The translations under genes and the position numbers were made by a program. The notes beneath the pieces are model-generated. The model saw nothing but the letters and a program-made list of their open reading frames with translations. It was not told where the DNA came from and made no database searches. DNA of 64,000 nt. Origin: Promethearchaeota archaeon (lineage in GTDB: Archaea; Asgardarchaeota; Lokiarchaeia; Sigyniarchaeales; SOKP01). The stretch covers positions 96,001-160,000 of the forward strand of contig JAEOTZ010000058.1 of the NCBI GenBank assembly GCA_016839585.1. The letters are read 5' to 3'. This document shows, one piece after another, positions 1-64,000 of this stretch (positions are counted from its first letter, which is position 1; each line of letters opens with the position of its first letter).

Positions 1-2
1 AT

Positions 3-272
3 GGTGTAGCACATAAATTAGATCAAATAACTTTCCATTTCGATCCAGAAAATTATATGAAGCCTTGGAAATTTACGAGTAATGATGGACGGTTCGAGAT
101 GGATTTTGAACCTATCATAGACAGAAATTCGAAAATCAACTTTTTAATACTGAAAAGCCTTCAACACCAAGTTTTTGGCTATTATACTGGATCACTTATA
201 CTTGATGATGGAACTAAAATTCAAATTAAACGCCTTTTGGGCTTTGCAGAAGAAGTTTTTAACAAATGGTAA
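3..272 (+). CDS. DUF2804-family protein, C-terminal part (5' end outside window)
   Basis: Frame open from window start (GVAHKLDQITFHFDPENYMKPWKF...QHQVFGYYTG...GFAEEVFNKW); resembles DUF2804 C-terminus. Confidence 0.65.
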   Translation, partial: GVAHKLDQITFHFDPENYMKPWKFTSNDGRFEMDFEPIIDRNSKINFLILKSLQHQVFGYYTGSLILDDGTKIQIKRLLGFAEEVFNKW

Positions 273-327
273 ATTAGAATTTACATATTGGTTTAGAATT
301 TTAGAATTTTTTAAAAAAAATAAATCC

Positions 328-435
328 TTATTCAACTAAGCTAAATGTTCCTTCACTTTCACCACAATTGGGGCATTCTTCTGGAATATCATCCAGATCA
401 AATTTAAATCCACATTTATCACACTGCCAGGCCAA
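328..435 (-). CDS. 35-aa rubredoxin-like/zinc-ribbon miniprotein (not in ORF track)
   Basis: TTG start, MAWQCDKCGFKFDLDDIPEECPNCGESEGTFSLVE*, WxCxxCG...CPxCG motif; GGGGT RBS-like sequence upstream. Confidence 0.8.
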   Translation of the reverse strand: MAWQCDKCGFKFDLDDIPEECPNCGESEGTFSLVE

Positions 436-593
436 GAAAATCTACCCCATTTGGATGATTTAAATGTATTTTTATTAGTATAAAAAAAAATTTATCTAAA
501 TTTAAAATTTTTTTGGGAATAATATTGATTTTAATATTTTAGGCGGTAATCCCCTCTTTTCAATTATAAAAGGATAAGTATGATAAAGTCTGA

Positions 594-1127
594 TTATTCA
601 GAAATAATAACAATTATTTTTTGGAATATTTCTTGTTGATTTTGGCGACTTAAAGTAAATACTACTACTTCTGGTATCTTAAGAAGAGAATCCTTTAATG
701 GATGCTCTATTTTTTGACCAATTGTTGCTATAATTTTAGTATCTGAATGAAAAAAATCATTAATTAGATTTTGAAATTTTCTAGAGAAAAGCTCCATTTT
801 TCCAATTTCATCAATAACTAATAATTCTCCTTTATGAAAAACCATATCTTCTAATTTTGAGATTAAATTCTCAAATTCTTCAATAAAGATGCAATATCGC
901 CCTAATTTGTACTTTGTGTTATAGTTTCCAATCCTTGCTAATTTTCCTCTTTTTCTTGTATTAATATCTTCGATATCAAATCCGATACGATTGCCGTCTC
1001 TTCGAACTTCTGGGGTTAAAAAGCCATGAATTGTGTACTTACGATCAGAGAAATATTCTATTAATTTTACTACTAAAGTTGACTTACCACTTCGAGGTGG
1101 ACCTGTTACAAGAATTTTTTTATTCAT
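594..1127 (-). CDS. NTPase_1 (THEP1-like) nucleoside-triphosphatase
   Basis: Walker A GPPRSGKST, GFLTPEVR, LLVIDEIGKME motifs. Confidence 0.9.
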   Translation of the reverse strand: MNKKILVTGPPRSGKSTLVVKLIEYFSDRKYTIHGFLTPEVRRDGNRIGFDIEDINTRKRGKLARIGNYNTKYKLGRYCIFIEEFENLISKLEDMVFHKGELLVIDEIGKMELFSRKFQNLINDFFHSDTKIIATIGQKIEHPLKDSLLKIPEVVVFTLSRQNQQEIFQKIIVIISE

Positions 1128-1227
1128 TTAATTAATAAATCAAAATTTTAAATATAGTAAGAATTTAAATGAAATTATAAAATAATTAATTATTTATTTT
1201 TTAAATATTACAAAGAGAGATAAAAAT

Positions 1228-2175
1228 ATGAAAAGTTCTACATTTAATTTTAAGGATCAAGATGGAATTGAGATTTTTGTGTATAAGTGGGAACCAGATA
1301 CAACCCCTAAAGCTGTTGTCCAATTTATTCACGGAATGGCAGAACATGCTAAAAGATATGCCGAAATAGCAGAAGCCTTATGCAATGCGGGATTTATTTG
1401 TTATGCCAATGATGTTCGAGGTCATGGAATGACTGGTGGTGATTTAACTGAAGCTACTTTAGAGGGGAATGCTGGAGTTTTAGGGCCTAATGGATGGAGA
1501 GGCGTGGTAAATGATGTTTATGAGCTATCAAAAATAGTTAAGAAAGAAAATCTTAACCTTCCTTTATTTCTAATAGGACATTCTTGGGGTGCTATGATTG
1601 TGCAAGATTATATTCAAGAATGGGGAAATGAAATCAAAGGGTGCATTTTAAGTGGTACTACTGGAAAAGTAAGAACATTAGTACTTAAAGCTGGTAAAAT
1701 GATTGTTAAAAATGAGATAAAAAAATTAGGACCAACTGCCCCAAGCCAAAAAATGCATGATATGAATTTTAAGAGCTATAATCATGATTGGCAACAAGAA
1801 GAAGGAGCAACAGGATTTGAATGGCTCAGTAGAGACAAAGTGGAAGTCCAAAAGTATATTGATGATCCATGGTGCGGATTTATTACTCCTGCAACATTTT
1901 GGTTAGAATCTATCAATGGGAGTATAAAAATATATGATGAAAAAAACGAGCAAAAGATACCAAAAGATTTACCAATTCATTTTATTTCGGGAGCTTTATG
2001 TCCCGTAGGAAATAAAACTAAAGGAGTCACGGCGATGATTAATCGTCTAAAGAAACATAACATTAAAGAAGTTACTTATAAATTTTACCCAGATACTCGA
2101 CATGAACTTTTTCATGAAATTAATCGTGAAGAAGTTTTTAAAGATGTTATTAACTGGCTAGATTCTCACTTATAA
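1228..2175 (+). CDS. Alpha/beta hydrolase, lysophospholipase/monoglyceride lipase family
   Basis: HGMAEH, DVRGHG, GHSWG nucleophile elbow, RHELFHE. Confidence 0.88.
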   Translation: MKSSTFNFKDQDGIEIFVYKWEPDTTPKAVVQFIHGMAEHAKRYAEIAEALCNAGFICYANDVRGHGMTGGDLTEATLEGNAGVLGPNGWRGVVNDVYELSKIVKKENLNLPLFLIGHSWGAMIVQDYIQEWGNEIKGCILSGTTGKVRTLVLKAGKMIVKNEIKKLGPTAPSQKMHDMNFKSYNHDWQQEEGATGFEWLSRDKVEVQKYIDDPWCGFITPATFWLESINGSIKIYDEKNEQKIPKDLPIHFISGALCPVGNKTKGVTAMINRLKKHNIKEVTYKFYPDTRHELFHEINREEVFKDVINWLDSHL

Positions 2176-2203
2176 CTTAATTTTTTTCTAAATTTTTCCA
2201 ATT

Positions 2204-3337
2204 CTATTTGTTTAATTCTCTAAATTTCAATAAGAGTTCTTTTTGTCTATCAGATATTTTTTCAGGTACTTTAATATTCACTATGACATAATGATCTCCC
2301 CTTTCTTTTCCCCGTAGATAAGTAGCTCCGCTTTTTTTAATTCGAAATTCTGTTCCAGGCTGAGTTCCCGGTGGGATTGTCAACTCTTTTTCTGTCATTT
2401 TCTTTTCTTTATAATCTAAAGTAGGAACCTTGATTTTCCCACCTAAAATTGCAGTTATAATATCCAAATCTATTGGAGTATAAAGATCATAACCACGACG
2501 AATAAACTTTTCATTCTCTTTAATTTTAATCCCTAAATAAAGATCACCAGGAATAGCATTTACAGAAGGTACATGACCAGCACCTTGAACTTTCAAATGA
2601 ACTCCATTTTCTATACCAGGTGGTATATTAACATGTATAGTTTTATGATCAGGAACTACCTTTTTCCCATTACACATCTTACACTTCTTTTTAATTACTT
2701 TACCTGTACCATTACAAGCATAGCATTCTGACTCACGAATAATAGTACCAAATCCAGACTGCGTCATTTTCCTAATTCGACCCGTTCCTTGACACTCTGG
2801 GCAATTAGTGATACTTGATGGATCTTCAGCCCCTGTTCCTTCACAGGCGTCACAAGGAGTATATCGTTCTATTGGGACATCTTTTTTTACTCCAAACATA
2901 GCCTCTTCAAAACTAATTTCTAAGAAATCTTCTATATCTTGTCCGACTTCTCGACGTGGTGCAGTTCTTCTTCTAGCTCTTGAACCAAAACCACTAAAAC
3001 CAAAATCATCAAACCCTCCAAATGGACTAAATTCACCAAAGATGCTTCGAAATAACTCATCGATACCTGGTATTCCACCACGGAAAAAATCACTCATATC
3101 TATTTCTACTCCACTAAAACCGAAGCGATCATAATTTTTCCTCTTATCAGGATCATTTAATACTTCATAAGCTTCTTGGAGTTCGATAAATTTTTCTTTT
3201 GCTTTAGGATCCGTTTTGTTCATATCTGGATGAAGTTCCTTAGCTAATCTACGATATGCTAGTTTGATATCATTCTGGGAAGCATCTTTACTTACACCCA
3301 ATACCTCATAGTAATCTCTTTTTTTGCTGGAACTCAT
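2204..3337 (-). CDS. dnaJ: Chaperone DnaJ
   Basis: J domain with HPD, G/F-rich region, four CxxCxGxG-type repeats, C-terminal domain. Confidence 0.97.
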
Positions 3338-3547
3338 AATCTCTTAGATTCTTGTTGTTATCGAATAAGGTTAAAAATCAAGTAATTAAAATTGTTTCTG
3401 GAATTTAATTTTTTAGGTTATTAAGTAAATTAATATATGAAATTTTTATAAATCAAATCTCTTCTCAATTTAATTGATATAGTTTTATTAATTTAATAAA
3501 AAAAAAATAATAAAACCTTATATATAACATTAACTTATCTAAATTCT

Positions 3548-4087
3548 ATGGAATCTAATGAAATTGAAATAACTGAAAACCTTAAAATTAGATATTATGT
3601 AGTCTCCGGTTGCATAGTAGTTCTCTTTATTATACTTACTGTATTGTTTAGTCAATTCTCAGGCAAAGCATTGTTATATTCTCTAATGATTGAGGGAATT
3701 TTGGCGGCAATTATAGCTCCTCTTATGATTTACGCCTATTCTAGAAACAAATGGGTAACATATGCTTTATCAGAACAAAAATTTATGATTGTAAAGCCAA
3801 AAAAGATTCGCTTTGAAATTAGCTGGTCGGAATTTGATGTAATAAAATTTAAACTATTAGGGAGTGAGTTTGGCACACTTAAAGGTAGAAAGCTGGAAAG
3901 GAAAACCAATGTATTTAAACTTAAATTTTTACGCGGAAATGATCAAATTAAAGATATAAAATTCGCTGTCCTCAGTAGAGCTAAAGCGAGAGAACTAGGT
4001 GCGGCAATAATTAATTATGCAAAAAATATGGGCAAAGATATCATCTTAAAACAGCGTGATATACAACTAAGAAATCTAGATGTTTGA
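3548..4087 (+). CDS. Membrane protein, two N-terminal TM helices plus PH-like soluble domain
   Basis: Two hydrophobic segments then beta-rich domain with ISWSEFD; paralogous to 35437-35943. Confidence 0.6.
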   Translation: MESNEIEITENLKIRYYVVSGCIVVLFIILTVLFSQFSGKALLYSLMIEGILAAIIAPLMIYAYSRNKWVTYALSEQKFMIVKPKKIRFEISWSEFDVIKFKLLGSEFGTLKGRKLERKTNVFKLKFLRGNDQIKDIKFAVLSRAKARELGAAIINYAKNMGKDIILKQRDIQLRNLDV

Positions 4088-4262
4088 GATTTTTTGATTA
4101 TTAAGTTTAATATTATTAAATAGAAGCTAGAATTAGATAATGTAATTTTATTTAATGATCAAATAAGTCCTTTTTTTTTTAAAAAAATAATTGTAAAAAA
4201 AAGAGGTTTATTCTCTTTCTTAAATAATTAATAAGATTTTTGTTTATATTAATTAACACTAC

Positions 4263-6287
4263 TTATTCGTCCGAATCCTCGTCCCAGTCAACGTCCACAA
4301 CCTTCTTCTTCTCTTTTTCATCTTTTTCCTTTTTATATGTAGCACCACCAGCACCTGTCTCATCTGCTCCACCTGGGGGCGCATCACCCATACCTCCTGG
4401 AGGGGCACCTCCCATACCACTTGCGGCACGTTGAGCTTGTTCGGCTGCCTGTTGATAAACCTGATCTTGAGTTTGTGAAGCGTAAATTCTTTGGGAAAAG
4501 CTATACATAGACTTTTGCAGATTTTCTACTCCGAGTTTTATTCTTTGAACGTCATCAGTCTTAATATCTTCTTCTAGGGAACTCATTGCCGCTTCGATTT
4601 CTTTCTTTTCATTTTCTTGGATCTTTTCTTTATTATCTTCCATTAATTTCCTTGTTTGGTAGATCATAGAATCTGCATTATTTTTAACTTCGACTAATTC
4701 TCTTACTTTTTTATCTTCTTCTTCAAAATCTTCTGCAATTCTAACTTTTTCCTGAATTTCTTCAGGAGTTAAACCTCTAGCTCCAGTAACAGTTATTCCT
4801 GTTTCTTTGCCTGTTCCTAAATCTTTTGCAGTTACATGGACTATTCCATCAGCATCGATTGAAAATTTAACTTCAATTTGCGGAATACCTCGGGGAGCAG
4901 GTGGGATTCCTGTTAAATGGAACATTCCTAAAGATATATTATCTTTTGCCATAGCTCTTTCTCCTTGAAGAACATTTATGGTAACTGCTGGTTGATTATC
5001 AGCGGCTGTACTAAATACCTGACTTTTTTCTGTTGGAATGGTACTATTTCGCTCAATTAATTTTGTAAATACTCCTCCGAGGGTTTCAACTCCCAACGAG
5101 AGTGGAGTAACATCTAGTAAAAGTAAGTCTTCAACGTCTCCCGCAATAATCCCTCCTTGGATTGCAGCACCAATTGCTACACATTCCATTGGATCTACTG
5201 AATGTTCTGTTTCTTTACCTCCAAAAAATTTCTTGAATCTTTGTTGTACGGATGGCATTCTCGTTGGCCCCCCAACTAAGATAACCTTATCGATGTTATT
5301 AACTGATAATTTAGCATCAGAAACTGCTCTTTGCATAATAGGATCTAATCTCCTAAGAGTAGGCTCAATTAACGCTTCCAATTTTGCTCGTGTAAGTTCC
5401 ATTGTTAAATGAACAGGATTTCCCTCCTTTTGGGAGATATAGGGGAGGTTAATTGATGATGAAAGTGTAGTTGATAATTCAATTTTCGCCTTTTCAGCAG
5501 CATCTTTAATTCTTATCCATGCTTTGCTATCGCCTTTTAAATCAATCCCCTCCTTCTTTTTAAACTCCTCAGTGATCCAGTCGATAATAGCATTATCCAT
5601 ATCGGTTCCCCCTAATTGGGTATCCCCTGCCGTTGACATAACTTCTACAACTCCAGATCCATATTCCATGAGTGTAATATCGAATGTACCACCCCCAAGG
5701 TCCAGTACACAGATCTTGATGAGTCTATCTTTAGTATCCTTATCGAGACCGTAAGCCAAGCATGCAGCGGTTGGTTCATTAATCATTCGCACGACCTCCA
5801 GTCCCGCAATCTCTCCTGCGTCTTTAGTAGCTGTACGTTGAGCATCATTGAAATATGCAGGAACGGTAACAACAGCTTTTTTTACCTCTTCACCAAGATA
5901 TGCCGAAGCGTCATTCTTAATCTTTTTTAGGATCATAGCACTAACTTCTTCAGGGCTGAACTCCTGCCATTTTTCTCCAACTCTCAATTTTGCCTTATAA
6001 GAGGTTCCCATTTTCCGCTTAATCGCTGTGACTGTTCCATCAGGATTTGATACAGCCTGACGGCGTGCTGGCTCACCTACAATCTTTCTTCCCTCTTGAT
6101 CAAAAGCAACATAAGATGGAAAAGCTTTTCCTCCAAGAGTTCTTCCCTCTGCAGCTGGTATGATTTCTGGTTTACCAGTTCCACTCAGCACTGCACAAGC
6201 GCTATTACTAGTGCCTAAATCTATACCTAAAATCTTTTCTTTTCTAGTTGATTTTTTCTTCTCTTCTCCTTTCTTCTCATCACTCAT
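4263..6287 (-). CDS. dnaK: Chaperone DnaK (Hsp70)
   Basis: [36 protein letters not shown] motifs. Confidence 0.98.
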
Positions 6288-6323
6288 AGTTAAAATATCA
6301 CTTTTTCTTAGAATTTTGGATAC

Positions 6324-6372
6324 TTAATAATTTAATCTTCAAAGATTTTTTAGACTTTAATAATTTAATCTT
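6324..6372. promoter_or_regulatory. 16-bp direct repeat TTAATAATTTAATCTT x2 in the dnaK/grpE divergent promoter
   Basis: Exact copies at 6324-6339 and 6357-6372 (33-nt period). Confidence 0.4.
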
Positions 6373-6536
6373 TATAAAATTGTAAATTGTTCCTATTAAG
6401 TATATATTAATTAAAATAGAATTAAAAATTTTATTTATATAGATCGCTATATCATAAAAAATAAAATTGATTATCAATTTTAAATCATAAAATTATAATT
6501 CATATAACATTCTAAAGAATTATAAAGGGAGCTGTT

Positions 6537-7379
6537 ATGGCAGAAGAAAACAACGATGAAATAAAAGAAGAAGTTAGGCAAGATGCTTCAGCAGATGAAA
6601 TTATAACACCCAAAGAAAAATTAGTAGCTCAAACCAGTTCTGAAGGAGGATCAAAAAGCGAAGAGGTCAAAAGACTAGAAGAAAAAGAACATTATGAATT
6701 AGAATACTTCTCGAAAGAAGATCTCGTTAAAAAAAATGAAGATCTTGAGAAAGAATTAGGCAAACTTAAAGAAAGTGTCGAGAAATTACAAAAAGAAAAT
6801 GCAGATTCGAAGAATAAGTATATGAAATTACAAGCAGATTTCGAGAATGCTCAAAAACGATGGGACAAAAACCGCCAAAATTTAAGAATTGAATACACGG
6901 CTTCTGTTTTAAGAAATTTTTTACCTTTATATGATTCTTTCAAAAAGGCTATTGATAGTAATAAAGCAAATGAAACGGAGAAAAACATACTAACTGGATT
7001 TTACAATCAATTTATAAACATCTTTAAGTCTTATGGAGCAGAGCCAATACAGGTTAAAGTAAATGAATCTTTTGATTATAATATACATGAAGCTTTAAGT
7101 ACAATTGAAAAAGATGATATTCCTGAGAATAGTATAGTAGAAGTAGTCCAAGACGGGTTCAAATATGGCAAAGAAGTTATAAGGTACGCAAAAGTTATAA
7201 TTTCTCGAAAACCAAAACCTCCTGAACCAGAGCCAAAACCTGAAGAAGAAAAAGTTGAAGAAAGAAAAGAAGAGATTCTTGAAACGCAAGAAATCTCAAC
7301 TGATAAAGAGGACTTCAAAGAAGAAAAACTTAAAGAAAAGAAGTCTAAAAAAGAAAAAAAGTTAAAAAAAGAAAGATGA
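6537..7379 (+). CDS. grpE: Nucleotide exchange factor GrpE with charged N- and C-terminal extensions
   Basis: LQADFENAQKR, FDYNIHEAL, VVQDGF...VIRYAKV motifs; next to dnaK. Confidence 0.93.
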   Translation: MAEENNDEIKEEVRQDASADEIITPKEKLVAQTSSEGGSKSEEVKRLEEKEHYELEYFSKEDLVKKNEDLEKELGKLKESVEKLQKENADSKNKYMKLQADFENAQKRWDKNRQNLRIEYTASVLRNFLPLYDSFKKAIDSNKANETEKNILTGFYNQFINIFKSYGAEPIQVKVNESFDYNIHEALSTIEKDDIPENSIVEVVQDGFKYGKEVIRYAKVIISRKPKPPEPEPKPEEEKVEERKEEILETQEISTDKEDFKEEKLKEKKSKKEKKLKKER

Positions 7380-7526
7380 TGTTTTTCTTTAAAAAACTCA
7401 TTTTCCTGACTTTTAAAATTTCTATTCTTATTGATTTAATATTGGAAAATTTTATTAAATAAAATCTAAAAGATTATTAGTCTTGATACTCTATATCACT
7501 TAACTAATCTTAAATGTGTTAATTTT

Positions 7527-7784
7527 ATGGGAGAAGAACCACAATTACCACCCATTCCGGCAATTGGAGATGTTCTGGATCGGAAAAAATCATTTGTTGA
7601 GAGAAAACATAGTATCCTTAAATGTGGAGCATGTCAAGCCGATTATACGCGTGCATTTAAACCAGGAGATTTTGTATTTAAAGATTTGTCAGACGAAGAG
7701 TGCGAGAAATGTCATAGCAGAAAATTAGCTGTTATTGAAATTTATTCTGAATGGATTAATCCAAAAAAAGAAAAAAAAAAATAA
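7527..7784 (+). CDS. Small zinc-ribbon protein
   Basis: CGAC...RAFKPGDFVFK...CEKC. Confidence 0.7.
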   Translation: MGEEPQLPPIPAIGDVLDRKKSFVERKHSILKCGACQADYTRAFKPGDFVFKDLSDEECEKCHSRKLAVIEIYSEWINPKKEKKK

Positions 7785-7847
7785 ATTACCTTAACACACT
7801 CTCTTTTTTATAAAATTTTATTAAAATTACTCAAATCATGATGCTGA

Positions 7848-8378
7848 ATGTTAATTGGGAATAAAATAAACTTAAAGATTATGGAAAAAAAGGATATGCC
7901 CCTTGTAAAGGATTGGGTAAATAACATTGATTTTATAGGTGATTTTGAACCAATAACTCAAGAAACCTTAACTGAAATAGAAAAACAATATGAGAGTCTT
8001 ACTGAAGGTCAATGGTTTTTTATTGAAAAAAAGGATGGTACAAAGATTGGTTATGTTGCACACTATCTTACAGGATCAAAACAAACAGAAATAGGTTATG
8101 CTTTACATCCTAATGAAAGAAGTAAAGGCCATGGTACTGAAGCAATCCAAATTTTATTAGATTATTTATTCTTATCGAAAAGTATAAAACGCATTCAAGC
8201 TAAGATTAATCCAAATAATATTGGATCTCAGAGAGTCTTAGAAAAAGCTGGGTTTGTTAAGGAAGGAATTCTCCGTAAAAGTTTTTATAGTAGAGGAGAG
8301 TGGAGAGACACTGCAATATTTAGTGTTTTACGAGAAGAATGGAAAGAACCAAAAATCTTAACAAAAGCTAATATCTAG
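7848..8378 (+). CDS. GNAT acetyltransferase, RimJ/RimL family
   Basis: EIGYAL..RSKGHGTEA, NIGSQRVLEKAGF.KEG. Confidence 0.9.
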   Translation: MLIGNKINLKIMEKKDMPLVKDWVNNIDFIGDFEPITQETLTEIEKQYESLTEGQWFFIEKKDGTKIGYVAHYLTGSKQTEIGYALHPNERSKGHGTEAIQILLDYLFLSKSIKRIQAKINPNNIGSQRVLEKAGFVKEGILRKSFYSRGEWRDTAIFSVLREEWKEPKILTKANI

Positions 8379-8380
8379 AA

Positions 8381-9277
8381 TTATCGAATTAAGTCGCGAA
8401 GTTCTCTATAACCAATTACTTTTAAGTCGAGTTCTTCAACACATTCCTTTATTCTCTTATCTGTAAAGGCTTCATAATCTTGATTACGCCAATTTGCTGA
8501 ATCTGGAGTTATAGCTCTCAATTCAGAACTCATTTTTGCTGGATGAAATAAAAAGTGCGTTAACCCAGGTTCTATTTCCCTAATAAGCTTACAATAATAG
8601 TCTATTTTATCAGGTTGTTCCCTGCCTGTATCAATAATGATGTGATCTATAAGAGGAAAACCCCAAGATTCAATAATTGAAAGGATTTTTTCAAAAATTT
8701 TTAAGTAATCTTTTAATCCTCTAGCAATCATTATTTCTCTATTTACTTTTGGAAATAATCCAGGGATCTGAAACTCTTTAGCTAAATTTAAATAGGATCT
8801 AATAAATTTAGGATGTACTATAGTTCCCATATGTGGATCCACGTGAGTTACATCAATTCCATTATCTAAAGCCAATTGAATTTGAGAACGCAATTCAATT
8901 TCGGCTGCTTCAGGTTTTACATTAATAATTGCTTCTTCCGATGTACGCCAAAGAGAATTTTCTGAATCTAATAATCCTGTTTTAGGATCAATACTGCTTA
9001 ATGCTCGCCATCGATAGAGATCATACTCACAGGTGAGAGTTAAATGAACACCCAAATCATATTTTGGGTTATTCTTATAAATTGATGCCACTTCTAAAAA
9101 CCAAGGAGCCGGCGTAATTATGGCTCCACAGCTGGCAATCCCGAAATCTAAACATTCGAATGATGCGACATTTGAAGCATGCGAGAAGCCTATATCATCA
9201 ATATGAAAAATGACAACTTTATCAGAAGCTTCAAAACCCAATTTTTCAATAACTGATCGATTTTTCATTAAATACAA
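8381..9277 (-). CDS. YdjC/ChbG-like carbohydrate deacetylase
   Basis: HIDDIG, GVHLTL, THVDPHM, FHP motifs. Confidence 0.85.
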   Translation of the reverse strand: MYLMKNRSVIEKLGFEASDKVVIFHIDDIGFSHASNVASFECLDFGIASCGAIITPAPWFLEVASIYKNNPKYDLGVHLTLTCEYDLYRWRALSSIDPKTGLLDSENSLWRTSEEAIINVKPEAAEIELRSQIQLALDNGIDVTHVDPHMGTIVHPKFIRSYLNLAKEFQIPGLFPKVNREIMIARGLKDYLKIFEKILSIIESWGFPLIDHIIIDTGREQPDKIDYYCKLIREIEPGLTHFLFHPAKMSSELRAITPDSANWRNQDYEAFTDKRIKECVEELDLKVIGYRELRDLIR

Positions 9278-9317
9278 CTTGTTCTATTCATAAAAATGAA
9301 TATTGATAATTGAAGTA

Positions 9318-10310
9318 TTACTCTAAACCTAACATTTCAATAATTTTATTTGCCATAGAATATGGATCTAAGGACTTTTTCATTGCTTTTTCTAAATAAG
9401 GTTCAATTTTTTCACTATTATTAACAAGGTCTTCAATCTTTTTTGTTAATTTGCGTTTTAAAATTTGAAGAGTTTCAGATTTTATCCTATTTAATTGATA
9501 ATTATCAATATATCCTGTACTTTCTAAAAAACTTCTATGAACATCAACAATTTTAAGCAATTCTTCAAAATTTTCCCCTGTTTTTGAGTTTACTTTAATG
9601 ACCTGAGGTGTCCATCGCTTCATTTTCGCAAGATTTTTACTAATTTCTTGTGATTCATATATAAAATTTTTATTTAACTCTAACATCTGCATTATTTCTG
9701 CTACTTTCCTGTCTGATCCTGATAAATCCATTTTATTAACCACAAAAATATCAACAATTTCCATTATGCCTGCTTTAATAGCTTGAATATCATCCCCTAA
9801 TCCTGGTACTAGCAAAACTACAACTGTTTGAGCAGACTTGAAGATATCGACTTCAGATTGTCCCACACCAACAGTTTCAACTATAATAACATCACATCCA
9901 TATGCATCTAAAATTTTGATAGCATCTTCAGTTGCTCTAGCTAGTCCCCCTAATCTTCCCCTGTTTGCCATGCTCCTAATAAAAACGTTTTCAAGGGTAA
10001 AATTTTGTTTCATTCTTATTCTATCTCCAAGTAGAGCTCCACCAGTAAGAGGTGAAGAAGGATCAACACAGATTATTCCAACCTTTTTACCCTTATCAAC
10101 AAAAATTTTAGTAATTGTAGAAATAAAAGTAGATTTACCACTGCCCGGTGCTCCAGTCACCCCTAAAATGTAAGCATTTCCTGTTTTATTGTAGATATTA
10201 TTTACAATTTTTTCTGCTGCATCAATGTCATTTTCCACAATAGTAATTAAACGAGCAGCAGCACGAGTATTTCCTTTAAGTACCTGATCAATTAAATTAG
10301 AGTAATCCAT
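9318..10310 (-). CDS. meaB: Acyl-CoA mutase-associated GTPase MeaB/ArgK
   Basis: GAPGSGKST, DPSSPLTGGALLGDRIRM, ETVGVGQSE, NKMD. Confidence 0.95.
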   Translation of the reverse strand: MDYSNLIDQVLKGNTRAAARLITIVENDIDAAEKIVNNIYNKTGNAYILGVTGAPGSGKSTFISTITKIFVDKGKKVGIICVDPSSPLTGGALLGDRIRMKQNFTLENVFIRSMANRGRLGGLARATEDAIKILDAYGCDVIIVETVGVGQSEVDIFKSAQTVVVLLVPGLGDDIQAIKAGIMEIVDIFVVNKMDLSGSDRKVAEIMQMLELNKNFIYESQEISKNLAKMKRWTPQVIKVNSKTGENFEELLKIVDVHRSFLESTGYIDNYQLNRIKSETLQILKRKLTKKIEDLVNNSEKIEPYLEKAMKKSLDPYSMANKIIEMLGLE

Positions 10311-10711
10311 TATCTTTTCAAATTATTTTTGACAAATTCAACGATTGTTTTTAATTCAGTACCAGGACCGTGAAATCCTTTCAATCCATGTTTCTCTAAA
10401 AATGGTTTATCTTCATCAGGTATAATTCCACCAACAGCAACCAGAACATCATCTATTCCTTGTTCTTTTAACTTTTCCATAATTAATGGACATAGTGCAT
10501 TATGAGCACCACTTAACATTGATAACATCACGGCGTCAGGATCTTCTTGAATGACGGTGTTTACAATATCTTCAGGGGTTTGGTGAATACCTGTATAAAT
10601 AACTTCCATACCCGCATCCCTTAAGGCTCTAGCGAGGACTTTTGCCCCTCGATCATGTCCATTTAAGCCTGGTTTGCAAACTAAAACTTTAATTTTTCTT
10701 TTTTCTACCAT
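10310..10711 (-). CDS. Acyl-CoA mutase small, cobalamin-binding subunit
   Basis: KPGLNGHDRG (variant of DxHxxG), SMLSGAH, GGIIP; overlaps the meaB start. Confidence 0.93.
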   Translation of the reverse strand: MVEKRKIKVLVCKPGLNGHDRGAKVLARALRDAGMEVIYTGIHQTPEDIVNTVIQEDPDAVMLSMLSGAHNALCPLIMEKLKEQGIDDVLVAVGGIIPDEDKPFLEKHGLKGFHGPGTELKTIVEFVKNNLKR

Positions 10712-10724
10712 AGTTTATACCCTA

Positions 10725-12359
10725 TTAAAAAACAGAATCTTCATGATAAGTACCAAATACATCCTTTAATGCTGAAATAATTTCTCCAATTGAAGCATAT
10801 TCTCTAACAGCATCAATTATATAAGGCATTAAATTTTCAGAACCTTTGGCCGTCTCTTTTAATCTATTTAGATTTTCTTCAATTTTCTCGTTGTTTCTTT
10901 CTGCTTTAATTTTAAGAAGCTTTTCGATTTGTTCTTCAGCTACCTTCTCATCAATCTTTAATAATGGTGTAGTACAAGGTTCTCTCACTTGGAGATCATT
11001 CACACCGACAATAATTCTCTCTCGATTTTCAATTTCTTGTTGATATTTATAGGAAGCATTCGCAATTTCTTTCTGGAAAAAATTAGCTTTAATAGCAGGT
11101 ATTACTCCTCCCAGTTCATCAATCCTTTCGAAATATGCTTCAGCTTCTGCTTCCATTTTATTAGTAAGCCATTCTACATAATAAGAACCCGCTAAAGGAT
11201 CTACAGTATCAGCAACTCCAGACTCATTAGCAATTATCTGTTGTGTTCTTAAACCAATTTTTGCTGCTTTTTCTGTTGGAAGACAAAGTGCTTCATCAAA
11301 GGAATTTGTATGTAAAGATTGAGTTCCACCTAAAACTGCTGCTAATGCTTGTAAGGTTACTCTCACAATATTATTTTCAGGTTCTTGAGCGGTTAATGAA
11401 ACTCCTGCAGTTTGAGTATGAAAACGTAATCGCATTGATTCAAGTTCTTTTGCACCATATTTATTTTTCATTCTTTTCGCCCAAATTCTTCTTGCAGCCC
11501 TATATTTACAGACTTCTTCAAAAAAGTTATTATGAGAATTAAAAAAGAATGATAACCTTGGAGCAAAATCATCAATATCTAAACCTCTTTCCAATGCAGC
11601 TTCAACATAACCAAATCCATCTGCTAACGTAAAGGCTAATTCTTGAACTGTTGTTGACCCTGCTTCTCTAATATGATACCCTGATATAGATATAGTGTAC
11701 CATTGAGGTACAAATTTCGTACAATACTCAATAGTATCAATAATTAATCGCATTGAAGGTTCAGGAGGAAAAATCCAAGATTTTTGTGCGATGTATTCTT
11801 TTAATATATCATTTTGTATGGTACCTCGTAGTTGATCCGGAGTATGTCCTTGTTTTTCAGCAGTTACTATATACATTGCAAGTAATATAGAAGCTGGCGC
11901 GTTAATAGTCATCGATGTCGATATCTTAGATAGATCTATTCCATCAAATAAAGTCTCCATATCTTTTAATGTATCTATACTAACTCCTTCTTTTCCGACT
12001 TCACCCAAAGCCTTTTCATCAATAGCTTCAATACCATATATGGTATGTAAACTGAATGCAACACTCAAACCAGTTTGACCATGCTCTAACAAGAATTTAT
12101 ATCTTTGATTAGTCTGATCTGCTGTTCCAAATCCTGCAAATTGTCTCATCGTCCAAAATCGTCCTCGATACATATTTGGATAAGCACCACGAGTAAAAGG
12201 AAATTTTCCAGATTCTCCTAAATCCATAACATAATTGAAGTCCTTTATATCATCTGGTGTATATAAGCGCTTAATTTCAATGCCAGATAGATTTTTGAAT
12301 TTTTCTTTTCTTTCTTTTTTAGTTGGTCTTAAAGTTTTTTGTTCATCAATTTCTGTCAT
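10725..12359 (-). CDS. B12-dependent acyl-CoA mutase large subunit, isobutyryl-CoA mutase-like
   Basis: PFTRG, WTMRQFAGFG, QNDILKEYIAQK, ISGYHIREAG, QSLHTNSFDEAL. Confidence 0.92.
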   Translation of the reverse strand: MTEIDEQKTLRPTKKERKEKFKNLSGIEIKRLYTPDDIKDFNYVMDLGESGKFPFTRGAYPNMYRGRFWTMRQFAGFGTADQTNQRYKFLLEHGQTGLSVAFSLHTIYGIEAIDEKALGEVGKEGVSIDTLKDMETLFDGIDLSKISTSMTINAPASILLAMYIVTAEKQGHTPDQLRGTIQNDILKEYIAQKSWIFPPEPSMRLIIDTIEYCTKFVPQWYTISISGYHIREAGSTTVQELAFTLADGFGYVEAALERGLDIDDFAPRLSFFFNSHNNFFEEVCKYRAARRIWAKRMKNKYGAKELESMRLRFHTQTAGVSLTAQEPENNIVRVTLQALAAVLGGTQSLHTNSFDEALCLPTEKAAKIGLRTQQIIANESGVADTVDPLAGSYYVEWLTNKMEAEAEAYFERIDELGGVIPAIKANFFQKEIANASYKYQQEIENRERIIVGVNDLQVREPCTTPLLKIDEKVAEEQIEKLLKIKAERNNEKIEENLNRLKETAKGSENLMPYIIDAVREYASIGEIISALKDVFGTYHEDSVF

Positions 12360-12619
12360 GAGTTATTCCTTCTTATTTTAAATTTCTCTTGGAAATATTT
12401 GATTTATACTAGTTTTTTATAGGGATTTAAGTTTATTAACTTTTTTTGTTGAAGTTTTATATGAATAACGAATCTTTATTTCTCATAACATTAAATATAA
12501 AGTATAAGTAGGAGTTCATTAAGGATTTATTAAAAAAAATATTATTAGAATATATATTTAATTCATGAACTATGGATTTATTTTTATCTAAGGTTCATTC
12601 ATAAAGGGTATAAACATTC

Positions 12620-13357
12620 ATGACAAAACTCATTTATTTAGGTTGCTTAAGTCTAAAGAATTATGAACCTACTTGTAAAAATGCCATAAAAATTATTAAA
12701 TTCCTAGATAATGAATATAAAGTGCTTGATGATGCACCATGTTGTGGTTCCTTAGCTTTTAATATTTCCTCAGATGAGGAATTAAAAACTCATATTCAAT
12801 ATGTAAATAATTGGTTTAGAGCAAATGATATAACTGAACTTGTCACAATCTGCGCAGGATGTTATAGTTATCTTACGAAATATTATAAAGAATTATTAGG
12901 TACTGATTTTAATGTTGAAATAAAACATTTACTCCAATTTATCACTGAACCTAGGAATTTAGAAAAATTAGATCTACAATATTCAGGAAAGAAATTAAGT
13001 ATAAATTACCATGATGCCTGTCATTTAAGGAATGCTTCAAAACCAATCATAGAAGAACCAAGAATTATCTTAAAAAGTATTAAAAATGTAAATTTTAATG
13101 AAATGGGTTATAATAAAACAAATAGTATATGTTGTGGAGCTGGCGGAGGAGTTTATTCTATTTTTAAAGGAAATAGTGATTTCAATGCTAAAGCTATTTT
13201 TGATAATATGAAAAAAGGAAAAATTTTGTTAACTGCTTGTCCATTTTGTTATACTGCCTTGAAACGCATAAAGGAAGAAAATAATATAAAAAAATCGATT
13301 ATCAAATTTGAAGATTTTATTGCTAATCTAATGGAAGGAGTTGATCCCATCAATTGA
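12620..13357 (+). CDS. CCG-domain Fe-S protein (LutA/GlcF/HdrB-like)
   Basis: CCGS, CAGC, YHDACHL, CCGAGGG, ACPFC. Confidence 0.85.
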   Translation: MTKLIYLGCLSLKNYEPTCKNAIKIIKFLDNEYKVLDDAPCCGSLAFNISSDEELKTHIQYVNNWFRANDITELVTICAGCYSYLTKYYKELLGTDFNVEIKHLLQFITEPRNLEKLDLQYSGKKLSINYHDACHLRNASKPIIEEPRIILKSIKNVNFNEMGYNKTNSICCGAGGGVYSIFKGNSDFNAKAIFDNMKKGKILLTACPFCYTALKRIKEENNIKKSIIKFEDFIANLMEGVDPIN

Positions 13358-14658
13358 ATGATAAAGGAAAAGAGTTATATGATGTGATTAAGGGTAAAAT
13401 AAATAGTATGAAAGAAGAAGATAGCCTAGAAAGACAATATTGGAATTTCTGGAAACTAGGTTGTTTTTTAAAGACTAAAGCTCATGATTTAAAAAATGTA
13501 TATGAAGATACAAGCCGAGAATTTGTAGATAAATATAAAGAACAACTTATAAAAATGAGAGAACAAGTCCTTGAAAATTTGGATTATTATGTAGAAAAAT
13601 GTATAAATGTAATGCGTAAAGCAAATAACTTCAAAGTGCATTATGCTAAAACTAATAAAGAGGCTCACCACATCTTTATGGAAGAACTTGGAGATAATAA
13701 AGTTGTCTATAAATCAAAATCGAATGAGGCAAAGGATATTGGGATAATCGATTTTTTAAAGAAAAATGATATTATTATTAAAGAAACAGATTTAGGAGAT
13801 GTTTTAGTTCAATTATTCGATTATAAATTACCAAGTTTTCAAGTAGGACCTGGAGCTCACTTTTCAATTGATGATATCGTAGCTAAAATAAAAGAAATGC
13901 ATGGTGTAGAACTAGAACCAAAACCAAGCGCAATTGTTGATTATTATAGAAAAACATATCGGAAAGAACTACTTAATAACGTAAAAGTTTCTTTAACATC
14001 TGCTAATGCAATATCTGCTGAGGATGGGACTATTGTACTGGGTGAAAATGAAGGAAATATAAGTTTATTAACAAGAGCAACTGAAAAGCACATCGTAGTA
14101 TGTGGAATCCAAAAAATTGTACCAACAGTTTTAGACGCTGTGCTTGTAGCAAAAATACAATCTAGAATAAATAATGTACCTTTTAATTATATTAACCTTA
14201 TTTCAGGTCCTTCTAGCACTTCAGATATACGAGGTATAAATGTTTTAGGAATGTATGGTGCAAAAGAGGTTGTTATTATACTCGTTGATGAGTGGCGCAC
14301 GAAAGCAATAAAAGAAAACCTATTTTATAAAGATTATTTAAAATGTATTTCATGTAGAACTTGTAATTTTGTCTGCACAGCAGCACGTGCTTTTGGTAAT
14401 ATTTTTGCTTCGAAATATGGATGGGGAGCTACTGCTATTCTAACAGATTATATTCACAATGGAATCGAAGCAGCTGTGCAAGATGGATTATTTTTTTGTA
14501 CTAATTGTGAAAACTGTTATCATTGGTGCCCCGTTTCAATAAATATAGGTGAAATTATGAAATCTATAAAAAAAGAAGCAAAAAAAGCTGGATTATGTCC
14601 TCCCCCTCTAAAGGAATATCAGCAAAAAATACTTAAAGACAAGAATCCATTTAAATAA
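13354..14658 (+). CDS. LUD-domain Fe-S protein (LutB-like)
   Basis: KSKS, ETDLG, ENEGN, ISGPSSTSDI, C-terminal CxxCxxC ferredoxin motifs; overlaps upstream stop. Confidence 0.82.
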   Translation: MNDKGKELYDVIKGKINSMKEEDSLERQYWNFWKLGCFLKTKAHDLKNVYEDTSREFVDKYKEQLIKMREQVLENLDYYVEKCINVMRKANNFKVHYAKTNKEAHHIFMEELGDNKVVYKSKSNEAKDIGIIDFLKKNDIIIKETDLGDVLVQLFDYKLPSFQVGPGAHFSIDDIVAKIKEMHGVELEPKPSAIVDYYRKTYRKELLNNVKVSLTSANAISAEDGTIVLGENEGNISLLTRATEKHIVVCGIQKIVPTVLDAVLVAKIQSRINNVPFNYINLISGPSSTSDIRGINVLGMYGAKEVVIILVDEWRTKAIKENLFYKDYLKCISCRTCNFVCTAARAFGNIFASKYGWGATAILTDYIHNGIEAAVQDGLFFCTNCENCYHWCPVSINIGEIMKSIKKEAKKAGLCPPPLKEYQQKILKDKNPFK

Positions 14659-14664
14659 AAAAAA

Positions 14665-15546
14665 TTATTTAGAACGGGTTATAATAAAATCGACCAATTT
14701 CCCAAGGCTTTTAACATTCTCGTAATCTTTTGGAGCCTTTTCTTCTAAATAATCCTTAAAAACCTCCCAATTCTCTTTCTTACCTGAAGGTGCTCCATCT
14801 AATAATTTTTTGGCTTCATTAAAGTCATAGACAAAAATTAGAGCATTATCAAGTTTATTAGCATCATCACTTAATAGAAAAAGATAATACTCGTTTAAAT
14901 CCCAAGGATTTAAAACATGAGCAGGTTTGTTTCCATCCCCTGCATTCTTACCTCTCAATAAACGTGTATCTACCTGTGTTGGTAATACCATATTAAAATT
15001 TATATTCTCTCGTTTATATTCCATTGACATTGATTTTTGCAAACCTACGACAGCATATTTACTTGCAACGTATGCAGCGAGTTTAATTGGAGCAATTGGA
15101 TATGCTTCACTTCCAGTGATTATAAATCTTGCTTTATCCTTCTTATCATCTTTTTTCATATAAGGATAAGCCGCTTTAAACGTATAGAACACTCCTAGTA
15201 TATTAACATTTAAGATTTCAGAAAATTTCTCGTTGATAAACTCATGAGTTGACCACATTCGAGAATATCCAGCGTTGGCAACAATTCCATTAAGTAAACC
15301 TAATTTATTATGAAATGCTTGAAATGCAACTTCAACCTCTTCAAATTTAGTAATATCTGCTGGTTTTGCAATAACTTTTACTCCAACTCCTAAATCTTCA
15401 ATTTCCTTTTTCGTAATATTTAATTCTTCCAATGTTCTTGAAATTAATCCAATATTAGCACCTTCTTTAGCGCATGCTATTGCTATCGCCTTCCCTATCC
15501 CTCTACCTGAGCCAGTAATTACAATATTTTTTCCTTTTAACAACAT
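14665..15546 (-). CDS. Short-chain dehydrogenase/reductase
   Basis: TGSGRGIG, ANAG, YVASK. Confidence 0.9.
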   Translation of the reverse strand: MLLKGKNIVITGSGRGIGKAIAIACAKEGANIGLISRTLEELNITKKEIEDLGVGVKVIAKPADITKFEEVEVAFQAFHNKLGLLNGIVANAGYSRMWSTHEFINEKFSEILNVNILGVFYTFKAAYPYMKKDDKKDKARFIITGSEAYPIAPIKLAAYVASKYAVVGLQKSMSMEYKRENINFNMVLPTQVDTRLLRGKNAGDGNKPAHVLNPWDLNEYYLFLLSDDANKLDNALIFVYDFNEAKKLLDGAPSGKKENWEVFKDYLEEKAPKDYENVKSLGKLVDFIITRSK

Positions 15547-15639
15547 GATTTTTTATAAAAATTTGATTACAATTATTAATTTTATAAAAAAGCAATAAGA
15601 ATTATAAATTTTAAGGGAACTTTTAAGATCTCTCATTAC

Positions 15640-16773
15640 TTAAGCAACTTTATATGCTTCATTAATAGCAGAACACCCCCCACACCTCACACACCCAGCT
15701 ATATTTTCTAAAGGATTAATGCCATATTGTTTCATTAATTTTCCAGCATTTAGATAAACATCTAGTAAATTTTTATAATTTGTTATTGGAAGATCTTTTT
15801 TCCCTGGGATTGAGCGAACTGGAGTAATAAAAGGAATAACTCCAAGTGAAATAACCTTTTCTATATCCTTATTAAAAACTTCCTTAGATTCCCCAAAGCC
15901 AGTTAATACATAAGTTTCTACTTGATTTTTTCCAAAAACCTCTAAAGCCTGAATCCAATTTTTCTCAAACACCTCATATGGAATATGAGCCTTTCCAGGA
16001 GTAATTTTTTTTCTTAAATTCTCATCTAGAATCTCTATATGTATACCTATTGTATCAGCACCAGCTTTTTTCAATTTGTTTATGTATTCTAATTCCTCTA
16101 AAGCTTCAATTTGCACATGCAATGGGATATCTGGATGATTTCTTTTTATACCCCCTAATAATTCAATATATCGATTAGCACCTTTATCAACTGTCTCTTC
16201 TGTGCCACTGGTTAATGTCATATGAGAACATCGACCTTCTTTTTTAGCGGCTGTGATAACTTCTGACATCTGTTTATAGTTCTTCTCTAAAATAGTAGTA
16301 TCATATGATAAACTTAATTCAATGCCACAAAACTTGCACGCTTCCCCACATGCCCAATATGCACATTTTTGATATATTGTACTTGCTAAGCAAGCAATTC
16401 CATGTACTAAAGCGATTTTCCTCATCTCAATGCCATCAGATGTTTTTAAATCATAAAATTGTGGATTATTAACCAGTTTTACTTTCCCAAAGCTTCTCTT
16501 TTTCTTCTCATCGTAAATTTCAAAGAGTTCTTCCCTCTTTTGTTTTAAAATAAGACTGGTCTTTTTTTTGTCGTTCCATAAAGCTGCATTTACTAAAGTT
16601 TTATTATCTTCTAGTAAAAAATACCTACCTCCAAGAGGACCAGCTCCACCTTTGCGTCCAAAATTAATTTCAATTCCTTGTTCTTTATAATACTCAATTA
16701 ATTGTTTATCTAAGAAAATTCCTTTACATAATAATTCAGTCTTTTGTTCTAATGCTGTAAGAGGATCTATCAT
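15640..16773 (-). CDS. Radical SAM protein, MSMEG_0568-like family
   Basis: RKGGAGP, KIALVHG..LASTIYQKC, CAYWACGEACKFC, C-terminal AGCVRCGGCS. Confidence 0.75.
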   Translation of the reverse strand: MIDPLTALEQKTELLCKGIFLDKQLIEYYKEQGIEINFGRKGGAGPLGGRYFLLEDNKTLVNAALWNDKKKTSLILKQKREELFEIYDEKKKRSFGKVKLVNNPQFYDLKTSDGIEMRKIALVHGIACLASTIYQKCAYWACGEACKFCGIELSLSYDTTILEKNYKQMSEVITAAKKEGRCSHMTLTSGTEETVDKGANRYIELLGGIKRNHPDIPLHVQIEALEELEYINKLKKAGADTIGIHIEILDENLRKKITPGKAHIPYEVFEKNWIQALEVFGKNQVETYVLTGFGESKEVFNKDIEKVISLGVIPFITPVRSIPGKKDLPITNYKNLLDVYLNAGKLMKQYGINPLENIAGCVRCGGCSAINEAYKVA

Positions 16774-16929
16774 ATCAATAAAATTAGATTATTATTAATC
16801 TTCATGGATTTAAATTATCTGGTTTATTTAATTTTAAGTGTTATTAAAAGAAAGAAAATTTTATTAACTAATCTATAGTATTCATATTTAATCATTTTTT
16901 ATAACTCAATATATAAAAGGTGTAAATTT

Positions 16930-17343
16930 TTGCCACGTGTTGAAAAGACAATAGATATTGCAGCATCTCAAGATAAAATCTTCGAGATTATAGACGATGA
17001 TGATAATTATGCTAAGTGGAATATTGTTGTAAATGAAGTAACTAAACTTGGTGAAGGTAATTACTTTTTTAAAACAAATGTTGGAGATATAACGTCTACT
17101 CGTATAGAAACAAATGCCCCTGAAAATCTTTCTGCTACTCAAGAAGGAAGCCCTATGAAAAGCTTAGGATATGTTTTAAAACCAAAAGGTGATGTTGTTG
17201 AAGCTACAATTTGGTCAGAATTTGATGATCCCGGTCAAGAGCCTATACTTGGAATCGCTGGAGAAATACTCTTAAAAAGCTTGAAAAAATATGCTGAATA
17301 TCTTGAAGCGGGTGAAAACCCAGATGAGTTCAGTAAAAAATAA
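16930..17343 (+). CDS. SRPBCC/START-like ligand-binding protein
   Basis: VEKTIDIAAS.DKIFEII...YAKW pattern, C-terminal helix LKSLKKYAE. Confidence 0.7.
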   Translation: MPRVEKTIDIAASQDKIFEIIDDDDNYAKWNIVVNEVTKLGEGNYFFKTNVGDITSTRIETNAPENLSATQEGSPMKSLGYVLKPKGDVVEATIWSEFDDPGQEPILGIAGEILLKSLKKYAEYLEAGENPDEFSKK

Positions 17344-17491
17344 ATGAAATTTTAAAGTTTAAATCATCTTTTTTTTTTAGTCTTTATAAGAATTACAAAT
17401 ATGCATAACCGAATCCTCTTTTTCTACGAAAAATTTTTTAATTATTCATTATTACTTCATCTGTATTTTAATATAAAAAAGTGAAAAAGAA

Positions 17492-18124
17492 ATGGCTCAT
17501 CGAAGACCTTGGAAATGTTATTCGAAATGGACTCGTAGACCCTATCAATACAAAAGAAGCTCAAATCGTAGGCGGGAATTTGCTCGGGGTGGAGCTCAGT
17601 CCAAAATAGTTCGTTTTTGGGGTGGAAACAAGGAAGCTCCATGGGAGTCTTTCGATTTAACGGTAGGACTTAAAGTCAACTCCCAAGTCCAGATTTCTTC
17701 AAACACGCTCGAAGCTATAAGAATTACTATAAATGGTGTTCTTCAAAGAAAACTAGGAAGACAGAATTATCGGCTTCGAATTCGTCCTAAACCATTTCAA
17801 AAGATTCGAGAGAATCGTATGTTGGCTTTTGCTGGCGCAGATCGGGTACAATCAGGTATGAGGAATTCTTTTGGGAGATCTACGGGAGTATGTGCCCGAG
17901 TTAGAGCAGGTCAAATTATTGTTGATGTAGGTGTTGATATCAAGAACCTTCCATTAGTAAGAGATAGACTTAGAGTAGCAAACATGAAAGTACCAAGTTC
18001 ATGTCAAATTGTTATTCTTAAGTATAAGACTCCAGAACTCTTAAAACAGTCAGGATTGCCATTATATGACGATAAAAAAAGAAAAGAAGTACCTCTTTAT
18101 GAATTAGAATTTGCGACTGCTTAA
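17492..18124 (+). CDS. rpl10e: 50S ribosomal protein uL16 (L10e)
   Basis: RRPWKCY, LEAIRI, RENRMLAFAGADRVQSGMRNSFG; archaeal/eukaryotic L10e type. Confidence 0.95.
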   Translation: MAHRRPWKCYSKWTRRPYQYKRSSNRRREFARGGAQSKIVRFWGGNKEAPWESFDLTVGLKVNSQVQISSNTLEAIRITINGVLQRKLGRQNYRLRIRPKPFQKIRENRMLAFAGADRVQSGMRNSFGRSTGVCARVRAGQIIVDVGVDIKNLPLVRDRLRVANMKVPSSCQIVILKYKTPELLKQSGLPLYDDKKRKEVPLYELEFATA

Positions 18125-18138
18125 TATTTAATTACGAT

Positions 18139-19602
18139 TTATCCCCAAAATGGTTTCCAGCGATTCCATATGTCCCATCGCGGTATATTTTTTATATTAT
18201 ACCAGAAAGCTTTTTGTCTATATCTACTTTTTAAGATTTTATAAATTTGGCGGGATATGTAGCGGGGTCGCTGCATGAACTTTCTATGAGTTTCTTTTAT
18301 ACGTGCCATTAGTTCACTCAAAGGTATATTAAGAATAGCAGTACCAACTTCCCAACATTCATCAGGGTTGATTCGTTTTTCATCAACCATCTGATTCCAA
18401 ATCCAATTTCCTGGAATTATGCCTAAAATATGAAATTGTGGAAAATCAATATCCAATTTAAGTGCTAAATTAAATGTATCAATTATTTCCTCGCGTGTCT
18501 CAATTGGCGCACCCACTATAAAATTTGCTAGAATAATATCAATCCCAACCTTTTTCGAATTTTTTATTGCATCATAGACTTGATTTAGTGTAATTCGTTT
18601 ATTATACCAGTCTAAAACTCTTTGCGAGCCACTTTCGACGCCATAACTTATAATTTTGCAGCCCATATGTTTCATTGCAGTCAGAAGTTCCCTTGAACCC
18701 TGAGTCACCCTCCCCTCCGCCATCCAATTTAAATCTATCTTTTCCTTTCTAATTAATTGTGATAGTTCCATTAATCTTTTTTTACTTATAGTAAAATTAT
18801 CATCAACCCAATACAAATTTTGATAACCTTGATTCTCGAGAAGGGAAAGTTCTTCTACTATATTTTTCGGAGATCTTGGACGCCATCTGCCCCAAAACAT
18901 AGCGCTTGAGCAAAATGTACATTGAAATGCACAACCTCTTGAAGAAGAAGCAGTGGTAAAATTTCCTAGCGAAATATCAAGACCTTCTACTTCACTTTTA
19001 TATTCTACCTTTCCTAATAATTTCCTATTTGGAAATGGAAGGGTGTCAATATTTTCTATGAGGGGTCTATCTTTATTTCTAATAATTCTACCATTATTTC
19101 GATACGACACACCTCTTATATCTTCAAAGCCATGACCTTTTTCAGTTTTTTCAGCAATTTCTAAAAGAGTATTTTCCCCTTCTCCTCTAATGCAAGCATC
19201 AATGAATGGGTACTTATTTAATATTCTGGTATCATTGAAAGTTGCGTGATAATTCCCAAATAAAATCTTAACATTCGGATTTATTTCTTCCTTTACTCTT
19301 TTAGCAATTTCTGCTGATGTAATTCCAGTTCCTGAGGTGGTTATCGTTGAAAAACCTAAAATATCTGGATCTTCTTGCTTTATCCATTTCAAAGTTTCAT
19401 CAATTGAAGCTGATTGAGCGAACTGATCAAATATAGATGCCTTAAAATTATTTTCGGTTAGATAAGTCGCGAGATACAATATTCCCATTGGTGGAAATCC
19501 ATAGAAATCAATTTTTTCTTTGACATATTGTTCAGCTTCTTTAACGGTACCGCAAAATATTCCTCTATCTGGGGGTTTTGGAAAAATTAAAGATACTTTC
19601 AA
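18139..19602 (-). CDS. Cobalamin-binding radical SAM enzyme
   Basis: N-terminal B12-binding domain (PPMGILYLA, GNYHAT, RGEGE), SRGCAFQCTFC, DDNFT, GVESGS. Confidence 0.92.
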   Translation of the reverse strand: MKVSLIFPKPPDRGIFCGTVKEAEQYVKEKIDFYGFPPMGILYLATYLTENNFKASIFDQFAQSASIDETLKWIKQEDPDILGFSTITTSGTGITSAEIAKRVKEEINPNVKILFGNYHATFNDTRILNKYPFIDACIRGEGENTLLEIAEKTEKGHGFEDIRGVSYRNNGRIIRNKDRPLIENIDTLPFPNRKLLGKVEYKSEVEGLDISLGNFTTASSSRGCAFQCTFCSSAMFWGRWRPRSPKNIVEELSLLENQGYQNLYWVDDNFTISKKRLMELSQLIRKEKIDLNWMAEGRVTQGSRELLTAMKHMGCKIISYGVESGSQRVLDWYNKRITLNQVYDAIKNSKKVGIDIILANFIVGAPIETREEIIDTFNLALKLDIDFPQFHILGIIPGNWIWNQMVDEKRINPDECWEVGTAILNIPLSELMARIKETHRKFMQRPRYISRQIYKILKSRYRQKAFWYNIKNIPRWDIWNRWKPFWG

Positions 19603-19794
19603 AAAATCACTTTAAATTTGAATTAAATTTAATGGTTCTTTTAATTAAACATCATTATTTCAATTCTAGTTTAATTATATAGGTTAAATAAATCTTAAAA
19701 ATAAAATCATTTTTGATGTATATATTAGAAAAGAGATAAATGTATAATTAAAACTAATAATATCATACACAAACCTGTGAAAATGGTCTATTAA

Positions 19795-21255
19795 ATGAAA
19801 TTAATTGATAAAGAAATCCAAAAAGTAGCATTAGTAAATCCAAATTTTATTACTAAAAGCATTACAGATAAATTTACAATCCCTGCTTTAGGATTAGAAT
19901 ATCTTGCTGCTAATATTTTAGATTTAGCTGAAGTGAAGATAATTAATGGTAAAGTAAGGAATTTAAACCTCAAGGAAATTATGGAGGAAATTAATGAATT
20001 TAAACCAGATATTGTTGGAATTTCATGTTGTTTAACAACAGGAGTTAATTTTGCCTTAGAAATAGCAAAAGAGTCAAAAAAACTTGGATATTCAATCGTA
20101 TTAGGGGGTTGGCATCCTAATTTTGCCCCTTCTGAAGTTTTAAAATATCCATTTGTAGATATTATTGTCCGAGGAGAGGGAGAAGTCACCTTTCGGGAAT
20201 TAATCGAAAACAAAAATCTAGAAAAGATAAAAGGAATATCATATAAAAACAATGGGAGTATTATAAACAATCCAGATCGCCCATTAATCAAAGATTTAAA
20301 TAAACTACCATTTCCAGCAAGGGAATTAAGAAATAAAAAGTCTTATTTTCAAATCTTTCAGATGCCTATAGATGCGATTGAGACATCAAGGGGTTGCCCA
20401 TTTAAATGCACTTTCTGTAATATTCATCTTTTTTATCGAGGAACCTATAGAATAAAAAGTCCAGAACGGGTTATTCAGGAGTTAAAAATTATTACAAATG
20501 GAAAAAAACATATAAATGTAATGATTGTGGATGATAATTTCACAACAAATATTAAAAGAGTAGAGAAAATTTGTGATTTAATAATCAAAGAAGGAATTAA
20601 AGTGGATTTAACTTGTCAAAGTCGCATTGATGTTATAAAAAAGAATCCAAATGTAATCAAAAAAATGTCTAAAGCAGGGTTTTGGTGTTTTTTCCTTGGT
20701 ATTGAATCATTTAATCAAAAATCTTTAAATAGTATTCAGAAAAGAGTTCAATTCCGAGATATTTTTGAAGCAATTAAAATACTTCATGATAATGATATAG
20801 TAATAATTGGCAGTATGTTGGTAGGTTCAAATCTTGATGAGGAAGAGAAAGATACTGATCTAATGATAAAAGTTGTCAAAAAATTAGGAATAGATTTTCC
20901 ATTATATTCCGTAATGACACCTTTACTAGGTACGAAATTCAGAGATATCCTAATTGAAAAAAATTATCTTGTATCTCATAATTGGAGTGAATACAATTTT
21001 ACCACAGCAGTAAATCGATTAAATAAACTATCAAAGGAAAAGCTAGACCAACTTTTATCTAAGGCATATTATTATGGATATTTTCATAGGGGTTGGAAAG
21101 ATACTTTAATGAGATTATATAGGAAAAAAGGAATTAAAATATTTTTAAATACAAGAAAATTTAAAGCTCTTAAGGATATTTTAGGTTTATTTAGAAATAT
21201 TAGAAGAATGAAAAATGAAATAGATTCAATATCCCCTACCATAAAATTTAATTGA
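19795..21255 (+). CDS. Cobalamin-binding radical SAM enzyme
   Basis: LGLEYLAA, GGWHP, RGEGE, SRGCPFKCTFC, DDNFT, GIES. Confidence 0.92.
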   Translation: MKLIDKEIQKVALVNPNFITKSITDKFTIPALGLEYLAANILDLAEVKIINGKVRNLNLKEIMEEINEFKPDIVGISCCLTTGVNFALEIAKESKKLGYSIVLGGWHPNFAPSEVLKYPFVDIIVRGEGEVTFRELIENKNLEKIKGISYKNNGSIINNPDRPLIKDLNKLPFPARELRNKKSYFQIFQMPIDAIETSRGCPFKCTFCNIHLFYRGTYRIKSPERVIQELKIITNGKKHINVMIVDDNFTTNIKRVEKICDLIIKEGIKVDLTCQSRIDVIKKNPNVIKKMSKAGFWCFFLGIESFNQKSLNSIQKRVQFRDIFEAIKILHDNDIVIIGSMLVGSNLDEEEKDTDLMIKVVKKLGIDFPLYSVMTPLLGTKFRDILIEKNYLVSHNWSEYNFTTAVNRLNKLSKEKLDQLLSKAYYYGYFHRGWKDTLMRLYRKKGIKIFLNTRKFKALKDILGLFRNIRRMKNEIDSISPTIKFN

Positions 21256-22463
21256 AATTCCAAATTTTCAACAACAATTCCAATCCTTTCTATAAACTAC
21301 TTAATATTGCAATGTTAAGTATTAAACATAAATCGAAAAAACAATCTTTTCAATTACCAATATCGGGATATTTGGGATATTTTATAACTAAATTTTTTCA
21401 TTTTTATAAACCGATTACTTTAATTCATGAGAGATTTGAAACTATAACCTTATTTAATGAAATTAGTAAAATAAAAATAGATAAGCCTGTTTATATTACG
21501 GGTCTCGCTCGCGCAGGAACAACAATTGTATTGGAAATGTTAAGTAAGCACCCCGATTTAGCAACCCATCAATATAAGCATCTTCTTATACCATATTTCC
21601 CCTATTGGATGTATAAAATTACTAATAAGGTTAGAATTTATTCAAAACCTACTAAAAGGATCCACAACGATGGTATTATGATTACGCGTGATAGTCCTGA
21701 AGCAGTAGAGGAGATTTTCTGGAGAAAATATTTTAAGCATATAAGTATTGAAAATTCTTCACATATACTAAATGGGAACACTATAAACCCCAAATTTGAG
21801 AACTTTTATCCAAATCATATGCGGAAGCTTCTAATTGCCCAAATGCGTTCTCGGTATCTAGCAAAAAACAATTACAATGTCACCAGATTGGAGTATTTGC
21901 TAAGAATTTTCCCATCAGCTAAATTCTTGTTAATTATTCGCAACCCAGTAAATCATATTGCTTCATTAATTAAGCAAACAAAACTTTTCATGAAGATGGA
22001 AAAACAAATACCTTTTTTGCTAGATTGGTTGAAAATCCTAGGGCACCGAGAATTTGGTCATAATAGCATTTGTATTAATGTAAATAATACCGAATTAATT
22101 CATAAAATTCGTAAATTGTGGAGCAATAAAAAAACATATGTAAAAGGATGGGCTTATTATTGGGCGTCGATTTACGATTTTATTGCCAATAGTCTTGAAG
22201 AAAATAAAAAACTCAGAAGTGCAACCTTTACAGTTGATTACAATAAATTATGTGAGAAACCAGCAGATACTATTGATAGAATACTTGAACATACTGAACT
22301 ACCCTTAAGTAAATTTCTGAAAGTTAGAGAATATTATATTAATCATTTACATAAACCCACCTATTATTCTCCCGATTTTTCTGAACAAGAACTCTCAGAT
22401 ATTTATGAGGTTACAAAGGACACAGCTTCTCGATTTGGATTAAAAATTCCTTTAGGCAATTAA
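21252..22463 (+). CDS. PAPS-dependent sulfotransferase family protein
   Basis: 5'-PSB-like GLARAGTT and 3'-PB-like IIRNP..HIAS; TTG start overlaps upstream TGA. Confidence 0.82.
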   Translation: MKFQIFNNNSNPFYKLLNIAMLSIKHKSKKQSFQLPISGYLGYFITKFFHFYKPITLIHERFETITLFNEISKIKIDKPVYITGLARAGTTIVLEMLSKHPDLATHQYKHLLIPYFPYWMYKITNKVRIYSKPTKRIHNDGIMITRDSPEAVEEIFWRKYFKHISIENSSHILNGNTINPKFENFYPNHMRKLLIAQMRSRYLAKNNYNVTRLEYLLRIFPSAKFLLIIRNPVNHIASLIKQTKLFMKMEKQIPFLLDWLKILGHREFGHNSICINVNNTELIHKIRKLWSNKKTYVKGWAYYWASIYDFIANSLEENKKLRSATFTVDYNKLCEKPADTIDRILEHTELPLSKFLKVREYYINHLHKPTYYSPDFSEQELSDIYEVTKDTASRFGLKIPLGN

Positions 22464-23198
22464 CTGTCTTAAAGTTATAAATTCCCATTTTTTAACTAGA
22501 GATTCCACAATAAAACCACGTAATGTTTCTAAAAATGTATCTCCTGTATGAAGCCAACGATCTAGTCTAAATAAAATATTTTTTACTGTTTCAAATTTAC
22601 TGGCATGCTTACGAATTAAATTTTTCATATTTATTGCCTCATAAGGATGAAAATATAAAATAAGTAAATCCGTCTTAAAGATCTTCCGTTTGAGAAAAGG
22701 ATAAGGCAATCTCAAATAGATACTATATTTTGAAGGGTGAAATTCTTGAATTTTATTGCTATCCCTTTGATAATGTGATAATTTTTTGGGTGATCCAATC
22801 GAAGAATCGTACCTAAAACCTAAATTACTTAGTATTTCAAATAAAAATTTTGGTGGTTTTAAATAAGGAGCTCGAAAACCAATAATCTCTGAATTTTGAC
22901 AAGTTTCTTCTAGAACCTTTTTATTCTGATAAATTATATCTTGGCATTTAATAAAATCTAATTGATTTAAGCGTTCATGATATAAACCGTGGCAAGCAAT
23001 TTCATGACCTTTTTGCTCAATTAGTCTTATATACTCTGGTAGATGCTCAACAACATTTCCAGTACAAAAAAAAGTCCCCTTGACATTGAAATTATCTAAG
23101 ATATCCAATATTTTCAATAATCCAATTTCCACGCCGAAATAGGTATCCAAAACATTAGGAAGATCCCTCTCAATATCAAAAGTCAGTGCAATCTTCAT
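22452..23198 (-). CDS. Polysaccharide deacetylase (CE4) family protein
   Basis: LTFDIE, HEIACHGLYH, GFRAP, YDSS, YFHP. Confidence 0.88.
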   Translation of the reverse strand: MKIALTFDIERDLPNVLDTYFGVEIGLLKILDILDNFNVKGTFFCTGNVVEHLPEYIRLIEQKGHEIACHGLYHERLNQLDFIKCQDIIYQNKKVLEETCQNSEIIGFRAPYLKPPKFLFEILSNLGFRYDSSIGSPKKLSHYQRDSNKIQEFHPSKYSIYLRLPYPFLKRKIFKTDLLILYFHPYEAINMKNLIRKHASKFETVKNILFRLDRWLHTGDTFLETLRGFIVESLVKKWEFITLRQLIA

Positions 23199-23329
23199 TA
23201 TTTACGCAGTAATCTTTAAGATATAAAATAAACTAATTTTATTTTTATTAAATTTTATTTAAAGGCACAAAACTGAAAAATTTAATATTAATTTCAATAT
23301 TTAATTTCAGAAAAGTAGATTAAAAAACA

Positions 23330-24445
23330 ATGCGAGTGTTAATATTAGGTGCTGGGATTACTGGTTGTACATTGGGAAGACTGATGAAAGATAAGGATTA
23401 TCATATTTCAATTAAGGAAAAACAAGATCACATTGGTGGATTATGTTATACAAAGACAAGTCCTAATGGAATTCTATATGAACCCTATGGTGGACATGCA
23501 TTTCACACTAAAGATAGTCGTATTAAAAAGTTTGTTCTTAATTTCTCAGAGTTTAATAATTATATTCACAAAAAGGGAATTTTTATCAATGGTGTATTAC
23601 GTCATTTTCCTCTCAGTAGGAAAACTATTTTTGAGATGGAAAGAAGTGATAAAATTCTCAAGGAATTAGAAAAACGACCAATCACTCCTGATTTTACTAA
23701 TTTTGAAACTTTCGCAATTTCTCAATTTGGTAATACTTTATATAAATTATTTATATATAATTATTCTAAGAAAATGTGGGGTGTAGAACCCAAAGAATTA
23801 ACAACCGAATATATCCAAAATCGTATTACACTGAAAGACTCTAATACTCAGTTATTTGAAGATAATTTTCAAGGACTACCGGTTAAAGGATATACAAAAT
23901 TCCTTAGAAATATGATACATGACATCCCCATTGAATTAAATACTAGTGAATTTGACGAGTCTTTGTATGATCTCATTATATACTCAGGTCGAATAGATGA
24001 ACTATTTAAATTTAAATTTGGAATTTTACATTTTAGGTCTTTACGATTTGATTATAAGGAAAATGATGTTTGGGAAAATGATAATTATGGTACAATTAAC
24101 CTTCCTCAACATGCGAAATATATACGAAAAGTAAATTTTAAAATTATGTATCAACAGAAAATAAATAAATCATGGACCCAATATCAAGAACCGATATCAT
24201 TCTATAATAATATGCCAATGTATCCAATATATACTAAACAAAATATCGAATTATTTGATAGATATCTTATTGAAGCTTGCAAGTCTAATAAAATTATTCC
24301 CGTTGGTCGTTTGGGATTATACAAATATTTAGAAATGGGTCAAGCTATTTCTTTAGCAATGAATATGATTCTTTTAATAGAAAAATGGAAAAAATTAAGC
24401 CCTAAAAATAGATATCTTGAAATTAAGAAGCTATTAAATAATTAA
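23330..24445 (+). CDS. glf: UDP-galactopyranose mutase
   Basis: GAGITG, HIGGLCY, YGGHAFHT, YSKKMWG, FQGLP..GYT, GRLGLYKYLEM. Confidence 0.9.
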   Translation: MRVLILGAGITGCTLGRLMKDKDYHISIKEKQDHIGGLCYTKTSPNGILYEPYGGHAFHTKDSRIKKFVLNFSEFNNYIHKKGIFINGVLRHFPLSRKTIFEMERSDKILKELEKRPITPDFTNFETFAISQFGNTLYKLFIYNYSKKMWGVEPKELTTEYIQNRITLKDSNTQLFEDNFQGLPVKGYTKFLRNMIHDIPIELNTSEFDESLYDLIIYSGRIDELFKFKFGILHFRSLRFDYKENDVWENDNYGTINLPQHAKYIRKVNFKIMYQQKINKSWTQYQEPISFYNNMPMYPIYTKQNIELFDRYLIEACKSNKIIPVGRLGLYKYLEMGQAISLAMNMILLIEKWKKLSPKNRYLEIKKLLNN

Positions 24446-24460
24446 TAAGTCTAATTCTAG

Positions 24461-25270
24461 CTATGATTGTTTCTTCCAATTAATATCTTTTGCTAAATTA
24501 TAAAAAATGTCTTTTTTTGAATGGTATTGGACAACACGTCCTAAACTACGACGAGTGCTTAAATATCTTCCACTTGTTAACACTGAACTAAAATTTAGAT
24601 TTTTAATTTTACCCTTTTTCATTAATCTACTTAGATATATTAATGAATCTGAGAATACCTTGTCAATTCCCATTAAATTTGGCGGTAGTTGCTTAAATCC
24701 ACCAACTTTAAAAAATATATCTCTTCTAACAATTATATTGCATCCTATAAGTTCAGGATATCCAAGTAAAGTTTTAAAAAAATACCATAAGTGCATACTA
24801 AAGTTAAGAAAAAAATAGATTGTTATAGTAAATATCTGGGAACCCAAATTAAATGTAATGGCTCTTCCATCATAATATTTAACTCTGGCACTACAAGCAA
24901 AAAGATTTTTATGTTTCTCAAAGATTCTATAGACTTTTTGTAAGAAATATGGATCTATTAACGTATCTGCATCTAAAAATACAAGTAAATCACCAGAAGT
25001 TTTAGGTACAACAAAATTTAATTGAAATGACTTACCTCTTTTTGGTGAAATATACACTTTCGCATAATCTTTTGCTATAGAAACGGTTTTATCAGAGCTT
25101 TGTCCATCAACTACAATAATTTCATAAGGAACTATGCATTTTTGCTTTTTAACTGCTATTAAAGTTCTTTTTATATTAATCTCTTCATTATATGTGGGTA
25201 TGACAACTGATATTTTAGCGGTTTTCATTTTGCTATTTCTAAGTAGATTGAAATTTAATTTTTGATTCAT
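24461..25270 (-). CDS. Glycosyltransferase family 2
   Basis: VVIPTYNEE, VVDGQSSD, FLDAD, VGGF. Confidence 0.9.
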   Translation of the reverse strand: MNQKLNFNLLRNSKMKTAKISVVIPTYNEEINIKRTLIAVKKQKCIVPYEIIVVDGQSSDKTVSIAKDYAKVYISPKRGKSFQLNFVVPKTSGDLLVFLDADTLIDPYFLQKVYRIFEKHKNLFACSARVKYYDGRAITFNLGSQIFTITIYFFLNFSMHLWYFFKTLLGYPELIGCNIIVRRDIFFKVGGFKQLPPNLMGIDKVFSDSLIYLSRLMKKGKIKNLNFSSVLTSGRYLSTRRSLGRVVQYHSKKDIFYNLAKDINWKKQS

Positions 25271-25363
25271 TCACTTAGGGATAGTTATTATAATATGATT
25301 TTTTAATATTCTATAAAAGAATTAAATATATTAAAAAAAATTAATTGATTTTAGAATAAGAAA

Positions 25364-26479
25364 ATGTCAAAAGTCTCAAATAAAATGAAATTTTTCACGA
25401 TAGGATTCATATTTTCATTTATTTTCTTATTGCTAAGTTCTACAGTTATCATTTTATTTATAATTTCTCGATTATGGTTTTCAATTCCATGGATTGATAA
25501 AATTTATAACTATATAGCACCATTGTTATCATTATTTTTCTATGAATATAATTTATACGTCTATAGTGGATTTTTAATTGCCTTTGTGGTTTTACTTCCA
25601 TTATTTGTCTTAGGTTATAACATAGCAAAAACGAAGCAATTGTTTGGTTCAATAATGTTTATTTTTAGCTTATTAGGATTTGTAGTAATTATTTTTATAG
25701 GATCTTATTATGTCTATTTTAGTATCTTATTTAATCAAGATCTAACTCTTAATACCCGATTAATGTTATTTTTACTCTTTTTACCTATTAATTTTACTCT
25801 CAGTTTAGTCCTCTTCCAAGTAAATATAGACTTTTTCATTTTTTTAAAGGATTTGATTAAAGCAAGGAAAATTTGGAAGAGCAAAAGGCCTAAATTTGAA
25901 ATTGAAGTCAAAGGTAAAATAACTAATATTAATATAGATACAGATGAACACATTTTCACTCCTGTACCAATGTTAATTATCGCAAAATATCTTCGGAGCG
26001 AAGGTTATTCTGTTTCATGGTTTGTAAAAGGTGCCTTTAATCATTTATTTTCCTTACTAATTTCATATTTAAGTGGGTGGCCACGAGCTAGAAATATGTT
26101 ATTTCGATTAATCGGAATGAAAATAGGAAAAAATTGCCATATTTCTCAAAAAACAATACCTGACCCACTTTTACCTGAATTAATAGAATTTGAAGATGGG
26201 AGTGGGTGTGGGATTGGTGTGAAATTATTAACTCATAATGCAATGAATATAAAGCATGGAACTTTTAGTTTTGCTCCTATTAAAATATGTAAAAATGCTA
26301 GAATAGGGGCATATTCAGTAATACTACCTGGAGTTACAGTTGGTAGGGGATCAATTATTGGTGCTAGCTCAGTAGTAGCAGAGGATATACCACCATATTC
26401 TATCGCATATGGTTCTCCTGCTAAAGTTATGAGAAAATTAACAGAATTTGAAAAGGAACAGGTAAATAAAAGTTACTAG
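25364..26479 (+). CDS. Membrane-anchored left-handed beta-helix acyltransferase
   Basis: About 4 N-terminal TM helices; C-terminal hexapeptide repeats (IGAYSVILPGVTVGRGSIIGASSVV...GSPAK). Confidence 0.82.
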   Translation: MSKVSNKMKFFTIGFIFSFIFLLLSSTVIILFIISRLWFSIPWIDKIYNYIAPLLSLFFYEYNLYVYSGFLIAFVVLLPLFVLGYNIAKTKQLFGSIMFIFSLLGFVVIIFIGSYYVYFSILFNQDLTLNTRLMLFLLFLPINFTLSLVLFQVNIDFFIFLKDLIKARKIWKSKRPKFEIEVKGKITNINIDTDEHIFTPVPMLIIAKYLRSEGYSVSWFVKGAFNHLFSLLISYLSGWPRARNMLFRLIGMKIGKNCHISQKTIPDPLLPELIEFEDGSGCGIGVKLLTHNAMNIKHGTFSFAPIKICKNARIGAYSVILPGVTVGRGSIIGASSVVAEDIPPYSIAYGSPAKVMRKLTEFEKEQVNKSY

Positions 26480-26581
26480 ATTACTTCTTAAAAAAAATTT
26501 TAGGTGAGAACGTAGTAAACTACTAATTTTTATAATAATCATAAGTATAAAATTTATTAATTAAATAAAATAAATCATATA

Positions 26582-27781
26582 ATGGGAATTAGTATGGTCT
26601 CCGAAATAATGCTTATTGATTTAAGAAGTGAAGTAGAAGCAACTTCTAATGAATGTAAACTATATAAACAAATCTGTGAAGAAAAAGAATACGATTTTGA
26701 TCAGACCATCAAAGGATCAAATCTTGATGAAGTACCTTATGTAAATTGGAATTACTTTAAAGAATCAAATAAAAAATTTCAGGAATTATTACGAATTCCT
26801 TATAATAAATTATCATATTGGACAATTAGTTCATCCACGTCCGGAGATCCAAGTTTAGTAGGGAGAGGTGCCGAAGACATTGAAGTATTTAAGAATAATT
26901 ATAGAAAAGTATTTGAAGAATATTCAAGAATGCGTTCAATTAAACGTTTAATCTTATTTGCTCCATCAATTGAATTTATGAATAAAATGCCAGGGAGCTG
27001 GTTAGGAAAACGAGGTTTTCTTTTTTATCGAGATATTACAGATATTTGGAAAAATTATGAGATAGATTTTTTATTGAAATTTAAAGTTTGGAAGGTTCTT
27101 CTCTACTTAATTACTCATTTTAAGGCAAAAGCATTTATCGAAATAAATGGAAAACTGATGGTAAAAATTCTTAAAGAGGTAGAACACCAGAAAATTCCTA
27201 CATTGATTGCTAATTCAGTTCCTCTAATGTACCAAAATTTTGTAGATTATTATAAGAAGCATAAAAAAGGTTTTAATATGCCTGAAACTTTCAGGATTCA
27301 ACTTGGAGGGGGAGGATGGAACGGTATAAAAGGTAGAATAAGACTTGAGCATAAAATAAATAAAGTGGACTTTATGGAAAAGATGTCTAGTTTATTCAAC
27401 ATCCCTTATGATAATATTACAGATAATTATGGTGCAACTGAAGTTCCAATTGCCTGTGGTGGTCATTGGAGTAAAAATTATGAGGATTTTCTATTTCATA
27501 TTGATAAAGATGATGCTCATATAATCATCCGTGATATAGATACTCTCGAAAGTATAAAAAAAACAAATGAACCTGGTATAATTGAGGTATTAACCCCTTA
27601 CGGTGTTAAATCCTATGCAGGTGTTGCTGTCATGCTTGATGATATAGTTGAAATAGTAAATTTTAACAAATGTGTTGAATGTGGTAGAGAAGGAATAGTA
27701 TTTAGAATAACGGGAAGAATGACACCAGAAATTGGAAAAGGATGTAGTTCTTTTACGAATTTGTTCCCTTTTAAATCATAA
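26582..27781 (+). CDS. LuxE-like acyl-protein synthetase
   Basis: SSSTSGDPS, GGGGW, DNYGATE, LDD, CVECGREG..FRITGR...GKGCS. Confidence 0.78.
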   Translation: MGISMVSEIMLIDLRSEVEATSNECKLYKQICEEKEYDFDQTIKGSNLDEVPYVNWNYFKESNKKFQELLRIPYNKLSYWTISSSTSGDPSLVGRGAEDIEVFKNNYRKVFEEYSRMRSIKRLILFAPSIEFMNKMPGSWLGKRGFLFYRDITDIWKNYEIDFLLKFKVWKVLLYLITHFKAKAFIEINGKLMVKILKEVEHQKIPTLIANSVPLMYQNFVDYYKKHKKGFNMPETFRIQLGGGGWNGIKGRIRLEHKINKVDFMEKMSSLFNIPYDNITDNYGATEVPIACGGHWSKNYEDFLFHIDKDDAHIIIRDIDTLESIKKTNEPGIIEVLTPYGVKSYAGVAVMLDDIVEIVNFNKCVECGREGIVFRITGRMTPEIGKGCSSFTNLFPFKS

Positions 27782-27881
27782 ATTCCTAAAAGCTTTTTTT
27801 TAATATAACTTCAATTAAAAATATAAATAGATCAATATCTAAATTTATAATCTAATAATTAATTCATTAAAAGGAATCAAG

Positions 27882-28736
27882 ATGTTTAAAAATAATACTA
27901 ATTCTTGGATAAAGAAACTAATTATTCTTTTCATATTTATAGGCGTAATTATGTTAACTGCTGAAGTAGACTGGGTTGCTGAGCATCCTAACGTAGGAAT
28001 CTCTGTGCGATTAATATGGTTAATTAGTTTATTAAGTTTAGGTTTAATTTTATCCCTTCTATTTATGTATTTTGCAGGCAATGACGAAAGCGAAAGAGGA
28101 GAATCTGATAAAAAGTGGTTTATAATAGCTATTATTCTATTCATAATCGCTAATGGAATTCCAATCGTGTTTTATGCAATACTTGGAATCTCACCAGGTT
28201 TCTTTATATATCTTCAATTAATTTTGTTTGGGCTAATTCCGGCTTTTTTTCATCAACCAAAAGAAATAAAACATCGAATTCTAATATTAGTTATTCTTTT
28301 TGCAGTTATTCTTATCCCCGTAGGGATTTTTGTCAATTTAACAATTGATGCTATTTGGTATAAGGGAGTAGATGATAAAACTATGTATTATTTATCCTTC
28401 TGGGGATTATTAATGACCTTTTTCTATCTTATTGTTGCGATTGGCTGGAAATTGGGTGGTGGCACTAAAAGGCAAAGCTGGAATATATTCGTGGCTGGAA
28501 CTCTTTTACAATATAGCACTCTCGAAGATTTTTTCTACTTCTTGTTAAATGGGCAATCACTTCCTGGTACTTGGCCTTGGATGAGTAATTTCGTTATTGA
28601 TTTAAAAACTTTATTTGGGCATGTTCCAACTGACTTGGATCTTCTCATTTTTTGTCTAATAATAAGTATCATTGCACTGTTTATTCTTTTTGATGGTCAT
28701 GGCTATCTATGGACAAAGATTAGAAAAAGTGGCTAA
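27882..28736 (+). CDS. Multi-pass membrane protein of unknown function
   Basis: About 8 hydrophobic segments; LEDFFYF...WPW motif. Confidence 0.7.
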   Translation: MFKNNTNSWIKKLIILFIFIGVIMLTAEVDWVAEHPNVGISVRLIWLISLLSLGLILSLLFMYFAGNDESERGESDKKWFIIAIILFIIANGIPIVFYAILGISPGFFIYLQLILFGLIPAFFHQPKEIKHRILILVILFAVILIPVGIFVNLTIDAIWYKGVDDKTMYYLSFWGLLMTFFYLIVAIGWKLGGGTKRQSWNIFVAGTLLQYSTLEDFFYFLLNGQSLPGTWPWMSNFVIDLKTLFGHVPTDLDLLIFCLIISIIALFILFDGHGYLWTKIRKSG

Positions 28737-28754
28737 TAAGAATAAAAGGATAAA

Positions 28755-30056
28755 TTAATGAAGCCAATCAATTATTGAAGAGCAACTTCTACCTTGAGCA
28801 TCCGTTAATCTTCCGATAACTCTAAATGTAGCACCTTCATAACCACATTCTGGACATTTCTTTTTTGAAATAAGCTTTACAATATCGTCAACTAGAACTG
28901 CCTGATTTATGCTACCATTTACACCGTATGGAGTAATTACTTCGAGCAAACCTTCCATACCATCATTTACAGGTTCTAACTTATCTAGATCTCTTACTAT
29001 AATCCTAGAGGTATCAGGGCAATGTAATAAGAAGTCTTGGTATTTTTCAGACCAGTGTCCTCCAAAGAGAGTCGGACCCTCTGTAAATGCGTAAATATCG
29101 GCAATATCTTTCGATTTAATGTTAAAAATTTTTTCATAATTTTCAATAAATCTAACTTTTTCTACTGCGTCTAATTTTGCTTCACCCTTAACGCCATCCC
29201 ATCCTCCACCACCACAACCAACGAAAGCTAGACCATCAAGATCAAAAAAAACGTTTTCTTTTGATAATCTTTTCTCAAACATGTTATTCATTAAAAGTGG
29301 GCTCCCACCAAATATAATTTTACTCACTTCTATTCCTTTCCAATGCCCTGTTTTTAGAATTGTTGTAACCATTTTCAGCATTTTACTTACATCTAATATA
29401 AAACCCCCTCTTATTGAAAGAGATGAAATTATTGCCCAAATTGTTTTTAAAATTTTTCCTTTTATCATATATTCCTCATGCCCATAGTATTCCCATGGTT
29501 TATTCATGCATGCTGTGAAATAGCGTGTTTTTTTAACATATTCAAATCCTTTAGCATTTTTTTTTGCCATAAATGACATCATTAAACGATTTGGTGCAAA
29601 ATTAAAAACAAGACATCTTTTGGGACCAACTTTTAAGTCCTTCCATCTAAAAAACTCTGTAAAAACTTTAATTGAATTATATTGTATCTGGTCAAAATCC
29701 TCTAATGTTCGAGGCACAATTGAGGGATCCCCTGTTGTAGAAGATGAACATGAAAATAATACAATTTTATCAATAGGTACTTTTAGTAGTTGTGAGGTTC
29801 GACCTTCTGATTTTTTATAAATGTCAGTAGGAGTATAGGGGATTGTTTCTAAATTATCGATTGTTAATTTCTCTGGAATTTTAAAATCAAACTTCTTACA
29901 AAAATTATCTTTGTAATAATTACAATTATTATAGGCAACCTTTATTTGTTCTAATAAATCTTCGCAAAATTTTTCATCTGGATAAGGAGTAGGTTTAAAA
30001 TCAAAATATTTCGTTTGTAATTCTTCAGGTAAATAATCATGTGCTTTAAATACCAA
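28755..30056 (-). CDS. LuxE-like acyl-protein synthetase (paralogue)
   Basis: SSSTTGDPS, GGGGWDG, DIYAFTE, VDD, CPECGYEG..FRVIGR...GRSCS. Confidence 0.78.
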   Translation of the reverse strand: MVFKAHDYLPEELQTKYFDFKPTPYPDEKFCEDLLEQIKVAYNNCNYYKDNFCKKFDFKIPEKLTIDNLETIPYTPTDIYKKSEGRTSQLLKVPIDKIVLFSCSSSTTGDPSIVPRTLEDFDQIQYNSIKVFTEFFRWKDLKVGPKRCLVFNFAPNRLMMSFMAKKNAKGFEYVKKTRYFTACMNKPWEYYGHEEYMIKGKILKTIWAIISSLSIRGGFILDVSKMLKMVTTILKTGHWKGIEVSKIIFGGSPLLMNNMFEKRLSKENVFFDLDGLAFVGCGGGGWDGVKGEAKLDAVEKVRFIENYEKIFNIKSKDIADIYAFTEGPTLFGGHWSEKYQDFLLHCPDTSRIIVRDLDKLEPVNDGMEGLLEVITPYGVNGSINQAVLVDDIVKLISKKKCPECGYEGATFRVIGRLTDAQGRSCSSIIDWLH

Positions 30057-30153
30057 AAAAATAACCTAATTTCAAAATTTTTTGTATTAATTTAAAGAAT
30101 TACGGGTAAATAATTAAATCTTATCTGATATTAATAAAAAAAAAGAAAATAAA

Positions 30154-31506
30154 TTATATAGTAGATAAGGCTACTATTTCTGCTTCTTCTTTTTCGAAAA
30201 GCATTGGCGTTTTTTCCCAACTTAAATCTTTAGGAAGTTTAAATTGACGTAAAAACATATAAAGATGAATAAAGCCACTTATTGGAAAAAATAATAAAAG
30301 ACTGTAATGTTTATCACAATATTTACGTATGGCATTGAATATAAATCCAAATTGAAAGATCAAGCAGAAAAGGCTCCAACTTAGTAAATAAAATTCTCCA
30401 ATCATAAAATAAAATATTGCAAAACCAATTATAATAGGGATCCACGTATCTAAATTCGCTATAACCATCATTGTCATATTTCTGGAGATAACTAGTGATT
30501 TCCCATTCTTTTTTTCGCTTTTCATTTGCATTAATTGTGGCATATCAAAAATAAATCCTGCTAGCCAGCGTGTTCGTTGTTTTACTAGAATCTCCCATGT
30601 ATTTGGCACATATTCGTAAATTTTTGCCTTGGGCGAAAAGTAAATTTGTACTCCATCTAAATTTAAAAGCACAGAAAGATATAAATCCTCTGTCATTGAA
30701 TCTTCATTAAAACCTCCATATTTCAGTAGATATTTCGTCCTAACAGCAAAATTTCGCCCAAATGAATAAGCTGATGACCCTAATCTATTTTTAATTTCAA
30801 ATAATAATCCCCCTCCAGAAACAATAGAATAATCAAGAAAGATACCTTTAGTTAATTTATTATCTTTCCAATTTTTAACTAAAACAGGACCTATAACTGC
30901 ATTATATCTATCATCTTGAAATGGTGAGATTAAATGTTTTAATGTATCTGGTTGTAAAATACAACCTGCATCATAAAGGACAACAATATCATTTTTTACA
31001 TATTTTAAACCATAATTCAGGGCTGGGGGTTTTCCCTTTTTAGGAAGATCCTCTGATAACACTTCTATCTCTATTGCGTTATGTTCTCTAGCAAAATTTC
31101 TACAAAAATCGGTTGTATCATCTGTCGATCCACTTGTTATTACAATTATTTGGATGTTTTCTTTGGGATAATTTGACTCAATAATCGAGTTTAAAGTCCT
31201 CTCTATTAGTATTCTTTCATTTTTACAAGCAATTAATATGCTTATATTAGTATAATAAGGTGTTTTGGTTCGATAGCCTCTCCCAAATGATGCTAAGAAA
31301 TGTATTCCATAAAAAATAACGAATCCTAACAACATAACTAGACCAATTAATGGAAATATGAACCACCAGTAAGTTAAAGGCTTAAGGATGAATCTATCAA
31401 TTGCTCTTTTTACTCCCGATGACCAGAAAGGTGCTAAATACATATGAAATAGCGTAAAGACTATCACCAATACACATCCATGTAGTAAATATCTTGTAAT
31501 TTTCAT
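30154..31506 (-). CDS. Membrane-bound processive-type GT2 (cellulose synthase-like)
   Basis: KGKPPALN, YDAG, TED, QRTRW motifs; TM helices at both ends. Confidence 0.88.
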   Translation of the reverse strand: MKITRYLLHGCVLVIVFTLFHMYLAPFWSSGVKRAIDRFILKPLTYWWFIFPLIGLVMLLGFVIFYGIHFLASFGRGYRTKTPYYTNISILIACKNERILIERTLNSIIESNYPKENIQIIVITSGSTDDTTDFCRNFAREHNAIEIEVLSEDLPKKGKPPALNYGLKYVKNDIVVLYDAGCILQPDTLKHLISPFQDDRYNAVIGPVLVKNWKDNKLTKGIFLDYSIVSGGGLLFEIKNRLGSSAYSFGRNFAVRTKYLLKYGGFNEDSMTEDLYLSVLLNLDGVQIYFSPKAKIYEYVPNTWEILVKQRTRWLAGFIFDMPQLMQMKSEKKNGKSLVISRNMTMMVIANLDTWIPIIIGFAIFYFMIGEFYLLSWSLFCLIFQFGFIFNAIRKYCDKHYSLLLFFPISGFIHLYMFLRQFKLPKDLSWEKTPMLFEKEEAEIVALSTI

Positions 31507-31510
31507 CTTT

Positions 31511-32446
31511 TCATTCTCTCTTAATTTTATCCAATTTTTTTAAATTTTTCCAAATATATCTAGCAAAAAGAATAACTGAAAGGGTCATAATACCTAAAAG
31601 ACTGATTTGATAAATCAACATTGTCCAATTCACTACCCATTCGTGTGACGCAGACCATATTTCAGTTGCATCGGGATTAATCAAATGTGTTAATAATACC
31701 ACAAGACTAGAAGTGCCATAGAGTGCAAAAAACGTAGTTATTAATAATATTCGCGTTATTCTCTCACCAATAAATGGTTTTGTCTCATGTAGACCTAAAC
31801 CTTCATGTCTTGCTCTCATGTACTCATAAATAAAAATTAGTAAGATATTGGTCCAAACCATCCATGCAAAATCGAATCCATTCGATAAAACCACTAAATT
31901 AGTAGGAACTAAACATACCAACATTAATGTATCGCTTACTCTATCAATCACATTATCTAACCAACCCCCACTTTTTGATTTTATATCCAATAACCTTGCT
32001 ATTGATCCATCAATTCCATCGATAATTCCTGTCACTAGTACTAAAGCAGCAAGACCAAAAAACAAAGAGCCATAACCAAGTTGGTCAGAAAACAAATCTA
32101 ATGTGTGCCCCTTACTAGCCATTATAACACCATAAAATATGAGAAATGATAATATTAGATTTATGAAAGATACTAAATTTGGAGTTAAGCCCCATTTGAT
32201 AAAGATTTTTGCTCCGTGATATGTTATTGGCATATAGATTTTTCCTGCTGGATCCTTTTTCATTTTTGCAAATTGTTCTTCTTGCTTGTGAGCCTGTCCA
32301 TGATCATTCAGCCAATCTTTTATAAATTCATCCAAGCTCATAAATTCCTGTTTTGGATATTTTTTAGAGATTCCAATAATGAAAATAATAATTAGAATCC
32401 CAAGCAAAACTAGCGGAAATACTATTTCAAATATTATTTTTGTCAT
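31511..32446 (-). CDS. CDP-alcohol phosphatidyltransferase family protein
   Basis: TPN; DGIDGSIAR...SKSGGWLDNVIDRVSD signature. Confidence 0.9.
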   Translation of the reverse strand: MTKIIFEIVFPLVLLGILIIIFIIGISKKYPKQEFMSLDEFIKDWLNDHGQAHKQEEQFAKMKKDPAGKIYMPITYHGAKIFIKWGLTPNLVSFINLILSFLIFYGVIMASKGHTLDLFSDQLGYGSLFFGLAALVLVTGIIDGIDGSIARLLDIKSKSGGWLDNVIDRVSDTLMLVCLVPTNLVVLSNGFDFAWMVWTNILLIFIYEYMRARHEGLGLHETKPFIGERITRILLITTFFALYGTSSLVVLLTHLINPDATEIWSASHEWVVNWTMLIYQISLLGIMTLSVILFARYIWKNLKKLDKIKRE

Positions 32447-32623
32447 ATCACTCGCCGGGTATTATTTTATTCTTTATTGTTCTTATAAATTTGAAATTGG
32501 TAATTTAATATAGAGTATAATATATTATTTAAATTTAGTGTAAATTAGATGATTAAATGAAAGGTTATTATATTCAACTTGTATTTATAATATTAATACT
32601 ATCATCTAGGTAGAATAAATATC

Positions 32624-33973
32624 TTGAAGAACCTTGAACCTTTTTTTAACCCAAAAAGTATCTTAATTGTAGGCGTTTCAAGGAAAGCTTATACTTTTAG
32701 TTATACTGTCTTAAAAAACCTTTTAGAGATTTTTTATCAAGGCAAACTCTACATATTAAACCCTAATGCTAATGAGGTATTAGGTGTTAAATCCTATCAT
32801 TCTTTAGAAGAATTACCTGAAATTCCAGAACTAGCAGTAATAGTTTTAGGTACGAAAATATTAGACATTGTGGAAGAATTAGGGAAGTATGGTGTGAAAT
32901 ATGTAACAATTCAATCTGAATTAAAAACAGGAATTAATGATACTGATTTAACATTAAAATTGCATAAAGTCTGTGAAAAATATGGGATAACCTATTTAGG
33001 ACCTTCAATGATAGGAATTATTAACTTTATTGATAACTTTACGACATCAATTATTCCTGTTAGACAACATATAATGCGAGAAAATAAGAACATAACAGAG
33101 GGTATAGGTTTCATAGCACAATCTGGAGGGTTAGCAGGTGCTCTAGGGTGGTGGACCCCCTCACAAAAATTACCCATATCAAAAGTTATACACTTAGGAA
33201 AAGGCTTTCACGTTAATGAACAAGATATTATTGAATTCTTTCTTAATGATAAAACAGTTAAAGTTATTTCTTTGTTTTTAAGGGAAATTTCGGATGACCT
33301 AATTGACGCAGTAAAGAATATCTCTCAATATAAACCCGTTCTTTTCTTTTATGTAGGAAAAGATGAATTAAAAGAAAGAGAATTAGAAAAAGCAGGAGGA
33401 ATATCAGTATTAAATTACATTGAGCTTTTTGAGATAGCTAAGATATTCTTATGGTGTCCAGAGCCTAAGGGTCCCAATTTAGGGATTATTGGACCTAGTT
33501 CTGGTGCAATTCATCTAATTGTAAAAGAAATGAGAAAACAACATTTATCTTTGGCAAAACCAGATAAAGAATCTCAAGACATAATTATAAATAAAATAGG
33601 TGGCTCTACTTGCGCATATGGTAACCCTGTTGATTATTGGCCCCCAGAGAAATTTATAGGTATTAAAATTTGTGGTATCTATAATACATCTGCTTCTACT
33701 TTATTAAAGGACGAACATGTTGATGGATTAATCCTTGCCTTGGAATTTTTTATTGAAATTGAATTTGATTTTAATATATTTGATAGTATAAGAAGAACAA
33801 ATCCAGATAAACCAATTATCGTAATTCTTATACAAGCCGAACATGAAGGAGCCAAACGAGTATTCAAATCTGCTTCTGAGATAAAGATTCCCGTCTTTGA
33901 AAATGAAATAGAGCGCGCTGTACGAGGATATAGATTGTTATATGACTATTATTCAAAAATAAAAAAGAAATAA
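32624..33973 (+). CDS. ADP-forming acyl-CoA synthetase alpha-like CoA-binding protein, apparently lacking the phospho-His segment
   Basis: FFNPKSI.IVGVS, GPSMIG, AQSGG, NPVD; no SHTG motif. Confidence 0.75.
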   Translation: MKNLEPFFNPKSILIVGVSRKAYTFSYTVLKNLLEIFYQGKLYILNPNANEVLGVKSYHSLEELPEIPELAVIVLGTKILDIVEELGKYGVKYVTIQSELKTGINDTDLTLKLHKVCEKYGITYLGPSMIGIINFIDNFTTSIIPVRQHIMRENKNITEGIGFIAQSGGLAGALGWWTPSQKLPISKVIHLGKGFHVNEQDIIEFFLNDKTVKVISLFLREISDDLIDAVKNISQYKPVLFFYVGKDELKERELEKAGGISVLNYIELFEIAKIFLWCPEPKGPNLGIIGPSSGAIHLIVKEMRKQHLSLAKPDKESQDIIINKIGGSTCAYGNPVDYWPPEKFIGIKICGIYNTSASTLLKDEHVDGLILALEFFIEIEFDFNIFDSIRRTNPDKPIIVILIQAEHEGAKRVFKSASEIKIPVFENEIERAVRGYRLLYDYYSKIKKK

Positions 33974-33983
33974 AAAAATTAAC

Positions 33984-35237
33984 TTAAGAAAAAATTTCCT
34001 TTAGTTCTTCAGGTACCTCATCTGATTCATCCATTAAGGAAAGAGCATAGATAACTTCTCCACATTTACACTCTTTTCCCTCAAATAAGTAAAATCTAAA
34101 CTGATTTTTCCAATTGCAAATTTGAACATTACTAATATTAGCAATATCCCCACAAAGACAAAATATTGCCAAATTTGGCGAATAAGCGGGAATTATTGTC
34201 TTGAAATCTTGGGGTGGTTTGCTAAATTCACAATTATTTAACATATCGTTAATTTTTTCCGCTAAGGTATCTTTTAGAGTTGGAATAAAACTATTTATTA
34301 TTCCACTGCTCCCTTTCATTTCTGTAAGAACAATGAAATTTTTTTCGCGCTTTTCTAATTTAGCTTTTTCTGGAAAAATTGGCTGTTGGTATTGCAGAAG
34401 GTTCTCAGGTACAGGAATTGTTTCCACACCAGGAGGATAATCAAAAGTATAGAAAAATTGATTAGTACCTTTTATACTTTTATGGCTAATCATTTTTAGA
34501 TTTTCATAATCTCTACTAGATAATGTAAATTTTATCAATTGAAGTGGAACTTTCAATTCAAGAAGTTTTGATCTGACATTATCTAAAATTTCGCCTGCAA
34601 AACTTTTTAGAATCATAATGTCTTCTCTATTCTCTGCATACATCTGATTTTTATTTTGCTCTTTAAATTGAAACCATTTTTTAACAACACTTCCCTTTAT
34701 CAATTGAGGAACCATACAAAACACACATAAGAGTGGGAAGAGAAAGAAGAGGATTCCCTCTATAAATGATAATCCAATGATAAGAACAAACATAGGGATT
34801 AAAAGTAAGAAAGTTAACTTCCGTAATCGCTTATCCATTGATGCTTTAATTCCTTTGCTAAAAGCAAGCTCTTCAGATTTAGATTTTAACTGTTTTATAG
34901 TTTCAATAATTTTCTTTGATTCAAAGCTTTGTACCAATAATTTATCTTCTTCCCCTGTTTTAAAAGTTGTCATGTGACTTCCTATTTGATTAAGATATTG
35001 ACCTATGGCACGTTCTTTGTAGATAAAATCTAAGGTCTCTTCAGAATAATAATCTAAAAATCGTGCTATAAAAAGTTTTTTCTCAACATCTTGGATGGCT
35101 GTTGGACTTAAACCAAGAGCTTCTTGAATTAGTTGACCCTGCGTTTTTCTAACCGGTTTTTTAGATATTTTCTTTTCTTCAGTTTCCACTTTTGAAGCTT
35201 CTGATTCTACTTCTTTATCGCTATCAGTTTCACTCAT
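33984..35237 (-). CDS. Hypothetical membrane protein with C-terminal Cys pairs
   Basis: 417-aa ORF, central TM hairpin, CLCG...CKCG. Confidence 0.65.
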   Translation of the reverse strand: MSETDSDKEVESEASKVETEEKKISKKPVRKTQGQLIQEALGLSPTAIQDVEKKLFIARFLDYYSEETLDFIYKERAIGQYLNQIGSHMTTFKTGEEDKLLVQSFESKKIIETIKQLKSKSEELAFSKGIKASMDKRLRKLTFLLLIPMFVLIIGLSFIEGILFFLFPLLCVFCMVPQLIKGSVVKKWFQFKEQNKNQMYAENREDIMILKSFAGEILDNVRSKLLELKVPLQLIKFTLSSRDYENLKMISHKSIKGTNQFFYTFDYPPGVETIPVPENLLQYQQPIFPEKAKLEKREKNFIVLTEMKGSSGIINSFIPTLKDTLAEKINDMLNNCEFSKPPQDFKTIIPAYSPNLAIFCLCGDIANISNVQICNWKNQFRFYLFEGKECKCGEVIYALSLMDESDEVPEELKEIFS

Positions 35238-35436
35238 AATCTAATCAAAATAAGAATTTTTAAGAAATATATACTAATAAATTATACTTGGATAATTAAC
35301 TTTTCTAAAAATTCTATTAAATTTAGCAATAAAGCACTCTTTTAATAAGTTCTCTCCAAAAATTGCGAAGAATTTTCCTATTAGGAAATTTATTGTTAGT
35401 AAAGTTTTATTAACCAGCTCATTTTATTTAATAACT

Positions 35437-35943
35437 ATGGAAGTATATGAATCTCACAAATTTAGAACTTATGCTTTTATTGGTATTATATTGTGTTTAG
35501 CAGTTTTTTTTATAACAATAACTATTTTGGCAAGTCCCGAGGAAACGTTGTTCCTAGCATTTATTTTCATGGATTGCCTTATTCTTATACCTCTTGGTCT
35601 CTATTCCTTTTATTTTTATTACACAAATTTATGGAAAAAATTTGTAATTGATGAAGAAAAATTTGAAATTGTTCGACCACATTCAAAAAAAACAATATTA
35701 TGGTCCGAATTTGATATTATGAAGCTAAAAGTAAAAGGGCGTCACTATGGGCTTACTGAAGCTACAACCAGAAGAAGAGTTGATTTTAAAATACGTCTTT
35801 TTCATCAGGGCAGTAAAAAAAATCTAAGATATATACATTTTGCGTTTATTAAACAATCAAATGGAGAAACTATTTTAAATGCAATACTTACGTATAGCCA
35901 AGATAAGGGTAAAGACGTAATTTTAACTAAAAGGTATATGTAA
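35437..35943 (+). CDS. Membrane protein, two TM helices plus PH-like domain (paralogue of 3548-4087)
   Basis: KFEIVRP...ILWSEFDIMKLK...GKDVIL matches the 3548 ORF. Confidence 0.6.
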   Translation: MEVYESHKFRTYAFIGIILCLAVFFITITILASPEETLFLAFIFMDCLILIPLGLYSFYFYYTNLWKKFVIDEEKFEIVRPHSKKTILWSEFDIMKLKVKGRHYGLTEATTRRRVDFKIRLFHQGSKKNLRYIHFAFIKQSNGETILNAILTYSQDKGKDVILTKRYM

Positions 35944-36039
35944 TTTATTTTTTTATAATATTTTTCTAAAAAATAGGGAATTACCCGATTTAGCTTTATT
36001 TAAAAAGAGAGTATAAAAAAATTAATTTTCTGAAATACT

Positions 36040-36279
36040 TTAGTATGGAACACTTACAACTTCTTTAACTTCTGGAACAAATTGCTTAAGAGCTCGCTCA
36101 ATTCCCAACTTTACCGTTTGTTGTGAATAAGGACAGCCTGCACAATGCCCTAATAGCTTTACTTTTACAGTACCATCATCTTCCACACTGAGAAGTTCCA
36201 CATCTCCCCCATCCATCTGGAGCTGGGGTCTTATTTTTTCGATTACTTGTTTAATCTTTTCTTTATCCATTATTTTCAC
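36040..36279 (-). CDS. NifU-C/Nfu Fe-S carrier protein
   Basis: IRPQLQMDGGDVEL...GHCAGCP. Confidence 0.92.
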   Translation of the reverse strand: MKIMDKEKIKQVIEKIRPQLQMDGGDVELLSVEDDGTVKVKLLGHCAGCPYSQQTVKLGIERALKQFVPEVKEVVSVPY

Positions 36280-36452
36280 ATAAAAGTTTTATACATCTTA
36301 TTATACAATATAAAAACTAACTTTTAAAGCATTTGTTTTATATTTTATTAATCTTTATTCAGAATATTTACATTTGACAAGAAATTATTCAATAGGATTA
36401 ATAAAACAAAAGTAATCAAATTTCATAGTGAGATCATCATTGAATAATAAAA

Positions 36453-37265
36453 ATGAGTGGAATATTAGAAATGAGTGAAAATTATTGTATTACGTCAGAA
36501 GACGTTATAAAAACGGCTGTAAAAGCCTCGAAGAAAAAAAGAGAAGATTTTAATGTGGGTCCTTATGTTATCCTATTTTTCTCTGGATCCTTGTTGGAAT
36601 ATTTAAAAAAAGAAGTAAATGTAGAGAAGATTGAATGGCTTGCTCCTTATCATCCTTATGCGGCAGGTGAAATGTTTAAAGGGAACTATCAAGGGATATC
36701 AATTACAGCTATTTCTCCACCAATGGGAGCTTCACCAATTTCTTCACTAACAGAAGATCTTATTTCTTGTGGAGCAAAAATTATCTTACTTGTATGTGGT
36801 GCTTGGGGAATTGGAAGGAACGTAAAACTTCTTGATTATCTTATTCCTACACATGGAATTGGAATTGATGGCACCTCAATTCATTATGGAAGAGAATTAG
36901 ATGAAGAATTAGAAATAGATCCTGAAATTGTTGAAATCTTGGTTAATGAAACAAAAAGTCGGACAAATAATTATCATGTGGGTAAGAATTATTCTAAAGA
37001 AGCATTTTATACAATAACATGTGAAGAAATAGGTAAACTACAAAATAAGGGCGTGATTTCTATGGAAAATGGGGAATTAAATGTTCTTGCAACCATATGC
37101 AAATTAAAAGGAGTTAGGTTTGGTGCTATTTTTTATAGCTATTGTAATTTACTTGAAGGATGGAAAATTCCATGGGGAAGTGAAAACTATAGAGAATGTG
37201 TGTATCTTGAAGCTGAAATTGTATTAACAACCATCAAAAGAATTGATAGTATGAAAATAAGTTAA
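36453..37265 (+). CDS. Nucleoside phosphorylase (PNP/UDP family)
   Basis: MGASP...EDLISCGAK.I...GA, SMEN motif. Confidence 0.75.
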   Translation: MSGILEMSENYCITSEDVIKTAVKASKKKREDFNVGPYVILFFSGSLLEYLKKEVNVEKIEWLAPYHPYAAGEMFKGNYQGISITAISPPMGASPISSLTEDLISCGAKIILLVCGAWGIGRNVKLLDYLIPTHGIGIDGTSIHYGRELDEELEIDPEIVEILVNETKSRTNNYHVGKNYSKEAFYTITCEEIGKLQNKGVISMENGELNVLATICKLKGVRFGAIFYSYCNLLEGWKIPWGSENYRECVYLEAEIVLTTIKRIDSMKIS

Positions 37266-37335
37266 GCATAAGAAAAGATTTAATATTTAAAATATAATAT
37301 TTAAGATATAAATAATTGTATGTTGTTATTGCATT

Positions 37336-37713
37336 ATGGATGAAAAAGAATTTGTAGAACAATTAAATAAAGCACAAGACTTAATGATACAAGAAAAATA
37401 CAATGAAGCTATTAATTTAATTGAAGAGATAAAGGAGATTGAGAAAAATAGTGATTTTAATTATAACTTAACTCATCGCCTTTATCAACTTGATTCAAAC
37501 ATTCATTCACTTTTTAATCAACAAGTTATTTTAAACCATATTAATGAGATATCTAAAAAACAGGGATCAATTTCTTTTCAAGAAATAAACTTATTAATAA
37601 AAAAAAGTACCAAATTAGACTTGAGTGATGATATTTTAAGGAGAGAAATTGAATTATTAATTTTAAGAAACCTTTTAAATTGCGAAATAGATGGAAATCT
37701 ATTGAAATTTTAA
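37336..37713 (+). CDS. Helical-repeat plus winged-helix protein (PCI-like)
   Basis: TPR-like N-terminal helices; C-terminal ISFQEI...IELLILRNLLNCEIDGN resembles a PCI winged helix. Confidence 0.5.
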   Translation: MDEKEFVEQLNKAQDLMIQEKYNEAINLIEEIKEIEKNSDFNYNLTHRLYQLDSNIHSLFNQQVILNHINEISKKQGSISFQEINLLIKKSTKLDLSDDILRREIELLILRNLLNCEIDGNLLKF

Positions 37714-37798
37714 AACCTGTTTTCTAAAAGTTCATCAAAAATTCTCGACTTTTATAAATTTATTTTTAGAATTAACATAAAACAGATTAAATTAGAAC

Positions 37799-38392
37799 AT
37801 GATAATTGATCATCTTGATAGGGTACTGGCTCTTAAAGTAGTTTATTACGGTCCGGCTCTGAGTGGTAAAACAACTTCTTTAAAAGCTCTTTTTAATCAC
37901 TTTGGAAAAAAAGACAAAGTATTCAGCATTGAAAGTACGCGTAAAAGAACACTTTTTTTTGATTATGGGACTGTACTATTCCAAAACGAATTATGGAAGA
38001 TTAAAGTTCATATTTATAGTACAACAGGTCAGGATTTTTACCTTGTAACTCGTCCTATTACTTTAAGGGCGGTGGATGGAATCATTTTTGTTGCTGATTC
38101 TCGAAAAATTGTTTTTGATCGCAATCTTATTTCTTGGAATGAATTAGAAAAATATTTCCAAGATTCTTTATTAAGTCTTCCGAAAATTATAGCCTTTAAT
38201 AAACAAGATTTGCCTGAAAAATTTAATCCAGAAGTTTTTTTGGATGAAATTGGCTATAAAAATTACGAAAATATTGATACTGAATATACTATTGCAATTA
38301 ATTCGGAAGGAATTCTTGCTTCATTTGAAAATATTTTGAGATTAATTTTCAAGGATTACTATGAAAATCAATTGATTTCAGCTATTAGTTAA
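37799..38392 (+). CDS. MglA-like small GTPase
   Basis: KVVYYGPALSGKTT, RTLFFDY, TTGQDFY, VDGIIFVADS, NKQD. Confidence 0.88.
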   Translation: MIIDHLDRVLALKVVYYGPALSGKTTSLKALFNHFGKKDKVFSIESTRKRTLFFDYGTVLFQNELWKIKVHIYSTTGQDFYLVTRPITLRAVDGIIFVADSRKIVFDRNLISWNELEKYFQDSLLSLPKIIAFNKQDLPEKFNPEVFLDEIGYKNYENIDTEYTIAINSEGILASFENILRLIFKDYYENQLISAIS

Positions 38393-38408
38393 ACCTTCAA
38401 TGTAATAA

Positions 38409-39239
38409 TTAACTAGTTCTTAGTGTAATTGGTTTTATATCATCTTCTTTACCGAATGTAGGAATTATCCATAAATATAAACAATAATTAAGAGTTTTAT
38501 AATATGGTTTAGAAAAGTTGATATGACCTAAATTCCCAGGGAAAAAAACTCCTTCTCCATCAGTAAGATCCTTACAGACTGATTGACCTTTAGAATTAAT
38601 AAGATATTGAGTCACAGCGTAATGCTTATCATCAATACAATAAATATACACTTCAGGGTAATTTGGATGCACATGAGAATAGATTTCATTTTCTTCTAGA
38701 TTTACACTTGTTAAGACACCTTCTTTCATTGATTCATTTGGAATGTTTGTAAAACCAGACATGAAAAAACCATTTTTAATAGCCGTCCAAACAGTTCTAT
38801 ACGTTGCCATTTTATGTTTTGAGCCAAGTTCTCCTCTTGGAATAAATTTTCCTAAATTAAAACGTTGAATTTCAAATTTTGCATCTACATCTTTCACTGA
38901 AAGGCTAAAAACCAGACAAATTTTATTTTTATTTTTTGGTTTAATTCTAAATTCTTTTTCAGGAGGTATAAAGAATATATCAAATTGATTTAAATCAAAT
39001 TTTGCCTTATTATAAGTTAAAATTGCCTTTCCTTCTAATAACGAGCCATTTAATACTTCTTTATTCTTTGTTTTTAATTTCAATTCAGAATCAAAATAAA
39101 AATATTTCAATCTAACATTATTAAATTCTCTTTCAATTGATTCTTTAGGATCGTCAAAATAAAAAGAATTCATTGTTGATTTCGTTAACTCTTTATTCTG
39201 AAATGAAGAATTGCCTAGCTCTTTCAATTTTAAAACCAA
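38409..39239 (-). CDS. Cupin-fold protein (IolB/KduI-like)
   Basis: DIFFIPP, HVHPNYPEVYIY, GH metal-binding pattern. Confidence 0.5.
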   Translation of the reverse strand: MVLKLKELGNSSFQNKELTKSTMNSFYFDDPKESIEREFNNVRLKYFYFDSELKLKTKNKEVLNGSLLEGKAILTYNKAKFDLNQFDIFFIPPEKEFRIKPKNKNKICLVFSLSVKDVDAKFEIQRFNLGKFIPRGELGSKHKMATYRTVWTAIKNGFFMSGFTNIPNESMKEGVLTSVNLEENEIYSHVHPNYPEVYIYCIDDKHYAVTQYLINSKGQSVCKDLTDGEGVFFPGNLGHINFSKPYYKTLNYCLYLWIIPTFGKEDDIKPITLRTS

Positions 39240-39266
39240 ACTTTAATTAATTATTCAATTGAACTT

Positions 39267-40478
39267 TTAAAAAAAATCAGAAGAAACTGGCGATTGAAGC
39301 CTTATGTTCCGTTGTGAATTATCAGATAGTAGAGAAATTAATGCTGAAATATTTTGCTTAGTCTCATAAACAATTTCTTTTTCTTCTTCTTTTTTCCATC
39401 TGTTAAATCCAGTTAAGTATGGAGCTGTTTCAAATAAACCTTCCATTAGTCCAGAAACCTTAACTGTTACACCCTGAAGATCTTCTTTTGAAATATTCTT
39501 AATTCTTAAGCGATATTTTTCTAGATCAGAATCTATAGAAACAATTTTATAGAATTTTTGAAATTTCGAGGAGATCCCATCAAATATAGATGGAGCTCCA
39601 GTATGTTCTCCAGAAAATAGATCCAAATCTTTTCTACTTTCATCAATAGGTTTTGAGATTATTGTTATGGGTAATTCAAATCTAATTGGTTCCTTGCCAT
39701 ATTCTGGTTTCTTCTTACCTATTATTAAAAGAGACCACTCAGTATAATCTCCGTATTTGAAACCCCAATACTCCTTTTCTGTGGGTTTCCATAAATAGTT
39801 ATGACTTGATTCAGCAATCTCAGGGACTTTTAATAGTAAAAAACCTTTATCAATATTAGAAGTCTTAGAAACCCCAGCAATAGCAGGAGGAAGTTCTTCA
39901 ACCTTCCGGCAATTTTGTCCATATGCTTCACAATAGCAAACCAAATTCGCTTTTTCCAGTAATCGCACTTCAATTTGTTTGAGTTCTTCAGAAGTGAAAC
40001 TTATTTTGATTGTTTCACCGGGTTTAAAAACATCCTTTGTAAGAAGCACATTTAAGCCAGAAATTGAAAATGAGATTGGTTTAGGTGTTTTAGCTTGAAG
40101 ACCTGATTCTTTTGCTTTTATTTCAATATCATGAGTTTTATTAATAACAAAATCATCTTCTGGATTAAGAGGATGTGGTTGTCTTAAAATTAGTTTAATA
40201 ATATAATTTAAATTTCTATTTTTTATACTAGGAACAACATTATTTTTTATCAATAACGACTTGTTTCTTATGTATCTACCTGCTTCAAATTTTCCCTTTG
40301 AAAATATTTCTTCTTTTGAAATATGAAGCTCTTTAGCACAAGGAGGATTAGTAATTAATCTAATACCACTCCATAAAATAGAGGTATCTTCCTCAAAAGT
40401 AAATATGGTCCTAATATTTAATTTATCTCCAATAAATACAGAACCATTATTTAAATCAGTTAACTCTAATTTTACCAA
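39267..40478 (-). CDS. Arrestin-fold protein with extra C-terminal Ig-like domain
   Basis: Two beta-sandwich patterns (FEAGRY...VPS...NYIIKLILRQP; VFKPGETIKI...LKVP...FELPITI). Confidence 0.6.
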   Translation of the reverse strand: MVKLELTDLNNGSVFIGDKLNIRTIFTFEEDTSILWSGIRLITNPPCAKELHISKEEIFSKGKFEAGRYIRNKSLLIKNNVVPSIKNRNLNYIIKLILRQPHPLNPEDDFVINKTHDIEIKAKESGLQAKTPKPISFSISGLNVLLTKDVFKPGETIKISFTSEELKQIEVRLLEKANLVCYCEAYGQNCRKVEELPPAIAGVSKTSNIDKGFLLLKVPEIAESSHNYLWKPTEKEYWGFKYGDYTEWSLLIIGKKKPEYGKEPIRFELPITIISKPIDESRKDLDLFSGEHTGAPSIFDGISSKFQKFYKIVSIDSDLEKYRLRIKNISKEDLQGVTVKVSGLMEGLFETAPYLTGFNRWKKEEEKEIVYETKQNISALISLLSDNSQRNIRLQSPVSSDFF

Positions 40479-40725
40479 GTCTAGATTAATTTAATGAAGT
40501 GTTTTATATTAATTTTATAAAAGGATGAGATTTTATTAAAAACTTATTATTAGTTGTTAAGATTTAAAGATTTCGTAAATATTTTTCATAAATATTTCGT
40601 AAATATTTTTTATTGTTCATTTTTTATAAAATTAGTTTACTCATTTTCACGAAAAAGATAATAAGTAAATATTATAAGTTAGTTTTTATAATTACAATTA
40701 ATAAGAGTTTAAAAATGGTAGAACA

Positions 40726-41448
40726 ATGAAGGAAAGTATGGATAGTCAAATAAAAGCTATTCTCTTTGATTTAGATGGCACTTTACTTGAGGTTAATTTA
40801 GATTTGTTTATATCCCACTATTTAAAGTTATTGGCTCAAAGTGTAGCTCATATTATCTCGCCTAAAAAGTTTATTGCCAAAATTCAAAAAGCCTCTAAAG
40901 CTGTCGAAGAAAATGATGGTCTTAAAACTAATATAGAAATTTATATTGATGCTTTTTTTCCATTAGAAGGTCATTCTCATGAGGAAATTGAACCATTTTT
41001 CGAAAAATTCTATGAAAAAGGTTTTTCTAATTTACGTCAATATACACGTAGGAAACCAGAAGCTAGGAAAGTCATTCAAACTGCTTTTAATAAGGGATAC
41101 GATGTAGTAATTGCTACTACTCCCTTACTTCCTTTAACGGCTATTGAACAAAGATTGGAATGGGCTGGAGTGCCAGCAGAAGATTTTCCTTATCGGTTAA
41201 TAACTACAATTGAAAACAGTAGAGCCACTAAATCGCTAACAAATCTGCATTACTATGAGAAGATTCTAAAAACCATTGGATATCCTGCTGAATCATGTTT
41301 GATGGTGGGTGATGAGGATAAGGATCTGATTGCTGGACAATTAGGAATGCAAACTTTTCTTATTCTTAATTCTAACAAAGAATCAAATCAAAATAAGATG
41401 GAGCCTACATATAAGGGGGAATTAATAGATTTGTTAGATTTGCTATAA
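40726..41448 (+). CDS. HAD-superfamily hydrolase
   Basis: FDLDGTL, ATT, MVGDEDKD. Confidence 0.9.
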   Translation: MKESMDSQIKAILFDLDGTLLEVNLDLFISHYLKLLAQSVAHIISPKKFIAKIQKASKAVEENDGLKTNIEIYIDAFFPLEGHSHEEIEPFFEKFYEKGFSNLRQYTRRKPEARKVIQTAFNKGYDVVIATTPLLPLTAIEQRLEWAGVPAEDFPYRLITTIENSRATKSLTNLHYYEKILKTIGYPAESCLMVGDEDKDLIAGQLGMQTFLILNSNKESNQNKMEPTYKGELIDLLDLL

Positions 41449-41450
41449 AA

Positions 41451-41615
41451 TTAATCTTTCCATGTATATTCAAGTTTACTCATATTATAAATCTGGGAAG
41501 GATCTTCCATTAATATTTTAGCTAAACACTTAGCACAATAATAAGATTCTTTTCTCCTGTCTTTAAAAAAACACATAAATAACCTTTGGTTTTGCAAACA
41601 ACCTTCGCACCTCAT
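41451..41615 (-). CDS. 54-aa CxxC...CxxC zinc-finger miniprotein (not in ORF track)
   Basis: MRCEGCLQNQRLFMCFFKDRRKESYYCAKCLAKILMEDPSQIYNMSKLEYTWKD*; GTGAG upstream; fills the gap between the HAD gene and tag. Confidence 0.7.
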   Translation of the reverse strand: MRCEGCLQNQRLFMCFFKDRRKESYYCAKCLAKILMEDPSQIYNMSKLEYTWKD

Positions 41616-41705
41616 TTTTCTATCTCACTAAAAATTATTACTAAAGAAATGAAAAATATTATTATTAAATTAAAAATAATTTTTCCTTCTATATCTTTTT
41701 CTGAA

Positions 41706-42344
41706 TCAATCTTTCGATTTAACCACCATTTTATTTATCTCATTATATCTAAAACAATCAACTACATGGTCGTTAACGATCCCAACTGCCTCCATAAAGC
41801 TATATATTATCGTAGGACCAACAAATTTAAAACCTCGTTTTTTTAAATCTTTACTCATGAGCTCAGATTGTTCAGTTTTCGAGGGCAGTTCTGATAACTC
41901 CTTGAATTTATTTATTATTGGTTTGTGATTAACAAATTTCCAAATATACTTATCAAATGATCCAAATTCCTTTTGCACTTCCAGAAACGCCCTAGCATTT
42001 GCTATTACAGCATTTACTTTTAATCGGTTTCTTATAATACCTTCATTATTCATTAGTTCTTCGATTTTCTGATTATTATATTGCGTAATTTTCTTTGCAT
42101 CAAAATTATCAAATGCTTTTCTGAAGTTCTCTCTTTTCTGTAAAATGGTGCTCCAACTTAATCCTGCTTGAGCTCCTTCTAATATTAAAAATTCAAAAAG
42201 AAGTCGATCATTATGAATAGGAGTTCCCCATTCAGTATCATGATATTTCTTCATAGCGGCACTATTAGCCCATCTACATCTAAATCTATCCACCATTGTA
42301 TTCATATTCTGTTCGTATAACATATATTTTTTATTATTCAACAA
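41706..42344 (-). CDS. tag: DNA-3-methyladenine glycosylase I (true start likely a downstream ATG)
   Basis: RCRWA, YHDTEWG, LEGAQAGLSW, IIRNRLK, GFKFVGPT, NDH...C. Confidence 0.95.
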   Translation of the reverse strand: MLNNKKYMLYEQNMNTMVDRFRCRWANSAAMKKYHDTEWGTPIHNDRLLFEFLILEGAQAGLSWSTILQKRENFRKAFDNFDAKKITQYNNQKIEELMNNEGIIRNRLKVNAVIANARAFLEVQKEFGSFDKYIWKFVNHKPIINKFKELSELPSKTEQSELMSKDLKKRGFKFVGPTIIYSFMEAVGIVNDHVVDCFRYNEINKMVVKSKD

Positions 42345-42429
42345 AAAAAAATTGGACTACAATTTTTATTAATTATAGAAAATATTGCTTTAATTAATAA
42401 TATAAAAAATTAATAAAAGGTGTGAACTT

Positions 42430-42891
42430 TTGACTAAAATTTGGATTGTTTATAATACTAAACATGGAAATTGTGGTAAATGGTGCGAAGAAGTAGAAAC
42501 AAAACTGCAAGAAAAATATGAGGTAAAAATAAATAGTGTAAAAGAGATTACTCCTAACGACGTAGCAAATGATCCACCTGATATGCTAATTGTTGGTGCT
42601 CGTATCGTAGTAGGAAGCCCTGATAAAAAGATTAAAGGTTTTGTAAAAAAACTTGGTGGACTTCTGAAGGAACCAATCCCAAAAGCAGCGATTCTTTATA
42701 CACATGGCTCTCCCTGGAATGAAACGTTCAATAAAATGGAAGCAATCTTAAAAGAAAACAATGTTGTAGATGATATTCTTCCAGAGATATTAGAAATAAA
42801 GATGGAAGGAATAAAGGGACCTGCTGAACCAGATCAAGATTATAAGGTAAGTAAATTTATCGATAATGTTTCTTACTTTGTTGAAAGGTAA
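42430..42891 (+). CDS. Flavodoxin-like protein
   Basis: IVYNTKHGNC FMN-loop-like motif, flavodoxin fold pattern. Confidence 0.7.
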   Translation: MTKIWIVYNTKHGNCGKWCEEVETKLQEKYEVKINSVKEITPNDVANDPPDMLIVGARIVVGSPDKKIKGFVKKLGGLLKEPIPKAAILYTHGSPWNETFNKMEAILKENNVVDDILPEILEIKMEGIKGPAEPDQDYKVSKFIDNVSYFVER

Positions 42892-42954
42892 ATAAATGTT
42901 GATTAAATACCTTGAAAATAAAGAAATATAAAAAATAGAATTAAATTTTTTTAT

Positions 42955-43863
42955 TTATTCTGTATGAGCTGAAATAATTAAATCAGCAAAAAGCTTCATA
43001 TCGTTTAATAATGTATTCAATTTATCTTGTGAATCTCTATCAAGTTCCTTACTTTTCATAACAAGCACAGAAATTATATACTTGAAAATATGTAGTTCAA
43101 CTTCCTTTCCATCCTCATTTCTACCATTAAAATCTGCAGAATCTGACATAAAAATATTTTCTCGAACTGCATTACAAGCATTAATGAAATCTCTTAAATC
43201 ACCTCGTAATGTTAATCCACTACTCACTCCTTGAACATTATGAACTATAACATTTCCTGAAATATCTGCAATTATAACTTTAGCTTTAATTTCGTCAAGT
43301 TGGGTTTCTGCTTTTTCTACATGAGACTTCAAATCAGCATAAGATGAGAGTAAAATGTCCCTAAATACCTTCGCTAATTCATCTTGTAAATATATACTTG
43401 TTAATTTATAGTCAAACTCATAATCTTTGAAAAGATCTAAAAACATATCTTTCGCTTTTTTAACATTCGTGTCAAGGAGCTCCTTCTGAAAATCTTGTGT
43501 ATCATATTTGTGAAGAAAGAGAAAAATTGTTGGTTTTTCATTACTTTTTCGATAAATATCTAATAATCCTATGAAATATTCCTTTGCTTGCTCAAAACTA
43601 TTAGGATCATGTAAATCTACGATAGGAATAAGAATATCTGTGCCTCGAAAAATTTCAGGTTTTTCCATGTATTCTTTTCGATATTGTTCTTGACCTCCAA
43701 AATCAAAAATGCCAACTTGTAAACCTAAGAACGGATGGCGTCTTGTTTCATATAATATAGTCGGAGACAGACCTTTTGTTTCTTCTGCGCTCTTTTCTGC
43801 AAATGCCACAGAATATAGGCTCGTTTTCCCACTCCCAGATAAACCGACTAATGAAATTTTCAA
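42955..43863 (-). CDS. Rag/Gtr1-like GTPase with C-terminal roadblock-like domain
   Basis: GLSGSGKTS, LSPT, FDFGGQE, FLHKYD (HKxD G4 typical of Rag), TSI; C-terminal VIIADISGNVI. Confidence 0.82.
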   Translation of the reverse strand: MKISLVGLSGSGKTSLYSVAFAEKSAEETKGLSPTILYETRRHPFLGLQVGIFDFGGQEQYRKEYMEKPEIFRGTDILIPIVDLHDPNSFEQAKEYFIGLLDIYRKSNEKPTIFLFLHKYDTQDFQKELLDTNVKKAKDMFLDLFKDYEFDYKLTSIYLQDELAKVFRDILLSSYADLKSHVEKAETQLDEIKAKVIIADISGNVIVHNVQGVSSGLTLRGDLRDFINACNAVRENIFMSDSADFNGRNEDGKEVELHIFKYIISVLVMKSKELDRDSQDKLNTLLNDMKLFADLIISAHTE

Positions 43864-43957
43864 CTTGGTTCAACCTTTTTTATTGTTTCTTTCTTTATTA
43901 ATAAATTTTATAATTTTTTATTTCATTTAACTTTTTTAAAAAAAATTGCATTTTTTT

Positions 43958-45445
43958 TTATTCCTTTGGTGTTATTTTAAGAGTTCTGTAAAAAATTTTT
44001 CCAAAGGCTTCTGTTGATGCCTCAACCAAAATATTTGCATTAATAGGTTCACCTTCTTCTACTTCTAAAGGATAACCTATATCGACAGTTTCATATGGAA
44101 ACATTTCCTTAATAGTAGTGATCCATGGTCTTTTTTCAAATACCTCTTCTACGGTTACAATTCTGATTTTCATGTTTTCTAATACAAACCCGATTGTGTT
44201 TGTTAGTGAGATATTCAATATTTTTTCTTCTTCATTTAAAATTTTTGAAACACTTAAGAATTTCCTTGGACCAAGAGGCTTAGCAACAGCAGGTTTTTCC
44301 TCCTCAGGACCCGTTCGAATCTTAGGTTCTTCTTTTTGTTCAGTATCTTTCACAATGAAGACCTTCCTTTTTTGTATAGTGTATTGAGAAACTTTTTTAA
44401 GTTTAGCTAAGAATAATACTGAGTTTAAATTAATAGTATCAAAGGGTTCTATTTTAAGGTAACCCTTCTCAGCAGCGTCTTGAATAATTTCAGTACCAAT
44501 CCCTGTTCTAGCAAATACTGTATTTTTATTTGGACCACTTCCGACTGATCCTACAGAAATATCAGCATTCTCAGCAGTTAAATCAGTACAAAAATTGCAA
44601 CTGGATGATTTAAACTTGTCTAATTCTTTAATTGTGTATGACTTAATTGGTTCTCCGTCTGCTTCATAATAAACATGAAATTTTCCCTTATTTATATTCA
44701 TTTTTTGTACTTTTTCTAAGGCAATTCCATCTTTCTCAAAATAAGGATATAGAGCTTCTGGAGCAAAGGAATCCATACAAAATAATCCAATCGTTAATAT
44801 ATGCGCCCGCATAAAGTATTTAAGCATTCCTGATGGAGAAATCATCATTTTGTTAACAGCATCGATATTACAAGGAGTACCAACAAAAGCAATAGATCTA
44901 TAATCTGCTCTTATAGCATCCATCAGAGCTTCAACAGTGTGAGAATGACTATAAATAGAACCCGATGCTTTTATTGCATCATCCTTGTTTGTAATAATTT
45001 GAGCAACTGGGTGCCATGGATTATTCTCATCTTTCATTGTGACAACAGCGGCATCAATCAAATGTTCATCAAAAAGATAACAAAGAAGCGAAGTGACAGT
45101 TCCTCCATCCTGTCCTCCAATTACCTCGGGAATATTTGTATTTGCCACATAGCCTGTCTTGAAATCTCCCATTAACTGAATGGGATCTGTGATGGTTCTA
45201 GGACATTGGTTATAACATATCCCACAACCTGTGCATTTTCCTATTAGTTTTGGCTGTGCTGCTAGATGATCCCATTCTAGAACAGGGCAAACAGCTGCAC
45301 AAGTGCCACATTCAGTGCAGATACCCGTTCTAATTATCTCGCGCGTGAGCATTCCAAAGCTATCCTTTTTTCCTTCTAATTTCTTTTGAATATAATCGAA
45401 GGAATAATCGTATTTGGATTTATCTTCTATTTTTTCTTTACTCAT
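43958..45445 (-). CDS. FrhB/FdhB-family F420-binding subunit with N-terminal ferredoxin and extra C-terminal domain
   Basis: CTECGTCAAVCP, QDGGTVT, VGTPC, IGLFCM, CNFCTD...DISVGSVG. Confidence 0.9.
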   Translation of the reverse strand: MSKEKIEDKSKYDYSFDYIQKKLEGKKDSFGMLTREIIRTGICTECGTCAAVCPVLEWDHLAAQPKLIGKCTGCGICYNQCPRTITDPIQLMGDFKTGYVANTNIPEVIGGQDGGTVTSLLCYLFDEHLIDAAVVTMKDENNPWHPVAQIITNKDDAIKASGSIYSHSHTVEALMDAIRADYRSIAFVGTPCNIDAVNKMMISPSGMLKYFMRAHILTIGLFCMDSFAPEALYPYFEKDGIALEKVQKMNINKGKFHVYYEADGEPIKSYTIKELDKFKSSSCNFCTDLTAENADISVGSVGSGPNKNTVFARTGIGTEIIQDAAEKGYLKIEPFDTINLNSVLFLAKLKKVSQYTIQKRKVFIVKDTEQKEEPKIRTGPEEEKPAVAKPLGPRKFLSVSKILNEEEKILNISLTNTIGFVLENMKIRIVTVEEVFEKRPWITTIKEMFPYETVDIGYPLEVEEGEPINANILVEASTEAFGKIFYRTLKITPKE

Positions 45446-45624
45446 CTTCTTATTGCCATCAATAACTCTGAATTATATTATTTGATTAAAACCTTATTTA
45501 AAATAAATGGATTAAAAAAAATAAAGATTATTAAACAAATAGAAAATTAATTACTCCTCATTACTTATTTCTGATAATTTTTAACCTTTTTTACCATAGA
45601 TATTTCTCTATCGTTTTAAAAAGC

Positions 45625-47238
45625 TTATGATGAATTTTCTAATTCTTGGCTTTCTTCAAGTTTTTCTTCAATTTTTTTGATTGCATTTGAGGCATGAATT
45701 CTCACTATCCTATGAAAATCATTCACTCGTTTTAATAATGCACTTAACGCAGGTTCCTCACCAAAAGTTTCTAAAAATTTTATCAAACTCAATTTGACTT
45801 TAAAATTTTCATCTTCTTTATTTTTTAAATATTCTGTTAATATCGCAATATCTTTATTAAGCAATCTATTTAATTTATTGTTATCATCTTTCACTTTATA
45901 CCAATTTTTTTGAAAAATATGATAAATTGCGTCAGTAGCAACCTTCTTAATTAACCAATATGCATCAATATCATCTAATATTTCTATAAGATGTTCCAAT
46001 GGTTCAATACTTCCGATTTTTCCGAGAGCGATAATAGTATTTTTCTTAACATCAAGATTTCTTATCTTTAATAAATTAATCAAAGGTGTAACAAATTCAG
46101 CTTTCCCAATTTCTCCTAAAATAATTGGTATATTTTCCTTAATTGCTATATTATCAGAGTTTAAATGTGAATACAAATAATCATAAGATGCCTTGCTATT
46201 GCTTATATAGATTTTTTTAATGGCTTCTATAATAAACCATTTTAGATCTAAATCGGTATATTCAAAACTAATATCCTCGATGTTTAATATATCCAAAAGC
46301 TCTGGAACAGCGGCTATATTCCCGATTTCCCCTAATGCTACGATTGATGCTATAGTTACTTCACTATAGATATCATCCAAATTTGATGTCAGAAAATCTA
46401 CAGCTTCATTTAATTTCAACTTCCCAGATAAAAATATCGCATTTTTTTTAACAATAAAATCATCAATTAATAGTAATTTGATTAAATCATTGTTTACCTC
46501 GTTTCCTAAGATTTTAAAAATTGTAATAACGCACTCCATTAATTCTGAGTCTTCTTGATTTAAAATCAGGGTAACAATATCTAATATTAATGCTTTATTT
46601 TGGATTAATTCATCCACAATTTCAGGATATTTTGCTTTCAAATAGCTTAAATCTTTAAAAGATACATTAATGCTTGATAAATCATGTCCAATTAGCTTTA
46701 AAATCTCAATTTTATGTTCTTCTGAATACTTCTTTTTTCTTAAAGATGTTACTAGCCGATTTATTAACAGTTCTGGAGTAAGACTTAATAGTTCATCTTT
46801 TACAAATTGTTTAATAGAAGTATATCTACTATCTAACTCATTAATGAATAGTTGAATTTCAGGTTCTTCAAATTTGATTCTTTTAATAGCTTTTAGGACC
46901 GATAATTTAACATTATAATCCACAGGGTCTTGTTCTAATACCCACATTAATGGTTTCAAGCCTTTTTCATAATTAATTTTACCTATAGCTTTTGCTGCTT
47001 CACGTTTAATTTCAACCCCTTCTTCAGTAATTAAAAGGTTTTCGAAGATATCGAAACATGCTTTTTTCAATGATGTTGATTCCATGCAAATTAATCCTAA
47101 GTATTTAATTGCTTCTTGTCTTATATTATCGCTCTTATTTGATTCGATAATTTCTGACAGCAAGTTTTTAGTATTGTCTAATCCAAATTCTTCACGTTTC
47201 TTATATATTTCCAGAGGTTGAATATTGAGTTTTGACAT
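45625..47238 (-). CDS. HEAT/PBS-lyase repeat protein
   Basis: Repeated ALGEIG/ALGKIG/AIGKI units. Confidence 0.85.
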   Translation of the reverse strand: MSKLNIQPLEIYKKREEFGLDNTKNLLSEIIESNKSDNIRQEAIKYLGLICMESTSLKKACFDIFENLLITEEGVEIKREAAKAIGKINYEKGLKPLMWVLEQDPVDYNVKLSVLKAIKRIKFEEPEIQLFINELDSRYTSIKQFVKDELLSLTPELLINRLVTSLRKKKYSEEHKIEILKLIGHDLSSINVSFKDLSYLKAKYPEIVDELIQNKALILDIVTLILNQEDSELMECVITIFKILGNEVNNDLIKLLLIDDFIVKKNAIFLSGKLKLNEAVDFLTSNLDDIYSEVTIASIVALGEIGNIAAVPELLDILNIEDISFEYTDLDLKWFIIEAIKKIYISNSKASYDYLYSHLNSDNIAIKENIPIILGEIGKAEFVTPLINLLKIRNLDVKKNTIIALGKIGSIEPLEHLIEILDDIDAYWLIKKVATDAIYHIFQKNWYKVKDDNNKLNRLLNKDIAILTEYLKNKEDENFKVKLSLIKFLETFGEEPALSALLKRVNDFHRIVRIHASNAIKKIEEKLEESQELENSS

Positions 47239-47390
47239 TAAAAAAGACTTTCTATTTTAAAAATTCACTTTATTTAATTATTATCAAGATAAAACATTCC
47301 TTTATAAAAATATTTTCCAGTAGCTATTTTTGTGAATAATTATCAATAATTATAAGAATAGTAGTTATGTAAATATGATAAATTAACTTG

Positions 47391-47825
47391 CTAATCGCTA
47401 ACTTGTTTATTCTCTTTTAGTTTTAATATTATTAAAGCATAAATGTCAGTTATTATTAAAGAACTAGATAAAACAATTAATGTGTTTATGAAAAATAAAT
47501 GTAACTTAAGAAAAATAGTATATATTCCTATTAAGCCTCCTAAATAGAAGAAAAGTATGTCCGTAAAAGAATTAATTTTAGTATCTCTTCTATGGTCATA
47601 TTTAAGCTTTATTTCATAGAGAATAAAATTCTCTATCGTTTCCCAAAGTATTGCTGCGAGAAAATTCAGCCCAAAATAGGAGGGATTAAAAGAGATTCCA
47701 AAAAATAGATAGAACGCGCTATAGTACGCTAAAAAAATTAGATAACCCAAAGTTATATGAATAAAACTAAAGAAATCAATAGCAGAAATCCCAACATCTT
47801 CCTTACATCTAGCTATTATATTCAT
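47391..47825 (-). CDS. Small membrane protein (H..G / WE..EN / NS..D motif, DUF2585-like)
   Basis: Hydrophobic helices; FIHITLG, LWETIEN, DTKINSFTD. Confidence 0.55.
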   Translation of the reverse strand: MNIIARCKEDVGISAIDFFSFIHITLGYLIFLAYYSAFYLFFGISFNPSYFGLNFLAAILWETIENFILYEIKLKYDHRRDTKINSFTDILFFYLGGLIGIYTIFLKLHLFFINTLIVLSSSLIITDIYALIILKLKENKQVSD

Positions 47826-47881
47826 ATTTAATATTATATGTAATTTTATCTATATCTATAAAAAAAAGGTTTGAATATTAT

Positions 47882-48532
47882 TTATGAAGTAGGAAGTGAA
47901 GCCCCCGATGGAAGAGAATAACCATGTACCTCCGCCCCTTGGAGTAAATACCCAAAACCGATAAGAAGACTACTTAAAAGAAAACCTAGTCCCAAACAAT
48001 ATCCAAAATTATGGAAGAAGTAGTCTCTAAAATTAATATCATGGCTACTAGTTGTGATTGCCCCTCCAGCCATAGTAACTATTGTAGTGCATATCAAAGT
48101 TAATATACTAATACCTATAGTCCAACCGACTAAAGAGTTATTATATTGGGTTTTTGAAGAGGGCATGTGTGTGTATATTAAGTAAATTGCTGGAAAGATG
48201 AATATGAGCGCTAAAAATAAGTGTAAAAAAATATAAATTATAGTTACTAAATCCATCCATGGTATAGGATTATCAATTAAGATAATACCATGAATCCACA
48301 TTGGTACCATGAAGATTATTCCATTGATAATTAACATGATTCCTTTATTTCTGTAAGAAAGTCCAGACATAAGAAGCCCATACCCAATAGGAGGTAAAAA
48401 AAGCAGAATGTAAGCCAGAGGGGAAATCATAGCAATATGACCAAGTCCCATAGATAATAAGAGAGAACCGGTCCCTACTGCTAAAAAAATAGCACCTAAT
48501 TTAATTTTTAGATCATCTTTCATATCAATCAC
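47882..48532 (-). CDS. Multi-pass membrane protein of unknown function
   Basis: About 6 hydrophobic segments. Confidence 0.6.
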   Translation of the reverse strand: MIDMKDDLKIKLGAIFLAVGTGSLLLSMGLGHIAMISPLAYILLFLPPIGYGLLMSGLSYRNKGIMLIINGIIFMVPMWIHGIILIDNPIPWMDLVTIIYIFLHLFLALIFIFPAIYLIYTHMPSSKTQYNNSLVGWTIGISILTLICTTIVTMAGGAITTSSHDINFRDYFFHNFGYCLGLGFLLSSLLIGFGYLLQGAEVHGYSLPSGASLPTS

Positions 48533-48642
48533 TATTTTTAAAAAGCAAGTGGATTATTCTAAATATGTGTAAAAAATATATTTAAGATTTATGGATTAAA
48601 TCGAAGATGTAAGATTTTCATTAATTTTAAAAAAGATAGATA

Positions 48643-49374
48643 ATGAAAATCATTATGTCAATTCGCCAGTTTATTAATAAGATTAGAGCTAAATTTTACA
48701 ATAAAGTAACTAATTATAACTTTATTAAGAAAAGTTCTATTATCGTAATAGCAGTATATCTTATACTTCTTCTAATTGCCGTTATCATAGCAGTGATATG
48801 GGGTCCATATGGATATACTATTTGGACCCGTATGATTTCAGATTTAGGAGGAAGTAGATATACTCCTGTACCAATCCTATTTGATATCGCATGCATATTT
48901 GCTGGAATCATGACTATCCCCTTAACATTCTACATTGAAAATTTATTTGCGCCATTACCAAAAAGAAAAAATTTACAAGAACAGCACTTTTCACGCATGA
49001 GGTTTAGATTAGGGAGTAATGCATTTTTCTTTAGCTTGATGGGAAACTTAGGTTATATTTTTGTGGGGATTTTTAGCGAAGATCGGAATCACCCATTATT
49101 AGATTTCGCTAGTTATCATGATGTATTCTCCTTTTTCTCATTCACAGGATTTGCATTAGGAGCCTTCTTTATTGGATGGATTATTGTACTTTATGATACT
49201 AAAATATCAAAATTATTTGGAATTTATGGGATAATAGGACCTCCCATTATGCTATTTGCCTTCCTTTTTACGATGGAAGCATTATGGGAATGGATTTTAT
49301 TATTCTCGATTCTTTTGTGGATAATACCACTTGTATTTATGATACTTCGAAAATCAGAATTAAGACCAAAATAA
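48643..49374 (+). CDS. DUF998-like membrane protein
   Basis: GYTIW...ISDLG, VGIFSEDR, H in TM; 6 TM helices. Confidence 0.7.
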   Translation: MKIIMSIRQFINKIRAKFYNKVTNYNFIKKSSIIVIAVYLILLLIAVIIAVIWGPYGYTIWTRMISDLGGSRYTPVPILFDIACIFAGIMTIPLTFYIENLFAPLPKRKNLQEQHFSRMRFRLGSNAFFFSLMGNLGYIFVGIFSEDRNHPLLDFASYHDVFSFFSFTGFALGAFFIGWIIVLYDTKISKLFGIYGIIGPPIMLFAFLFTMEALWEWILLFSILLWIIPLVFMILRKSELRPK

Positions 49375-49468
49375 AAAATACTTTTTTTTCCCCCTGAAAA
49401 GTAAAAATCGCTAAAATATAATTATATTTATATTCGCTTAAGTCAACTATAATTAATAAAAATAGAAA

Positions 49469-50203
49469 ATGAACACTATTATGACAGTACGCGAATCAAT
49501 AAATAAAATAAGAGCAAAATTATACAATTTTGCGACAAGCTTTAATGTTGTGAAACTCAGTGCTATGATCGTTATGGTAGGATATATTTTGTTGCTTATA
49601 ATAGGAGTTTTCATAGCAGCATTCCTTGATCCAGACGGATATACTATTTGGGATAACTGGATTTCTGATCTTGGATCATCCAATCATACCCCAGCTCCAT
49701 TTTTATATGATATTGCTTGTATCATAGCAGGATCTATGACTATTCCACTTACATATTTTATGGAACAATTACTTGCTCCATTACCTAAGAGAAATGAGTT
49801 GGGAGAACGATATTACTCTCGATTACGTTTTCGACTGAGTAGTTTTGCCTTCTTATTTAGTATTATCGGGAATTTCGGCTATATTGGGGTAGGTATCTTT
49901 AGTGCAGATCGAGATTACGATTTCTTATCGGTTTTAGGACAAGGACCCCACGGTATTATGTCATATCTCGCTTTTGGTGGATTTACATTTGCGGCGTTTT
50001 TTATGGGCTGGTTAATAGTGTTATATAAAACTAAGATTCCAAAAATTCTGGGAATCTATGGGATATTTGGGCCATTAATTGTTGCTATTCTGAATCTCAT
50101 AGATAGCACTCCATTATTAGAATGGATGCTACTCTTCTCAATACTTCTCTGGATAATCCCTTTATCTTTAACAGTATTCTTGAAATCAGAATTAGCGCCT
50201 TAA
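49469..50203 (+). CDS. DUF998-like membrane protein (tandem paralogue)
   Basis: Collinear similarity with 48643-49374 (GYTIW..ISDLG, APLPKR, RFRL, GIYGI.GP). Confidence 0.7.
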   Translation: MNTIMTVRESINKIRAKLYNFATSFNVVKLSAMIVMVGYILLLIIGVFIAAFLDPDGYTIWDNWISDLGSSNHTPAPFLYDIACIIAGSMTIPLTYFMEQLLAPLPKRNELGERYYSRLRFRLSSFAFLFSIIGNFGYIGVGIFSADRDYDFLSVLGQGPHGIMSYLAFGGFTFAAFFMGWLIVLYKTKIPKILGIYGIFGPLIVAILNLIDSTPLLEWMLLFSILLWIIPLSLTVFLKSELAP

Positions 50204-50318
50204 TAGCATAAATTAGTAAGTTCTCATTTTTTTTATTTTTCTTATGTCTTTACTCTTAGCATCAATTTAGATATCTATAACTCTAATTTATTAAATATAC
50301 TCCAACGATTTTTAATTG

Positions 50319-50424
50319 ATGATAAAGTACATCAAATTTCTGTCCTTATTGTGGAAAACCTTTAGAAAAGGGCGCTAAATTTTGTATTGATTGTGGTCAA
50401 CTTTTTGTAATTCCATTACTTTAA
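50319..50424 (+). pseudogene. Zinc-ribbon remnant or frameshifted miniprotein
   Basis: CPYCGKPLEKGAKFCIDCGQ encoded from 50341, but in-frame TAA at 50323 and no in-frame start; ATG at 50319 is one base out of frame. Confidence 0.45.
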
Positions 50425-50440
50425 ACTTATATTAATTATA

Positions 50441-50471
50441 ATATTAGACTAGATATATCTATGATAGATAT
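50441..50471. promoter_or_regulatory. Palindromic operator candidate upstream of padR-like gene
   Basis: TAGATATATCTA perfect palindrome (50450-50461) overlapping ATATCTA-tga-TAGATAT. Confidence 0.55.
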
Positions 50472-50496
50472 AATATACTCAAAATATTGATTATAA

Positions 50497-51066
50497 ATGA
50501 GTCAAGAGAAGATAGATAAGATTGCTGATGCGATAGAACAATCAATGAAAAAAGGACATATCAGTACTCTAATATTGTTAGCATTAGAAAAAGGTCCCTC
50601 TCATGGCTATAATTTAATGCAAGTAATAAGTGATGGAACATATGGAGTTTGGAATCCGACAGCATCTTCTCTATATCCTCATCTTGCATCATTGACGGAA
50701 AAGGGCTTAATTAAATTTACATCTGAAATGGATGGGAAAAGAGAAAGAAAAGTTTATGAGATTACACCAAAAGGAAGAAGGACATTGAAAAAATTAATTG
50801 AAAAGCAGCAAAATATGCGTAAATCTCTTCTTTCAATGATACTATCTACAATGGGAATTACAGATGATACTATCCCTAACGAGTTTGAAAACTTATTTGG
50901 ACCGGATATAATAGATGATCAAAGTTTGATTGATAAAAGTACTGAAGATAAACTAGAAATCCTTAAAAAACGAAAAGCAGTATTATCAAGTATAATTGAG
51001 AAATTACATAATGTTGTAGGTGAAATTGATTTAAGGATCCAAGATCTAGAAAGATCCAATCCTTAA
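50497..51066 (+). CDS. PadR-family transcriptional regulator
   Basis: ILLAL..GPSHGY, SLYPHL..L..KGLI, RKVYEITPKG. Confidence 0.92.
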   Translation: MSQEKIDKIADAIEQSMKKGHISTLILLALEKGPSHGYNLMQVISDGTYGVWNPTASSLYPHLASLTEKGLIKFTSEMDGKRERKVYEITPKGRRTLKKLIEKQQNMRKSLLSMILSTMGITDDTIPNEFENLFGPDIIDDQSLIDKSTEDKLEILKKRKAVLSSIIEKLHNVVGEIDLRIQDLERSNP

Positions 51067-51169
51067 ATTACCTATTTCTTTTGAAAATTGTTCCTTCTAA
51101 AATGACCCTTTTTAGCTTTAATCCTTGCTTTATGAGTTGGAGCATAAAATTTATATGTCCAAAAAACAT

Positions 51170-51192
51170 ATATTAGATAACGATATATCTAA
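51170..51192. promoter_or_regulatory. Second copy of the operator-like motif upstream of the epimerase gene
   Basis: ATATTAGA-taac-GATATATCTA, versus ATATTAGA-cta-GATATATCTA at 50441. Confidence 0.5.
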
Positions 51193-51244
51193 CTTTTATA
51201 TATATAAATAAAATATTATTTAAATTCTGTTGGAGGAGACATAT

Positions 51245-52357
51245 TTGAAAATTCTATTAACAGGTCCATTTGGAAATGTAGGGTTGAGCACTTTAGAAGA
51301 ATTAATTACTAAGAATTACAATATACGAGTATTTGAAATTAAAAACAAGAAAAATAGAAAAGTAGCTAAAAAATTTGAGAATCAAATTGAGATTATTTGG
51401 GGAGATCTACGTAATTATGAAGATGTTGAGAAAGCTGTAAAAAGTGTTGATGTTATTATTCATTTGGCAGCTATTATACCTCCACTTGCGGATAAACTCC
51501 CTGAATTATCAGAAGAAGTAAATGTAGAAGGGACAAAAAATATAATAAAAACTATAAAAAATCAAATTAATAAACCAAAATTAATTTTTACGTCATCAAT
51601 AGCTGTTTATGGTGACCGCAGGAAAAACCCCATGATCAATCTCACGGATCCTCTTAATCCAAGCAAGGGCGATTATTATTCACTTACTAAAATTAAAGCA
51701 GAAAAGATTATTCGAGAATCAGGTATTGATTTTTCAATTTTTAGGTTAACTTACATCACTTCTGTACATAAACTTGAAATGGATCCTTTGATGTTTCATA
51801 TGCCCTTGGATACTTGTATAGAAATCTGCGATACAAAGGATGTTGGATTAGCTCTAGTTAATGCGATCGAATGTAATGAAGTATGGGGTGGTACATTCCA
51901 TATAGCAGGAGGGGAACAGTGTAGAACTACATATCGAGAATATATTAATGATATGATGGAAATTTTTGGCTTAGGTAGGGATTTTTTACCTGAACAGGCA
52001 TATGAACAAAAAGACTTTCATTGTGGATTTATGGATACAGAAAAGTCTCAGAATCTTTTAAGATACCAAAAACACACCCTCAAAGATTATTATGATGAAG
52101 TAAGAAAGAAAGTTGGGCCAAAGAGAATTTTTATGCCAATGGTTAAATGGGCAATTCGTCTAAACCTTTTGAAACGTTCTGAAGCATATAAAAGAAATAA
52201 ATTCTTTAGAAAAAAGATTGGTGCTTTCACTGTGTCTGAGAATAAATTAATAAGAAAGATCCTTTACAATAATTTTAAAAAGATTGATATACTTGAACAA
52301 AAAGTTTATGAATTAGAAAAAGTTATACAATTTTTAACTGAAAAAGATGAATTTTAG
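51245..52357 (+). CDS. NAD-dependent epimerase/dehydratase (extended SDR)
   Basis: TGPFGNVG, HLAA, TSSIAVYG, YSLTK; start moved to TTG 51245 because GGAGG lies just upstream. Confidence 0.88.
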   Translation: MKILLTGPFGNVGLSTLEELITKNYNIRVFEIKNKKNRKVAKKFENQIEIIWGDLRNYEDVEKAVKSVDVIIHLAAIIPPLADKLPELSEEVNVEGTKNIIKTIKNQINKPKLIFTSSIAVYGDRRKNPMINLTDPLNPSKGDYYSLTKIKAEKIIRESGIDFSIFRLTYITSVHKLEMDPLMFHMPLDTCIEICDTKDVGLALVNAIECNEVWGGTFHIAGGEQCRTTYREYINDMMEIFGLGRDFLPEQAYEQKDFHCGFMDTEKSQNLLRYQKHTLKDYYDEVRKKVGPKRIFMPMVKWAIRLNLLKRSEAYKRNKFFRKKIGAFTVSENKLIRKILYNNFKKIDILEQKVYELEKVIQFLTEKDEF

Positions 52358-52643
52358 ACCTATTTGAACAAAAGGAGCAATATTAAAGGTTTTATTTAGA
52401 CAAATCTTTCAAATGAATCTGTAATTGATTATTTTTTAAAAAATTTTTTTTATTCCTTTTAATTTTCTAAATTAAAATTTTCTGTATGGTATATTTCAAT
52501 TAAAAATATTAAACTGGATAATGGATTTCCCTTATCTTGATAAATGAATAAATTTAAAAATTTAAATACCATAAAGATTGTAATAGTTAAAAATAGAAAT
52601 TATTGAGTTTGAAAGAGTAATTGAGGTGAAAGGGGAAAGGAGA

Positions 52644-54584
52644 ATGAAAGATGAGAATAATCATCGGATTGGATACTATGCTTGTCAGTGAGGTATAAAT
52701 ATTAAAGGTAAAGTGGATTGCGGTAAACTAGTAGAATTTGCTAAAGAGATGGACGATGTCGTCATTTCAAAGAGCCATGCCTTTTTGTGTACTGAAAGTG
52801 GCCAGAATGAAATTATAGAGGATATAAATGAAAAAAAATTAACCAGTATAGTTGCTTCTGCTTGAACACCTCGAACTCACGAACCTATTTATCGAGATTC
52901 AATTGCAAAAACAGATCTAAATCCATACTACTTTCAAATGGTTAATGTAAGAGAACATTGCTCATGGTGCACTGAAAGTAAGGAAGAGGCATTAGAAAAA
53001 GCAAAAATCTTAGTAAGGAGTGGAATCGAGAGAGCTAAAACTTTAGAAGTGGTACCTATTAAAACAGTTCCGGTAGAAAAAGCCACTTTGGTAGTTGGAG
53101 GAGGAATTGCAGGAATGAATGCAGCTTTAGATCTTGCAAATGCAGGAATAAAAGTCTATTTAGTTGAGAGTAAAACGACAATTGGCGGAAGAATGGCTCA
53201 ATTAGATAGAACATTCCCTACAGATGACTGTGCCATATGAATTTGCGGTCCAAAAATGCTAGAAGCCAATAGAAATGAAAATATTGAAATTCTCAGTTAT
53301 GCTGAAGTGAAAAATGTAGAAGGTTGCGTCGGAAACTATGAAATAGCTGTGGAAATGAAACCACACTTCGTAACAAATGACTGTAATGGCTGTGGAGCGT
53401 GTTCAGAAGTTTGTCCTGTTTACACTTCTAACTATTTTGATGAGAATCTTGGAGCTCGTAAAGCTATTGATATTGCTTTTGGTCAAGCTGTACCCTTCTT
53501 ATACGATATTCAAAGAGATTGTTGCGTGGAATGTTTTAGTTGTGTAGAAGCCTGTGAACTAGACGCTATAGATTTTAGTCAAATACCAGAAGAAGTGAAA
53601 TTTAAGGTAGGTACTATCATTATTGCCACGGGGTGGGATATCTATGAGCCTTATGGTGAATATGGCTATGGTGAATTCGATAACGTAATTACACAAGCCC
53701 AATTAGAACGAATGTTGGCACCTAACGGTCCATTAGAAGGCCATGTAAGGAGAATTTCAGATAATAAAAAACCAAAAGAAATTGTATTTATTCAATGTGT
53801 TGGAAGTAGAGATACGGAAAGAACTTATTGTAGTGGCGTATGCTGCATGTTAGCACTTAAGAATGGGAAACTGATAAAAGAAGAATTTCCCGACGCAAAT
53901 ATTACTATTTGTTATATAGATATGCGAACTAACGAAAAAGGTTTTGAAGAATATTATCAACGAGCGAAAAACTCCGATATTCGTATGATTCGAGGTAAAG
54001 TAGGTGAGATATCTGAAGATCTTGAAACTAAGGATGTCAAAATACGCGTATACTCCTCTTTAACGGATGAAATTATTAAAATTGATGCTGATTTAGTTGT
54101 ATTGTCTAGTGCAGCATTACCTTCAAAAGGGACAGAACAAATTGCTAAAGTACTGAATTTGGATGTAGATCGAAATGGATTTCTAACTGAGAGCCATTTT
54201 GGACTTATGCCACAAGAAACAAAGACAAAGGGTATTTTTATTGCCGGCTTTGCTCAAGGACCGAAAGATATTTCATATTCTGTCTCTCAAGCTAGAGCTG
54301 CAGCAAGTAAAGTCGCAGAATTAACAGCTCCAGGAAAAGTAGATATTGAATTAATAACTGCGGAAATAGATAAAGATTATTGTATCTCTTGTAGAAGATG
54401 TGAAAAAGAATGTCCTAAAGGTGCTATTAAAATTGTTGATATCGAAGGAGCTATTGTTGACGAAATAAATTGTGATGGATGTGGTATATGTGCTACTTGC
54501 TGTCCTACGCAGGCTATTGATATACGATATTATAGAGATTATCAATTATATGCTGAAATTGAGGGGATATTAGGAGGTGATTAA
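52644..54584 (+). CDS. hdrA: Selenocysteine-containing heterodisulfide reductase subunit A (646 aa, 3 Sec)
   Basis: One frame from ATG 52644 (RBS upstream) to TAA 54584 with in-frame TGA at 52689 (CQU-GINI), 52863 (SAU-TPRTHE) and 53238 (DCAIU-ICGPKM); the paralogue at 59057 has Cys at all three. Confidence 0.92.
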
Positions 54585-54588
54585 ACAG

Positions 54589-55032
54589 GTGGATAATAAT
54601 TTAAACATACTAATGTTTGCTTGTTTAAAATGAGGATATGGTGCTGCTGATCTAGCGGGTGTGTCACGTTTTAAATATACACCTTCGGTTAAAATAATAA
54701 AGGTACGATGCACTGGACGAGTTGATGTAAAACATATCTTATATGCGGTTAAATCTGGAGCTGATGGTGTTATGGTGGTTGGATGACGACCAGATGAATG
54801 TCAATTTAAGAGTGGAAATTTTAAAGCTCAGACTCATGTTGATTTAGCGAATAGGATCTTAGATCGAAGAGGTTTTGGAAATCAAAGAGTCAATCAATAT
54901 TGGCTGAGTAGTGCTGAATCTGAAAAATTGGTGAAGAGTGTGGAAGATACTCTTGAGAAAATTAGAAAGATTGGACCCAATCCATTAAACTTACAAGAAA
55001 TAAAAGGAGTAAAAAAAGGAAAAATCCATTAA
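54589..55032 (+). CDS. vhuD: Selenocysteine-containing MvhD/VhuD [2Fe-2S] subunit (147 aa, 2 Sec; absent from ORF track)
   Basis: GTG start 8 nt after GGAGGTGA; FACLKU-GYGAADLAG (TGA 54631), RCTGRVD, VVGU-RPDEC (TGA 54784); Cys paralogue at 62162. Confidence 0.92.
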
Positions 55033-55034
55033 CT

Positions 55035-55102
55035 ACTCCCATAGAATGATTCTTATAAAAAAATTATTGTTATAAGAGAACTATCCACGCGATGGAGGGA
55101 GT
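55035..55102 (+). promoter_or_regulatory. Candidate eukaryote-like SECIS element (3' UTR stem-loop)
   Basis: ACUCCC/GGGAGU outer helix, AUAG/CUAU helix, AUGA (55046-49)...GA (55078-79) core, UCUUAUAA/UUAUAAGA upper stem, A-rich apical loop; starts 2 nt after the vhuD stop. Confidence 0.75.
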
Positions 55103-55155
55103 TTTAAAAAATTTATAAAAAAGTTATAAAAAATTATTATAAAATTGAAGGAAAT

Positions 55156-56661
55156 ATGGTTCAAATAATAAATAGTAAATTGTTCGAAAAAATCTCTCCT
55201 AATGATTTGATCGAAGCTACATATAAAGCTTCAGGAAATTTCCAAGTAAGAGCATTTTTTGAAGCTAAAGATGAAATCTTAAAAACAGGCAAATATACAG
55301 AAGAAGAATTCTATGAAATCTTAGATGGAATGGTTGATGCAGAAACTGAACGATACTTAATTTTAAATAAAGTAAAGGGAAAGAAACCTCTTTTTTTAGA
55401 AGAAATTGCTGAAATAATCAAAGAATTTCCTCCTGAAAATGTAATAAGAGATATCATTTACTTAAAGGAACAAGGATATATTGAGGAACATATTGAGATT
55501 AAAACTAAAACTGTTATAAAAAAAATTAAGGGAGAAGAAAAGGAAGTTGAAGAAAAAGAATATTTTTATAGATATCAAGTAAAGGAGCTTCCAGATAATT
55601 TTATTGAACATTATTTTGAACCAATTTCTATTGTATATGATGCTGGTGTATGTTGTCAATGTGGATGGTGTGCTTCTATTTGTCCTGTCAATGCAATTGC
55701 AGTCACTGCAGACACTCTTGAGATAGATGATGAGGTTTGTATGAAGTGTGGATTATGTTATTCTGTTTGTCCTCGTTCCTTTTCAATTGAACAAGCTTTA
55801 TTGAGTATGAAAAAAATTGATAAATCTCTTCAATTTTCTGAAAAGATTAACGGATATCTTAATACATATTCAGCCACAACAACTAAAGATAAGATTAAAA
55901 AAGTACGCCAAGATGGAGGAATAGTAACCTCCTTACTTGAGTATTTATTAAAGAATAAATTAGTTGATGCTATTGTAGCAGTGCAACATTCAAAAGATTT
56001 CTGGAAACCAGAACCTGTTATTGTAGATAATTTAAACGATTTGTATAAAACGGGTGGAACTAAATATGCAAATGCATCGACTTTAGCTATTATAGGTCAA
56101 ACAAAAAATTATAAGAATATAGCTGTTGTTGGAACACCATGTATGATTAATGCAATTGAAAAAAGTAATTTATTTCCAACTAGAGTACCTTTTTTCAACA
56201 ACATTAAATATAAAATTGGGCTTTTTTGCATGGAATCTTTTCCTTATGAAGGTGTGCTTAAACTAATCAAAGAGCAATTTGATAAAGATTTTACGAAAGT
56301 AACAAAGATGGATATAAGCGGTGGAAAATTTATCATTTATTTGGATTCAGGGGAGGATTTAAGAGTCCCCCTTAATAATGTTAAATCCTATGCTCGAGCC
56401 AATTGTCATTATTGTGAAGATTTAACTTCTGATTATGCAGACATTTCTGTAGGCTCAATAGGCTCTCAAGCAGGTTGGTCTTCCGTTATCACTCGTTCAA
56501 AGAAAGGTGAAGAAATTTTCCAAGGAGCTGTTGAAGTAGGTTTAATTGAGTTTCAGAATCTAAAAGATGTTAAACCAGGACTAGGTCTTTTAGAAAGAAT
56601 TGCTGATACTAAAAGAAAAAATTGTAAACCAATTGAATTAATTAAAAATCAAAAAACTTAA
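55156..56661 (+). CDS. FrhB/FdhB-family F420-binding subunit with N-terminal helical/winged-helix extension and 2x[4Fe-4S] domain
   Basis: CCQCGWCASICP, CMKCGLCYSVCP, QDGGIVT, GGTKY, VGTPC, IGLFCM, CHYCED. Confidence 0.9.
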   Translation: MVQIINSKLFEKISPNDLIEATYKASGNFQVRAFFEAKDEILKTGKYTEEEFYEILDGMVDAETERYLILNKVKGKKPLFLEEIAEIIKEFPPENVIRDIIYLKEQGYIEEHIEIKTKTVIKKIKGEEKEVEEKEYFYRYQVKELPDNFIEHYFEPISIVYDAGVCCQCGWCASICPVNAIAVTADTLEIDDEVCMKCGLCYSVCPRSFSIEQALLSMKKIDKSLQFSEKINGYLNTYSATTTKDKIKKVRQDGGIVTSLLEYLLKNKLVDAIVAVQHSKDFWKPEPVIVDNLNDLYKTGGTKYANASTLAIIGQTKNYKNIAVVGTPCMINAIEKSNLFPTRVPFFNNIKYKIGLFCMESFPYEGVLKLIKEQFDKDFTKVTKMDISGGKFIIYLDSGEDLRVPLNNVKSYARANCHYCEDLTSDYADISVGSIGSQAGWSSVITRSKKGEEIFQGAVEVGLIEFQNLKDVKPGLGLLERIADTKRKNCKPIELIKNQKT

Positions 56662-56665
56662 TTGA

Positions 56666-57775
56666 ATGATTTTTATGAGTGTAAAAACATTTCAAGATTT
56701 AATAACAGAAGTTCATGAGAGAGGAATATGTCAAGAATGTGGAGGCTGCGTAAGTTTTTGTAGTTCAGCTGAGTATAATGTTATTGGTCTCAAAGATCCA
56801 TATAAACCTCCTGAATATATTAATAAGGAAAAATGTCTTGAATGTGGAATTTGCTATTATATATGTCCTCAGACTCATATTTTGGATAATGAGCTTAATA
56901 AAACGTATAAATTTACTGATTATTCTTCAATGCCAATAGGGTATTATGAAGATATTTACTCTTGTCAAGCTACTGACGCGGACTTTTTGAAATATGGAAC
57001 TGATGGTGGGGTTGTAAACTCTATTATAAATTTTCTAATAGAGAAGAAGTTAATTGATGGTTCTGTAGTTTCCAAAACAGAGGCTCCGTTTTCTAGAGAA
57101 GCTACATTTGCGAATAGTAAAACTGATTTATTAAAAGCTTCTGGAGCTAAATTAGATATTTCAGCTCAATTGGATGAGATCCAAAAGTTTTGCACATATA
57201 CTCATTCGATTCCTAAATTGAATCATTATAAATTCAAAAAATTAGCAGTCGTAGGTACACCTTGTCAGATTTATACAATGAGATGTATGCAAGATTTAGG
57301 GGTAACTCCTTCAGAAAATATTGAAATATGTCTTGGACTCTTCTGTTATGAGAATTTTTTATTTGATATCTCCAAAATTACTAAACTTGAGAAAGATTTC
57401 AATATAAAATTTACAGATATTGAAAAAATCAACATCAAGGAAGATTTAATTTTTAGATTAAAAGGTGATAAGGTAATTCATGTACCTTTTAACCGATTAA
57501 AATATTTTATGCGCCCTGCTTGTAATGCATGTGGTGATTTTACAAATATCTATGCAGATATTTCTTTTGGAGGTCTAGGTTCTCCTGATAAATATACTAC
57601 TGTTATAACTCGAACAAAAAAGGGAAAAAATATCTTTTCCAGAGCATTAGATGCGGGTGTAATTAAAAATTTAGATTTAAATCAGGCAAAAAAGAAAAAA
57701 ATGTTTGATTTAATTAGCCAATATTCTCAATCAAAATTAAAACGTCAAGAAAAATTTATGAATAACCTAAAATAG
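56666..57775 (+). CDS. FrhB/FdhB-family F420-binding subunit
   Basis: CQECGGCVSFC, CLECGICYYICP, TDGGVV, VGTPC, LGLFCY, CNACGD. Confidence 0.9.
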   Translation: MIFMSVKTFQDLITEVHERGICQECGGCVSFCSSAEYNVIGLKDPYKPPEYINKEKCLECGICYYICPQTHILDNELNKTYKFTDYSSMPIGYYEDIYSCQATDADFLKYGTDGGVVNSIINFLIEKKLIDGSVVSKTEAPFSREATFANSKTDLLKASGAKLDISAQLDEIQKFCTYTHSIPKLNHYKFKKLAVVGTPCQIYTMRCMQDLGVTPSENIEICLGLFCYENFLFDISKITKLEKDFNIKFTDIEKINIKEDLIFRLKGDKVIHVPFNRLKYFMRPACNACGDFTNIYADISFGGLGSPDKYTTVITRTKKGKNIFSRALDAGVIKNLDLNQAKKKKMFDLISQYSQSKLKRQEKFMNNLK

Positions 57776-57824
57776 AGATGAGCTCACAATAACAGAATCA
57801 AAAAGAGATATTGAACGGAAAAAA

Positions 57825-59060
57825 TTGTATAATGATACATTAGATTATTTAGAAAAGATATATGAACCAGATTTAAGAAATCTTCTAAAAAGATGCTATC
57901 AGTGTGGACGGTGTAGTGGAGTATGTCAATTAAGTAAAGTTCAAAAATATGCACCAAGTAAAATAATTGAACTAATATTAGAAGGTTTTGAAGATAGAGT
58001 ACTAGAAAGTGGCGAATTGTGGGATTGTTTAACTTGTAATCAATGTCTTAAGGATTGTCCCGAAGACATTAATTTCGCGGATATCGTAAGGATTGCAAGA
58101 TATAAAATGAGACATTTTGCTAATCAAAATCCTGACGAAATTGTTGCTCATAAAGGGATTTATACAACTATTTCTGAAATCATGAGTCGTCCCTATATAA
58201 CGCCAGAAAGATCACTTGACTGGGTTCCAAAAGGATGTAAAATATCAGATAAAGGCAATGTATTATATTATGTAGGGTGTTTACCTTTTTTTAATTATGA
58301 ATTTGAGAATTTAGATTCAATTGCGACAAGCACATTAAAAATATTATGTCAAATTGAAAAAGAACCTATTGTAGTATTTAAGGAAGAAAATTGCTGTGGT
58401 CATGATATTTATTGGGGTCAAGGTAAATTGAAAACCTTTATAAAGCTCGCTATGAAGAATATGGAGATGTTTGAAAAAGCAGGTATATCCAAAATTGTAA
58501 CCGCTTGTGCTGAATGCTATAGGACATTTAAAGTTGATTATCCTAATATATTTGAAGATTTTAATGATAAATTTGATGTGAAACACGTTATTGAATATAT
58601 TTATGAAAAATGGAAAGAAAATCTAATTCAATTTCATAATCCAAATAAAAAAAGTGAAAAAATACCTTTCACATATCATGATCCATGTAGGCTAAGTAGA
58701 TTTTTACCTAAAGATAATAATATTATGGAAAAAGTTCGAGAGATCTTTAAAGAATTCAAAGACTTAGGTTATGATTTTAATGAAATGGAACATAATCAGA
58801 AAAACGCTTTATGTTGTGGAGTAAGTTCTTGGATGAATTGTAATGAAAAATCTAAAGCACTAAGATATAAAAGAATGTTAGAAGCAAAATCAGCGGGAGA
58901 TATAATGGTTACTTCCTGTCCAAAATGTAGAATACATCTTAGCTGTCTTCAGGATGATTTTGAGGATATTGCTTCAATTGAAATTTTAGATTTTTCAGAA
59001 TTTCTAATTAACCATATAAAGTTAATAAAACCTGATATAAAAGGTGAGGAAAAGAAATGA
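57825..59060 (+). CDS. HdrD-like protein (HdrC-type ferredoxin fused to CCG domains)
   Basis: CYQCGRCSGVC, CLTCNQCLKDCP, CCGH, ACAEC, YHDPC, CCG, SCPKC. Confidence 0.88.
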   Translation: MYNDTLDYLEKIYEPDLRNLLKRCYQCGRCSGVCQLSKVQKYAPSKIIELILEGFEDRVLESGELWDCLTCNQCLKDCPEDINFADIVRIARYKMRHFANQNPDEIVAHKGIYTTISEIMSRPYITPERSLDWVPKGCKISDKGNVLYYVGCLPFFNYEFENLDSIATSTLKILCQIEKEPIVVFKEENCCGHDIYWGQGKLKTFIKLAMKNMEMFEKAGISKIVTACAECYRTFKVDYPNIFEDFNDKFDVKHVIEYIYEKWKENLIQFHNPNKKSEKIPFTYHDPCRLSRFLPKDNNIMEKVREIFKEFKDLGYDFNEMEHNQKNALCCGVSSWMNCNEKSKALRYKRMLEAKSAGDIMVTSCPKCRIHLSCLQDDFEDIASIEILDFSEFLINHIKLIKPDIKGEEKK

Positions 59061-62000
59061 TGGAAGGTTCTGTTTTAGTTATAGGTGCTGGAATTGGTGG
59101 AATCCAATCCGCTTTAGATTTAACTGAATTAGGCTTTAAAGTCTATTTAGTGGATAGAACTCCCTCAATTGGAGGTCGTATGGCTCAACTTGATAAAACA
59201 TTTCCTACAAATGATTGCAGCTTATGTATTCTTGCCCCTAAAATGGTAGAAGTATTTCGAAATCCAAATATAGAATTAATGACGTATCATGAAGTGCAAA
59301 AACTTGCTGGTAAACCAGGAGATTTTACTGTTACTGTTCTTAAAAAACCTCGTTATGTTGATGAAATAAAATGTAAAGGATGTGGAGATTGTGCCGCTAA
59401 ATGTCCAAAAATAGAGGTACCTAATCTCTTTGACATGAATTTAGGTAAGAGAAAATCAGTATATATTCCTTTTCCTCAAGCAGTTCCTCCAGTCTATCTA
59501 ATAGACCCTGAATTATGTTTGAAACTTACTAAGGGGGTATGTGGTGTATGTGCTAAAGTATGTCAAGCGGAGGCTATTGATTTTGATCAAAAACCTCAAG
59601 AAATAGAATTAAAAGTTGGAGCGATTGTAGTTGCTACTGGATTCGATATGCCTGCAAAAAATTTATCTTCACGGTGGGGTTATCATTATGAAAATGTAGT
59701 AAGCGCTCTTGAATACGAAAGGATTTTGTGTGCCTCTGGACCATTTGGTGGTCATGTTTTAAGACCAAGTGATCAGAAAGAACCTGAAAAAATAGCTTTT
59801 ATTCAATGCGCAGGCTCAAGAGATTTGCATGAGGGGGTGCCTTATTGTTCTAGTGTTTGTTGCATGTATACTGCTAAAGAAGCAATAATAACGAAAGAAC
59901 ATTCTGATAACTCACAATGTTTTGTATTTCGACATGATATCAGAGCATTTGGTAAAAATTTTTATGAATTTACGCAAAGAGCACAAAAAGAATATGGAGT
60001 AAAATATTTTCAAACTAAGATAAGTAAAATAGTAGAGGATCCGGAGACAAACGATTTAATTATTCATTATGAAGATTTAAAAACAGGTACATTTCATGAT
60101 TTTCAAGCTAATTTAGTTGTATTAGCGACTCCTTTAGTCCCCTCCACAGGATCTAAAGATTTAGCAAAGATTTTAGAAATAGAACTGGATGAATATCACT
60201 TTTTCAAAGAAAAAGATTATTTTAATAAATCTAAATCAACTAAAGATGGAATATATTTATGTGGATTCTGTCAAGGTCCGATGGATATACCAGAAACTGT
60301 TGCTGATGCAAGTGGAGTAGCAGGTCAAGTTGCAGCATTCTTGAATTCTGTTAAATTTGATCATATAAAAGAGAAGTTAGAAGTTCCCGAATTAGATATA
60401 AAAGCTACTGATGAACCAAGAATAGGGGTTCTAATCTGTCATTGTGGAATTAACATAGGTAAATATGTTCATGTACCTCTACTTGCTGAATATGTAAGAA
60501 CTTTGCCTAATGTAGTTCAATGTGAAGATAATTTATACTCATGTAGCTCTGACTCGCAGACACGAATTAAAGAATTAATTAAAGATCACAAATTAAACCG
60601 ATTTATTGTTGCTTCTTGCACACCAAGAACCCATGAAGCTTTATTTCAAGAAACCTGTCAAGAAGCAGGTTTAAATAAATATTTATTCGAAATGGTTAAT
60701 ATTAGAGATCAATGTTCTTGTGTTCATATGGACGATGCAGAAGCAGCAACCCAAAAAGCTAAAGATTTAATAAGAATGTCTGTTGCTAAATCAAGATTAT
60801 TAAAACCTCTGAAAGAAGAATTATTAAAGATTACTCCAACCTCATTAATTATCGGCGGTGGAATTGGTGGAATGAGTGCAGCCTTAAACATTGCTGAACA
60901 AGGTTTCAAAACATTTTTAGTAGAAAAAGAGAGCTTTTTAGGAGGAAATTTGAATTACCTAAATGTGTTATACCCCATTGAAGAAAATGCTTCAGACTTC
61001 TTAAATGAGACTATCGAAAAGGTTAATCATAATAAAAATATTCAAATCTTCCTAAATGCAAAAATTGGAGATATTAAAGGATATGTTGGTAATTACATCG
61101 TATCTATTGTTGATTCAAAAAATGAAACTCACGAATTAAGTATAGGAACTATAATTGTAGCTACTGGAGGTAAAGAATATAAACCTAAAGATATGTTTCA
61201 GTATAAAAAAGAGAATAAAAATGTCATAACCCAATTAGAACTAGAACAAAAACTAAAAGAAAAAGGGAAATCTTGGCTTGATGATATAAATAGAATAACA
61301 ACAATTCTGTGTGTAAATGCACGGCAAGTTGAAGGAATAACCTATTGTTCTAACATTTGCTGTGGGAATTCTATTAAAAACATTGGACTCTTAAAAAAGT
61401 TAAAGCCTGAACTTGAAATTGCGGTACTTTATAGAGATCTTCAAATGGCTAAGAAAAAGTATGAAGAGTATTATCGTGAACGTAGAAAAGATGCTATATT
61501 TTTAAGATATGACTTGGATAATATACCAATCATCAGTAAAGTAAACAAAGATCCAGAAAAATACAATATAAAATTTTACGATACTAATCTCCAAGATTTC
61601 ATAGAATTTAATACAGATTTAATTGTATTATCAACTCCTATGATTCCGGCGGATAATTTGGAAGAATTAGCAAAAATGCTTAAAGTTCCTTTAGATAGAA
61701 ATGGTTTTTTCCTAGAAGCCCACGTAAAATTAAGACCATTAGATTTTGCCACAGATGGAATTTTCTTATGTGGATGCGCACAATGGCCAAAAAATATACA
61801 AGATACTATTTCTCAAGCAAATGGAGCTGCGGGTAGAGCAAGTAGATTTTTAAGCGCCAAAGAAATTAAAACTTCGGGAATAGTTGCAGAAGTAGATCCA
61901 GTAAATTGCATTGGGTGTGGAAAATGTGAATCAGTATGTCCTTATAACGCTATTGATATTTTAGAATCTGCAAAAGATTATGAGGAAGTAAGCTTAATTG

Positions 62001-62143
62001 TAAGAAAATCATTTGTTAATTCAGCCTTATGTAAAGGGTGTGGTACATGCGCTGCAACTTGCCCAAATGGAGCTATATCTATAATGCAATACGATTTTGA
62101 TCAAATAACTGCTATGATAGAATCATATTTATTAGAATTATAA
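59057..62143 (+). CDS. hdrA: Large Cys-type HdrA-like flavoprotein with two FAD modules
   Basis: GAGIGG...GGRMAQLDKTFPTNDCSLC, internal RIGVLICHCGINI domain, second GGGIGG module, C-terminal ferredoxin. Confidence 0.92.
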   Translation: MMEGSVLVIGAGIGGIQSALDLTELGFKVYLVDRTPSIGGRMAQLDKTFPTNDCSLCILAPKMVEVFRNPNIELMTYHEVQKLAGKPGDFTVTVLKKPRYVDEIKCKGCGDCAAKCPKIEVPNLFDMNLGKRKSVYIPFPQAVPPVYLIDPELCLKLTKGVCGVCAKVCQAEAIDFDQKPQEIELKVGAIVVATGFDMPAKNLSSRWGYHYENVVSALEYERILCASGPFGGHVLRPSDQKEPEKIAFIQCAGSRDLHEGVPYCSSVCCMYTAKEAIITKEHSDNSQCFVFRHDIRAFGKNFYEFTQRAQKEYGVKYFQTKISKIVEDPETNDLIIHYEDLKTGTFHDFQANLVVLATPLVPSTGSKDLAKILEIELDEYHFFKEKDYFNKSKSTKDGIYLCGFCQGPMDIPETVADASGVAGQVAAFLNSVKFDHIKEKLEVPELDIKATDEPRIGVLICHCGINIGKYVHVPLLAEYVRTLPNVVQCEDNLYSCSSDSQTRIKELIKDHKLNRFIVASCTPRTHEALFQETCQEAGLNKYLFEMVNIRDQCSCVHMDDAEAATQKAKDLIRMSVAKSRLLKPLKEELLKITPTSLIIGGGIGGMSAALNIAEQGFKTFLVEKESFLGGNLNYLNVLYPIEENASDFLNETIEKVNHNKNIQIFLNAKIGDIKGYVGNYIVSIVDSKNETHELSIGTIIVATGGKEYKPKDMFQYKKENKNVITQLELEQKLKEKGKSWLDDINRITTILCVNARQVEGITYCSNICCGNSIKNIGLLKKLKPELEIAVLYRDLQMAKKKYEEYYRERRKDAIFLRYDLDNIPIISKVNKDPEKYNIKFYDTNLQDFIEFNTDLIVLSTPMIPADNLEELAKMLKVPLDRNGFFLEAHVKLRPLDFATDGIFLCGCAQWPKNIQDTISQANGAAGRASRFLSAKEIKTSGIVAEVDPVNCIGCGKCESVCPYNAIDILESAKDYEEVSLIVRKSFVNSALCKGCGTCAATCPNGAISIMQYDFDQITAMIESYLLEL

Positions 62144-62161
62144 AAAATGTTGTAATATATT

Positions 62162-62599
62162 ATGCCAAAAGCAAAAACAAAAGTAATAAGAAAAGACTTT
62201 ACTCCAGAAATACTAGTTTTTTGTTGTAATTGGTGTTCGTATGCAGGAGCAGATTTAGCAGGGGTTTCCAGATTTCAATATCCCCCTAACATGAGAATAA
62301 TACGAGTAATGTGTTCTGGAAGAGTTGATCCTGCATTTGTAATAAAAGCTTTAAAAGAGGGAGCTGATGGAATACTCATCACAGGATGCCATATTGGCGA
62401 TTGTCATTATATTTCTGGAAATGAGTATGCTCAAGAAAGATTTGGACGATTACATGAAATAATAATTAAACAATTAGGTATTAATGAAAAAAGAGTCAGG
62501 TTAGAATGGGTAAGTGCATCAGAAGGAAAGCGGTTTGCTGATTTGATCACAGAATTTACAAACCAAATAAAGGAATTAGGACCTTTGAAGGTACTTTAG
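62162..62599 (+). CDS. mvhD: Cys-type MvhD [2Fe-2S] subunit
   Basis: FCCNWCSYAGADLAG, CSGRVD, GCHIGDCHY, WVSASEG. Confidence 0.95.
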   Translation: MPKAKTKVIRKDFTPEILVFCCNWCSYAGADLAGVSRFQYPPNMRIIRVMCSGRVDPAFVIKALKEGADGILITGCHIGDCHYISGNEYAQERFGRLHEIIIKQLGINEKRVRLEWVSASEGKRFADLITEFTNQIKELGPLKVL

Positions 62600-62812
62600 T
62601 TAAAACCATTTAAAGATTAAAGAAGAATCCTGTTTTTCTTATAAATCTTAATTTTTTAATACCTATTTAAGAATAAATTTTTTTATATAAACCTCAAGTT
62701 CCATATTATCATAGCTGAATTCAATAAAAAATAGGAGTTAATATTATTAATAACGATAAATGATAAGGAAAAATTTATCGATATTGATCAAAGTTTACTA
62801 AAGTGATAGCCA

Positions 62813-62842
62813 TTTATTGAAAGAATTTTTGCTTTCAATAAA
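62813..62842. promoter_or_regulatory. 11-bp inverted repeat upstream of the third hdrA
   Basis: TTTATTGAAAG-aatttttg-CTTTCAATAAA. Confidence 0.4.
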
Positions 62843-63030
62843 ATATATATGAAAGATTTTCAGAAATTTACTTTATTATTAATGGAATTCGACATTTTTG
62901 AGCATAATACTTAAATAAATGCTTTTACTTATCTTATGATTAGCACATATTTTCTTGACCGAATTGTTAAGAAATTTTTCCAATAAAATTGAATAATTAA
63001 GTTATTACATTGTTCTATGAGGTAATTTCT

Positions 63031-64000
63031 TTGGAAGGTTCTGTGTTAGTAATTGGTGGAGGAATGGCTGGAATACAAACCTCTTTAGATTTAACTGAAT
63101 TAGGGTTTAAAGTTTATTTAATAGAAAAAGAAGCATCAATTGGCGGTCATATGGCTCAATTTGATAAACAATTCCCTGCAAACGACTGTAGTTTATGTAT
63201 GCTTGCTCCAAAAATGGTTGCAGTTTATAAGAATCCCAATATTGAATTATTTACTTTATCTGAGATTAAAAAAGTTAGTGGAAACCAGGGAAATTTTAAA
63301 GTTTCGATAGTTAAAAATCCTAGATATGTTGACGAAACCAAATGTAGGGGTTGTGGAGATTGTACTGCGAAGTGCCCAAAGATTGAAGCTCCGAATATTT
63401 TTGACATGAATTTAGGAAAAAGGAAATCAATTTATATCCCTTTCCCTCAAGCAACTCCTCCTGTATATTTAATAGACCCGGAATTATGTTTATTTTTAAA
63501 TAGAGATGTATGTGGGGTATGTAAAAAAGTTTGTAAGGGTGATGCAATTAATTTTTATCAAAAATCTCAAGAAATTGAATTGAATGTAGGTGCTATCGTC
63601 GTTGCTACAGGGTTTGATATGCTTGGAGAAGAATTATCTTCAAAATGGGGGTATCAATATAAAAATGTGGTAAATGGTTTAGAATATGAAAGAATATTAT
63701 GCCCAACAGGACCATTTGGTACACATATCTTAAGACCAAGCAATGAAGAAGAGCCTGAGAAAATAGCATTTATACAGTGTGCAGGATCTGGTTATCAAGA
63801 AAATCAGATTCCTTATTGTTCCCGTGTATGTTGTATGTATACAGCAAAAAATGCAATTTTAACAAAAATTTATGCCGAAACTCCTCAAATTACAGTTTTT
63901 AGACATAATATTCGGGTTTTTGGTCGAGATTTTTATGAGTATACTAAAAATGCTCAAGAAGAATATGGCATTAAATATATTAACAGTAAGATACAAATTA
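63031..64000 (+). CDS. hdrA: Third HdrA-like protein, N-terminal part (runs off window; absent from ORF track)
   Basis: TTG start after GAGGT; EGSVLVIGGGMAGIQTSLDL...FPANDCSLCMLAPKM...CRGCGDCTAKCP; close paralogue of 59057. Confidence 0.9.
   Translation, partial: MEGSVLVIGGGMAGIQTSLDLTELGFKVYLIEKEASIGGHMAQFDKQFPANDCSLCMLAPKMVAVYKNPNIELFTLSEIKKVSGNQGNFKVSIVKNPRYVDETKCRGCGDCTAKCPKIEAPNIFDMNLGKRKSIYIPFPQATPPVYLIDPELCLFLNRDVCGVCKKVCKGDAINFYQKSQEIELNVGAIVVATGFDMLGEELSSKWGYQYKNVVNGLEYERILCPTGPFGTHILRPSNEEEPEKIAFIQCAGSGYQENQIPYCSRVCCMYTAKNAILTKIYAETPQITVFRHNIRVFGRDFYEYTKNAQEEYGIKYINSKIQI

Follow-up and report, generated by a model that had tools for sequence, protein, structure and literature searches.

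CE4 deacetylases accompany the GT2 glycosyltransferases PgaC, IcaA and NodC. The deacetylases PgaB and IcaB are extracytoplasmic. The Nod system brings together a GT2 (NodC), a CE4 deacetylase (NodB), a sulfotransferase (NodH), a left-handed-beta-helix (LbH) acetyltransferase (NodL) and acylation by NodA. Established examples of B12-binding radical SAM enzymes (B12-rSAMs) that modify archaeal lipids include Grs, Gmm, Cgm and Ted (preprint 10.1101/2025.10.20.683597). A literature search found no paper describing an island of the kind reported here. Its product is probably a so far undescribed decorated, membrane-anchored sugar-lipid of an uncultured Loki-type Asgard archaeon.

The window, a 64,000-nucleotide stretch of DNA (contig JAEOTZ010000058.1), contains 13 contiguous open reading frames (ORFs) at positions 18139–33973, on strands − + + − + − + + + − − − + in order. 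All 13 were listed with their domains in the first-pass annotation and are present; Pfam matches for 12 of them exceed gathering cut-offs, and the other encodes a predicted six-TM protein without family. No NCBIfam match reaches its curated cut-off for any island gene, so the gene names used here are valid at family level only. Orientation is mixed, as had also been noted: strand and spacing give at least seven transcription units rather than a single operon, and no intergenic gap is longer than 193 bp. The proposed 13-gene island loses one member. Five of five same-genus genomes have an empty site in place of the island yet retain the CoA-binding gene (32624–33973, +; Pfam CoA_binding_2/Succ_CoA_lig), which is therefore conserved backbone. 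In these five genomes, which lack g12, SDR-rSAM0568-(PKcyc)-L10e-CoAbind are contiguous. The island proper comprises 12 genes (g01–g12, 18139–32446) and shows presence/absence polymorphism at one chromosomal site. In relatives it lies to one side or the other of the rSAM0568-L10e block, and this neighbouring backbone block moves as well.

Two co-directional genes form the invariant core: g12, a divergent CDP-alcohol phosphotransferase (31511–32446, −), followed by g11, a membrane-embedded synthase-type GT2 resembling PgaC and NodC (30154–31506, −). Strong orthologues of g12 occur in 59 of 134 family genomes. Those of g11 occur in 57, all among the 59, and none of the 134 has g11 without g12. 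The two genes share a strand in 43 of 43 loci; for 42 of these the spacing lies between −7 and 248 bp, and in the window it is 4 bp. The g12 protein (CDP-OH_P_transf, 43.1 bits) has an intact catalytic motif, DGxxDGxxAR-x8-G-x3-D-x3-D, and an extra N-terminal TM helix. Its four best NCBIfam families, AIP synthase (71.5 bits; cut-off 180), BT1523 PIP synthase (61.9), PIP synthase (52.1) and DIPP synthase (41.3), all transfer inositol phosphate, and the genome encodes an inositol-phosphate synthase. The g11 protein has two N-terminal and about three to four C-terminal TM segments and matches Glyco_tranf_2_3 at 118 bits. Third in the operon, after g12 and g11, stands g10 (28755–30056, −), a LuxE-type acyl activator (LuxE2; Pfam LuxE, 82.9 bits) with an SSSTxGxPS P-loop, a TE motif and Cys425 shared by 95% or more of 47 family members. 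Among 35 loci selected by g12 orthologues alone (seven genera; 11 truncated by contig ends), 23 carry g10 orthologues with at least 60% identity. Database homologues of g10 are exclusively Asgard.

The remaining genes would tailor the product. Two class B (B12-binding) radical SAM enzymes, g01 (18139–19602, −) and g02 (19795–21255, +), are about 30% identical and are arranged divergently in relatives as well. Pfam B12-binding and Radical_SAM score 67.8 and 92.5 bits for g01, which contains a CxxxCxxC motif, and 79.1 and 75.6 bits for g02. Function cannot be read from sequence here: top NCBIfam matches, all far under cut-off, mix BchE (186), HpnJ (173) and the RiPP enzyme ApyD (171 bits) for g01 with BchE (192), HpnR (158) and HpnJ (143 bits) for g02. 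Orthologues of g01 with at least 70% identity occur in seven of 35 family loci. The accessory gene g03 (21252–22463, +; Sulfotransfer_3, 72.9 bits) encodes a putative cytoplasmic sulfotransferase with no predicted TM segment; its GLARAGTT and RNPxxHxxS stretches resemble what we take to be PAPS-binding loops, and an APS kinase for PAPS supply is encoded in the genome. A NodB-type CE4 polysaccharide/GlcNAc deacetylase is predicted from g04 (22452–23198, −; Polysacc_deac_1, 64.6 bits; XrtA-system deacetylase 86 and NodB 59 bits, under cut-off). Its protein opens directly on the TFDIE motif, with no signal peptide or TM segment predicted, which suggests a cytoplasmic location; CE4 genes occur in 22 of 35 loci. 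UDP-galactopyranose mutase (Glf) is the family of the accessory g05 (23330–24445, +; GLF, 133.8 bits; TIGR00031, 233 bits versus a cut-off of 303.75). A small soluble GT2, g06 (24461–25270, −; Glycos_transf_2, 98.1 bits; best NCBIfam TIGR04283, 89.6 bits versus 182), pairs divergently with g07 in 25 of 35 loci. The latter (25364–26479, +), found in 25 of 35 loci, encodes a membrane-anchored LbH O-acetyl- or acyltransferase (Hexapep, 40.2 bits, residues 306–339) with a hydrophobic N-terminal 165 residues of about five TM segments; its best NCBIfam match is heptaprenylglyceryl-phosphate O-acetyltransferase (71.4 bits versus 300). A second LuxE/PaaK-type adenylate-forming activator, g08 (26582–27781, +; LuxE, 59.5 bits), conserves the P-loop and C-terminal Cys. 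Copies of this LuxE1 type reach at least 45% identity in nine of 35 family loci and 56–66% in four loci of other families. The accessory six-TM protein of g09 (27882–28736, +), without a Pfam or NCBIfam match, has orthologues of 60–85% identity and occurs in nine of 35 loci; its AF2 model (pLDDT 75.8) gave no significant fold match.

Grouping of these genes is not due to chance, since the neighbourhood recurs around g12 orthologues in 35 of 35 loci from seven genera. Co-localisation in relatives had been made a test of the original proposal, and the genes are together across all seven. Of the 35 loci, 33 contain GT2L, 29 any B12-rSAM (zero to six copies per locus), 27 LuxE and 25 the small GT2. 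The LbH/GT2/CE4 module, B12-rSAM and LuxE genes accompany the g12/g11 pair in seven genera, and LuxE does so in other families too. Content is shuffled strongly from species to species. The first-pass annotation had made sulfation and galactofuranosylation features of the pathway. The genes are there, but they are optional decorations, each found in 10 of 35 loci, with Glf confined to the genus of the window. What makes up the core is the CDP-alcohol phosphotransferase/GT2 pair together with B12-rSAMs and LuxE. A sulfated, galactofuranosylated and acylated glycolipid is a putative product. The broader proposal, that a Loki-type Asgard archaeon has here an undescribed route to a membrane-linked glycoconjugate, is upheld. 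One variant (G189) has g12-g11-LuxE2 plus three B12-rSAM genes, and deacetylase and LbH genes are absent from the 18 kb of locus sequence covered. Another (G026) carries, downstream of the pair on the same strand, U32-LuxE-LuxC (320 bits)-SDR, a fatty-acid-reductase module; LuxC was not found in genome G000. Some variants include SCP2, alpha/beta-hydrolases or an ABBA prenyltransferase. Proteins with a Zn-ribbon, a Pro-Gln-Thr linker and three TM segments are also encoded within relatives' islands. Every island homologue is from an uncultured Asgard MAG and bears only a generic name. The island is modular and species-variable; within Loki-type Asgard archaea it is found in a single family and, in more distant form, in a single class.

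The reading we prefer, to which we give about an even chance, is that the island assembles a lipid-anchored, GlcNAc-derived phospho-glycoconjugate (a phosphoglycolipid or short lipoglycan) with species-specific tailoring. Substrates, step order and product are inferred as follows. (i) The g12 enzyme, a paralogue closest to inositol-phosphate-transferring lipid synthases, would build, at the cytoplasmic face of the membrane, a lipid acceptor with a phosphodiester link. CDP-archaeol is the likely donor, which would account for the island needing no cytidylyltransferase. (ii) Co-transcribed g11 would attach one or more hexosamine-type sugars. (iii) Deacetylation by g04 would expose a free amine. 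(iv) For re-acylation, g08 and g10 may activate carboxylic, probably fatty, acids via acyl-AMP to an acyl-enzyme thioester. This deacetylate/re-acylate logic is not universal, given minimal variants such as G189. (v) Membrane-bound g07 may O-acetylate or O-acylate, g06 may add a further sugar (in the window's genus perhaps Galf, supplied by g05) and g03 may sulfate with PAPS. (vi) Unactivated carbons of sugar or lipid may be methylated or rearranged by g01 and g02. The lipid link is suggested by an invariant g12 from an integral-membrane phospholipid-synthase family with its motif intact, by its inositol-phosphate-transferring matches, by the LuxC module of G026 and by the SCP2, hydrolase and prenyltransferase variants. 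The chemistry would take place at the cytoplasmic face, and Wzx, Wzy, AglB and capsule exporters are absent from the island's Pfam matches and from 30 representatives of recurrent families in relatives' loci. Because the CDP-alcohol phosphotransferase family also includes makers of soluble products (DIPP synthase) and users of CDP-alcohol donors, the lipid donor or acceptor assigned to g12 could be wrong.

A synthase-dependent exopolysaccharide or oligosaccharide is an unlikely but credible alternative. Here g11 would polymerise and export a PNAG- or chitin-like GlcNAc-type chain, tailored through partial deacetylation (g04), acetylation (g07), sulfation (g03) and galactofuranosylation, with g12 adding only a phospho-alcohol substituent or primer. 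Polysaccharide synthases are what g11 resembles most: PgaC/IcaA is its best family, matched over nearly the whole length including TM regions (110.6 bits; cut-off 422), and it has TED and QRTRW (QxxRW-type) motifs and a Chitin_synth_2 match (31 bits). With a CE4 gene beside it, as beside PgaC, IcaA and NodC, it would fit a free polymer equally, and sulfotransferase and Glf genes are typical of glycan tailoring. However, g04 is without the signal peptide or TM segment expected of a PgaB or IcaB counterpart, the Pfam matches of the island and of relatives' recurrent families include neither a co-polymerase nor an export partner, and the invariant partner comes from a lipid-synthase family. LuxE/LuxC/SDR, SCP2 and multiple B12-rSAMs are atypical of such loci, and the closest solved relative of g11 (6yv7, E 4.7e-15) is one that we take to be a non-processive archaeal mannosyltransferase.

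Improbable, in our judgement, is a soluble small molecule that is not a membrane constituent, such as a compatible solute of glycosylated inositol-phosphate type, or a lipo-chitooligosaccharide or other secreted signal. DIPP synthase (41 bits) in the g12 family, a weak match of g06 to glucosyl-3-phosphoglycerate synthase (47.6 bits) and the parallel of GT2, CE4, sulfotransferase, LbH acetyltransferase and acyl activation with the Nod set are consistent with it. Yet the Nod equivalog scores in NCBIfam (NodC 40, NodB 59, NoeE 27 bits) are all far under cut-off, and no NodA-type gene is among the Pfam matches. Moreover, four of the proteins (g07, g09, g11 and g12) span the membrane several times, and a separate DIPPS-like/IPCT-like/MIPS cluster lies elsewhere in the genome (contig C90). 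Modification of membrane proteins or ribosomal peptides by glycosylation, acylation and radical SAM chemistry is very improbable. Zn-ribbon-3TM proteins, encoded in 18 of 35 loci in up to six copies, would be candidate substrates; SPASM rSAMs (6 of 35 loci), the ApyD match and a weak match of g06 to the SunS S-glycosyltransferase family point the same way. But such a substrate gene is absent from the window's island, whose short gaps leave no room for one; there is no oligosaccharyltransferase or leader-peptide protease, and a CDP-alcohol phosphotransferase with a synthase-type GT2 is foreign to known RiPP or protein-glycosylation logic. That unrelated genes simply gather in a recombination hot spot is barely conceivable and already strongly disfavoured: mixed orientations, shuffling and a mobile backbone block are compatible with it, but not the perfect co-occurrence and tight spacing of g12 and g11 or the modules that travel with them through seven genera.

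Two longest-ORF starts probably lie too far upstream. Orthologues of g03 align only from about residue 15–30, placing its true start downstream of 21252, and those of g06 only from about residue 11–19.

Thirteen contiguous ORFs, on strands - + + - + - + + + - - - + in the ORF listing, occupy 18139–33973, and for 12 of them the families read in the first-pass annotation are borne out by Pfam matches above gathering scores. These are two B12-binding radical SAM proteins (g01 and g02), a Sulfotransfer_3 protein (g03), a CE4 polysaccharide deacetylase (g04), a UDP-galactopyranose mutase (Glf, g05), a small GT2 (g06), a hexapeptide-repeat (LbH) transferase (g07), two LuxE proteins (LuxE1, g08, and LuxE2, g10), a large membrane GT2 (g11), a CDP-alcohol phosphotransferase (g12) and a CoA-binding/succinyl-CoA-ligase-like protein. 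The other ORF, g09 (27882–28736), encodes a predicted 6-TM protein without a Pfam or NCBIfam family. All NCBIfam matches of the island ORFs fall under the curated cut-offs, so that these names are valid at family level only.

The boundaries were mapped by tblastn of the window's proteins against the DNA of relatives. In the usual order of the genus, the island lies between an SDR gene and a block encoding an MSMEG_0568-family radical SAM protein (rSAM0568), a polyketide-cyclase-like protein (PKcyc) and ribosomal protein L10e, followed by the CoA-binding gene (CoAbind). The order in the window and two near-identical relatives (G221 and G207, 81–98% identity) is SDR-rSAM0568-PKcyc-L10e / island / CoAbind. 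In five genomes of the genus that lack g12, MeaB-MCM-...-CCG-LUD-SDR-rSAM0568-(PKcyc)-L10e-CoAbind runs unbroken. The island, of 12 genes (18139–32446), is therefore polymorphic in presence and absence. The CoA-binding gene (32624–33973, +), initially counted as its thirteenth member, is kept in all five island-less genomes and belongs to the backbone. Since the rSAM0568/PKcyc/L10e block (15640–18124 in the window) flanks the island on differing sides by species, a ribosomal protein gene has been relocated locally; the radical SAM protein of this block scores 269.5 bits in the window, against a cut-off of 303.7. Signatures of a horizontal-transfer island were rejected: the 64-kb window holds no tRNA gene, the repeats in and around the island are only short AT-rich chance ones with none at its ends, and island G+C is like that of its surroundings (about 30% across the whole window). 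The host genome, in which the window is C47:96001–160000, is 3.45 Mb in size and 99% complete.

The core of the island is the g12–g11 pair. Full-length g12 orthologues (57–92% identity) are found in 59 of the 134 genomes of the host's family, representing eight of 13 genera; at E ≤ 1e-10 the number of genomes is 67, eight of which have weak paralogue matches only. g11 is present in 57 of the 134, all inside g12's 59, and in the two g12-only genomes g12 lies at or near a contig end. At the 43 loci with both genes the pair is always co-directional, with a gap of −7 to 248 bp in 42. Beyond the family, relatives of g12 occur at 40–51% identity in three more families of the class and, full-length, at 31–32% identity in a fourth. 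Outside the class, g12 matches are partial only (E ≥ 4e-17), mostly to short (~200-aa) AIP-synthase-like ORFs. Among the matches listed from a collection of 5.8 billion proteins, those to g12 and g10 whose source is named come from Asgard MAGs or a marine sediment metagenome; most matches carry no source name, and the names present are generic. All 49 loci in species-representative genomes are from uncultured MAGs, mostly titled Promethearchaeota/Promethearchaeia. A search of longer proteins found no fused g12 forms (weak evidence), and the in-frame TAA flagged in four g12 orthologues does not lie within the first 120 residues in the three that were checked.

The g12 protein (311 aa) passes PF01066 (43.1 bits, gathering score 22). 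The signature of CDP-alcohol phosphotransferases is D-x2-D-G-x2-A-R-x8-G-x3-D-x3-D, and the catalytic motif of g12 is intact (DGIDGSIAR...GGWLDNVID). Its four best NCBIfam matches all transfer inositol phosphate: archaetidylinositol-phosphate (AIP) synthase (NF040950, 71.5 bits, under the cut-off of 180), two PIP synthases and DIPP synthase. It does not fit the compact AIP-synthase form (~190–200 aa, no N-terminal extension; NF040950 profile length 191), and its extra N-terminal TM helix and ~55-aa linker are conserved in orthologues. Because the genome encodes five other members of the family, three of them scoring better as AIP synthase (134–161 bits), one PssA-like and one DIPPS-like, g12 is judged from sequence to be an extra, divergent paralogue. 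AIP synthases join CDP-archaeol to L-myo-inositol-1-phosphate; the inositol-phosphate-transferring matches of g12, together with an inositol-phosphate synthase (MIPS) encoded in the same genome, hint only indirectly at such substrates for g12.

The partner protein, g11, fits a synthase-type (cellulose/chitin/NodC-like) membrane GT2, with a GT-A domain flanked by TM segments. TED and QxxRW are the motifs of this type, and SMTEDL and QRTRW are read in g11. TM segments at residues 3–30, 43–75, 346–393 and 401–419 amount to two helices on the N-terminal side and about three to four on the C-terminal side. The best solved relative is 6yv7. Alignment with the PgaC/IcaA profile TIGR03937 joins residues 49–401 to positions 6–357 of 407, at 110.6 bits against a cut-off of 422.3; the NodC score (TIGR04242, 40.4 bits versus 550) also falls short, as does the NodB score of g04 (TIGR04243, 59 bits versus 240). 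Among the other glycan-type enzymes, g04 lacks a signal peptide and opens straight at the catalytic motif, and g07 consists of a hydrophobic ~5-TM domain fused to an LbH acetyltransferase. Glf passes PF03275 (133.8 bits versus 26.3) and lies below TIGR00031 (233 bits versus 303.75). An APS kinase, for PAPS, is encoded in the genome.

Both LuxE proteins pass PF04443 (g08 59.5 and g10 82.9 bits, versus 24.9). LuxE is acylated at a Cys near the C-terminus, and both proteins carry such a Cys and an adenylation P-loop; of 47 family sequences, at least 95% keep C425 and the P-loop S104–S112. The reductase partner of a LuxCDE system, LuxC (PF05893), has no match in the host genome. For g10, phmmer against PDB sequences returned no matches, and the ESM Atlas confirms the LuxE family and no more. 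A second island at the third LuxE paralogue (contig C88) was ruled out, as its neighbours (URO-D, a corrinoid protein and MTHFR) are unrelated.

The radical SAM proteins g01 and g02 are of class B, with PF02310 and PF04055 above cut-offs and the CxxxCxxC cluster motif present (CAFQCTFC and CPFKCTFC). HpnJ ranks first or second among the NCBIfam matches of g01 (173 bits) and of relatives' tandem B12-radical SAM proteins (183 and 157 bits), and BchE scores no lower than HpnJ. For g02 the values are 158 bits for HpnR and 143 for HpnJ; all of these lie below the cut-offs of HpnJ (TIGR03471, 577.6) and HpnR (TIGR04367, 650). In the portion of 10.1101/2025.10.20.683597 consulted, the B12-radical SAM enzymes Grs, Gmm, Cgm and Ted are described as acting on archaeal lipid tails, one archaeal lipid enzyme of this kind having been found partly via gene neighbourhood. 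They resemble g01 and g02 in being archaeal and of the same enzyme subclass; unlike them, they are not described in that portion beside a CDP-alcohol phosphotransferase/GT2 pair. For the 6-TM protein g09, the ESM Atlas yielded no more than unnamed bacterial clusters (below 0.9), an AF2 model (pLDDT 75.8) had no Foldseek match at E ≤ 0.001, and VIA-align returned generic helical bundles only (Z ≤ 6.7).

Gene content around the core was compared at 35 family loci picked by g12 alone. Eleven end at contig edges, so the counts are lower bounds. The large GT2 is found at 33 loci, B12-radical SAM genes (zero to six copies) at 29, the LuxE family at 27 (LuxE2 orthologues at 23), the TM-LbH transferase and the small GT2 at 25 each, the CE4 deacetylase at 22, the sulfotransferase at 10, Glf at 10 (window's genus only) and the 6-TM protein at nine. 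Families recurrent in relatives' islands and absent from the window's include a 345-aa radical SAM protein together with a GT2 of 330 aa and an alpha/beta-hydrolase, SPASM radical SAM proteins, U32-family proteins, an ABBA prenyltransferase and an SCP2 protein. Zn-ribbon/3-TM proteins, which have a zinc ribbon at the N-terminus, a linker rich in Pro, Gln and Thr, and three TM helices, are encoded in 18 of the 35 islands in up to six tandem copies (relatives' stretches L044:13419–19073, L045:269–2466, L049:6500–8795 and others) and are likewise absent from the window's. In other lineages a small two-TM protein is usually encoded immediately upstream of g12 (L053:16445–16789(−), L052:3266–3610(+), L048:3127–3471(+), L042:1898–2242(−) and about 15 more loci). 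Its loop SGxSxFxPSxP...FLP...GxLxD is conserved; it has no Pfam family, and a search of the window's genome gives no match at E < 0.1.

Islands of minimal content also occur: the one in G189 comprises g12-g11-LuxE2 followed by three B12-radical SAM genes on a single strand. G026, from another family of the order, has on one strand an unknown gene, g12, g11, U32, LuxE, LuxC (320 bits) and SDR and, farther along, two B12-radical SAM genes, a second U32 and a second LuxE. Its LuxE-LuxC-SDR fatty-acid-reductase-like module (L053, G026:C133:72600–92500, at 8463–11966, −) lies directly behind the g12/g11 pair and the U32-family gene. Neither the Pfam matches of the 13 ORFs nor the 30 recurrent families from relatives' loci include a flippase, polymerase, exporter or AglB. 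In G166, which belongs to another family, the cluster is directly followed by a MacB/FtsX-type ABC transporter of two permeases and one ATPase (L051, G166:C139:14200–34100, at 10180–13900, +), the only exporter candidate near any island version seen.

The favoured product, as predicted from sequence, is a membrane-anchored phospho-glycoconjugate. This reading is suggested by the close, invariant pairing of a lipid-synthase-family phosphotransferase with a synthase-type GT2, by predicted active sites that are all cytoplasmic or cytoplasm-facing, by the lack of a flippase, polymerase or oligosaccharyltransferase in the island, and by the linkage of LuxE, plus LuxC and SDR in one lineage, to the core pair. 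(i) The sugar part would lose N-acetyl groups, be re-acylated and acetylated, and be extended. (ii) In the window's genus it would additionally be galactofuranosylated and sulfated. (iii) The B12-radical SAM enzymes would alter carbons of the sugar or lipid. Shuffling of modules at a fixed site is heavy and resembles O-antigen-type loci, which suggests a surface-exposed, diversifying product; in combining a two-gene core with exchangeable tailoring modules, the island behaves as O-antigen or PIM/LAM loci do.

Known systems offer parallels of logic, and of logic only, since each named equivalog family was tested and all scores fall below cut-off. The order GT2, deacetylase, B12-radical SAM would parallel hopanoid HpnI/HpnK/HpnJ, in which GT2 transfer of GlcNAc and de-N-acetylation precede a B12-radical SAM step on a membrane lipid, the ring contraction to a cyclitol ether by HpnJ. 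However, scores are far under the cut-offs (HpnJ 577.6, HpnI 310), the deacetylase is CE4 and not YdjC-type, and a phospholipid would take the place of the hopanoid as anchor. The mycobacterial phosphatidylinositol-mannoside (PIM) operon encodes PI synthase (pgsA1), an acyltransferase (patA) and a glycosyltransferase (pimA), and its product, an inositol phospholipid bearing acyl and sugar groups, serves as the anchor of lipoglycans. The predicted island order of phosphotransferase, glycosyltransferase and acyltransferase would parallel this operon and early GPI steps, a lipid-anchor CDP-alcohol phosphotransferase being joined with the other two activities. Homology is shown for the PF01066 family only. 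The island glycosyltransferase is a synthase-type membrane GT2 and not GT4, acylation would use LuxE-type activation and an LbH transferase, and deacetylase, sulfotransferase, Glf and B12-radical SAM genes are added. Early GPI-anchor synthesis adds GlcNAc to PI, followed by de-N-acetylation and inositol acylation, and methanogens have glucosaminyl-archaetidylinositol. The predicted logic of the island is similar (inositol-phospholipid synthase-like enzyme, HexNAc transfer, de-N-acetylation, acylation), but its enzymes share no homology with PIG-A (GT4) or PIG-L (LmbE family), and an inositol acceptor is no more than hinted at by g12's best matches. A QxxRW membrane GT2 is paired with a CE4 deacetylase in Nod-factor (NodC/NodB/NodA/NodH/NodL) and PNAG (PgaC/PgaB) synthesis as in the island, and the predicted order GT2, CE4, acylation, sulfation, LbH acetylation would follow that of Nod factors, g04 being cytoplasmic as is NodB. 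Yet the PgaC, NodC and NodB equivalog cut-offs are missed, no NodA is among the island's Pfam matches, and those systems have no counterpart of its CDP-alcohol phosphotransferase or B12-radical SAM enzymes. In the portions consulted of PMC7874193 and PMC4875605, bacterial flagellin glycosylation islands contain luxE/luxC and resemble this island in having LuxE-type acyl-protein synthetases amid variable glycosyl-, acetyl- and methyltransferase genes, but differ in their LuxC, ACP and nonulosonic-acid genes and their protein target; LuxC is absent from the host genome and found beside the core pair in G026.

The leading alternative, a free PNAG- or chitin-like polymer, is unlikely. If the island makes an ordinary exopolysaccharide, its interest is modest. 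A soluble solute or signal, with which the DIPP-synthase match of g12 could be reconciled, is improbable. Modification of a protein or peptide is very improbable. That genes so variable in company belong to no common pathway is scarcely credible, given the constancy of the core pair.

An extension of the membrane-anchored reading, bolder and distinctly unlikely, is that Lokiarchaeia make a GPI/PIM-like lipid via non-homologous enzymes. An (inositol)phospho-archaeol would carry a hexosamine that is de-N-acetylated, re-acylated with fatty acyl groups and C-methylated or carbocyclised by B12-radical SAM enzymes, placing bacterial/eukaryote-type fatty acyl chains on an archaeal membrane glycolipid; species-specific sulfate, Galf and acetyl groups would mark identity at the cell surface in interactions with syntrophic partners or viruses. 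Asgard polar lipids and surface glycoconjugates are almost unknown, and bear on the partner interactions and membrane change of the archaeal ancestor of eukaryotes. Should the LuxE enzymes attach fatty acyl groups, archaeal and bacterial/eukaryotic lipid chemistry would be mixed in the product. Full-text searches on the lipid head groups of Asgard archaea and Lokiarchaea, on radical SAM and on CDP-alcohol enzymes yielded no description of this cluster. The island offers a concrete locus that is both conserved and testable, and its minimal versions (six genes, single strand) are small enough for heterologous expression.

Other genes of the host genome merit mention. On contig C90 (L066, G000:C90:18000–30000), genes for a DIPP-synthase-like CDP-alcohol phosphotransferase (4696–5346, −, 124.7 bits), an IPCT-like cytidylyltransferase (6756–7532, +, 91 bits) and inositol-3-phosphate synthase (7575–8732, +, 432 bits) lie within 4 kb and suggest, for a Lokiarchaeon of marine sediment, a pathway of the CDP-inositol or di-myo-inositol-phosphate type. 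At 7848–9277 in the window, beside MeaB/methylmalonyl-CoA mutase and 9 kb upstream of the island, lie genes for a GNAT acetyltransferase and for a carbohydrate deacetylase that is YdjC-like (142.6 bits); the hopanoid deacetylase HpnK belongs to the YdjC family. Eukaryote-like small GTPases are typical of Asgard genomes, and two are encoded at 37799–38392 and 42955–43863, of the Roc/Arf/Ras and Gtr1/RagA (82.6 bits) families.

Follow-up and report, generated by a model that had tools for sequence, protein, structure and literature searches.

Several eukaryotic domains of the CARDB/ASH/GAE type are protein-docking platforms in GTPase-regulated trafficking complexes. Asgard genomes encode dozens of Rag-, Rab- and Arf-like GTPases, but their partners are unknown. 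A structural survey of MK-D1 stated that these GTPases are as a rule not encoded in one operon with roadblock, longin or TRAPPC3 proteins, so that matching them with their regulators is difficult (PMC10933270). Liu et al. described an Asgard FLCN-like DENN-longin/roadblock operon that, like the locus reported here, is a conserved Asgard cluster combining a small GTPase with longin-type candidate regulators (10.1101/2020.10.19.343400). However, its GTPase is assigned there to a family other than that of the Rag GTPases, and the operon contains no FrhB, arrestin-like protein or Ig-like tail. Arrestin-clan proteins (arrestin, alpha-arrestin, Vps26 and Spo0M) have already been reported in Asgard archaea (10.1101/2021.02.04.429862). 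We found no published description of the shared-tail module presented below.

In contrast to the GTPases of the MK-D1 survey, one Rag-family GTPase keeps a fixed, operon-like neighbourhood in Lokiarchaeia, Jordarchaeia and Hodarchaeales alike. A private shared domain marks three of its neighbours, giving a small and experimentally tractable candidate complex. As this candidate complex includes an unexpected metabolic enzyme, a link from redox or energy state to eukaryote-like GTPase and arrestin-fold proteins becomes directly testable. The features found in and near the window (the whole 64,000-nucleotide stretch of DNA analysed) are listed in Table 1.

Table 1. Genes and domains of the shared-tail locus; positions are those of the window unless a contig is given.
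Feature	Position	Strand	Details
FrhB-type flavo-iron-sulfur oxidoreductase (frhB+tail)	43958-45445	-	495 aa; Pfam Fer4, FrhB_FdhB_N and FrhB_FdhB_C
Tail domain of the FrhB-type protein (Ig-like, C-terminal)	about 43961-44263	-	residues ~395-495
Arrestin-like protein with C-terminal shared tail	39267-40478	-	403 aa
Tail domain of the arrestin-like protein (Ig-like, C-terminal)	about 39270-39566	-	residues ~305-403
Rag/Gtr1-family GTPase with C-terminal extension	42955-43863	-	Pfam Gtr1_RagA PF04670 82.6 bits (cut-off 22)
HEAT-repeat protein, upstream neighbour of frhB	45625-47238	-	PF13646 1.9e-31
Two tail-less FrhB paralogues	55108-56658 and 56666-57772		no sequence beyond FrhB_FdhB_C but a short end
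Third protein, uncharacterised tail carrier	G000:C47:167404-168453		~349 aa; 7.4 kb past window end

The FrhB-type protein consists of a 2x[4Fe-4S] ferredoxin domain, FrhB_N, FrhB_C, a charged linker of ~55 residues and the tail. Both FrhB families score above the Pfam gathering score (PF04432 1.3e-41, 142.4 bits, cut-off 23.3; PF04422 1.5e-20, 73.5 bits, cut-off 22), Fer4 families are also matched, and FrhB_FdhB_C ends at residue 336. In 43/43 orthologues, every one of the 12 Fe-S cysteines (C43/46/49/53, C71/74/77/81 and C192/223/283/286) is retained. The protein thus has the full FrhB_N and FrhB_C and the four core cysteines of the F420-reactive FrhB/FdhB/FpoF-type modules, and we count its N-terminal ferredoxin domain as a further likeness; its use of F420 is assumed from this family membership. 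Unlike those modules, it has the charged linker and the Ig-like tail and is operonic with a small GTPase. The gene is also not adjacent to hydrogenase, formate dehydrogenase, Fpo or Hdr genes, unlike the two tail-less paralogues (55108-57772).

The Rag GTPase gene starts 95 bp downstream of frhB. Its product carries the motifs G1 GLSGSGKTS, G3 DFGGQ and G4 HKYD (residues 118-121), the last being an HKxD variant whose H118, K119 and D121 do not vary among 32 orthologues. A profile of the family matches Gtr1/RagA (2e-21) and RagC (1e-13) in the PDB, with Arf/Arl reaching only 1e-10, and the orthologues share a conserved C-terminal region of ~130 residues.

The arrestin-like protein has two putative N-terminal beta-rich lobes (~290 residues) with four invariant cysteines, followed by the shared tail; its gene is single-copy, with orthologues at 28-75% identity. 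Arrestin_C matches residues 130-300 below threshold (E 0.018) and recurs in 12 of 18 orthologues at E <= 1 (best 4.7e-4), in every case under the 27.7-bit cut-off. Atlas feature neighbours include arrestin/Vps26 clusters at 0.85-0.87, a range rated as a lead only, and a PDB sequence search with the family gave no match. The name that the first-pass annotation had given this protein is thus a label drawn from sub-threshold evidence only. The two putative lobes and the recurrent sub-threshold Arrestin_C signal on the second recall the arrestin clan, from which the protein differs in falling under every curated threshold, in its four invariant cysteines, in its third domain and in its fixed association with a Rag gene.

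The first-pass annotation had aligned the C-termini of these two proteins, and both of the strings it quoted are present where it placed them. By simple comparison the match is no better than chance: BLASTP is not significant (E 0.14 over 12 residues), and neither tail, used as a single sequence or a narrow profile, retrieves the other from its own genome. Narrow alignments, which took in only close relatives (at least 58% identical to the query; Neff 1.6-2.2), yielded an hhalign probability of 9.8% (P 0.0033), in the register proposed earlier. With diverse orthologues, the same register gave 98.6% and E 1.3e-15 over 84 columns, making the profile-profile comparison significant, while reversed, column-shuffled and arrestin-lobe controls all had P >= 0.005. 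The tails of the FrhB-type and arrestin-like proteins are clearly homologous.

The claim of a domain shared by two proteins was incomplete, as it missed a third family with the same domain, also C-terminal, encoded just outside the window. Its tail aligns with those of the FrhB-type proteins (hhalign 99.8%, E 8.6e-28) and the arrestin-like proteins (97.5%, E 5.7e-12), and in Jordarchaeia BLASTP of the third protein against the FrhB C-terminus reaches 1e-27. When each family's tail HMM was searched against the 8410 ORFs of the genome, the sole real non-self matches were the other carriers, the one further match being an antisense ORF inside frhB (E 0.006). The domain is thus present in exactly three proteins of this genome, spread over 33 kb. 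The two tail-less FrhB paralogues gave no match in this search, in agreement with the earlier claim that they lack the domain. In other genomes, the FrhB-tail profile matches arrestin tails in three genomes (E 1.5e-6 to 2.1e-5) and the arrestin profile matches one FrhB tail (8.4e-11). In a tree the tails group by class (clade support 0.998 and 0.914), and the host families are monophyletic within each class, showing that the three tails are paralogues of ancient origin with vertical descent.

AlphaFold models agree with this homology. AF2 predicts the FrhB tail as a seven-strand Ig-like sandwich (pLDDT 86.7) and the arrestin tail (pLDDT 77.9) as the same fold, with seven strands in the same order and spacing. 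The VIA match lists of the two models overlap, with best Z of 9.6 and 10.1 to Ig-like domains, a range rated common. In an Atlas shape search with the FrhB tail, the best non-self match was the third family (344-346 aa, TM 0.75). Likenesses of the tails to RhoGDI, NPC2, BBSome and TRAPPII were considered and set aside, their Foldseek and VIA rows being no higher than those of unrelated Ig-like domains. Since only generic Ig-like domains were returned, we draw no functional conclusion from these searches; Ig-like sandwiches have many different roles.

In Pfam, no family covers the domain and no tail reaches any cut-off; CARDB (PF07705) and ASH (PF15780) are not matched even at E <= 1, and GAE_BBS1 appears below threshold in 6 of 86 tails. 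Outside the three carrier families, the sole remote matches of the combined tail profile are weak ones to multi-repeat proteins of the CARDB/ASH/DUF11/HYDIN type. Given the lack of a CARDB/ASH Pfam match and only these weak multi-repeat links, we filed the tail as a new family with a CARDB/ASH-type fold and not as a CARDB member. Like the E-set domains of this type (adaptin ear/appendage, the GAE domain of BBS1/PTHB1 and the ASH domain of TRAPPC), it has seven strands, ~95-100 residues and an Asn at the end of strand 2. This Asn is the best-conserved residue of the tail, although it is partly a structural hallmark of CARDB/ASH-type domains and no proof of a binding site. Unlike those domains, the tail is cytoplasmic, C-terminal, present in one copy per protein and confined to a few Asgard lineages, with no more than three architectures. 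A conserved motif of its own is common to all three classes: L-F-E follows strand 3, W opens strand 4 and P-x-E lies in the 4-5 turn.

Related loci were located with an alignment of the Rag GTPase. The frhB+tail gene directly adjoins the Rag gene in 37/43 loci, an adjacency kept across Lokiarchaeia, Jordarchaeia and Hodarchaeales, and the carrier genes co-occur and cluster with this particular Rag/Gtr1-family GTPase and a CBS protein. In Jordarchaeia, 10 of 11 loci have the string CBS, third protein, C25 peptidase, FrhB, Rag, arrestin; the remaining locus has an inverted CBS-third pair some 6.6 kb upstream. Fusions of the third protein with CBS also occur. The Rag gene is followed directly by the arrestin-like gene in Jordarchaeial loci and in several genera of Loki, and in Jordarchaeia, Loki g3 and Loki g8 the two either overlap or lie end to end. 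This ancestral-looking cluster includes CBS and C25 genes that do not appear in the first-pass annotation. The testable parts of its proposal nevertheless hold: the tails are homologous, their predicted folds are alike and the adjacency of frhB and the GTPase is conserved, so neither of the outcomes that it named as refuting was seen. The recruitment to a common partner and the coupling of F420 redox state to GTPase/arrestin signalling that it also put forward are an inference from shared domain, synteny and co-occurrence.

The order HEAT-frhB-Rag, also proposed earlier, survives only in its second half. All three genes are on the same strand in the window, but a HEAT gene precedes frhB only in g1, g4, g5, g6 and g8, genera of a single Loki family, while g3, Jordarchaeia and Hodarchaeales do not have it there. 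Outside this family its place is taken by the C25 peptidase, itself found in some lineages only. As HEAT is missing from the cluster outside one family, it can be ruled out as a core component. The window's own family also has a looser cluster, with the arrestin gene 1.9-8.5 kb from the GTPase, unrelated genes in between, and the third protein at a distance of 27 kb; the parts need therefore not all be co-transcribed. The sequencing runs listed are all of sediment metagenome DNA. The FrhB-tail, arrestin-like and third proteins were found only in the same 7 of the 30 Asgard families sampled. Hodarchaeales retain the FrhB-tail protein, Rag, CBS and two paralogues of the third protein, while no arrestin-like gene was found in 21 genomes. 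This is the lineage inferred to be closest to eukaryotes, and the presence of the module there adds evolutionary interest.

Judging from the shared domain, synteny and co-occurrence, we consider it somewhat more probable than not (roughly 0.55) that the tail is a common docking or assembly module. It would gather the redox enzyme, the third protein and the arrestin-like adaptor into one complex centred on the Rag-type GTPase encoded with them. The tails would either bind one shared partner or pair tail-to-tail. The FrhB unit, with its intact Fe-S sites, could provide metabolic input from the F420/ferredoxin redox state, and the CBS protein could do so through adenosyl ligands. The third protein, whose N-terminus shows a longin/uDENN-like pattern, would be a candidate GTPase regulator and the arrestin-like protein an output adaptor. 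Such an assembly may tie redox metabolism to eukaryote-like signalling proteins. A complex prediction of the Rag GTPase with the FrhB tail scored 0.21 (mark 0.32, no control runs) and is counted neither way.

It is tempting to go further and regard the cluster as an archaeal Rag-GTPase sensor of metabolic state that prefigures the eukaryotic Rag/GATOR/FLCN logic, with the third protein as a longin-type GAP or GEF, although we find this unlikely. The archaeal cluster resembles the eukaryotic Rag/Gtr system in having a Gtr1/RagA-family GTPase that is extended at the C-terminus and has HKxD as its G4 motif. Its third protein, with the longin/uDENN-like pattern, would be a putative counterpart of the longin/roadblock regulators Ragulator/EGO, GATOR1 (Nprl2-Nprl3) and FLCN-FNIP, and the cluster also co-encodes proteins of a ligand-sensing type (CBS and FrhB). 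Under this scheme, the third protein would have its arginine finger in a conserved basic K-x-R-A-G loop and, in Hodarchaeales, would pair with its loop-less paralogue, as in Nprl2-Nprl3 or FLCN-FNIP. F420/ferredoxin redox and adenosyl-nucleotide status would be signalled by the FrhB unit and the CBS protein, with the arrestin-like protein as effector adaptor and the Ig-like tail as a common plug docking all of them to one scaffold. Unlike the eukaryotic pathway, the cluster has one Rag gene instead of a heterodimer pair and lacks TOR kinase, Ragulator and a lysosome, while FrhB, arrestin-like and C25 peptidase partners are unknown in that pathway. The longin/uDENN-like N-terminus of the third protein is a lead that found no significant sequence match. 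Pfam gave no match at E <= 1 for 28 members and a PDB sequence search no relevant match, and 19% of the members of a similar Atlas cluster (0.87) carry PF06218 NPR2.

Alternatively, the tail could be a generic structural or solubility domain without a shared partner, which local recombination spread to adjacent genes at an early stage of Asgard evolution and which each host protein retained because it helps folding or stability; the gene cluster would then reflect co-regulation only. The adjacency of the three carriers in the ancestral-looking arrangement does favour local domain duplication, and mean column identity is lower in the tail (0.50) than in the FrhB core (0.69). However, it seems odd that three such versions would be kept for so long in all carriers, with family-congruent trees, and be lost or retained together across 30 families. 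A surface motif (L-F-E / W / P-x-E) common to all classes would also be unexpected for independent ballast, and we regard this explanation as doubtful.

The tail could instead be a ligand- or membrane-binding sandwich (cf. RhoGDI, ML/NPC2 and PDE-delta/UNC119), bringing the three proteins to the same membrane patch or small molecule without direct contact. The lipid anchors that eukaryotic small GTPases carry are missing from the Rag-like GTPases of Asgard archaea (PMC10933270), which would therefore need another membrane-targeting device. The Foldseek lists of both models do contain RhoGDI, MD-1/NPC2 and UNC119 (E about 1e-3, TM 0.4-0.55), but these lipid-fold matches are no better than those to dozens of unrelated Ig-like domains, making this role distinctly improbable. 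Finally, chance likeness between unrelated beta-rich, Glu/Lys-rich segments of an AT-rich genome, which the weak BLASTP and narrow-profile results might have suggested, is already refuted by the diverse-profile alignment with its clean controls, the exclusive reciprocal HMM matches genome-wide, the bridging third family and the agreeing AF2 topologies, and retains almost no probability.

The domain is rare, with only 123 matching cluster representatives among 1.84 billion proteins, and all those with a recognisable N-terminal part have one of the three architectures described here. As a new Ig-like domain family, it aids the annotation of several hundred "hypothetical" Asgard proteins; for the third protein, 120/120 of the homologues listed bear this name and have no Pfam domain.

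The FrhB-type and arrestin-like proteins share a homologous C-terminal Ig-like domain of ~95 residues (the tail) with a third, uncharacterised protein of ~349 aa; the domain is confined to these three architectures, and its carriers are inherited together in a conserved neighbourhood with one Rag-family GTPase. The first-pass annotation had proposed the relationship for the first two proteins only, from tail sequences that were found where it had placed them. Compared alone, these two tails are not significantly similar (BLASTP E 0.14, 12 residues), and in single-sequence searches of the 3.45-Mb genome neither retrieves the other. Narrow profiles built from the closest database relatives, all from Loki (identity to the query at least 68% for arrestin tails and at least 58% for FrhB tails), each retrieved only themselves from their own genome, and hhalign aligned them with a probability of 9.8% (P 0.0033), in the register originally proposed. 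When we searched 301 Asgard genomes with the FrhB-tail profile, genomes of distant families each gave matches to two or three adjacent genes, including the FrhB orthologue and, a few kb upstream, the gene for a protein of ~350-370 aa. Three genomes had a further match, to an ORF of ~380-395 aa just downstream (E 1.5e-6 to 2.1e-5), which is the arrestin-like orthologue (31-35% identity, E 1e-60 to 3e-70).

Phylogenetically diverse tail alignments were built from 50 fetched loci for FrhB (A4, n=33), the arrestin-like protein (A5, n=26) and the third protein (A6, n=27). With these, hhalign related arrestin to FrhB tails at 98.6% (E 1.3e-15, 84 columns, again in the proposed register), arrestin to third tails at 97.5% (E 5.7e-12) and FrhB to third tails at 99.8% (E 8.6e-28). 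As controls, reversing the profiles, shuffling their columns (20 times) or substituting the N and C lobes of the arrestin-like protein itself gave probabilities of at most 7% (P at least 0.005); the two tails are thus related, as had been claimed. Among all 8410 six-frame ORFs of the window genome, the FrhB-tail HMM matched FrhB (7e-33), the third protein (4e-10), the arrestin-like protein (8e-5) and no others. The arrestin-tail HMM matched itself and FrhB (0.0016), the third-tail HMM matched the other two carriers and one spurious antisense ORF within frhB (E 0.006), and a combined HMM matched exactly the three proteins. The full arrestin profile also reached, in further genomes, an FrhB tail at 8.4e-11 and a third-protein tail at 1.9e-11.

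AlphaFold2 predicts seven strands for both original tails, in like order and with matching spacing (pLDDT 86.7 for FrhB and 77.9 for arrestin), in agreement with a shared domain, and in the hhalign register strands 2 to 7 of one model fall on those of the other. The matches from Foldseek and VIA were all generic sandwiches of the Ig-like kind (transglutaminase C-domains, GH2 Ig, FnIII, CARDB, DUF3244), with best Z scores of 9.6 and 10.1 and heavy overlap between the two match lists. In an ESM Atlas shape search, the FrhB-tail model ranked its own family first (TM 0.84) and Promethearchaeota hypotheticals of 344-346 aa, belonging to the third family, second (TM 0.75), with generic Ig domains at 0.71 or below. 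No tail reaches any threshold in Pfam, and a search of 1.84 billion proteins with the combined profile yielded no more than 123 cluster representatives: 40 third-type, 17 arrestin-type, 7 FrhB-type, ~43 short and probably truncated ORFs and, at the weak end, ~16 long CARDB/ASH/DUF11 repeat proteins. The tail is therefore a new, narrowly distributed family inside the CARDB/ASH-like Ig class.

The surveyed Asgard genomes are samples of MAGs, and hence "not found" does not mean absent in the following counts, given for FrhB-tail, arrestin-like and third protein in that order. They were present in 55, 56 and 62 of 68 genomes of family f1 (Promethearchaeia), in 5/5 genomes of f10 (Jordarchaeales) and 6/6 of f21 (also Jordarchaeia) for each, and in the one genome sampled from each of families f3, f4 and f20 (1/1 throughout). 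Family f24 (Hodarchaeales) gave 13/21, 0/21 and 20/21. Family f22 had a single weak tail-profile match (E 0.0075), and the remaining 22 families sampled yielded none of the three carriers; the sister family f2 scored 0/7 for all three, one closed 4.4-Mb genome included, and the Loki genus g2 0/4, 0/4 and 1/4. Some near-identical Loki sequences bear Odin-, Thor- or Hermod- submitter labels, some of which look unreliable. In a tree of all tails, the arrestin class (support 0.998) and the third class (0.914) separate, and host families are monophyletic inside each class. On this topology, the tail triplication is placed before the divergence of the carrier lineages, and the tree has no sign of recent exchange between tails.

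Coordinates of the genes discussed (window positions unless a contig, C, or fetched locus, L, is named)
Feature	Position	Strand	Remarks
Arrestin-like protein	39267-40478	-	403 aa
Genes between arrestin-like and Rag	40726-42891		HAD hydrolase (+), 3-methyladenine DNA glycosylase (-), flavodoxin-like (+)
Rag/Gtr1-family GTPase	42955-43863	-	302 aa; PF04670, 82.6 bits
FrhB-type protein with tail	43958-45445	-	495 aa
HEAT-repeat protein	45625-47238	-	
Tail-less FrhB paralogues, tandem	55108-56658 and 56666-57772	+	stop directly after FrhB_C
Third protein, window genome	C47:167404-168453	+	7.4 kb past window end, 27 kb from frhB
HTH-fused FrhB paralogue	L014:2975-4411, L009:3454-4872, L017:787-2235	+	N-terminal winged-helix (HTH_20/MarR-like) segment

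Within the window, the HEAT-repeat, frhB and Rag genes lie on one strand, and the other two FrhB paralogues lack the tail, both as the first-pass annotation had stated. This tandem tail-less pair is a conventional metabolic FrhB context, unlike the GTPase-linked copy, in which two ferredoxin-type clusters, FrhB_N and FrhB_C (to residue 336) are followed by a charged linker of ~55 residues and the unannotated tail of ~100 residues. All 12 Fe-S cysteines are invariant in 43 orthologues of this protein. The GTPase carries G1 GLSGSGKTS, G3 DFGGQ and G4 HKYD, and G1, G3 and the Rag-type HKxD are kept in 32 orthologues; judged by these residues, both enzyme and GTPase look functional. The closest solved relative of the GTPase is an unnamed 342-aa GTP-binding protein (8yl2, 2.3e-29), followed by Gtr1/RagA (2e-21) and RagC (1e-13), ahead of Arf/Arl. 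The window genome has many Rag/Arf-like paralogues, only one of them in the cluster. The arrestin-like protein has no Pfam match at E <= 0.01. Across 18 of its orthologues (27-75% identity), C47, C181, C183 and C190 are invariant, forming a P-C near residue 47 and a C-x-C-x6-C in the second lobe, a pattern that suggests a Zn or Fe-S site. Such a site is unusual for an arrestin-fold protein.

The adjacency of frhB and the GTPase gene is conserved: in 30 of 43 loci with tail-bearing FrhB, Rag comes next on that strand, no more than 108 bp away, and in another seven, all from Hodarchaeales, the two genes converge at a distance of at most 68 bp. Jordarchaeia (f10, f21) have the string CBS, third protein, Peptidase_C25, FrhB, Rag and arrestin-like, in which neighbouring genes overlap or are separated by short gaps, and f4, a class-level Loki relative, has CBS, third, CBS, FrhB, Rag and arrestin. 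FrhB, Rag and arrestin are contiguous in two Loki genera (g3, g8). In g4, g5, g6 and the genus of the window, HEAT, FrhB and Rag are followed after 1.9-8.5 kb by the arrestin-like gene, which has their orientation. As arrestin-like and Rag abut in g3, g8 and Jordarchaeia, the genes between them in the window look like a lineage-specific insertion. The Hodarchaeales locus has two tandem third-protein paralogues, CBS and FrhB facing Rag; the arrestin-like gene is not there. Fusions of the third protein to CBS (database protein P0372, 641 aa with four CBS repeats, and L036:4983-6335 (-)) match the adjacency of the two genes and support a putative functional link between them.

We put the probability at about 0.55 that the tail is a common docking or assembly module, by which its three carriers would be brought together in one assembly with the GTPase at its centre. 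In that case, metabolic input to the assembly would come from FrhB and CBS. The carriers are often neighbours, and the tail might instead be a structural domain duplicated among them without a common partner, which we consider unlikely. Co-localisation of the carriers through a lipid or ligand seems less probable again, and chance resemblance of the tails is excluded by the profile comparisons. Full-text literature searches found no paper describing the FrhB-Rag-arrestin cluster or the tail domain. Asgard Rag-like GTPases and roadblock/longin proteins are known, and as a rule the GTPase genes do not share operons with these regulators (PMC10933270); a FLCN-like DENN/longin operon is on record from Asgard archaea, with a GTPase from outside the Rag family (10.1101/2020.10.19.343400), and some Asgard MAGs are reported to carry genes with arrestin N/C domains (10.1101/2021.02.04.429862).

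Several further genes accompany the cluster. In f21, three or four tandem V4R paralogues of ~425 aa follow the arrestin-like gene (L007:3-3671 (-), L019:236-5532 (-), L020:2301-7605 (-)); the V4R superfamily includes TRAPPC3/Bet3. The HTH-fused second FrhB, a possible redox-responsive transcription factor, adjoins the arrestin-like gene in f10 and, at some f21 loci, is found past the V4R genes; it is transcribed divergently from the cluster, on the other strand. The Jordarchaeial Peptidase_C25 between the third-protein gene and frhB is cytoplasmic-looking and of gingipain/clostripain type (L014:8138-10750 (-), L007:7819-9861 (-)); the longer f10 version also has DUF4350 / IFT52-GIFT-like and SoxY-like segments.

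The third protein consists of an N-terminal domain of ~170 residues, a helical middle and the tail. Pfam and PDB searches with it were negative, and its database relatives are all "hypothetical" and without a Pfam domain. The N-terminus starts with a strand-hairpin (F-D/H-E-x2-G-H ... Y-P) and has a basic K-x-R-A-G loop ahead of a hydrophobic strand, and an Atlas cluster matching the protein at 0.87 carries NPR2 on 19% of its members. A longin/uDENN-like N-terminus is a lead, not a result. The tandem paralogues of Hodarchaeales (L022-L028, e.g. L023:11839-14033), one with the K-x-R-A-G loop and the other without, resemble the longin pairs found in eukaryotic GAP complexes. Among matches to the third protein in Hodarchaeales and Jordarchaeia, several (e.g. 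G211:C52:93501-94556, G217:C96:28428-29486, G175:C6:7767-8810) were marked as containing a single in-frame TAG or TAA, which may be only upstream read-through of the alignment. In the window genome (L056:7404-8943, equal to G000:C47:167404-168943), a GNAT acetyltransferase gene lies 13 nt downstream of the third-protein gene (PF00583, 3.7e-8), and an MFS transporter gene lies upstream.

Follow-up and report, generated by a model that had tools for sequence, protein, structure and literature searches.

A two-gene hdrA-vhuD unit of a Promethearchaeota archaeon with five in-frame UGA codons, very probably encoding selenocysteine, and a single lokiSECIS element

The window analysed here, a stretch of 64,000 nucleotides from the genome of a Promethearchaeota archaeon, carries on its forward strand two adjacent genes that contain in-frame TGA codons; the features described below for the two genes and for the region behind them, up to 62599, lie on this strand. 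Translation of positions 52644-54584 with TGA read as selenocysteine (Sec, U) gave a single frame of 646 residues with U16, U74 and U199, terminated by a TAA at 54582-54584, which we assign to hdrA, the gene for the heterodisulfide-reductase-type flavoprotein subunit A, on the basis of its full-length alignment to HdrA structures. Residues 7-644 aligned to 9sfi_A (E = 2e-194) and to 5odc_A (E = 3e-191), and full-length alignments were also obtained with 8rvu_a and 7bkb_A (E from 1e-161 to 2e-194 over the four structures). The five-part architecture of HdrA is present, with the N-terminal Cys domain, the FAD-binding thioredoxin-reductase-like domain with its CxxC/U motif, and the inserted and C-terminal 2x[4Fe-4S] ferredoxin domains; the Pfam Fer4 and Pyr_redox domains were found, and all cluster Cys are kept in a comparison of 64 orthologues. 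The model of the N-terminal domain (pLDDT 90) matched HdrA chains with Z = 21-23 in a structure search.

The second gene, vhuD (also mvhD, FlpD family; 54589-55032), lies directly behind hdrA on the same strand, its GTG start being separated by 4 nt from the hdrA stop, and codes for 147 residues with U15 and U66 before a TAA stop. A Shine-Dalgarno-like site (GGAGGTGA, 54573-54580) can be read within the 3' end of hdrA, 8 nt upstream of the GTG. The protein matched the whole Pfam FlpD model (PF02662; 1.6e-43, 148 bits, model positions 1-123 of 123), and its C12, U15, C41, U66 and C71 align to Cys13, 16, 42, 67 and 72 of Methanothermobacter marburgensis MvhD (9sw2_D, offset +1). A standard listing of open reading frames breaks hdrA into three pieces (52713-52865, 52938-53240 and 53256-54584) and retains only a 41-residue piece of vhuD, as the initial annotation had pointed out when it described the first gene as split and the second as missed.

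To examine the conservation of the TGA codons we used 64 HdrA orthologues from Promethearchaeota (Lokiarchaeota) metagenome-assembled genomes (MAGs), with 78-96% protein identity, and 61 orthologues of VhuD, the counts given being of the sequences that cover each codon. The first TGA (52689-52691, codon 16) lies in a C-Q-U motif of the HdrA N-terminal domain, at a position that is Cys in all Cys-type paralogues, and is TGA in 63/63 orthologues; the second (52863-52865, codon 74) lies in the same domain in the motif A-S-A-U-T-P-R, on an invariant Cys column, and is TGA in 64/64. The third (53238-53240, codon 199; TGA in 63/63) belongs to the D-C-x-x-U motif and corresponds to the canonical Sec of HdrA, equivalent to Sec197 or Cys205 in the literature (PMC13518236, PMC13580544). 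In the structural alignments U199 falls on the Sec (X) of 9sfi_A, a Methanococcus chain, and U16 and U74 fall on Cys. In vhuD, codon 15 (54631-54633, motif C-L-K-U) and codon 66 (54784-54786, motif V-G-U-R-P-D-E-C) are TGA in 61/61 orthologues each, and both stand opposite the two X residues of 9sfi_K. All five TGAs thus fall on invariant Cys positions, in frames that are otherwise open and end in TAA, so that this claim of the initial annotation was confirmed. We roughly estimate the chance that five random codons would all fall on Cys columns at about 2e-7, with Cys making up some 5% of the columns in HdrA and 3% in VhuD, and a run of about 790 codons free of TAA and TAG at 29% GC would be vanishingly unlikely in non-coding DNA.

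The number of TGA codons in HdrA varies around this fixed set. Codon 49 alternates between TGA (37 of the 64 orthologues) and Cys (27); four Sec are found in 35 of the 64 and five in 4, which places the present copy, with three, at the low end. Between two and five TGAs occur in HdrA of all 61 genomes of the family, three to five being the norm for the orthologue group, and none of the 64 has a TGA at the C-terminal end of HdrA. Five Sec-type HdrA paralogues of the same genome have TGA at codon 16 (5/5) and in part at codon 74 (2/5). The Cys-type paralogues that had been indicated in the same window are indeed there, namely a 1028-residue HdrA-like fusion (59057-62143) and a Cys-type mvhD (62162-62599); by Pfam the region outside the Sec unit (55156-62599) also holds two frhB/fdhB-like genes and, 2.8 kb downstream, an hdrC/B-like CCG-domain gene. 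At the end of the window, a third HdrA-like gene (contig positions 159001-161820) shows an apparent stop, which is its own TGA terminator and not a Sec codon. Scattered pieces of both hdrA and vhuD are covered by two metatranscriptome runs, in short Logan contigs of 90-99% identity whose libraries may include DNA.

Behind vhuD, single-sequence folding, a genome pattern scan and covariation point to a eukaryote-like type I SECIS element, or lokiSECIS (55035-55102, 14 nt past the vhuD stop). It comprises a lower stem (ACUCCC/GGGAGU), an AUGA core (55046-55049), an upper stem of 9 bp (55050-55058 with 55070-55078), an 11-nt loop (AAAAAUUAUUG, 55059-55069) and a small side hairpin (55081-55095). 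The minimum free energy fold places a stem of 8-9 bp and the 11-nt A-rich loop after the AUGA; the base of the upper stem is irregular in this copy and can be drawn either as a U-G pair followed by AA or as an 8-bp stem followed by GA. The pattern scan of the 3.45-Mb genome returned five strong elements with the 9-bp stem and 11-nt loop, three of which, including the present one, follow hdrA or hdrA-vhuD (contigs C45, C47 and C59, the present one being that on C47), one lies in a [NiFe]-hydrogenase (vhuG/vhuU-like) cluster (C49) and one stands behind a short UGA-containing frame (C60); the same scan gave no second element inside hdrA-vhuD. The five UGAs are spread over 2.1 kb, and the element lies 262 nt from the last of them and 2357 nt from the first.

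Comparison of 12 orthologous loci supports the predicted fold. Five of the 15 consensus pairs show compensatory changes, 97.2% of the cells are paired against 89.0% in shuffles, and the covariation score is 0.315 against 0.154 after shuffling, none of 500 shuffles reaching the observed value in either measure; slid controls gave 40-63%. The start of the frhB-like gene is kept after the element in orthologous loci. An Rfam scan of positions 52000-56000 with E up to 10 gave no match to a SECIS family, and we do not take this as evidence against the lokiSECIS because the library seems to have no model that recognises it.

The genome also encodes the components of a Sec pathway of the archaeal/eukaryotic kind. 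The Rfam tRNA-Sec model found a candidate (C86:59756-59872; 34.6 bits) whose anticodon is UCA and whose T loop contains an intron of 31 nt; a SepSecS gene adjoins it (388 bits) and SelB/EFSec lies 3 kb away (242 bits). A PSTK candidate (146 bits) and two SelD genes with one TGA (Sec) each complete the set. The tRNA-Sec and PSTK candidates score below their curated cut-offs, plausibly owing to the intron and to the divergence of the lineage. ARAGORN reported 18 tRNAs over the whole genome and no tRNA-Sec, presumably because of introns; the Rfam model did find the intron-containing gene. The search for this machinery, proposed in the initial annotation as a check on its selenoprotein pair of a three-Sec HdrA and a two-Sec VhuD, has hence come out positive, and the SECIS element, absent from that annotation, adds to it.

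Taking the conservation, the element and the machinery together, the five UGAs in hdrA and vhuD are very probably selenocysteine codons. We further consider, with high confidence on these genomic grounds, that the two genes form one selenoprotein unit in which all five UGAs would be decoded as Sec under one lokiSECIS. A single bicistronic mRNA would carry both genes, Sec-tRNA(Sec) and EFSec would decode the five codons, and the single kink-turn-type lokiSECIS would direct the insertion of Sec at every UGA in both cistrons. The predicted products would be HdrA, the flavin-based electron-bifurcating subunit, and VhuD, its small iron-sulfur partner. To our knowledge, a SECIS-binding protein has yet to be described from Asgard archaea; according to PMC4989117, this group has no known homologue of SBP2.

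The alternative that fares best accepts the Sec system and supposes partial decoding, so that the distant codon 16, at 2.36 kb from the SECIS, would mostly terminate translation or take Cys, and the product would be largely truncated, Cys-substituted or started downstream. Misinsertion of Cys at UGA does occur in other Sec systems, which counts for this alternative. Five UGAs in two cistrons under one SECIS are also without experimental precedent, an arrangement called "unparalleled" by Mariotti et al. (PMC4989117). Against it, the TGA at codon 16 is kept in every covering orthologue and in every Sec-type paralogue of the genome, and the 15 residues preceding it, among them H-R-I-G-Y-Y-A-C, are conserved as protein, which would be surprising if translation mostly stopped or restarted at this codon; we therefore regard partial decoding as improbable. 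A genome-wide reassignment of TGA to one of the standard amino acids (code 4 or code 25, for example) would fit the GC content of 29%, as stop reassignments occur in some AT-rich bacteria, but TGA is an ordinary stop here, terminating 168 among 1359 long frames, after which the next stop follows at a median distance of 6 codons, and seemingly serving as VhuD's own stop, beside the SECIS, in 31 of the 61 orthologues. This, together with the restriction of the in-frame TGAs of hdrA-vhuD to Cys columns and the dedicated Sec pathway, makes reassignment extremely unlikely. That hdrA and vhuD are pseudogenes, or that their TGAs are Cys codons (TGT/TGC) misread in sequencing or assembly, might be suggested by each TGA being one base away from a Cys codon and by the broken appearance of the genes to standard ORF callers, but the idea hardly deserves credence and is effectively refuted by conservation, given that TGA stands at these codons in 61-64 orthologues from independent MAGs as well as in sediment metagenome contigs of independent origin, that other stops and frameshifts are absent, that protein-level conservation spans the TGAs, and that a conserved SECIS follows the pair.

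The selenoprotein unit so understood is not new in kind. Mariotti et al. (2016, Mol Biol Evol; PMC4989117) described Lokiarchaeota HdrA proteins in which five positions can hold Sec, up to four of them in one protein; the gene always stands in tandem with that of a two-Sec VhuD, and the two share one SECIS. Huang et al. (2024, ISME J; PMC11227280) catalogued hdrA-frhD pairs with eSECIS-like type I elements across Asgard archaea. The two-Sec VhuD itself has been known since Wilting et al. (1997), as cited in PMC4989117. The hdrA-vhuD arrangement of the window, including the multi-Sec HdrA, is consequently one already known for Lokiarchaeota since 2016, and it carries little weight as a discovery, being the textbook example of a multi-Sec HdrA and a two-Sec VhuD with a shared SECIS. 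The pairs of these two papers have the gene order, shared strand and minimal gap of the present one, hdrA standing immediately before vhuD. They also agree with it in several HdrA Sec at conserved Cys positions, among them the canonical site close to residue 200, in two VhuD Sec some 50 codons apart, in an hdrA stop other than UGA, and in one SECIS past vhuD, built of an AUGA core, a stem of 9 bp and a loop of 11 nt that starts with AAAAA. The AUGA_AA core variant is reported there for Lokiarchaeia hdrA/frhD, and the published Loki tRNA-Sec resembles our candidate in its T-loop intron of 31 nt and in sharing a contig with EFSec. We found no essential difference; the consulted passages of PMC4989117 and PMC11227280 make no mention of the conserved small hairpin at the 3' side of the SECIS. 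The view of the initial annotation that three Sec in HdrA are notable thus stands in comparison with methanogens, whose HdrA has one, but not within the Loki group, where three to five TGAs are usual.

The selenoproteins of Methanococcales and Methanopyrus, such as the Hdr-Vhu-Fwd complex of M. maripaludis (9sfi; PMC13518236), share with the present pair the canonical HdrA Sec, both VhuD Sec positions, an HdrA N-terminal domain with 42-45% identity and the hdrA-vhuD neighbourhood. They have, in contrast, Cys at the positions of Sec16 and Sec74 and a different SECIS of archaeal type, and their genes stand beside vhuAGU, whereas the present host is not a methanogen and the neighbours here are frhB-like genes and HdrA-like paralogues. 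Eukaryotic SECIS elements (kink-turn, AUGA...GA, A-rich apical loop) resemble the lokiSECIS in the AUGA before a stem of about 9 bp, in the unpaired adenines that open the apical loop, in the 3'-UTR position and in acting at a distance on several UGAs, although the lokiSECIS is much shorter and serves two cistrons. The hdrA-vhuD system would be the most extreme known case of one SECIS for many UGAs in two cistrons. Because gene callers break hdrA in three and lose vhuD, Hdr complexes are under-counted in MAG annotations and in metabolic reconstructions.

We finally consider where the selenium would lie in the protein complex. In our reading all five Sec map to the mobile arm, formed by VhuD and the HdrA N-terminal domain, and to the CxxU motif beside the bifurcating FAD, where the arm docks. 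Recent (2026) cryo-EM work does not treat the canonical Cys/Sec pair as a plain cluster ligand and sees in it either a redox-active relay or a pair that binds a ligand (PMC13518236, PMC13580544); the N-terminal "shuttle" [4Fe-4S] cluster is bound by Cys of its domain and by Cys197 of the partner subunit (PMC9012536). Some of the Sec may bind the [2Fe-2S] cluster and the shuttle [4Fe-4S] cluster and others may belong to a redox-active Cys/Sec relay, the selenols perhaps tuning electron hand-over at the flavin gate; the Se-ligated Fe-S clusters along the electron path that the initial annotation envisaged are in this sense plausible for some sites. We found no list of the N-terminal cluster ligands in PMC12054007 or in bioRxiv 10.1101/2024.09.26.615249.

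A relationship between the HdrA N-terminal domain and VhuD is proposed from one profile-profile alignment (hhalign, P = 6e-4), which paired C14/C12, U16/U15, C49/C41 and U74/U66. Such a relationship was reportedly also drawn in a crystal-structure paper of 2017. BLASTP of the domain against VhuD aligned the first Cys motif alone (E = 0.2), the Pfam FlpD model matched none of 20 HdrA N-terminal domains with E up to 10, and the structure search with the domain model, which displays one chain per entry and so could not show the MvhD chains of entries listed by their HdrA chain, returned generic flavodoxin-like folds after the HdrA chains. We offer tentatively, as somewhat short of an even chance, the proposal that Sec16 and Sec74 of HdrA occupy positions equivalent to Sec15 and Sec66 of VhuD in a distantly related fold, that all the selenium lies in the mobile arm and the flavin gate and none in the static ferredoxin clusters, and that the shuttle cluster is heavily Se-ligated. 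Since no more than four Cys are invariant in the N-terminal domain, selenolates would, if the proposal is true, supply at least two of this cluster's four ligands, and three in the 37 orthologues with Sec49, making it a natural, heavily Se-ligated [4Fe-4S] cluster. Placed on the 2026 Hdr structures, the Sec sites give the testable idea that selenium is concentrated at the mobile arm and the flavin gate.

Translation of positions 52644-55032 with TGA taken as selenocysteine (Sec, U) yielded two reading frames that are open apart from TGA. The first, hdrA (52644-54584, + strand), encodes 646 residues with U16 (TGA at 52689), U74 (52863) and U199 (53238), and the second, vhuD (54589-55032, +), encodes 147 residues with U15 (54631) and U66 (54784) and starts at a GTG with a GGAGGTGA motif 8 nt and the hdrA stop 4 nt upstream. 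Both genes end in TAA, which bears out the proposal of the initial annotation that five TGA codons lie in otherwise intact frames. Its remark on the failure of the gene caller was also correct, the mechanical list of open reading frames giving hdrA in three pieces and vhuD reduced to 41 residues. Residues 7-644 of the hdrA product align to solved HdrA subunits (9sfi_A, from the Methanococcus maripaludis Hdr-Vhu-Fwd structure, E = 2e-194; 5odc_A; 8rvu_a; 7bkb_A), and Pfam searches identified the expected Fer4 and FAD-binding domains in this protein and a full-length FlpD/MvhD protein (148 bits) in the vhuD product. In the alignments to 9sfi, whose deposited sequence marks the Methanococcus selenocysteine as X, HdrA U199 and both VhuD U residues are placed directly opposite X, and HdrA U16 and U74 are placed opposite Cys.

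Folding of the RNA 3' of vhuD revealed a SECIS-type structure 14 bases from the stop codon (+ strand), comprising an AUGA core (55046-55049), a 9-bp stem (55050-55058 with 55070-55078; 8 bp without the closing U-G pair) followed by AA, an apical loop of 11 nt (AAAAAUUAUUG), a small side hairpin (55081-55095) and a lower stem ACUCCC/GGGAGU. The element matches the lokiSECIS as described in excerpts of Mariotti et al. (2016; PMC4989117), and its core is the AUGA_AA variant that the excerpted text of Huang et al. (2024; PMC11227280) reports for Lokiarchaeia hdrA/frhD. When the entire 3.45-Mb genome was scanned for this pattern, five strong 9-bp/11-nt elements emerged, located behind hdrA or hdrA-vhuD (contigs C45, C47, which carries the present pair, and C59), in a [NiFe]-hydrogenase (vhuG/vhuU-like) cluster (C49) and behind a short UGA-containing frame of no assigned identity (C60). 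The structure is kept in 12 orthologous loci of other genomes, 5 of its 15 pairs showing compensatory changes; both the proportion of paired cells (97.2% vs 89.0% in shuffles) and the covariation score (0.315 vs 0.154) were reached by none of 500 shuffles, and sliding the pairing partners left 40-63% paired.

The side hairpin (alignment columns 68-78), which follows the upper stem and precedes the lower stem's 3' strand, is conserved as three base pairs (CC-N/N-GG), the third being changed on both sides in 6 of the 12 orthologues (UA, AU, GU, UG); the excerpted published accounts of the 9-bp/11-nt lokiSECIS make no mention of it. Apparently 31 of 61 VhuD orthologues have a TGA stop a few bases ahead of the SECIS core (the copy studied here ends in TAA), in keeping with the published proposal that recoding requires some minimal distance between UGA and SECIS.

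The Sec machinery, proposed by the initial annotation as a check, was found in the genome. A tRNA-Sec candidate with a UCA anticodon and a 31-nt T-loop insertion, the same unusual intron as published for Loki tRNA-Sec, adjoins a SepSecS gene, with a SelB/EFSec gene 3 kb away on the opposite strand; a PSTK candidate is present, as are two tandem selD (selenophosphate synthetase) genes with one in-frame TGA each (contig C5, 26616-28714), several selD copies having been noted in Loki/Thor genomes in excerpts of Huang et al. (PMC11227280). Elsewhere in the genome TGA is an ordinary stop: 168 of 1359 long frames terminate at it, the next stop following after a median of six codons. ARAGORN found only 18 tRNA genes in this genome (29% GC, ~99% complete), which suggests that most tRNA genes, like that of tRNA-Sec, carry introns where the program cannot handle them.

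HdrA genes with two to five in-frame TGA codons occurred in all 61 genomes sampled from the family. Among 64 orthologues (78-96% identity), all from marine-sediment Promethearchaeota (Lokiarchaeota) MAGs, TGA is conserved at HdrA codons 16 (63/63), 74 (64/64) and 199 (63/63) and at VhuD codons 15 and 66 (61/61). At HdrA codon 49, 37 orthologues have TGA and 27 encode Cys, such Sec/Cys exchange at a single site being the usual mark of genuine Sec positions. The residues ahead of the first HdrA UGA are conserved at the protein level, so translation does not just start after it. These five independent lines (SECIS, machinery, TGA as normal stop, TGA conservation and protein conservation before the first UGA) make us highly confident that the hdrA-vhuD UGA codons are read as selenocysteine. 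For practical purposes, the same lines rule out that the genetic code has been reassigned, that the TGA codons are sequencing errors or that the genes are pseudogenes. Short metatranscriptome contigs, from libraries possibly containing DNA, cover parts of hdrA/vhuD, and two of them span UGAs (52689 and 53238).

A fifth HdrA TGA is present in three orthologues from different MAGs with 75-79% mutual identity, at codon 300 (L062 and L070) or 297 (L091). The codon falls within the CxxCxxCxxxC motif of the inserted ferredoxin domain, where it takes the place of the second or the third Cys, a residue that canonically ligates a [4Fe-4S] cluster; an error is unlikely because codon 300 is common to two orthologues. 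Judged from sequence, these sites may add to the five Sec positions described in 2016.

According to excerpts of Mariotti et al. (PMC4989117), Loki HdrA genes always have a two-Sec VhuD downstream of them at minimal distance, their stop is always UAA or UAG, and up to six UGAs, spread over ~2 kb, were proposed to depend on one lokiSECIS after vhuD; Huang et al. (PMC11227280, in the excerpted text) extended this to 227 Sec-utilising Asgard genomes and 1439 selenoprotein sequences. The pair analyzed here shows each defining feature of this arrangement and is therefore a correct rediscovery. The three-Sec HdrA, considered notable in the initial annotation, is not supported as new, Loki HdrA with up to four Sec at five positions having been described by Mariotti et al., and the accompanying statement on a single HdrA Sec is true of methanogens only.

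That the selenols ligate Fe-S clusters, as first suggested, is plausible in part. The 2016 view (excerpts of PMC4989117), which predates any structure, was that the N-terminal HdrA sites are not cluster ligands, and the crystal structure, as summarised in the excerpted PMC9012536, assigns the N-terminal [4Fe-4S] cluster to the domain's own Cys plus Cys197 of the partner HdrA. Cys197 is the canonical HdrA Sec site. Because the domain has exactly four invariant Cys positions (14, 16, 49, 74), this ligand account would make at least two ligands of the N-terminal cluster Sec in the present protein. Two cryo-EM papers of 2026 complicate this picture. The density shared by Sec197 and a Cys is continuous in M. 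maripaludis and was interpreted as a possible selenylsulfide relay between the N-terminal cluster and FAD (PMC13518236). The authors of the second paper (PMC13580544) highlighted the His68/Asp71 pair of MvhD, whose VhuD counterparts, Arg67/Glu70, adjoin U66; in the alignment VhuD U15 and U66 correspond to MvhD Cys16 and Cys67.

In a profile-profile comparison, the HdrA N-terminal domain and VhuD could be aligned across 118 columns (P = 6e-4), with C14/C12, U16/U15, C49/C41 and U74/U66 (HdrA/VhuD) as pairs; HMM-to-sequence and BLAST searches did not confirm this relationship. A position-wise relationship between the two is modestly supported. If true, the extra HdrA Sec would occupy positions equivalent to the two classic VhuD Sec, and all the selenium of the pair would be confined to the mobile arm and to the motif on which this arm docks at the bifurcating flavin; the static ferredoxin clusters are all-Cys in 61 of 64 orthologues. 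This reading is the only part of our results that may go beyond published work.

A second electron-bifurcation cluster, all-Cys, lies 3' of the SECIS (55156-64000, continuing to position 161820 of contig C47), with two frhB/fdhB-like genes, an HdrC/B-like CCG-domain gene, a 1028-aa double-HdrA fusion, a Cys-type mvhD and a 939-aa HdrA-like fusion. Genes for a [NiFe] hydrogenase do not adjoin hdrA-vhuD, so Vhu hydrogenase probably does not serve as electron donor of this complex; since orthologous loci also have the start of the frhB-like gene beside the SECIS, the partner of the Sec pair may be an input module of FrhB type and not a hydrogenase. Also encoded in the window is a small GTPase of the Gtr1/RagA family (42955-43863, - strand; Pfam, 3.6e-23), one of the eukaryote-signature proteins that typify Asgard genomes.

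The genome holds five Sec-type HdrA and four Sec-type VhuD paralogues, plus many Cys-type ones. One Sec-type hdrA (contig C59, 34021-35943, - strand; SECIS at 33919) has no vhuD behind it, its frame extending into a short stretch similar to the VhuD C-terminus (…ILPEIE) and terminating at the UGA of the AUGA core of the SECIS. The sequence suggests that the body of vhuD has been lost in frame, and the gene is an exception to the rule that hdrA never ends in UGA.

Follow-up and report, generated by a model that had tools for sequence, protein, structure and literature searches.

A probable lokiSECIS element behind the hdrA and vhuD genes of an Asgard archaeon lies within a conserved three-way junction

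Results

The hdrA–vhuD locus and its Sec codons

The 64-kb stretch of DNA analysed here, hereafter the window, belongs to an Asgard genome of 3.45 Mb that has 29% G+C and is 99% complete. On its + strand lie hdrA (52644–54584; TAA stop at 54582–54584), recognised as heterodisulfide reductase subunit A by its translation, Pfam and a structure match, and vhuD/mvhD of the FlpD family (54589–55032; GTG start at 54589, TAA stop at 55030–55032). An alternative GTG start of hdrA is found at 52626, and the Sec residues of HdrA are numbered from that codon. The two genes are separated by 4 nt (ACAG after the hdrA TAA), as the initial annotation had stated; the GGAGGTGA Shine-Dalgarno site of vhuD, upstream of GTG 54589, sits inside hdrA.

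Three in-frame UGA codons interrupt hdrA, at 52689 (U22), 52863 (U80) and 53238 (U205), and two interrupt vhuD, at 54631 and 54784; together the five in-frame TGA triplets precede the AUGA motif of the SECIS element described below by 2357 to 262 nt. HdrA carries FAD and Fer4 domains (Pfam) and matches the solved methanogen HdrA chain 9sfi_A from end to end (E 2e-194). In this alignment U22 and U80 face Cys, and U205 faces an X of the chain that is probably Sec. We take residue 205 to be the canonical Sec site. VhuD is a full FlpD-family protein (Pfam FlpD, residues 11–133, E 1.7e-43). Judged by sequence, the UGAs of both genes are real Sec codons: those of hdrA because they align to Cys or Sec of the solved HdrA, and those of the locus as a whole because the genome encodes SelB and a tRNA with anticodon UCA.

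The SelB gene is located at contig C86:63021-63929 (+). The tRNA-Sec candidate lies 3 kb from it on the same contig (G000 contig C86:59756-59872 (−)), and combines the anticodon UCA with a variable arm that is long and a T-arm region enlarged by an insert of ~33 nt; at 34.6 bits, it is one of the matches of the Rfam tRNA-Sec model that fall under the Rfam cut-off. Aragorn reported only 11 tRNAs in the source genome, with no tRNA-Sec among them, and missed the UCA candidate. SBP2 was not found in the source genome, in which L7Ae-family ORFs number only two (125 and 133 aa), and Asgard archaea are described in the literature as having no SBP2. The nearest public vhuD loci are those of Promethearchaeota (Loki-type) MAGs, and DNA of the locus is present in marine-sediment metagenomes.

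Downstream, the spacer between the SECIS element and the next gene (window 55103-55158) comprises 53 nt that consist nearly entirely of A and T, includes TTTATAAAAAA-type boxes as well as a ribosome-binding site, GAAGGAAAT, and leads to an frhB-like gene with its ATG at 55156. This gene probably has a promoter of its own, and the hdrA–vhuD message probably ends at or just past the closing helix of the element.

Anatomy of the SECIS element

The element occupies 55034–55103 (+), and every helix named in the initial annotation, together with the AUGA core and the apical loop, is present in its sequence (Axx below denotes A550xx, and likewise for other bases). P1, which closes the three-way junction on its outer side, pairs ACUCCC (55035–55040) with GGGAGU (55097–55102), which is followed by UUUU; this helix covaries across the family. 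It adjoins the C helix of the putative kink-turn (helix I), in which AUAG (55041–55044) pairs with CUAU (55081–55084) and G55044–C55081 is the −1b·−1n pair. The stretch 55045–55049 holds the kink-turn loop L1–L3 (A45, A46, U47), G48 (1b) and A49 (2b), such that AUGA corresponds to 55046–55049, 13 nt past the vhuD stop. The main stem P2 is formed by 55050–55058 and UUAUAAGAG (55070–55078), with a U50·G78 wobble below 8 Watson-Crick pairs, and is capped by an 11-nt apical loop, AAAAAUUAUUG (55059–55069), that has an A-run at its start and a conserved G at its end. The family consensus for this loop is AAAAAUnnUAG; the usual ending UAG is replaced by UUG in the window element, which places a U at a penultimate position that is mostly A elsewhere. 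The 3′ core dinucleotide AA (55079–55080) sets A79 (2n) opposite A49 and A80 (1n) opposite G48, in the register given by the family alignment. The 3′ side hairpin P3 (55085–55095) consists of CCA, the loop CGCGA and UGG. The junction is nearly perfect: P1 abuts the C helix and the C helix abuts P3 with no base left unpaired, and only one A separates P3 from P1.

Two details of the earlier description need correction. The core had been given as AUGA...GA; in the fixed family geometry of AUGA, 9 stem positions, an 11-nt loop and [G/A]A, where U50·G78 joins the 8 Watson-Crick pairs of the main stem as a ninth position, it is AUGA_AA instead. The side hairpin is present, but not as UCCA/UGGA, since U55084 belongs to helix I and the non-overlapping stem is CCA/UGG.

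Read as a kink-turn, the sequence would run from G44–C81 through the loop A45 A46 U47 to G48·A80 and A49·A79, which are predicted to form the tandem sheared pairs of the core, and then to U50·G78. Folding of a kink-turn whose 2b·2n pair is A·A may require assistance.

In the minimum free energy (MFE) structure from RNAfold, at −15.9 kcal/mol, P1, the main stem P2 and P3 are all formed. With z = −2.0 and 6/200 shuffles folding equally well, this is modest for one sequence, and the support for the fold is comparative rather than a matter of single-sequence energy.

A single element at the 3′ end of the gene pair

Covariance model R1 was built from four other collinear elements of the source genome, with the window element left out; this seed was chosen because MAFFT alignments of all nine own-genome elements misaligned the junction strands. 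The window element scores 49.4 bits with R1 (E 1e-10) and is its only match in the 64-kb window. With filters off, R1 revealed no second SECIS in hdrA, in vhuD, in the spacer 52358–52643 or elsewhere in 50000–56500, the runner-up reaching 9.8 bits. Folding of the 70 nt behind each of the five UGAs and of the upstream spacer gave no stable local structure (z −1.3 to +1.6).

The source genome was also scanned for AUGA followed by a stem of 9 positions, an A-rich loop of 11 nt with a final G, and then GA or AA. Nine elements were found, each directly behind an ORF with an in-frame UGA: four follow hdrA–vhuD pairs, one a solo hdrA, one PrxL (peroxiredoxin-like) and three unnamed small ORFs. R1 recovers 8/9 of them and misses the one on contig C90. 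All four hdrA–vhuD pairs carry a single element, which is positioned behind vhuD. Among 100 aligned elements of the family, 52 stand behind vhuD and 9 behind a solo hdrA. As such, there appears to be one element per Sec-containing gene unit, at its 3′ end, and sharing within the hdrA–vhuD pair is therefore the economical reading.

In all likelihood, then, 55034–55103 is a lokiSECIS at the 3′ end of a bicistronic hdrA–vhuD message, in which the two genes would be co-transcribed and the element would act on hdrA as well as on vhuD. That one SECIS would serve five UGAs in two cistrons over ~2.4 kb, as proposed in the initial annotation, is supported by its being the sole element in 50000–56500 and by its published lokiSECIS features; a SECIS dedicated to this hdrA was searched for in the same interval and none was found. 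It is improbable that the element serves vhuD alone, with the hdrA UGAs read through another signal (an undetected element or a factor only) or with HdrA not made at full length. All four gene pairs carry their one element behind vhuD and the solo hdrA has its own at its stop, the UGAs occupy conserved Cys/Sec sites in an HdrA that aligns end to end with the solved protein, 50000–56500 holds no other lokiSECIS-like element, and neither the upstream spacer nor the sequence that follows any of the UGAs folds stably. What favours restriction to vhuD is that recoding at a distance of 2.4 kb, past a stop/start junction, would have no experimentally tested prokaryotic precedent, and that the RNA contigs do not span both genes. 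These contigs, from two metatranscriptome runs, are short and fragmentary, stem mostly from relatives and are mostly <90% identical; none spans 54584/54589 or the SECIS.

The solo hdrA of the source genome (G000 contig C59, L085:222-2267 (−)) encodes 682 aa with Sec at residues 17 and 201 and is without vhuD. In its own lokiSECIS (L085:159-231 (−)) the UGA of the AUGA core is the stop codon of the gene. At least eight further genomes of the family likewise have a solo hdrA with a SECIS, for instance at L090, L092-L094 and L100.

Conservation and covariation of the three-way junction

In 8/9 own-genome elements, which had been picked by core pattern alone, the MFE fold comprises the closing helix P1, the SECIS stem P2 and the 3′ side hairpin P3. 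R1, which includes P1 and P3, finds full-length matches in all 25 sampled genomes of the family (2–9 each) and, in the phylum, weak matches in two families besides; the 100 matches from which a second model was then built gave it clear matches in families f13 (3/3) and f16 (5/5). Loci found by VhuD protein similarity alone likewise have the element directly past the stop, including those of Borrarchaeum, Jordarchaeia and Freyarchaeota MAGs, whose folds contain P2 and P3, and mostly P1 too, at up to ~50% G+C. The structure is kept behind other Sec genes, a check that the reading of the initial annotation withstands.

In a model-fitted alignment of the 100 sequences, 91.3% of cells are paired, compared with 66% after shuffling and 35–48% when partners are slid. 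Two-sided changes occur in every pair of P1, P2 and P3, including all 9 P2 pairs and five core P1 pairs, one position of which is AU in 36 sequences, GC in 33, CG in 15 and UA in 8. The −1b·−1n pair beside the kink-turn loop is G–C in 94/99 and A–U in 5/99, and is never unpaired. An alignment of this kind leans to its model, and the test was redone with 34 vhuD-linked elements that MAFFT had aligned blind to structure. From this second alignment RNAalifold derives P1, P2 and P3 de novo; 87% of its cells are paired versus 65.5% (shuffled) and 30–50% (slid), and compensatory changes are found in 6/7 P1 pairs and 2/3 P3 pairs; the inner P3 pair alone is CG in 13, AU in 8, UA in 6 and UG in 2. The sequences are mutually related, such that the shuffle statistics overstate their independence. 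In a partner-swap test of P1, elements fold at −8.6 kcal/mol with their own flanks, compared with −6.2 for swapped and −4.5 for shuffled flanks, an effect that is real but blunt because many elements have a common CCGAA/UUCGG helix.

Sequence is conserved as well as pairing. AUGA is present in 99/100 aligned elements, and the 3′ core dinucleotide, in a fixed-offset check, is GA in 65/100 and AA in 26/100. P3, of 3–5 bp, belongs to the MFE fold of 94/100 family elements and starts 3–4 nt past the core in 80/94 (4 nt past A1n in the window element). Its loop contains GC in 90/100 and a GNRA-like G[C/U][A/G]A tetranucleotide in 65/100. The stop codon falls within a UAGAAUGA motif in ~40% of family elements, which places the 5′ strand of P1 in coding sequence.

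We conclude from this sequence anatomy, helix conservation and covariation, which extends across orthologous loci to P1, P2 and P3, that the three-way junction is real and conserved. The alternative that the hairpin is a chance fold of A+T-rich spacer DNA has a vanishingly small likelihood. Its z-score is just −2.0, and in the source genome three-way folds also arise in 16/75 decoy AUGA hairpins and 88/500 shuffled-flank controls; set against these figures are a model match at E 1e-10, ~200 homologous elements behind Sec genes in 25/25 family genomes, and strong covariation. On these comparative data we consider a chance fold refuted.

Further genes followed by lokiSECIS elements

Five ORFs of 60–90 aa, at L138:769-951 (−), L175:771-968 (−), L139:259-441 (+), L130:271-501 (−) and L178:422-694 (+), are each followed by a lokiSECIS. 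They share a membrane helix at the N terminus and a single in-frame UGA, which falls in a conserved GGGU[P/G]xxC-like motif, and have no significant Pfam match (L178 sub-threshold only). The text of Huang et al. 2024 (PMC11227280) lists seven Asgard selenoprotein families, and these ORFs are candidate selenoproteins beyond them. Short SECIS-linked membrane proteins of two helices, whose U falls in an I-G-U-G-like motif, are encoded at L124:830-1039 (−), L158:463-675 (+) and L132:200-382 (+), and SECIS-linked, zinc-ribbon-like CxxC...CxxC peptides of ~40 aa that end in FKU at L165:803-913 (−) and L164:541-669 (+); neither group has a Pfam match above threshold. Within the source genome itself, ORFs of 136 aa (L082:519-926 (+), contig C31) and 105 aa (L086:210-524 (+), contig C60) contain an in-frame UGA, belong to no Pfam family and lie directly upstream of a lokiSECIS; relatives of the former accompany SECIS matches of other genomes in 7/100 cases. 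In two family genomes, a SelD-like ORF with an AIRS_C domain (L126:21-698 (+), L151:32-697 (+)) is followed by a type-I three-way-junction SECIS. Asgard selD is described in the literature as having mainly type II elements.

Discussion

Relation to known SECIS elements

The text of Mariotti et al. 2016 (PMC4989117) describes the lokiSECIS as AUGA, a 9-bp stem, an 11-nt loop whose first five positions are A-rich and whose last is G, and GA (or AA) after the stem. It reports that hdrA and vhuD share one such element behind vhuD, probably on a polycistronic mRNA, and that up to six UGAs over ~2 kb are perhaps served by one element. The text of Huang et al. 2024 extends this sharing to 227 Sec-using Asgard MAGs, calls the elements 'type I eSECIS-like' and records an AUGA_AA core variant in hdrA/frhD; that of a 2026 review repeats the shared hdrA–vhuD SECIS. 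A shared SECIS for this gene pair has therefore been in print since 2016 and is not new, our locus being a further example, and the core variant is likewise already known.

The window element matches the published lokiSECIS geometry, in keeping with the earlier remark that similar elements are reported in Lokiarchaeota. AUGA (55046–55049) directly precedes a 9-position stem that starts at 55050; the loop has 11 nt with an A-rich start and a final G; [G/A]A follows the stem (AA at 55079–55080); and a single copy, few nucleotides past the stop, stands behind vhuD for a multi-Sec hdrA and vhuD. It differs in having P3, whose loop carries the conserved GC, and the closing helix P1, both of which are missing from the published texts. 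Figures and supplements aside, the texts of Mariotti 2016, Huang 2024, Sun 2021, Peiter 2025 and the 2026 review describe a core, an upper stem, an apical loop and a generic lower stem with an internal loop, with no mention of a side hairpin or three-way junction, and that of Huang 2024 states that there are no conserved nucleotides around key regions. A full-text literature search for SECIS with "three-way junction" returned nothing relevant. The junction, suspected from the outset to be undescribed, is conserved and covarying and is the sole part that may be new, 'undescribed' being provisional and limited to these texts.

With the type I SECIS of eukaryotes the element shares its 3′ untranslated position, a predicted action at a distance, an AUGA...GA-type core that would form a kink-turn, and unpaired apical A's. 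The main stem of the window element is shorter and its core has A·A instead of A·G; below the core, eukaryotic elements have helix I and an internal loop, in place of which the window element has a three-way junction. The eukaryotic element is bound by SBP2, whereas the source genome is without SBP2, has two small L7Ae-family genes and would use a polycistronic message. Nor do the Rfam SECIS families, proposed earlier as a check with eukaryotic models, match the element: none reaches its gathering score on the window, and on 52000–55400 none matches at E up to 10 (four chance matches only). Vertebrate SELENOP mRNA is similar in that several UGAs are recoded from 3′ elements over a kilobase distance; it is a eukaryotic mRNA with one cistron and two SECIS, in contrast to the one element and two cistrons found here.

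Like the Asgard element, the euryarchaeal SECIS (Methanococcales/Methanopyrus) lies 3′ of its gene, and its vhuD version serves two UGAs; AUGA...GAC is also present in methanococcal vhuD elements. In contrast, the GAA_A bulge and G–C clamp of the euryarchaeal SECIS are absent from the window element, and methanogen hdrA has its own SECIS element. The vhuD SECIS of a Methanothermococcus okinawensis MAG (L015:3407-3492 (+)) is a weak match to the Loki model (20.9 bits) immediately behind the gene and has a G+C-rich hairpin directly 3′ of its AUGA...GAC core, which hints that the side hairpin is older than the Asgard lineage or was carried along with vhuD.

A structural precedent is the k-junction (Wang, Daldrop, Huang & Lilley 2014, PMC4005666), in which a kink-turn is extended to a three-way junction; TPP riboswitches are an example. 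In both, the third helix emerges from the non-bulged strand, and A·A at 2b·2n is known in natural kink-turns of such type. In the k-junction, however, the third helix lies directly opposite the loop, whereas in the SECIS family a C helix of 1–4 bp intervenes (4 in the window element). Strict identity with a k-junction is ruled out, since this C helix parts the kink from the branch point; the arrangement is instead that of a predicted kink-turn adjoining a three-way junction.

A possible mechanism and the role of P1 and P3

We propose that the folded 70-nt element would recruit SelB, the elongation factor specific for Sec, with Sec-tRNA(UCA), either directly or through an adaptor, given that the genome is without SBP2. 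Ribosomes at any place on the bicistronic mRNA could then read all five UGAs, 262 to 2357 nt upstream, as Sec, and the UAA stops of both genes, together with the closeness of the SECIS to the vhuD stop, would keep termination normal. In the predicted fold the C helix runs into P1, and the 3′ strand, which is the non-bulged one, gives rise to P3, whose loop contains GCGA. The most likely role of P1 and P3 is to keep the kink-turn in its folded state or to add a recognition surface; this could matter here because 2b·2n is A·A and SBP2 is absent. Where the stop codon falls inside UAGAAUGA, a terminating ribosome would need to melt P1 and the C helix, which would fit the proposal, already published, that recoding requires some minimal distance.

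More broadly, we suggest tentatively, at somewhat less than even confidence, that the Asgard type-I SECIS is a kink-turn in a three-way junction in which both P1 and the GNRA-like P3 (GCAA/GCGA/GUGA) are required, either to lock the kink-turn without SBP2 or to dock an archaeal SECIS-binding factor, the eukaryotic helix I and internal loop being a remnant after loss of P3. The only reported lokiSECIS test found a Loki vhuU.2 element to be inactive in Methanococcus maripaludis (PMC11881835); its reported folding energy of −6.9 kcal/mol suggests that this construct was a bare hairpin.

The main rival for the P1/P3 part, which we consider rather unlikely, places these helices outside the recoding signal, as a module of the 3′ end or of terminator-like kind, for which any helix suffices and which would stabilise the message or shield the SECIS fold from its neighbours. 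In the window P1 is G+C-rich and followed by UUUU, a run of at least 5 T within 15 nt past P1 is found in 29/100 elements versus 9% of random genomic 18-mers, and eukaryotic SECIS elements function with a plain lower helix. Most elements, however, have no T-run, and in another family the architecture is retained at 50% G+C. P3 is kept beyond its pairing, in loop sequence (GC in 90/100) and in its fixed position 3–4 nt past the core (80/94), and a 5′ strand of P1 that is coding, as in the ~40% of elements with the stop codon within UAGAAUGA, would be odd for a terminator.

Significance

A single 3′ signal that would recode five stop codons in two genes is a striking Asgard feature. The junction bears on how archaea read a distant SECIS without SBP2, and this structural point may outweigh the sharing itself. 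If P1 and P3 belong to the signal, reporter and binding constructs would need ~70 nt rather than ~35, the conserved P3 loop would offer a concrete target for mutagenesis and pull-down, and models that derive the eukaryotic SECIS from that of Asgard archaea would gain a structural intermediate.
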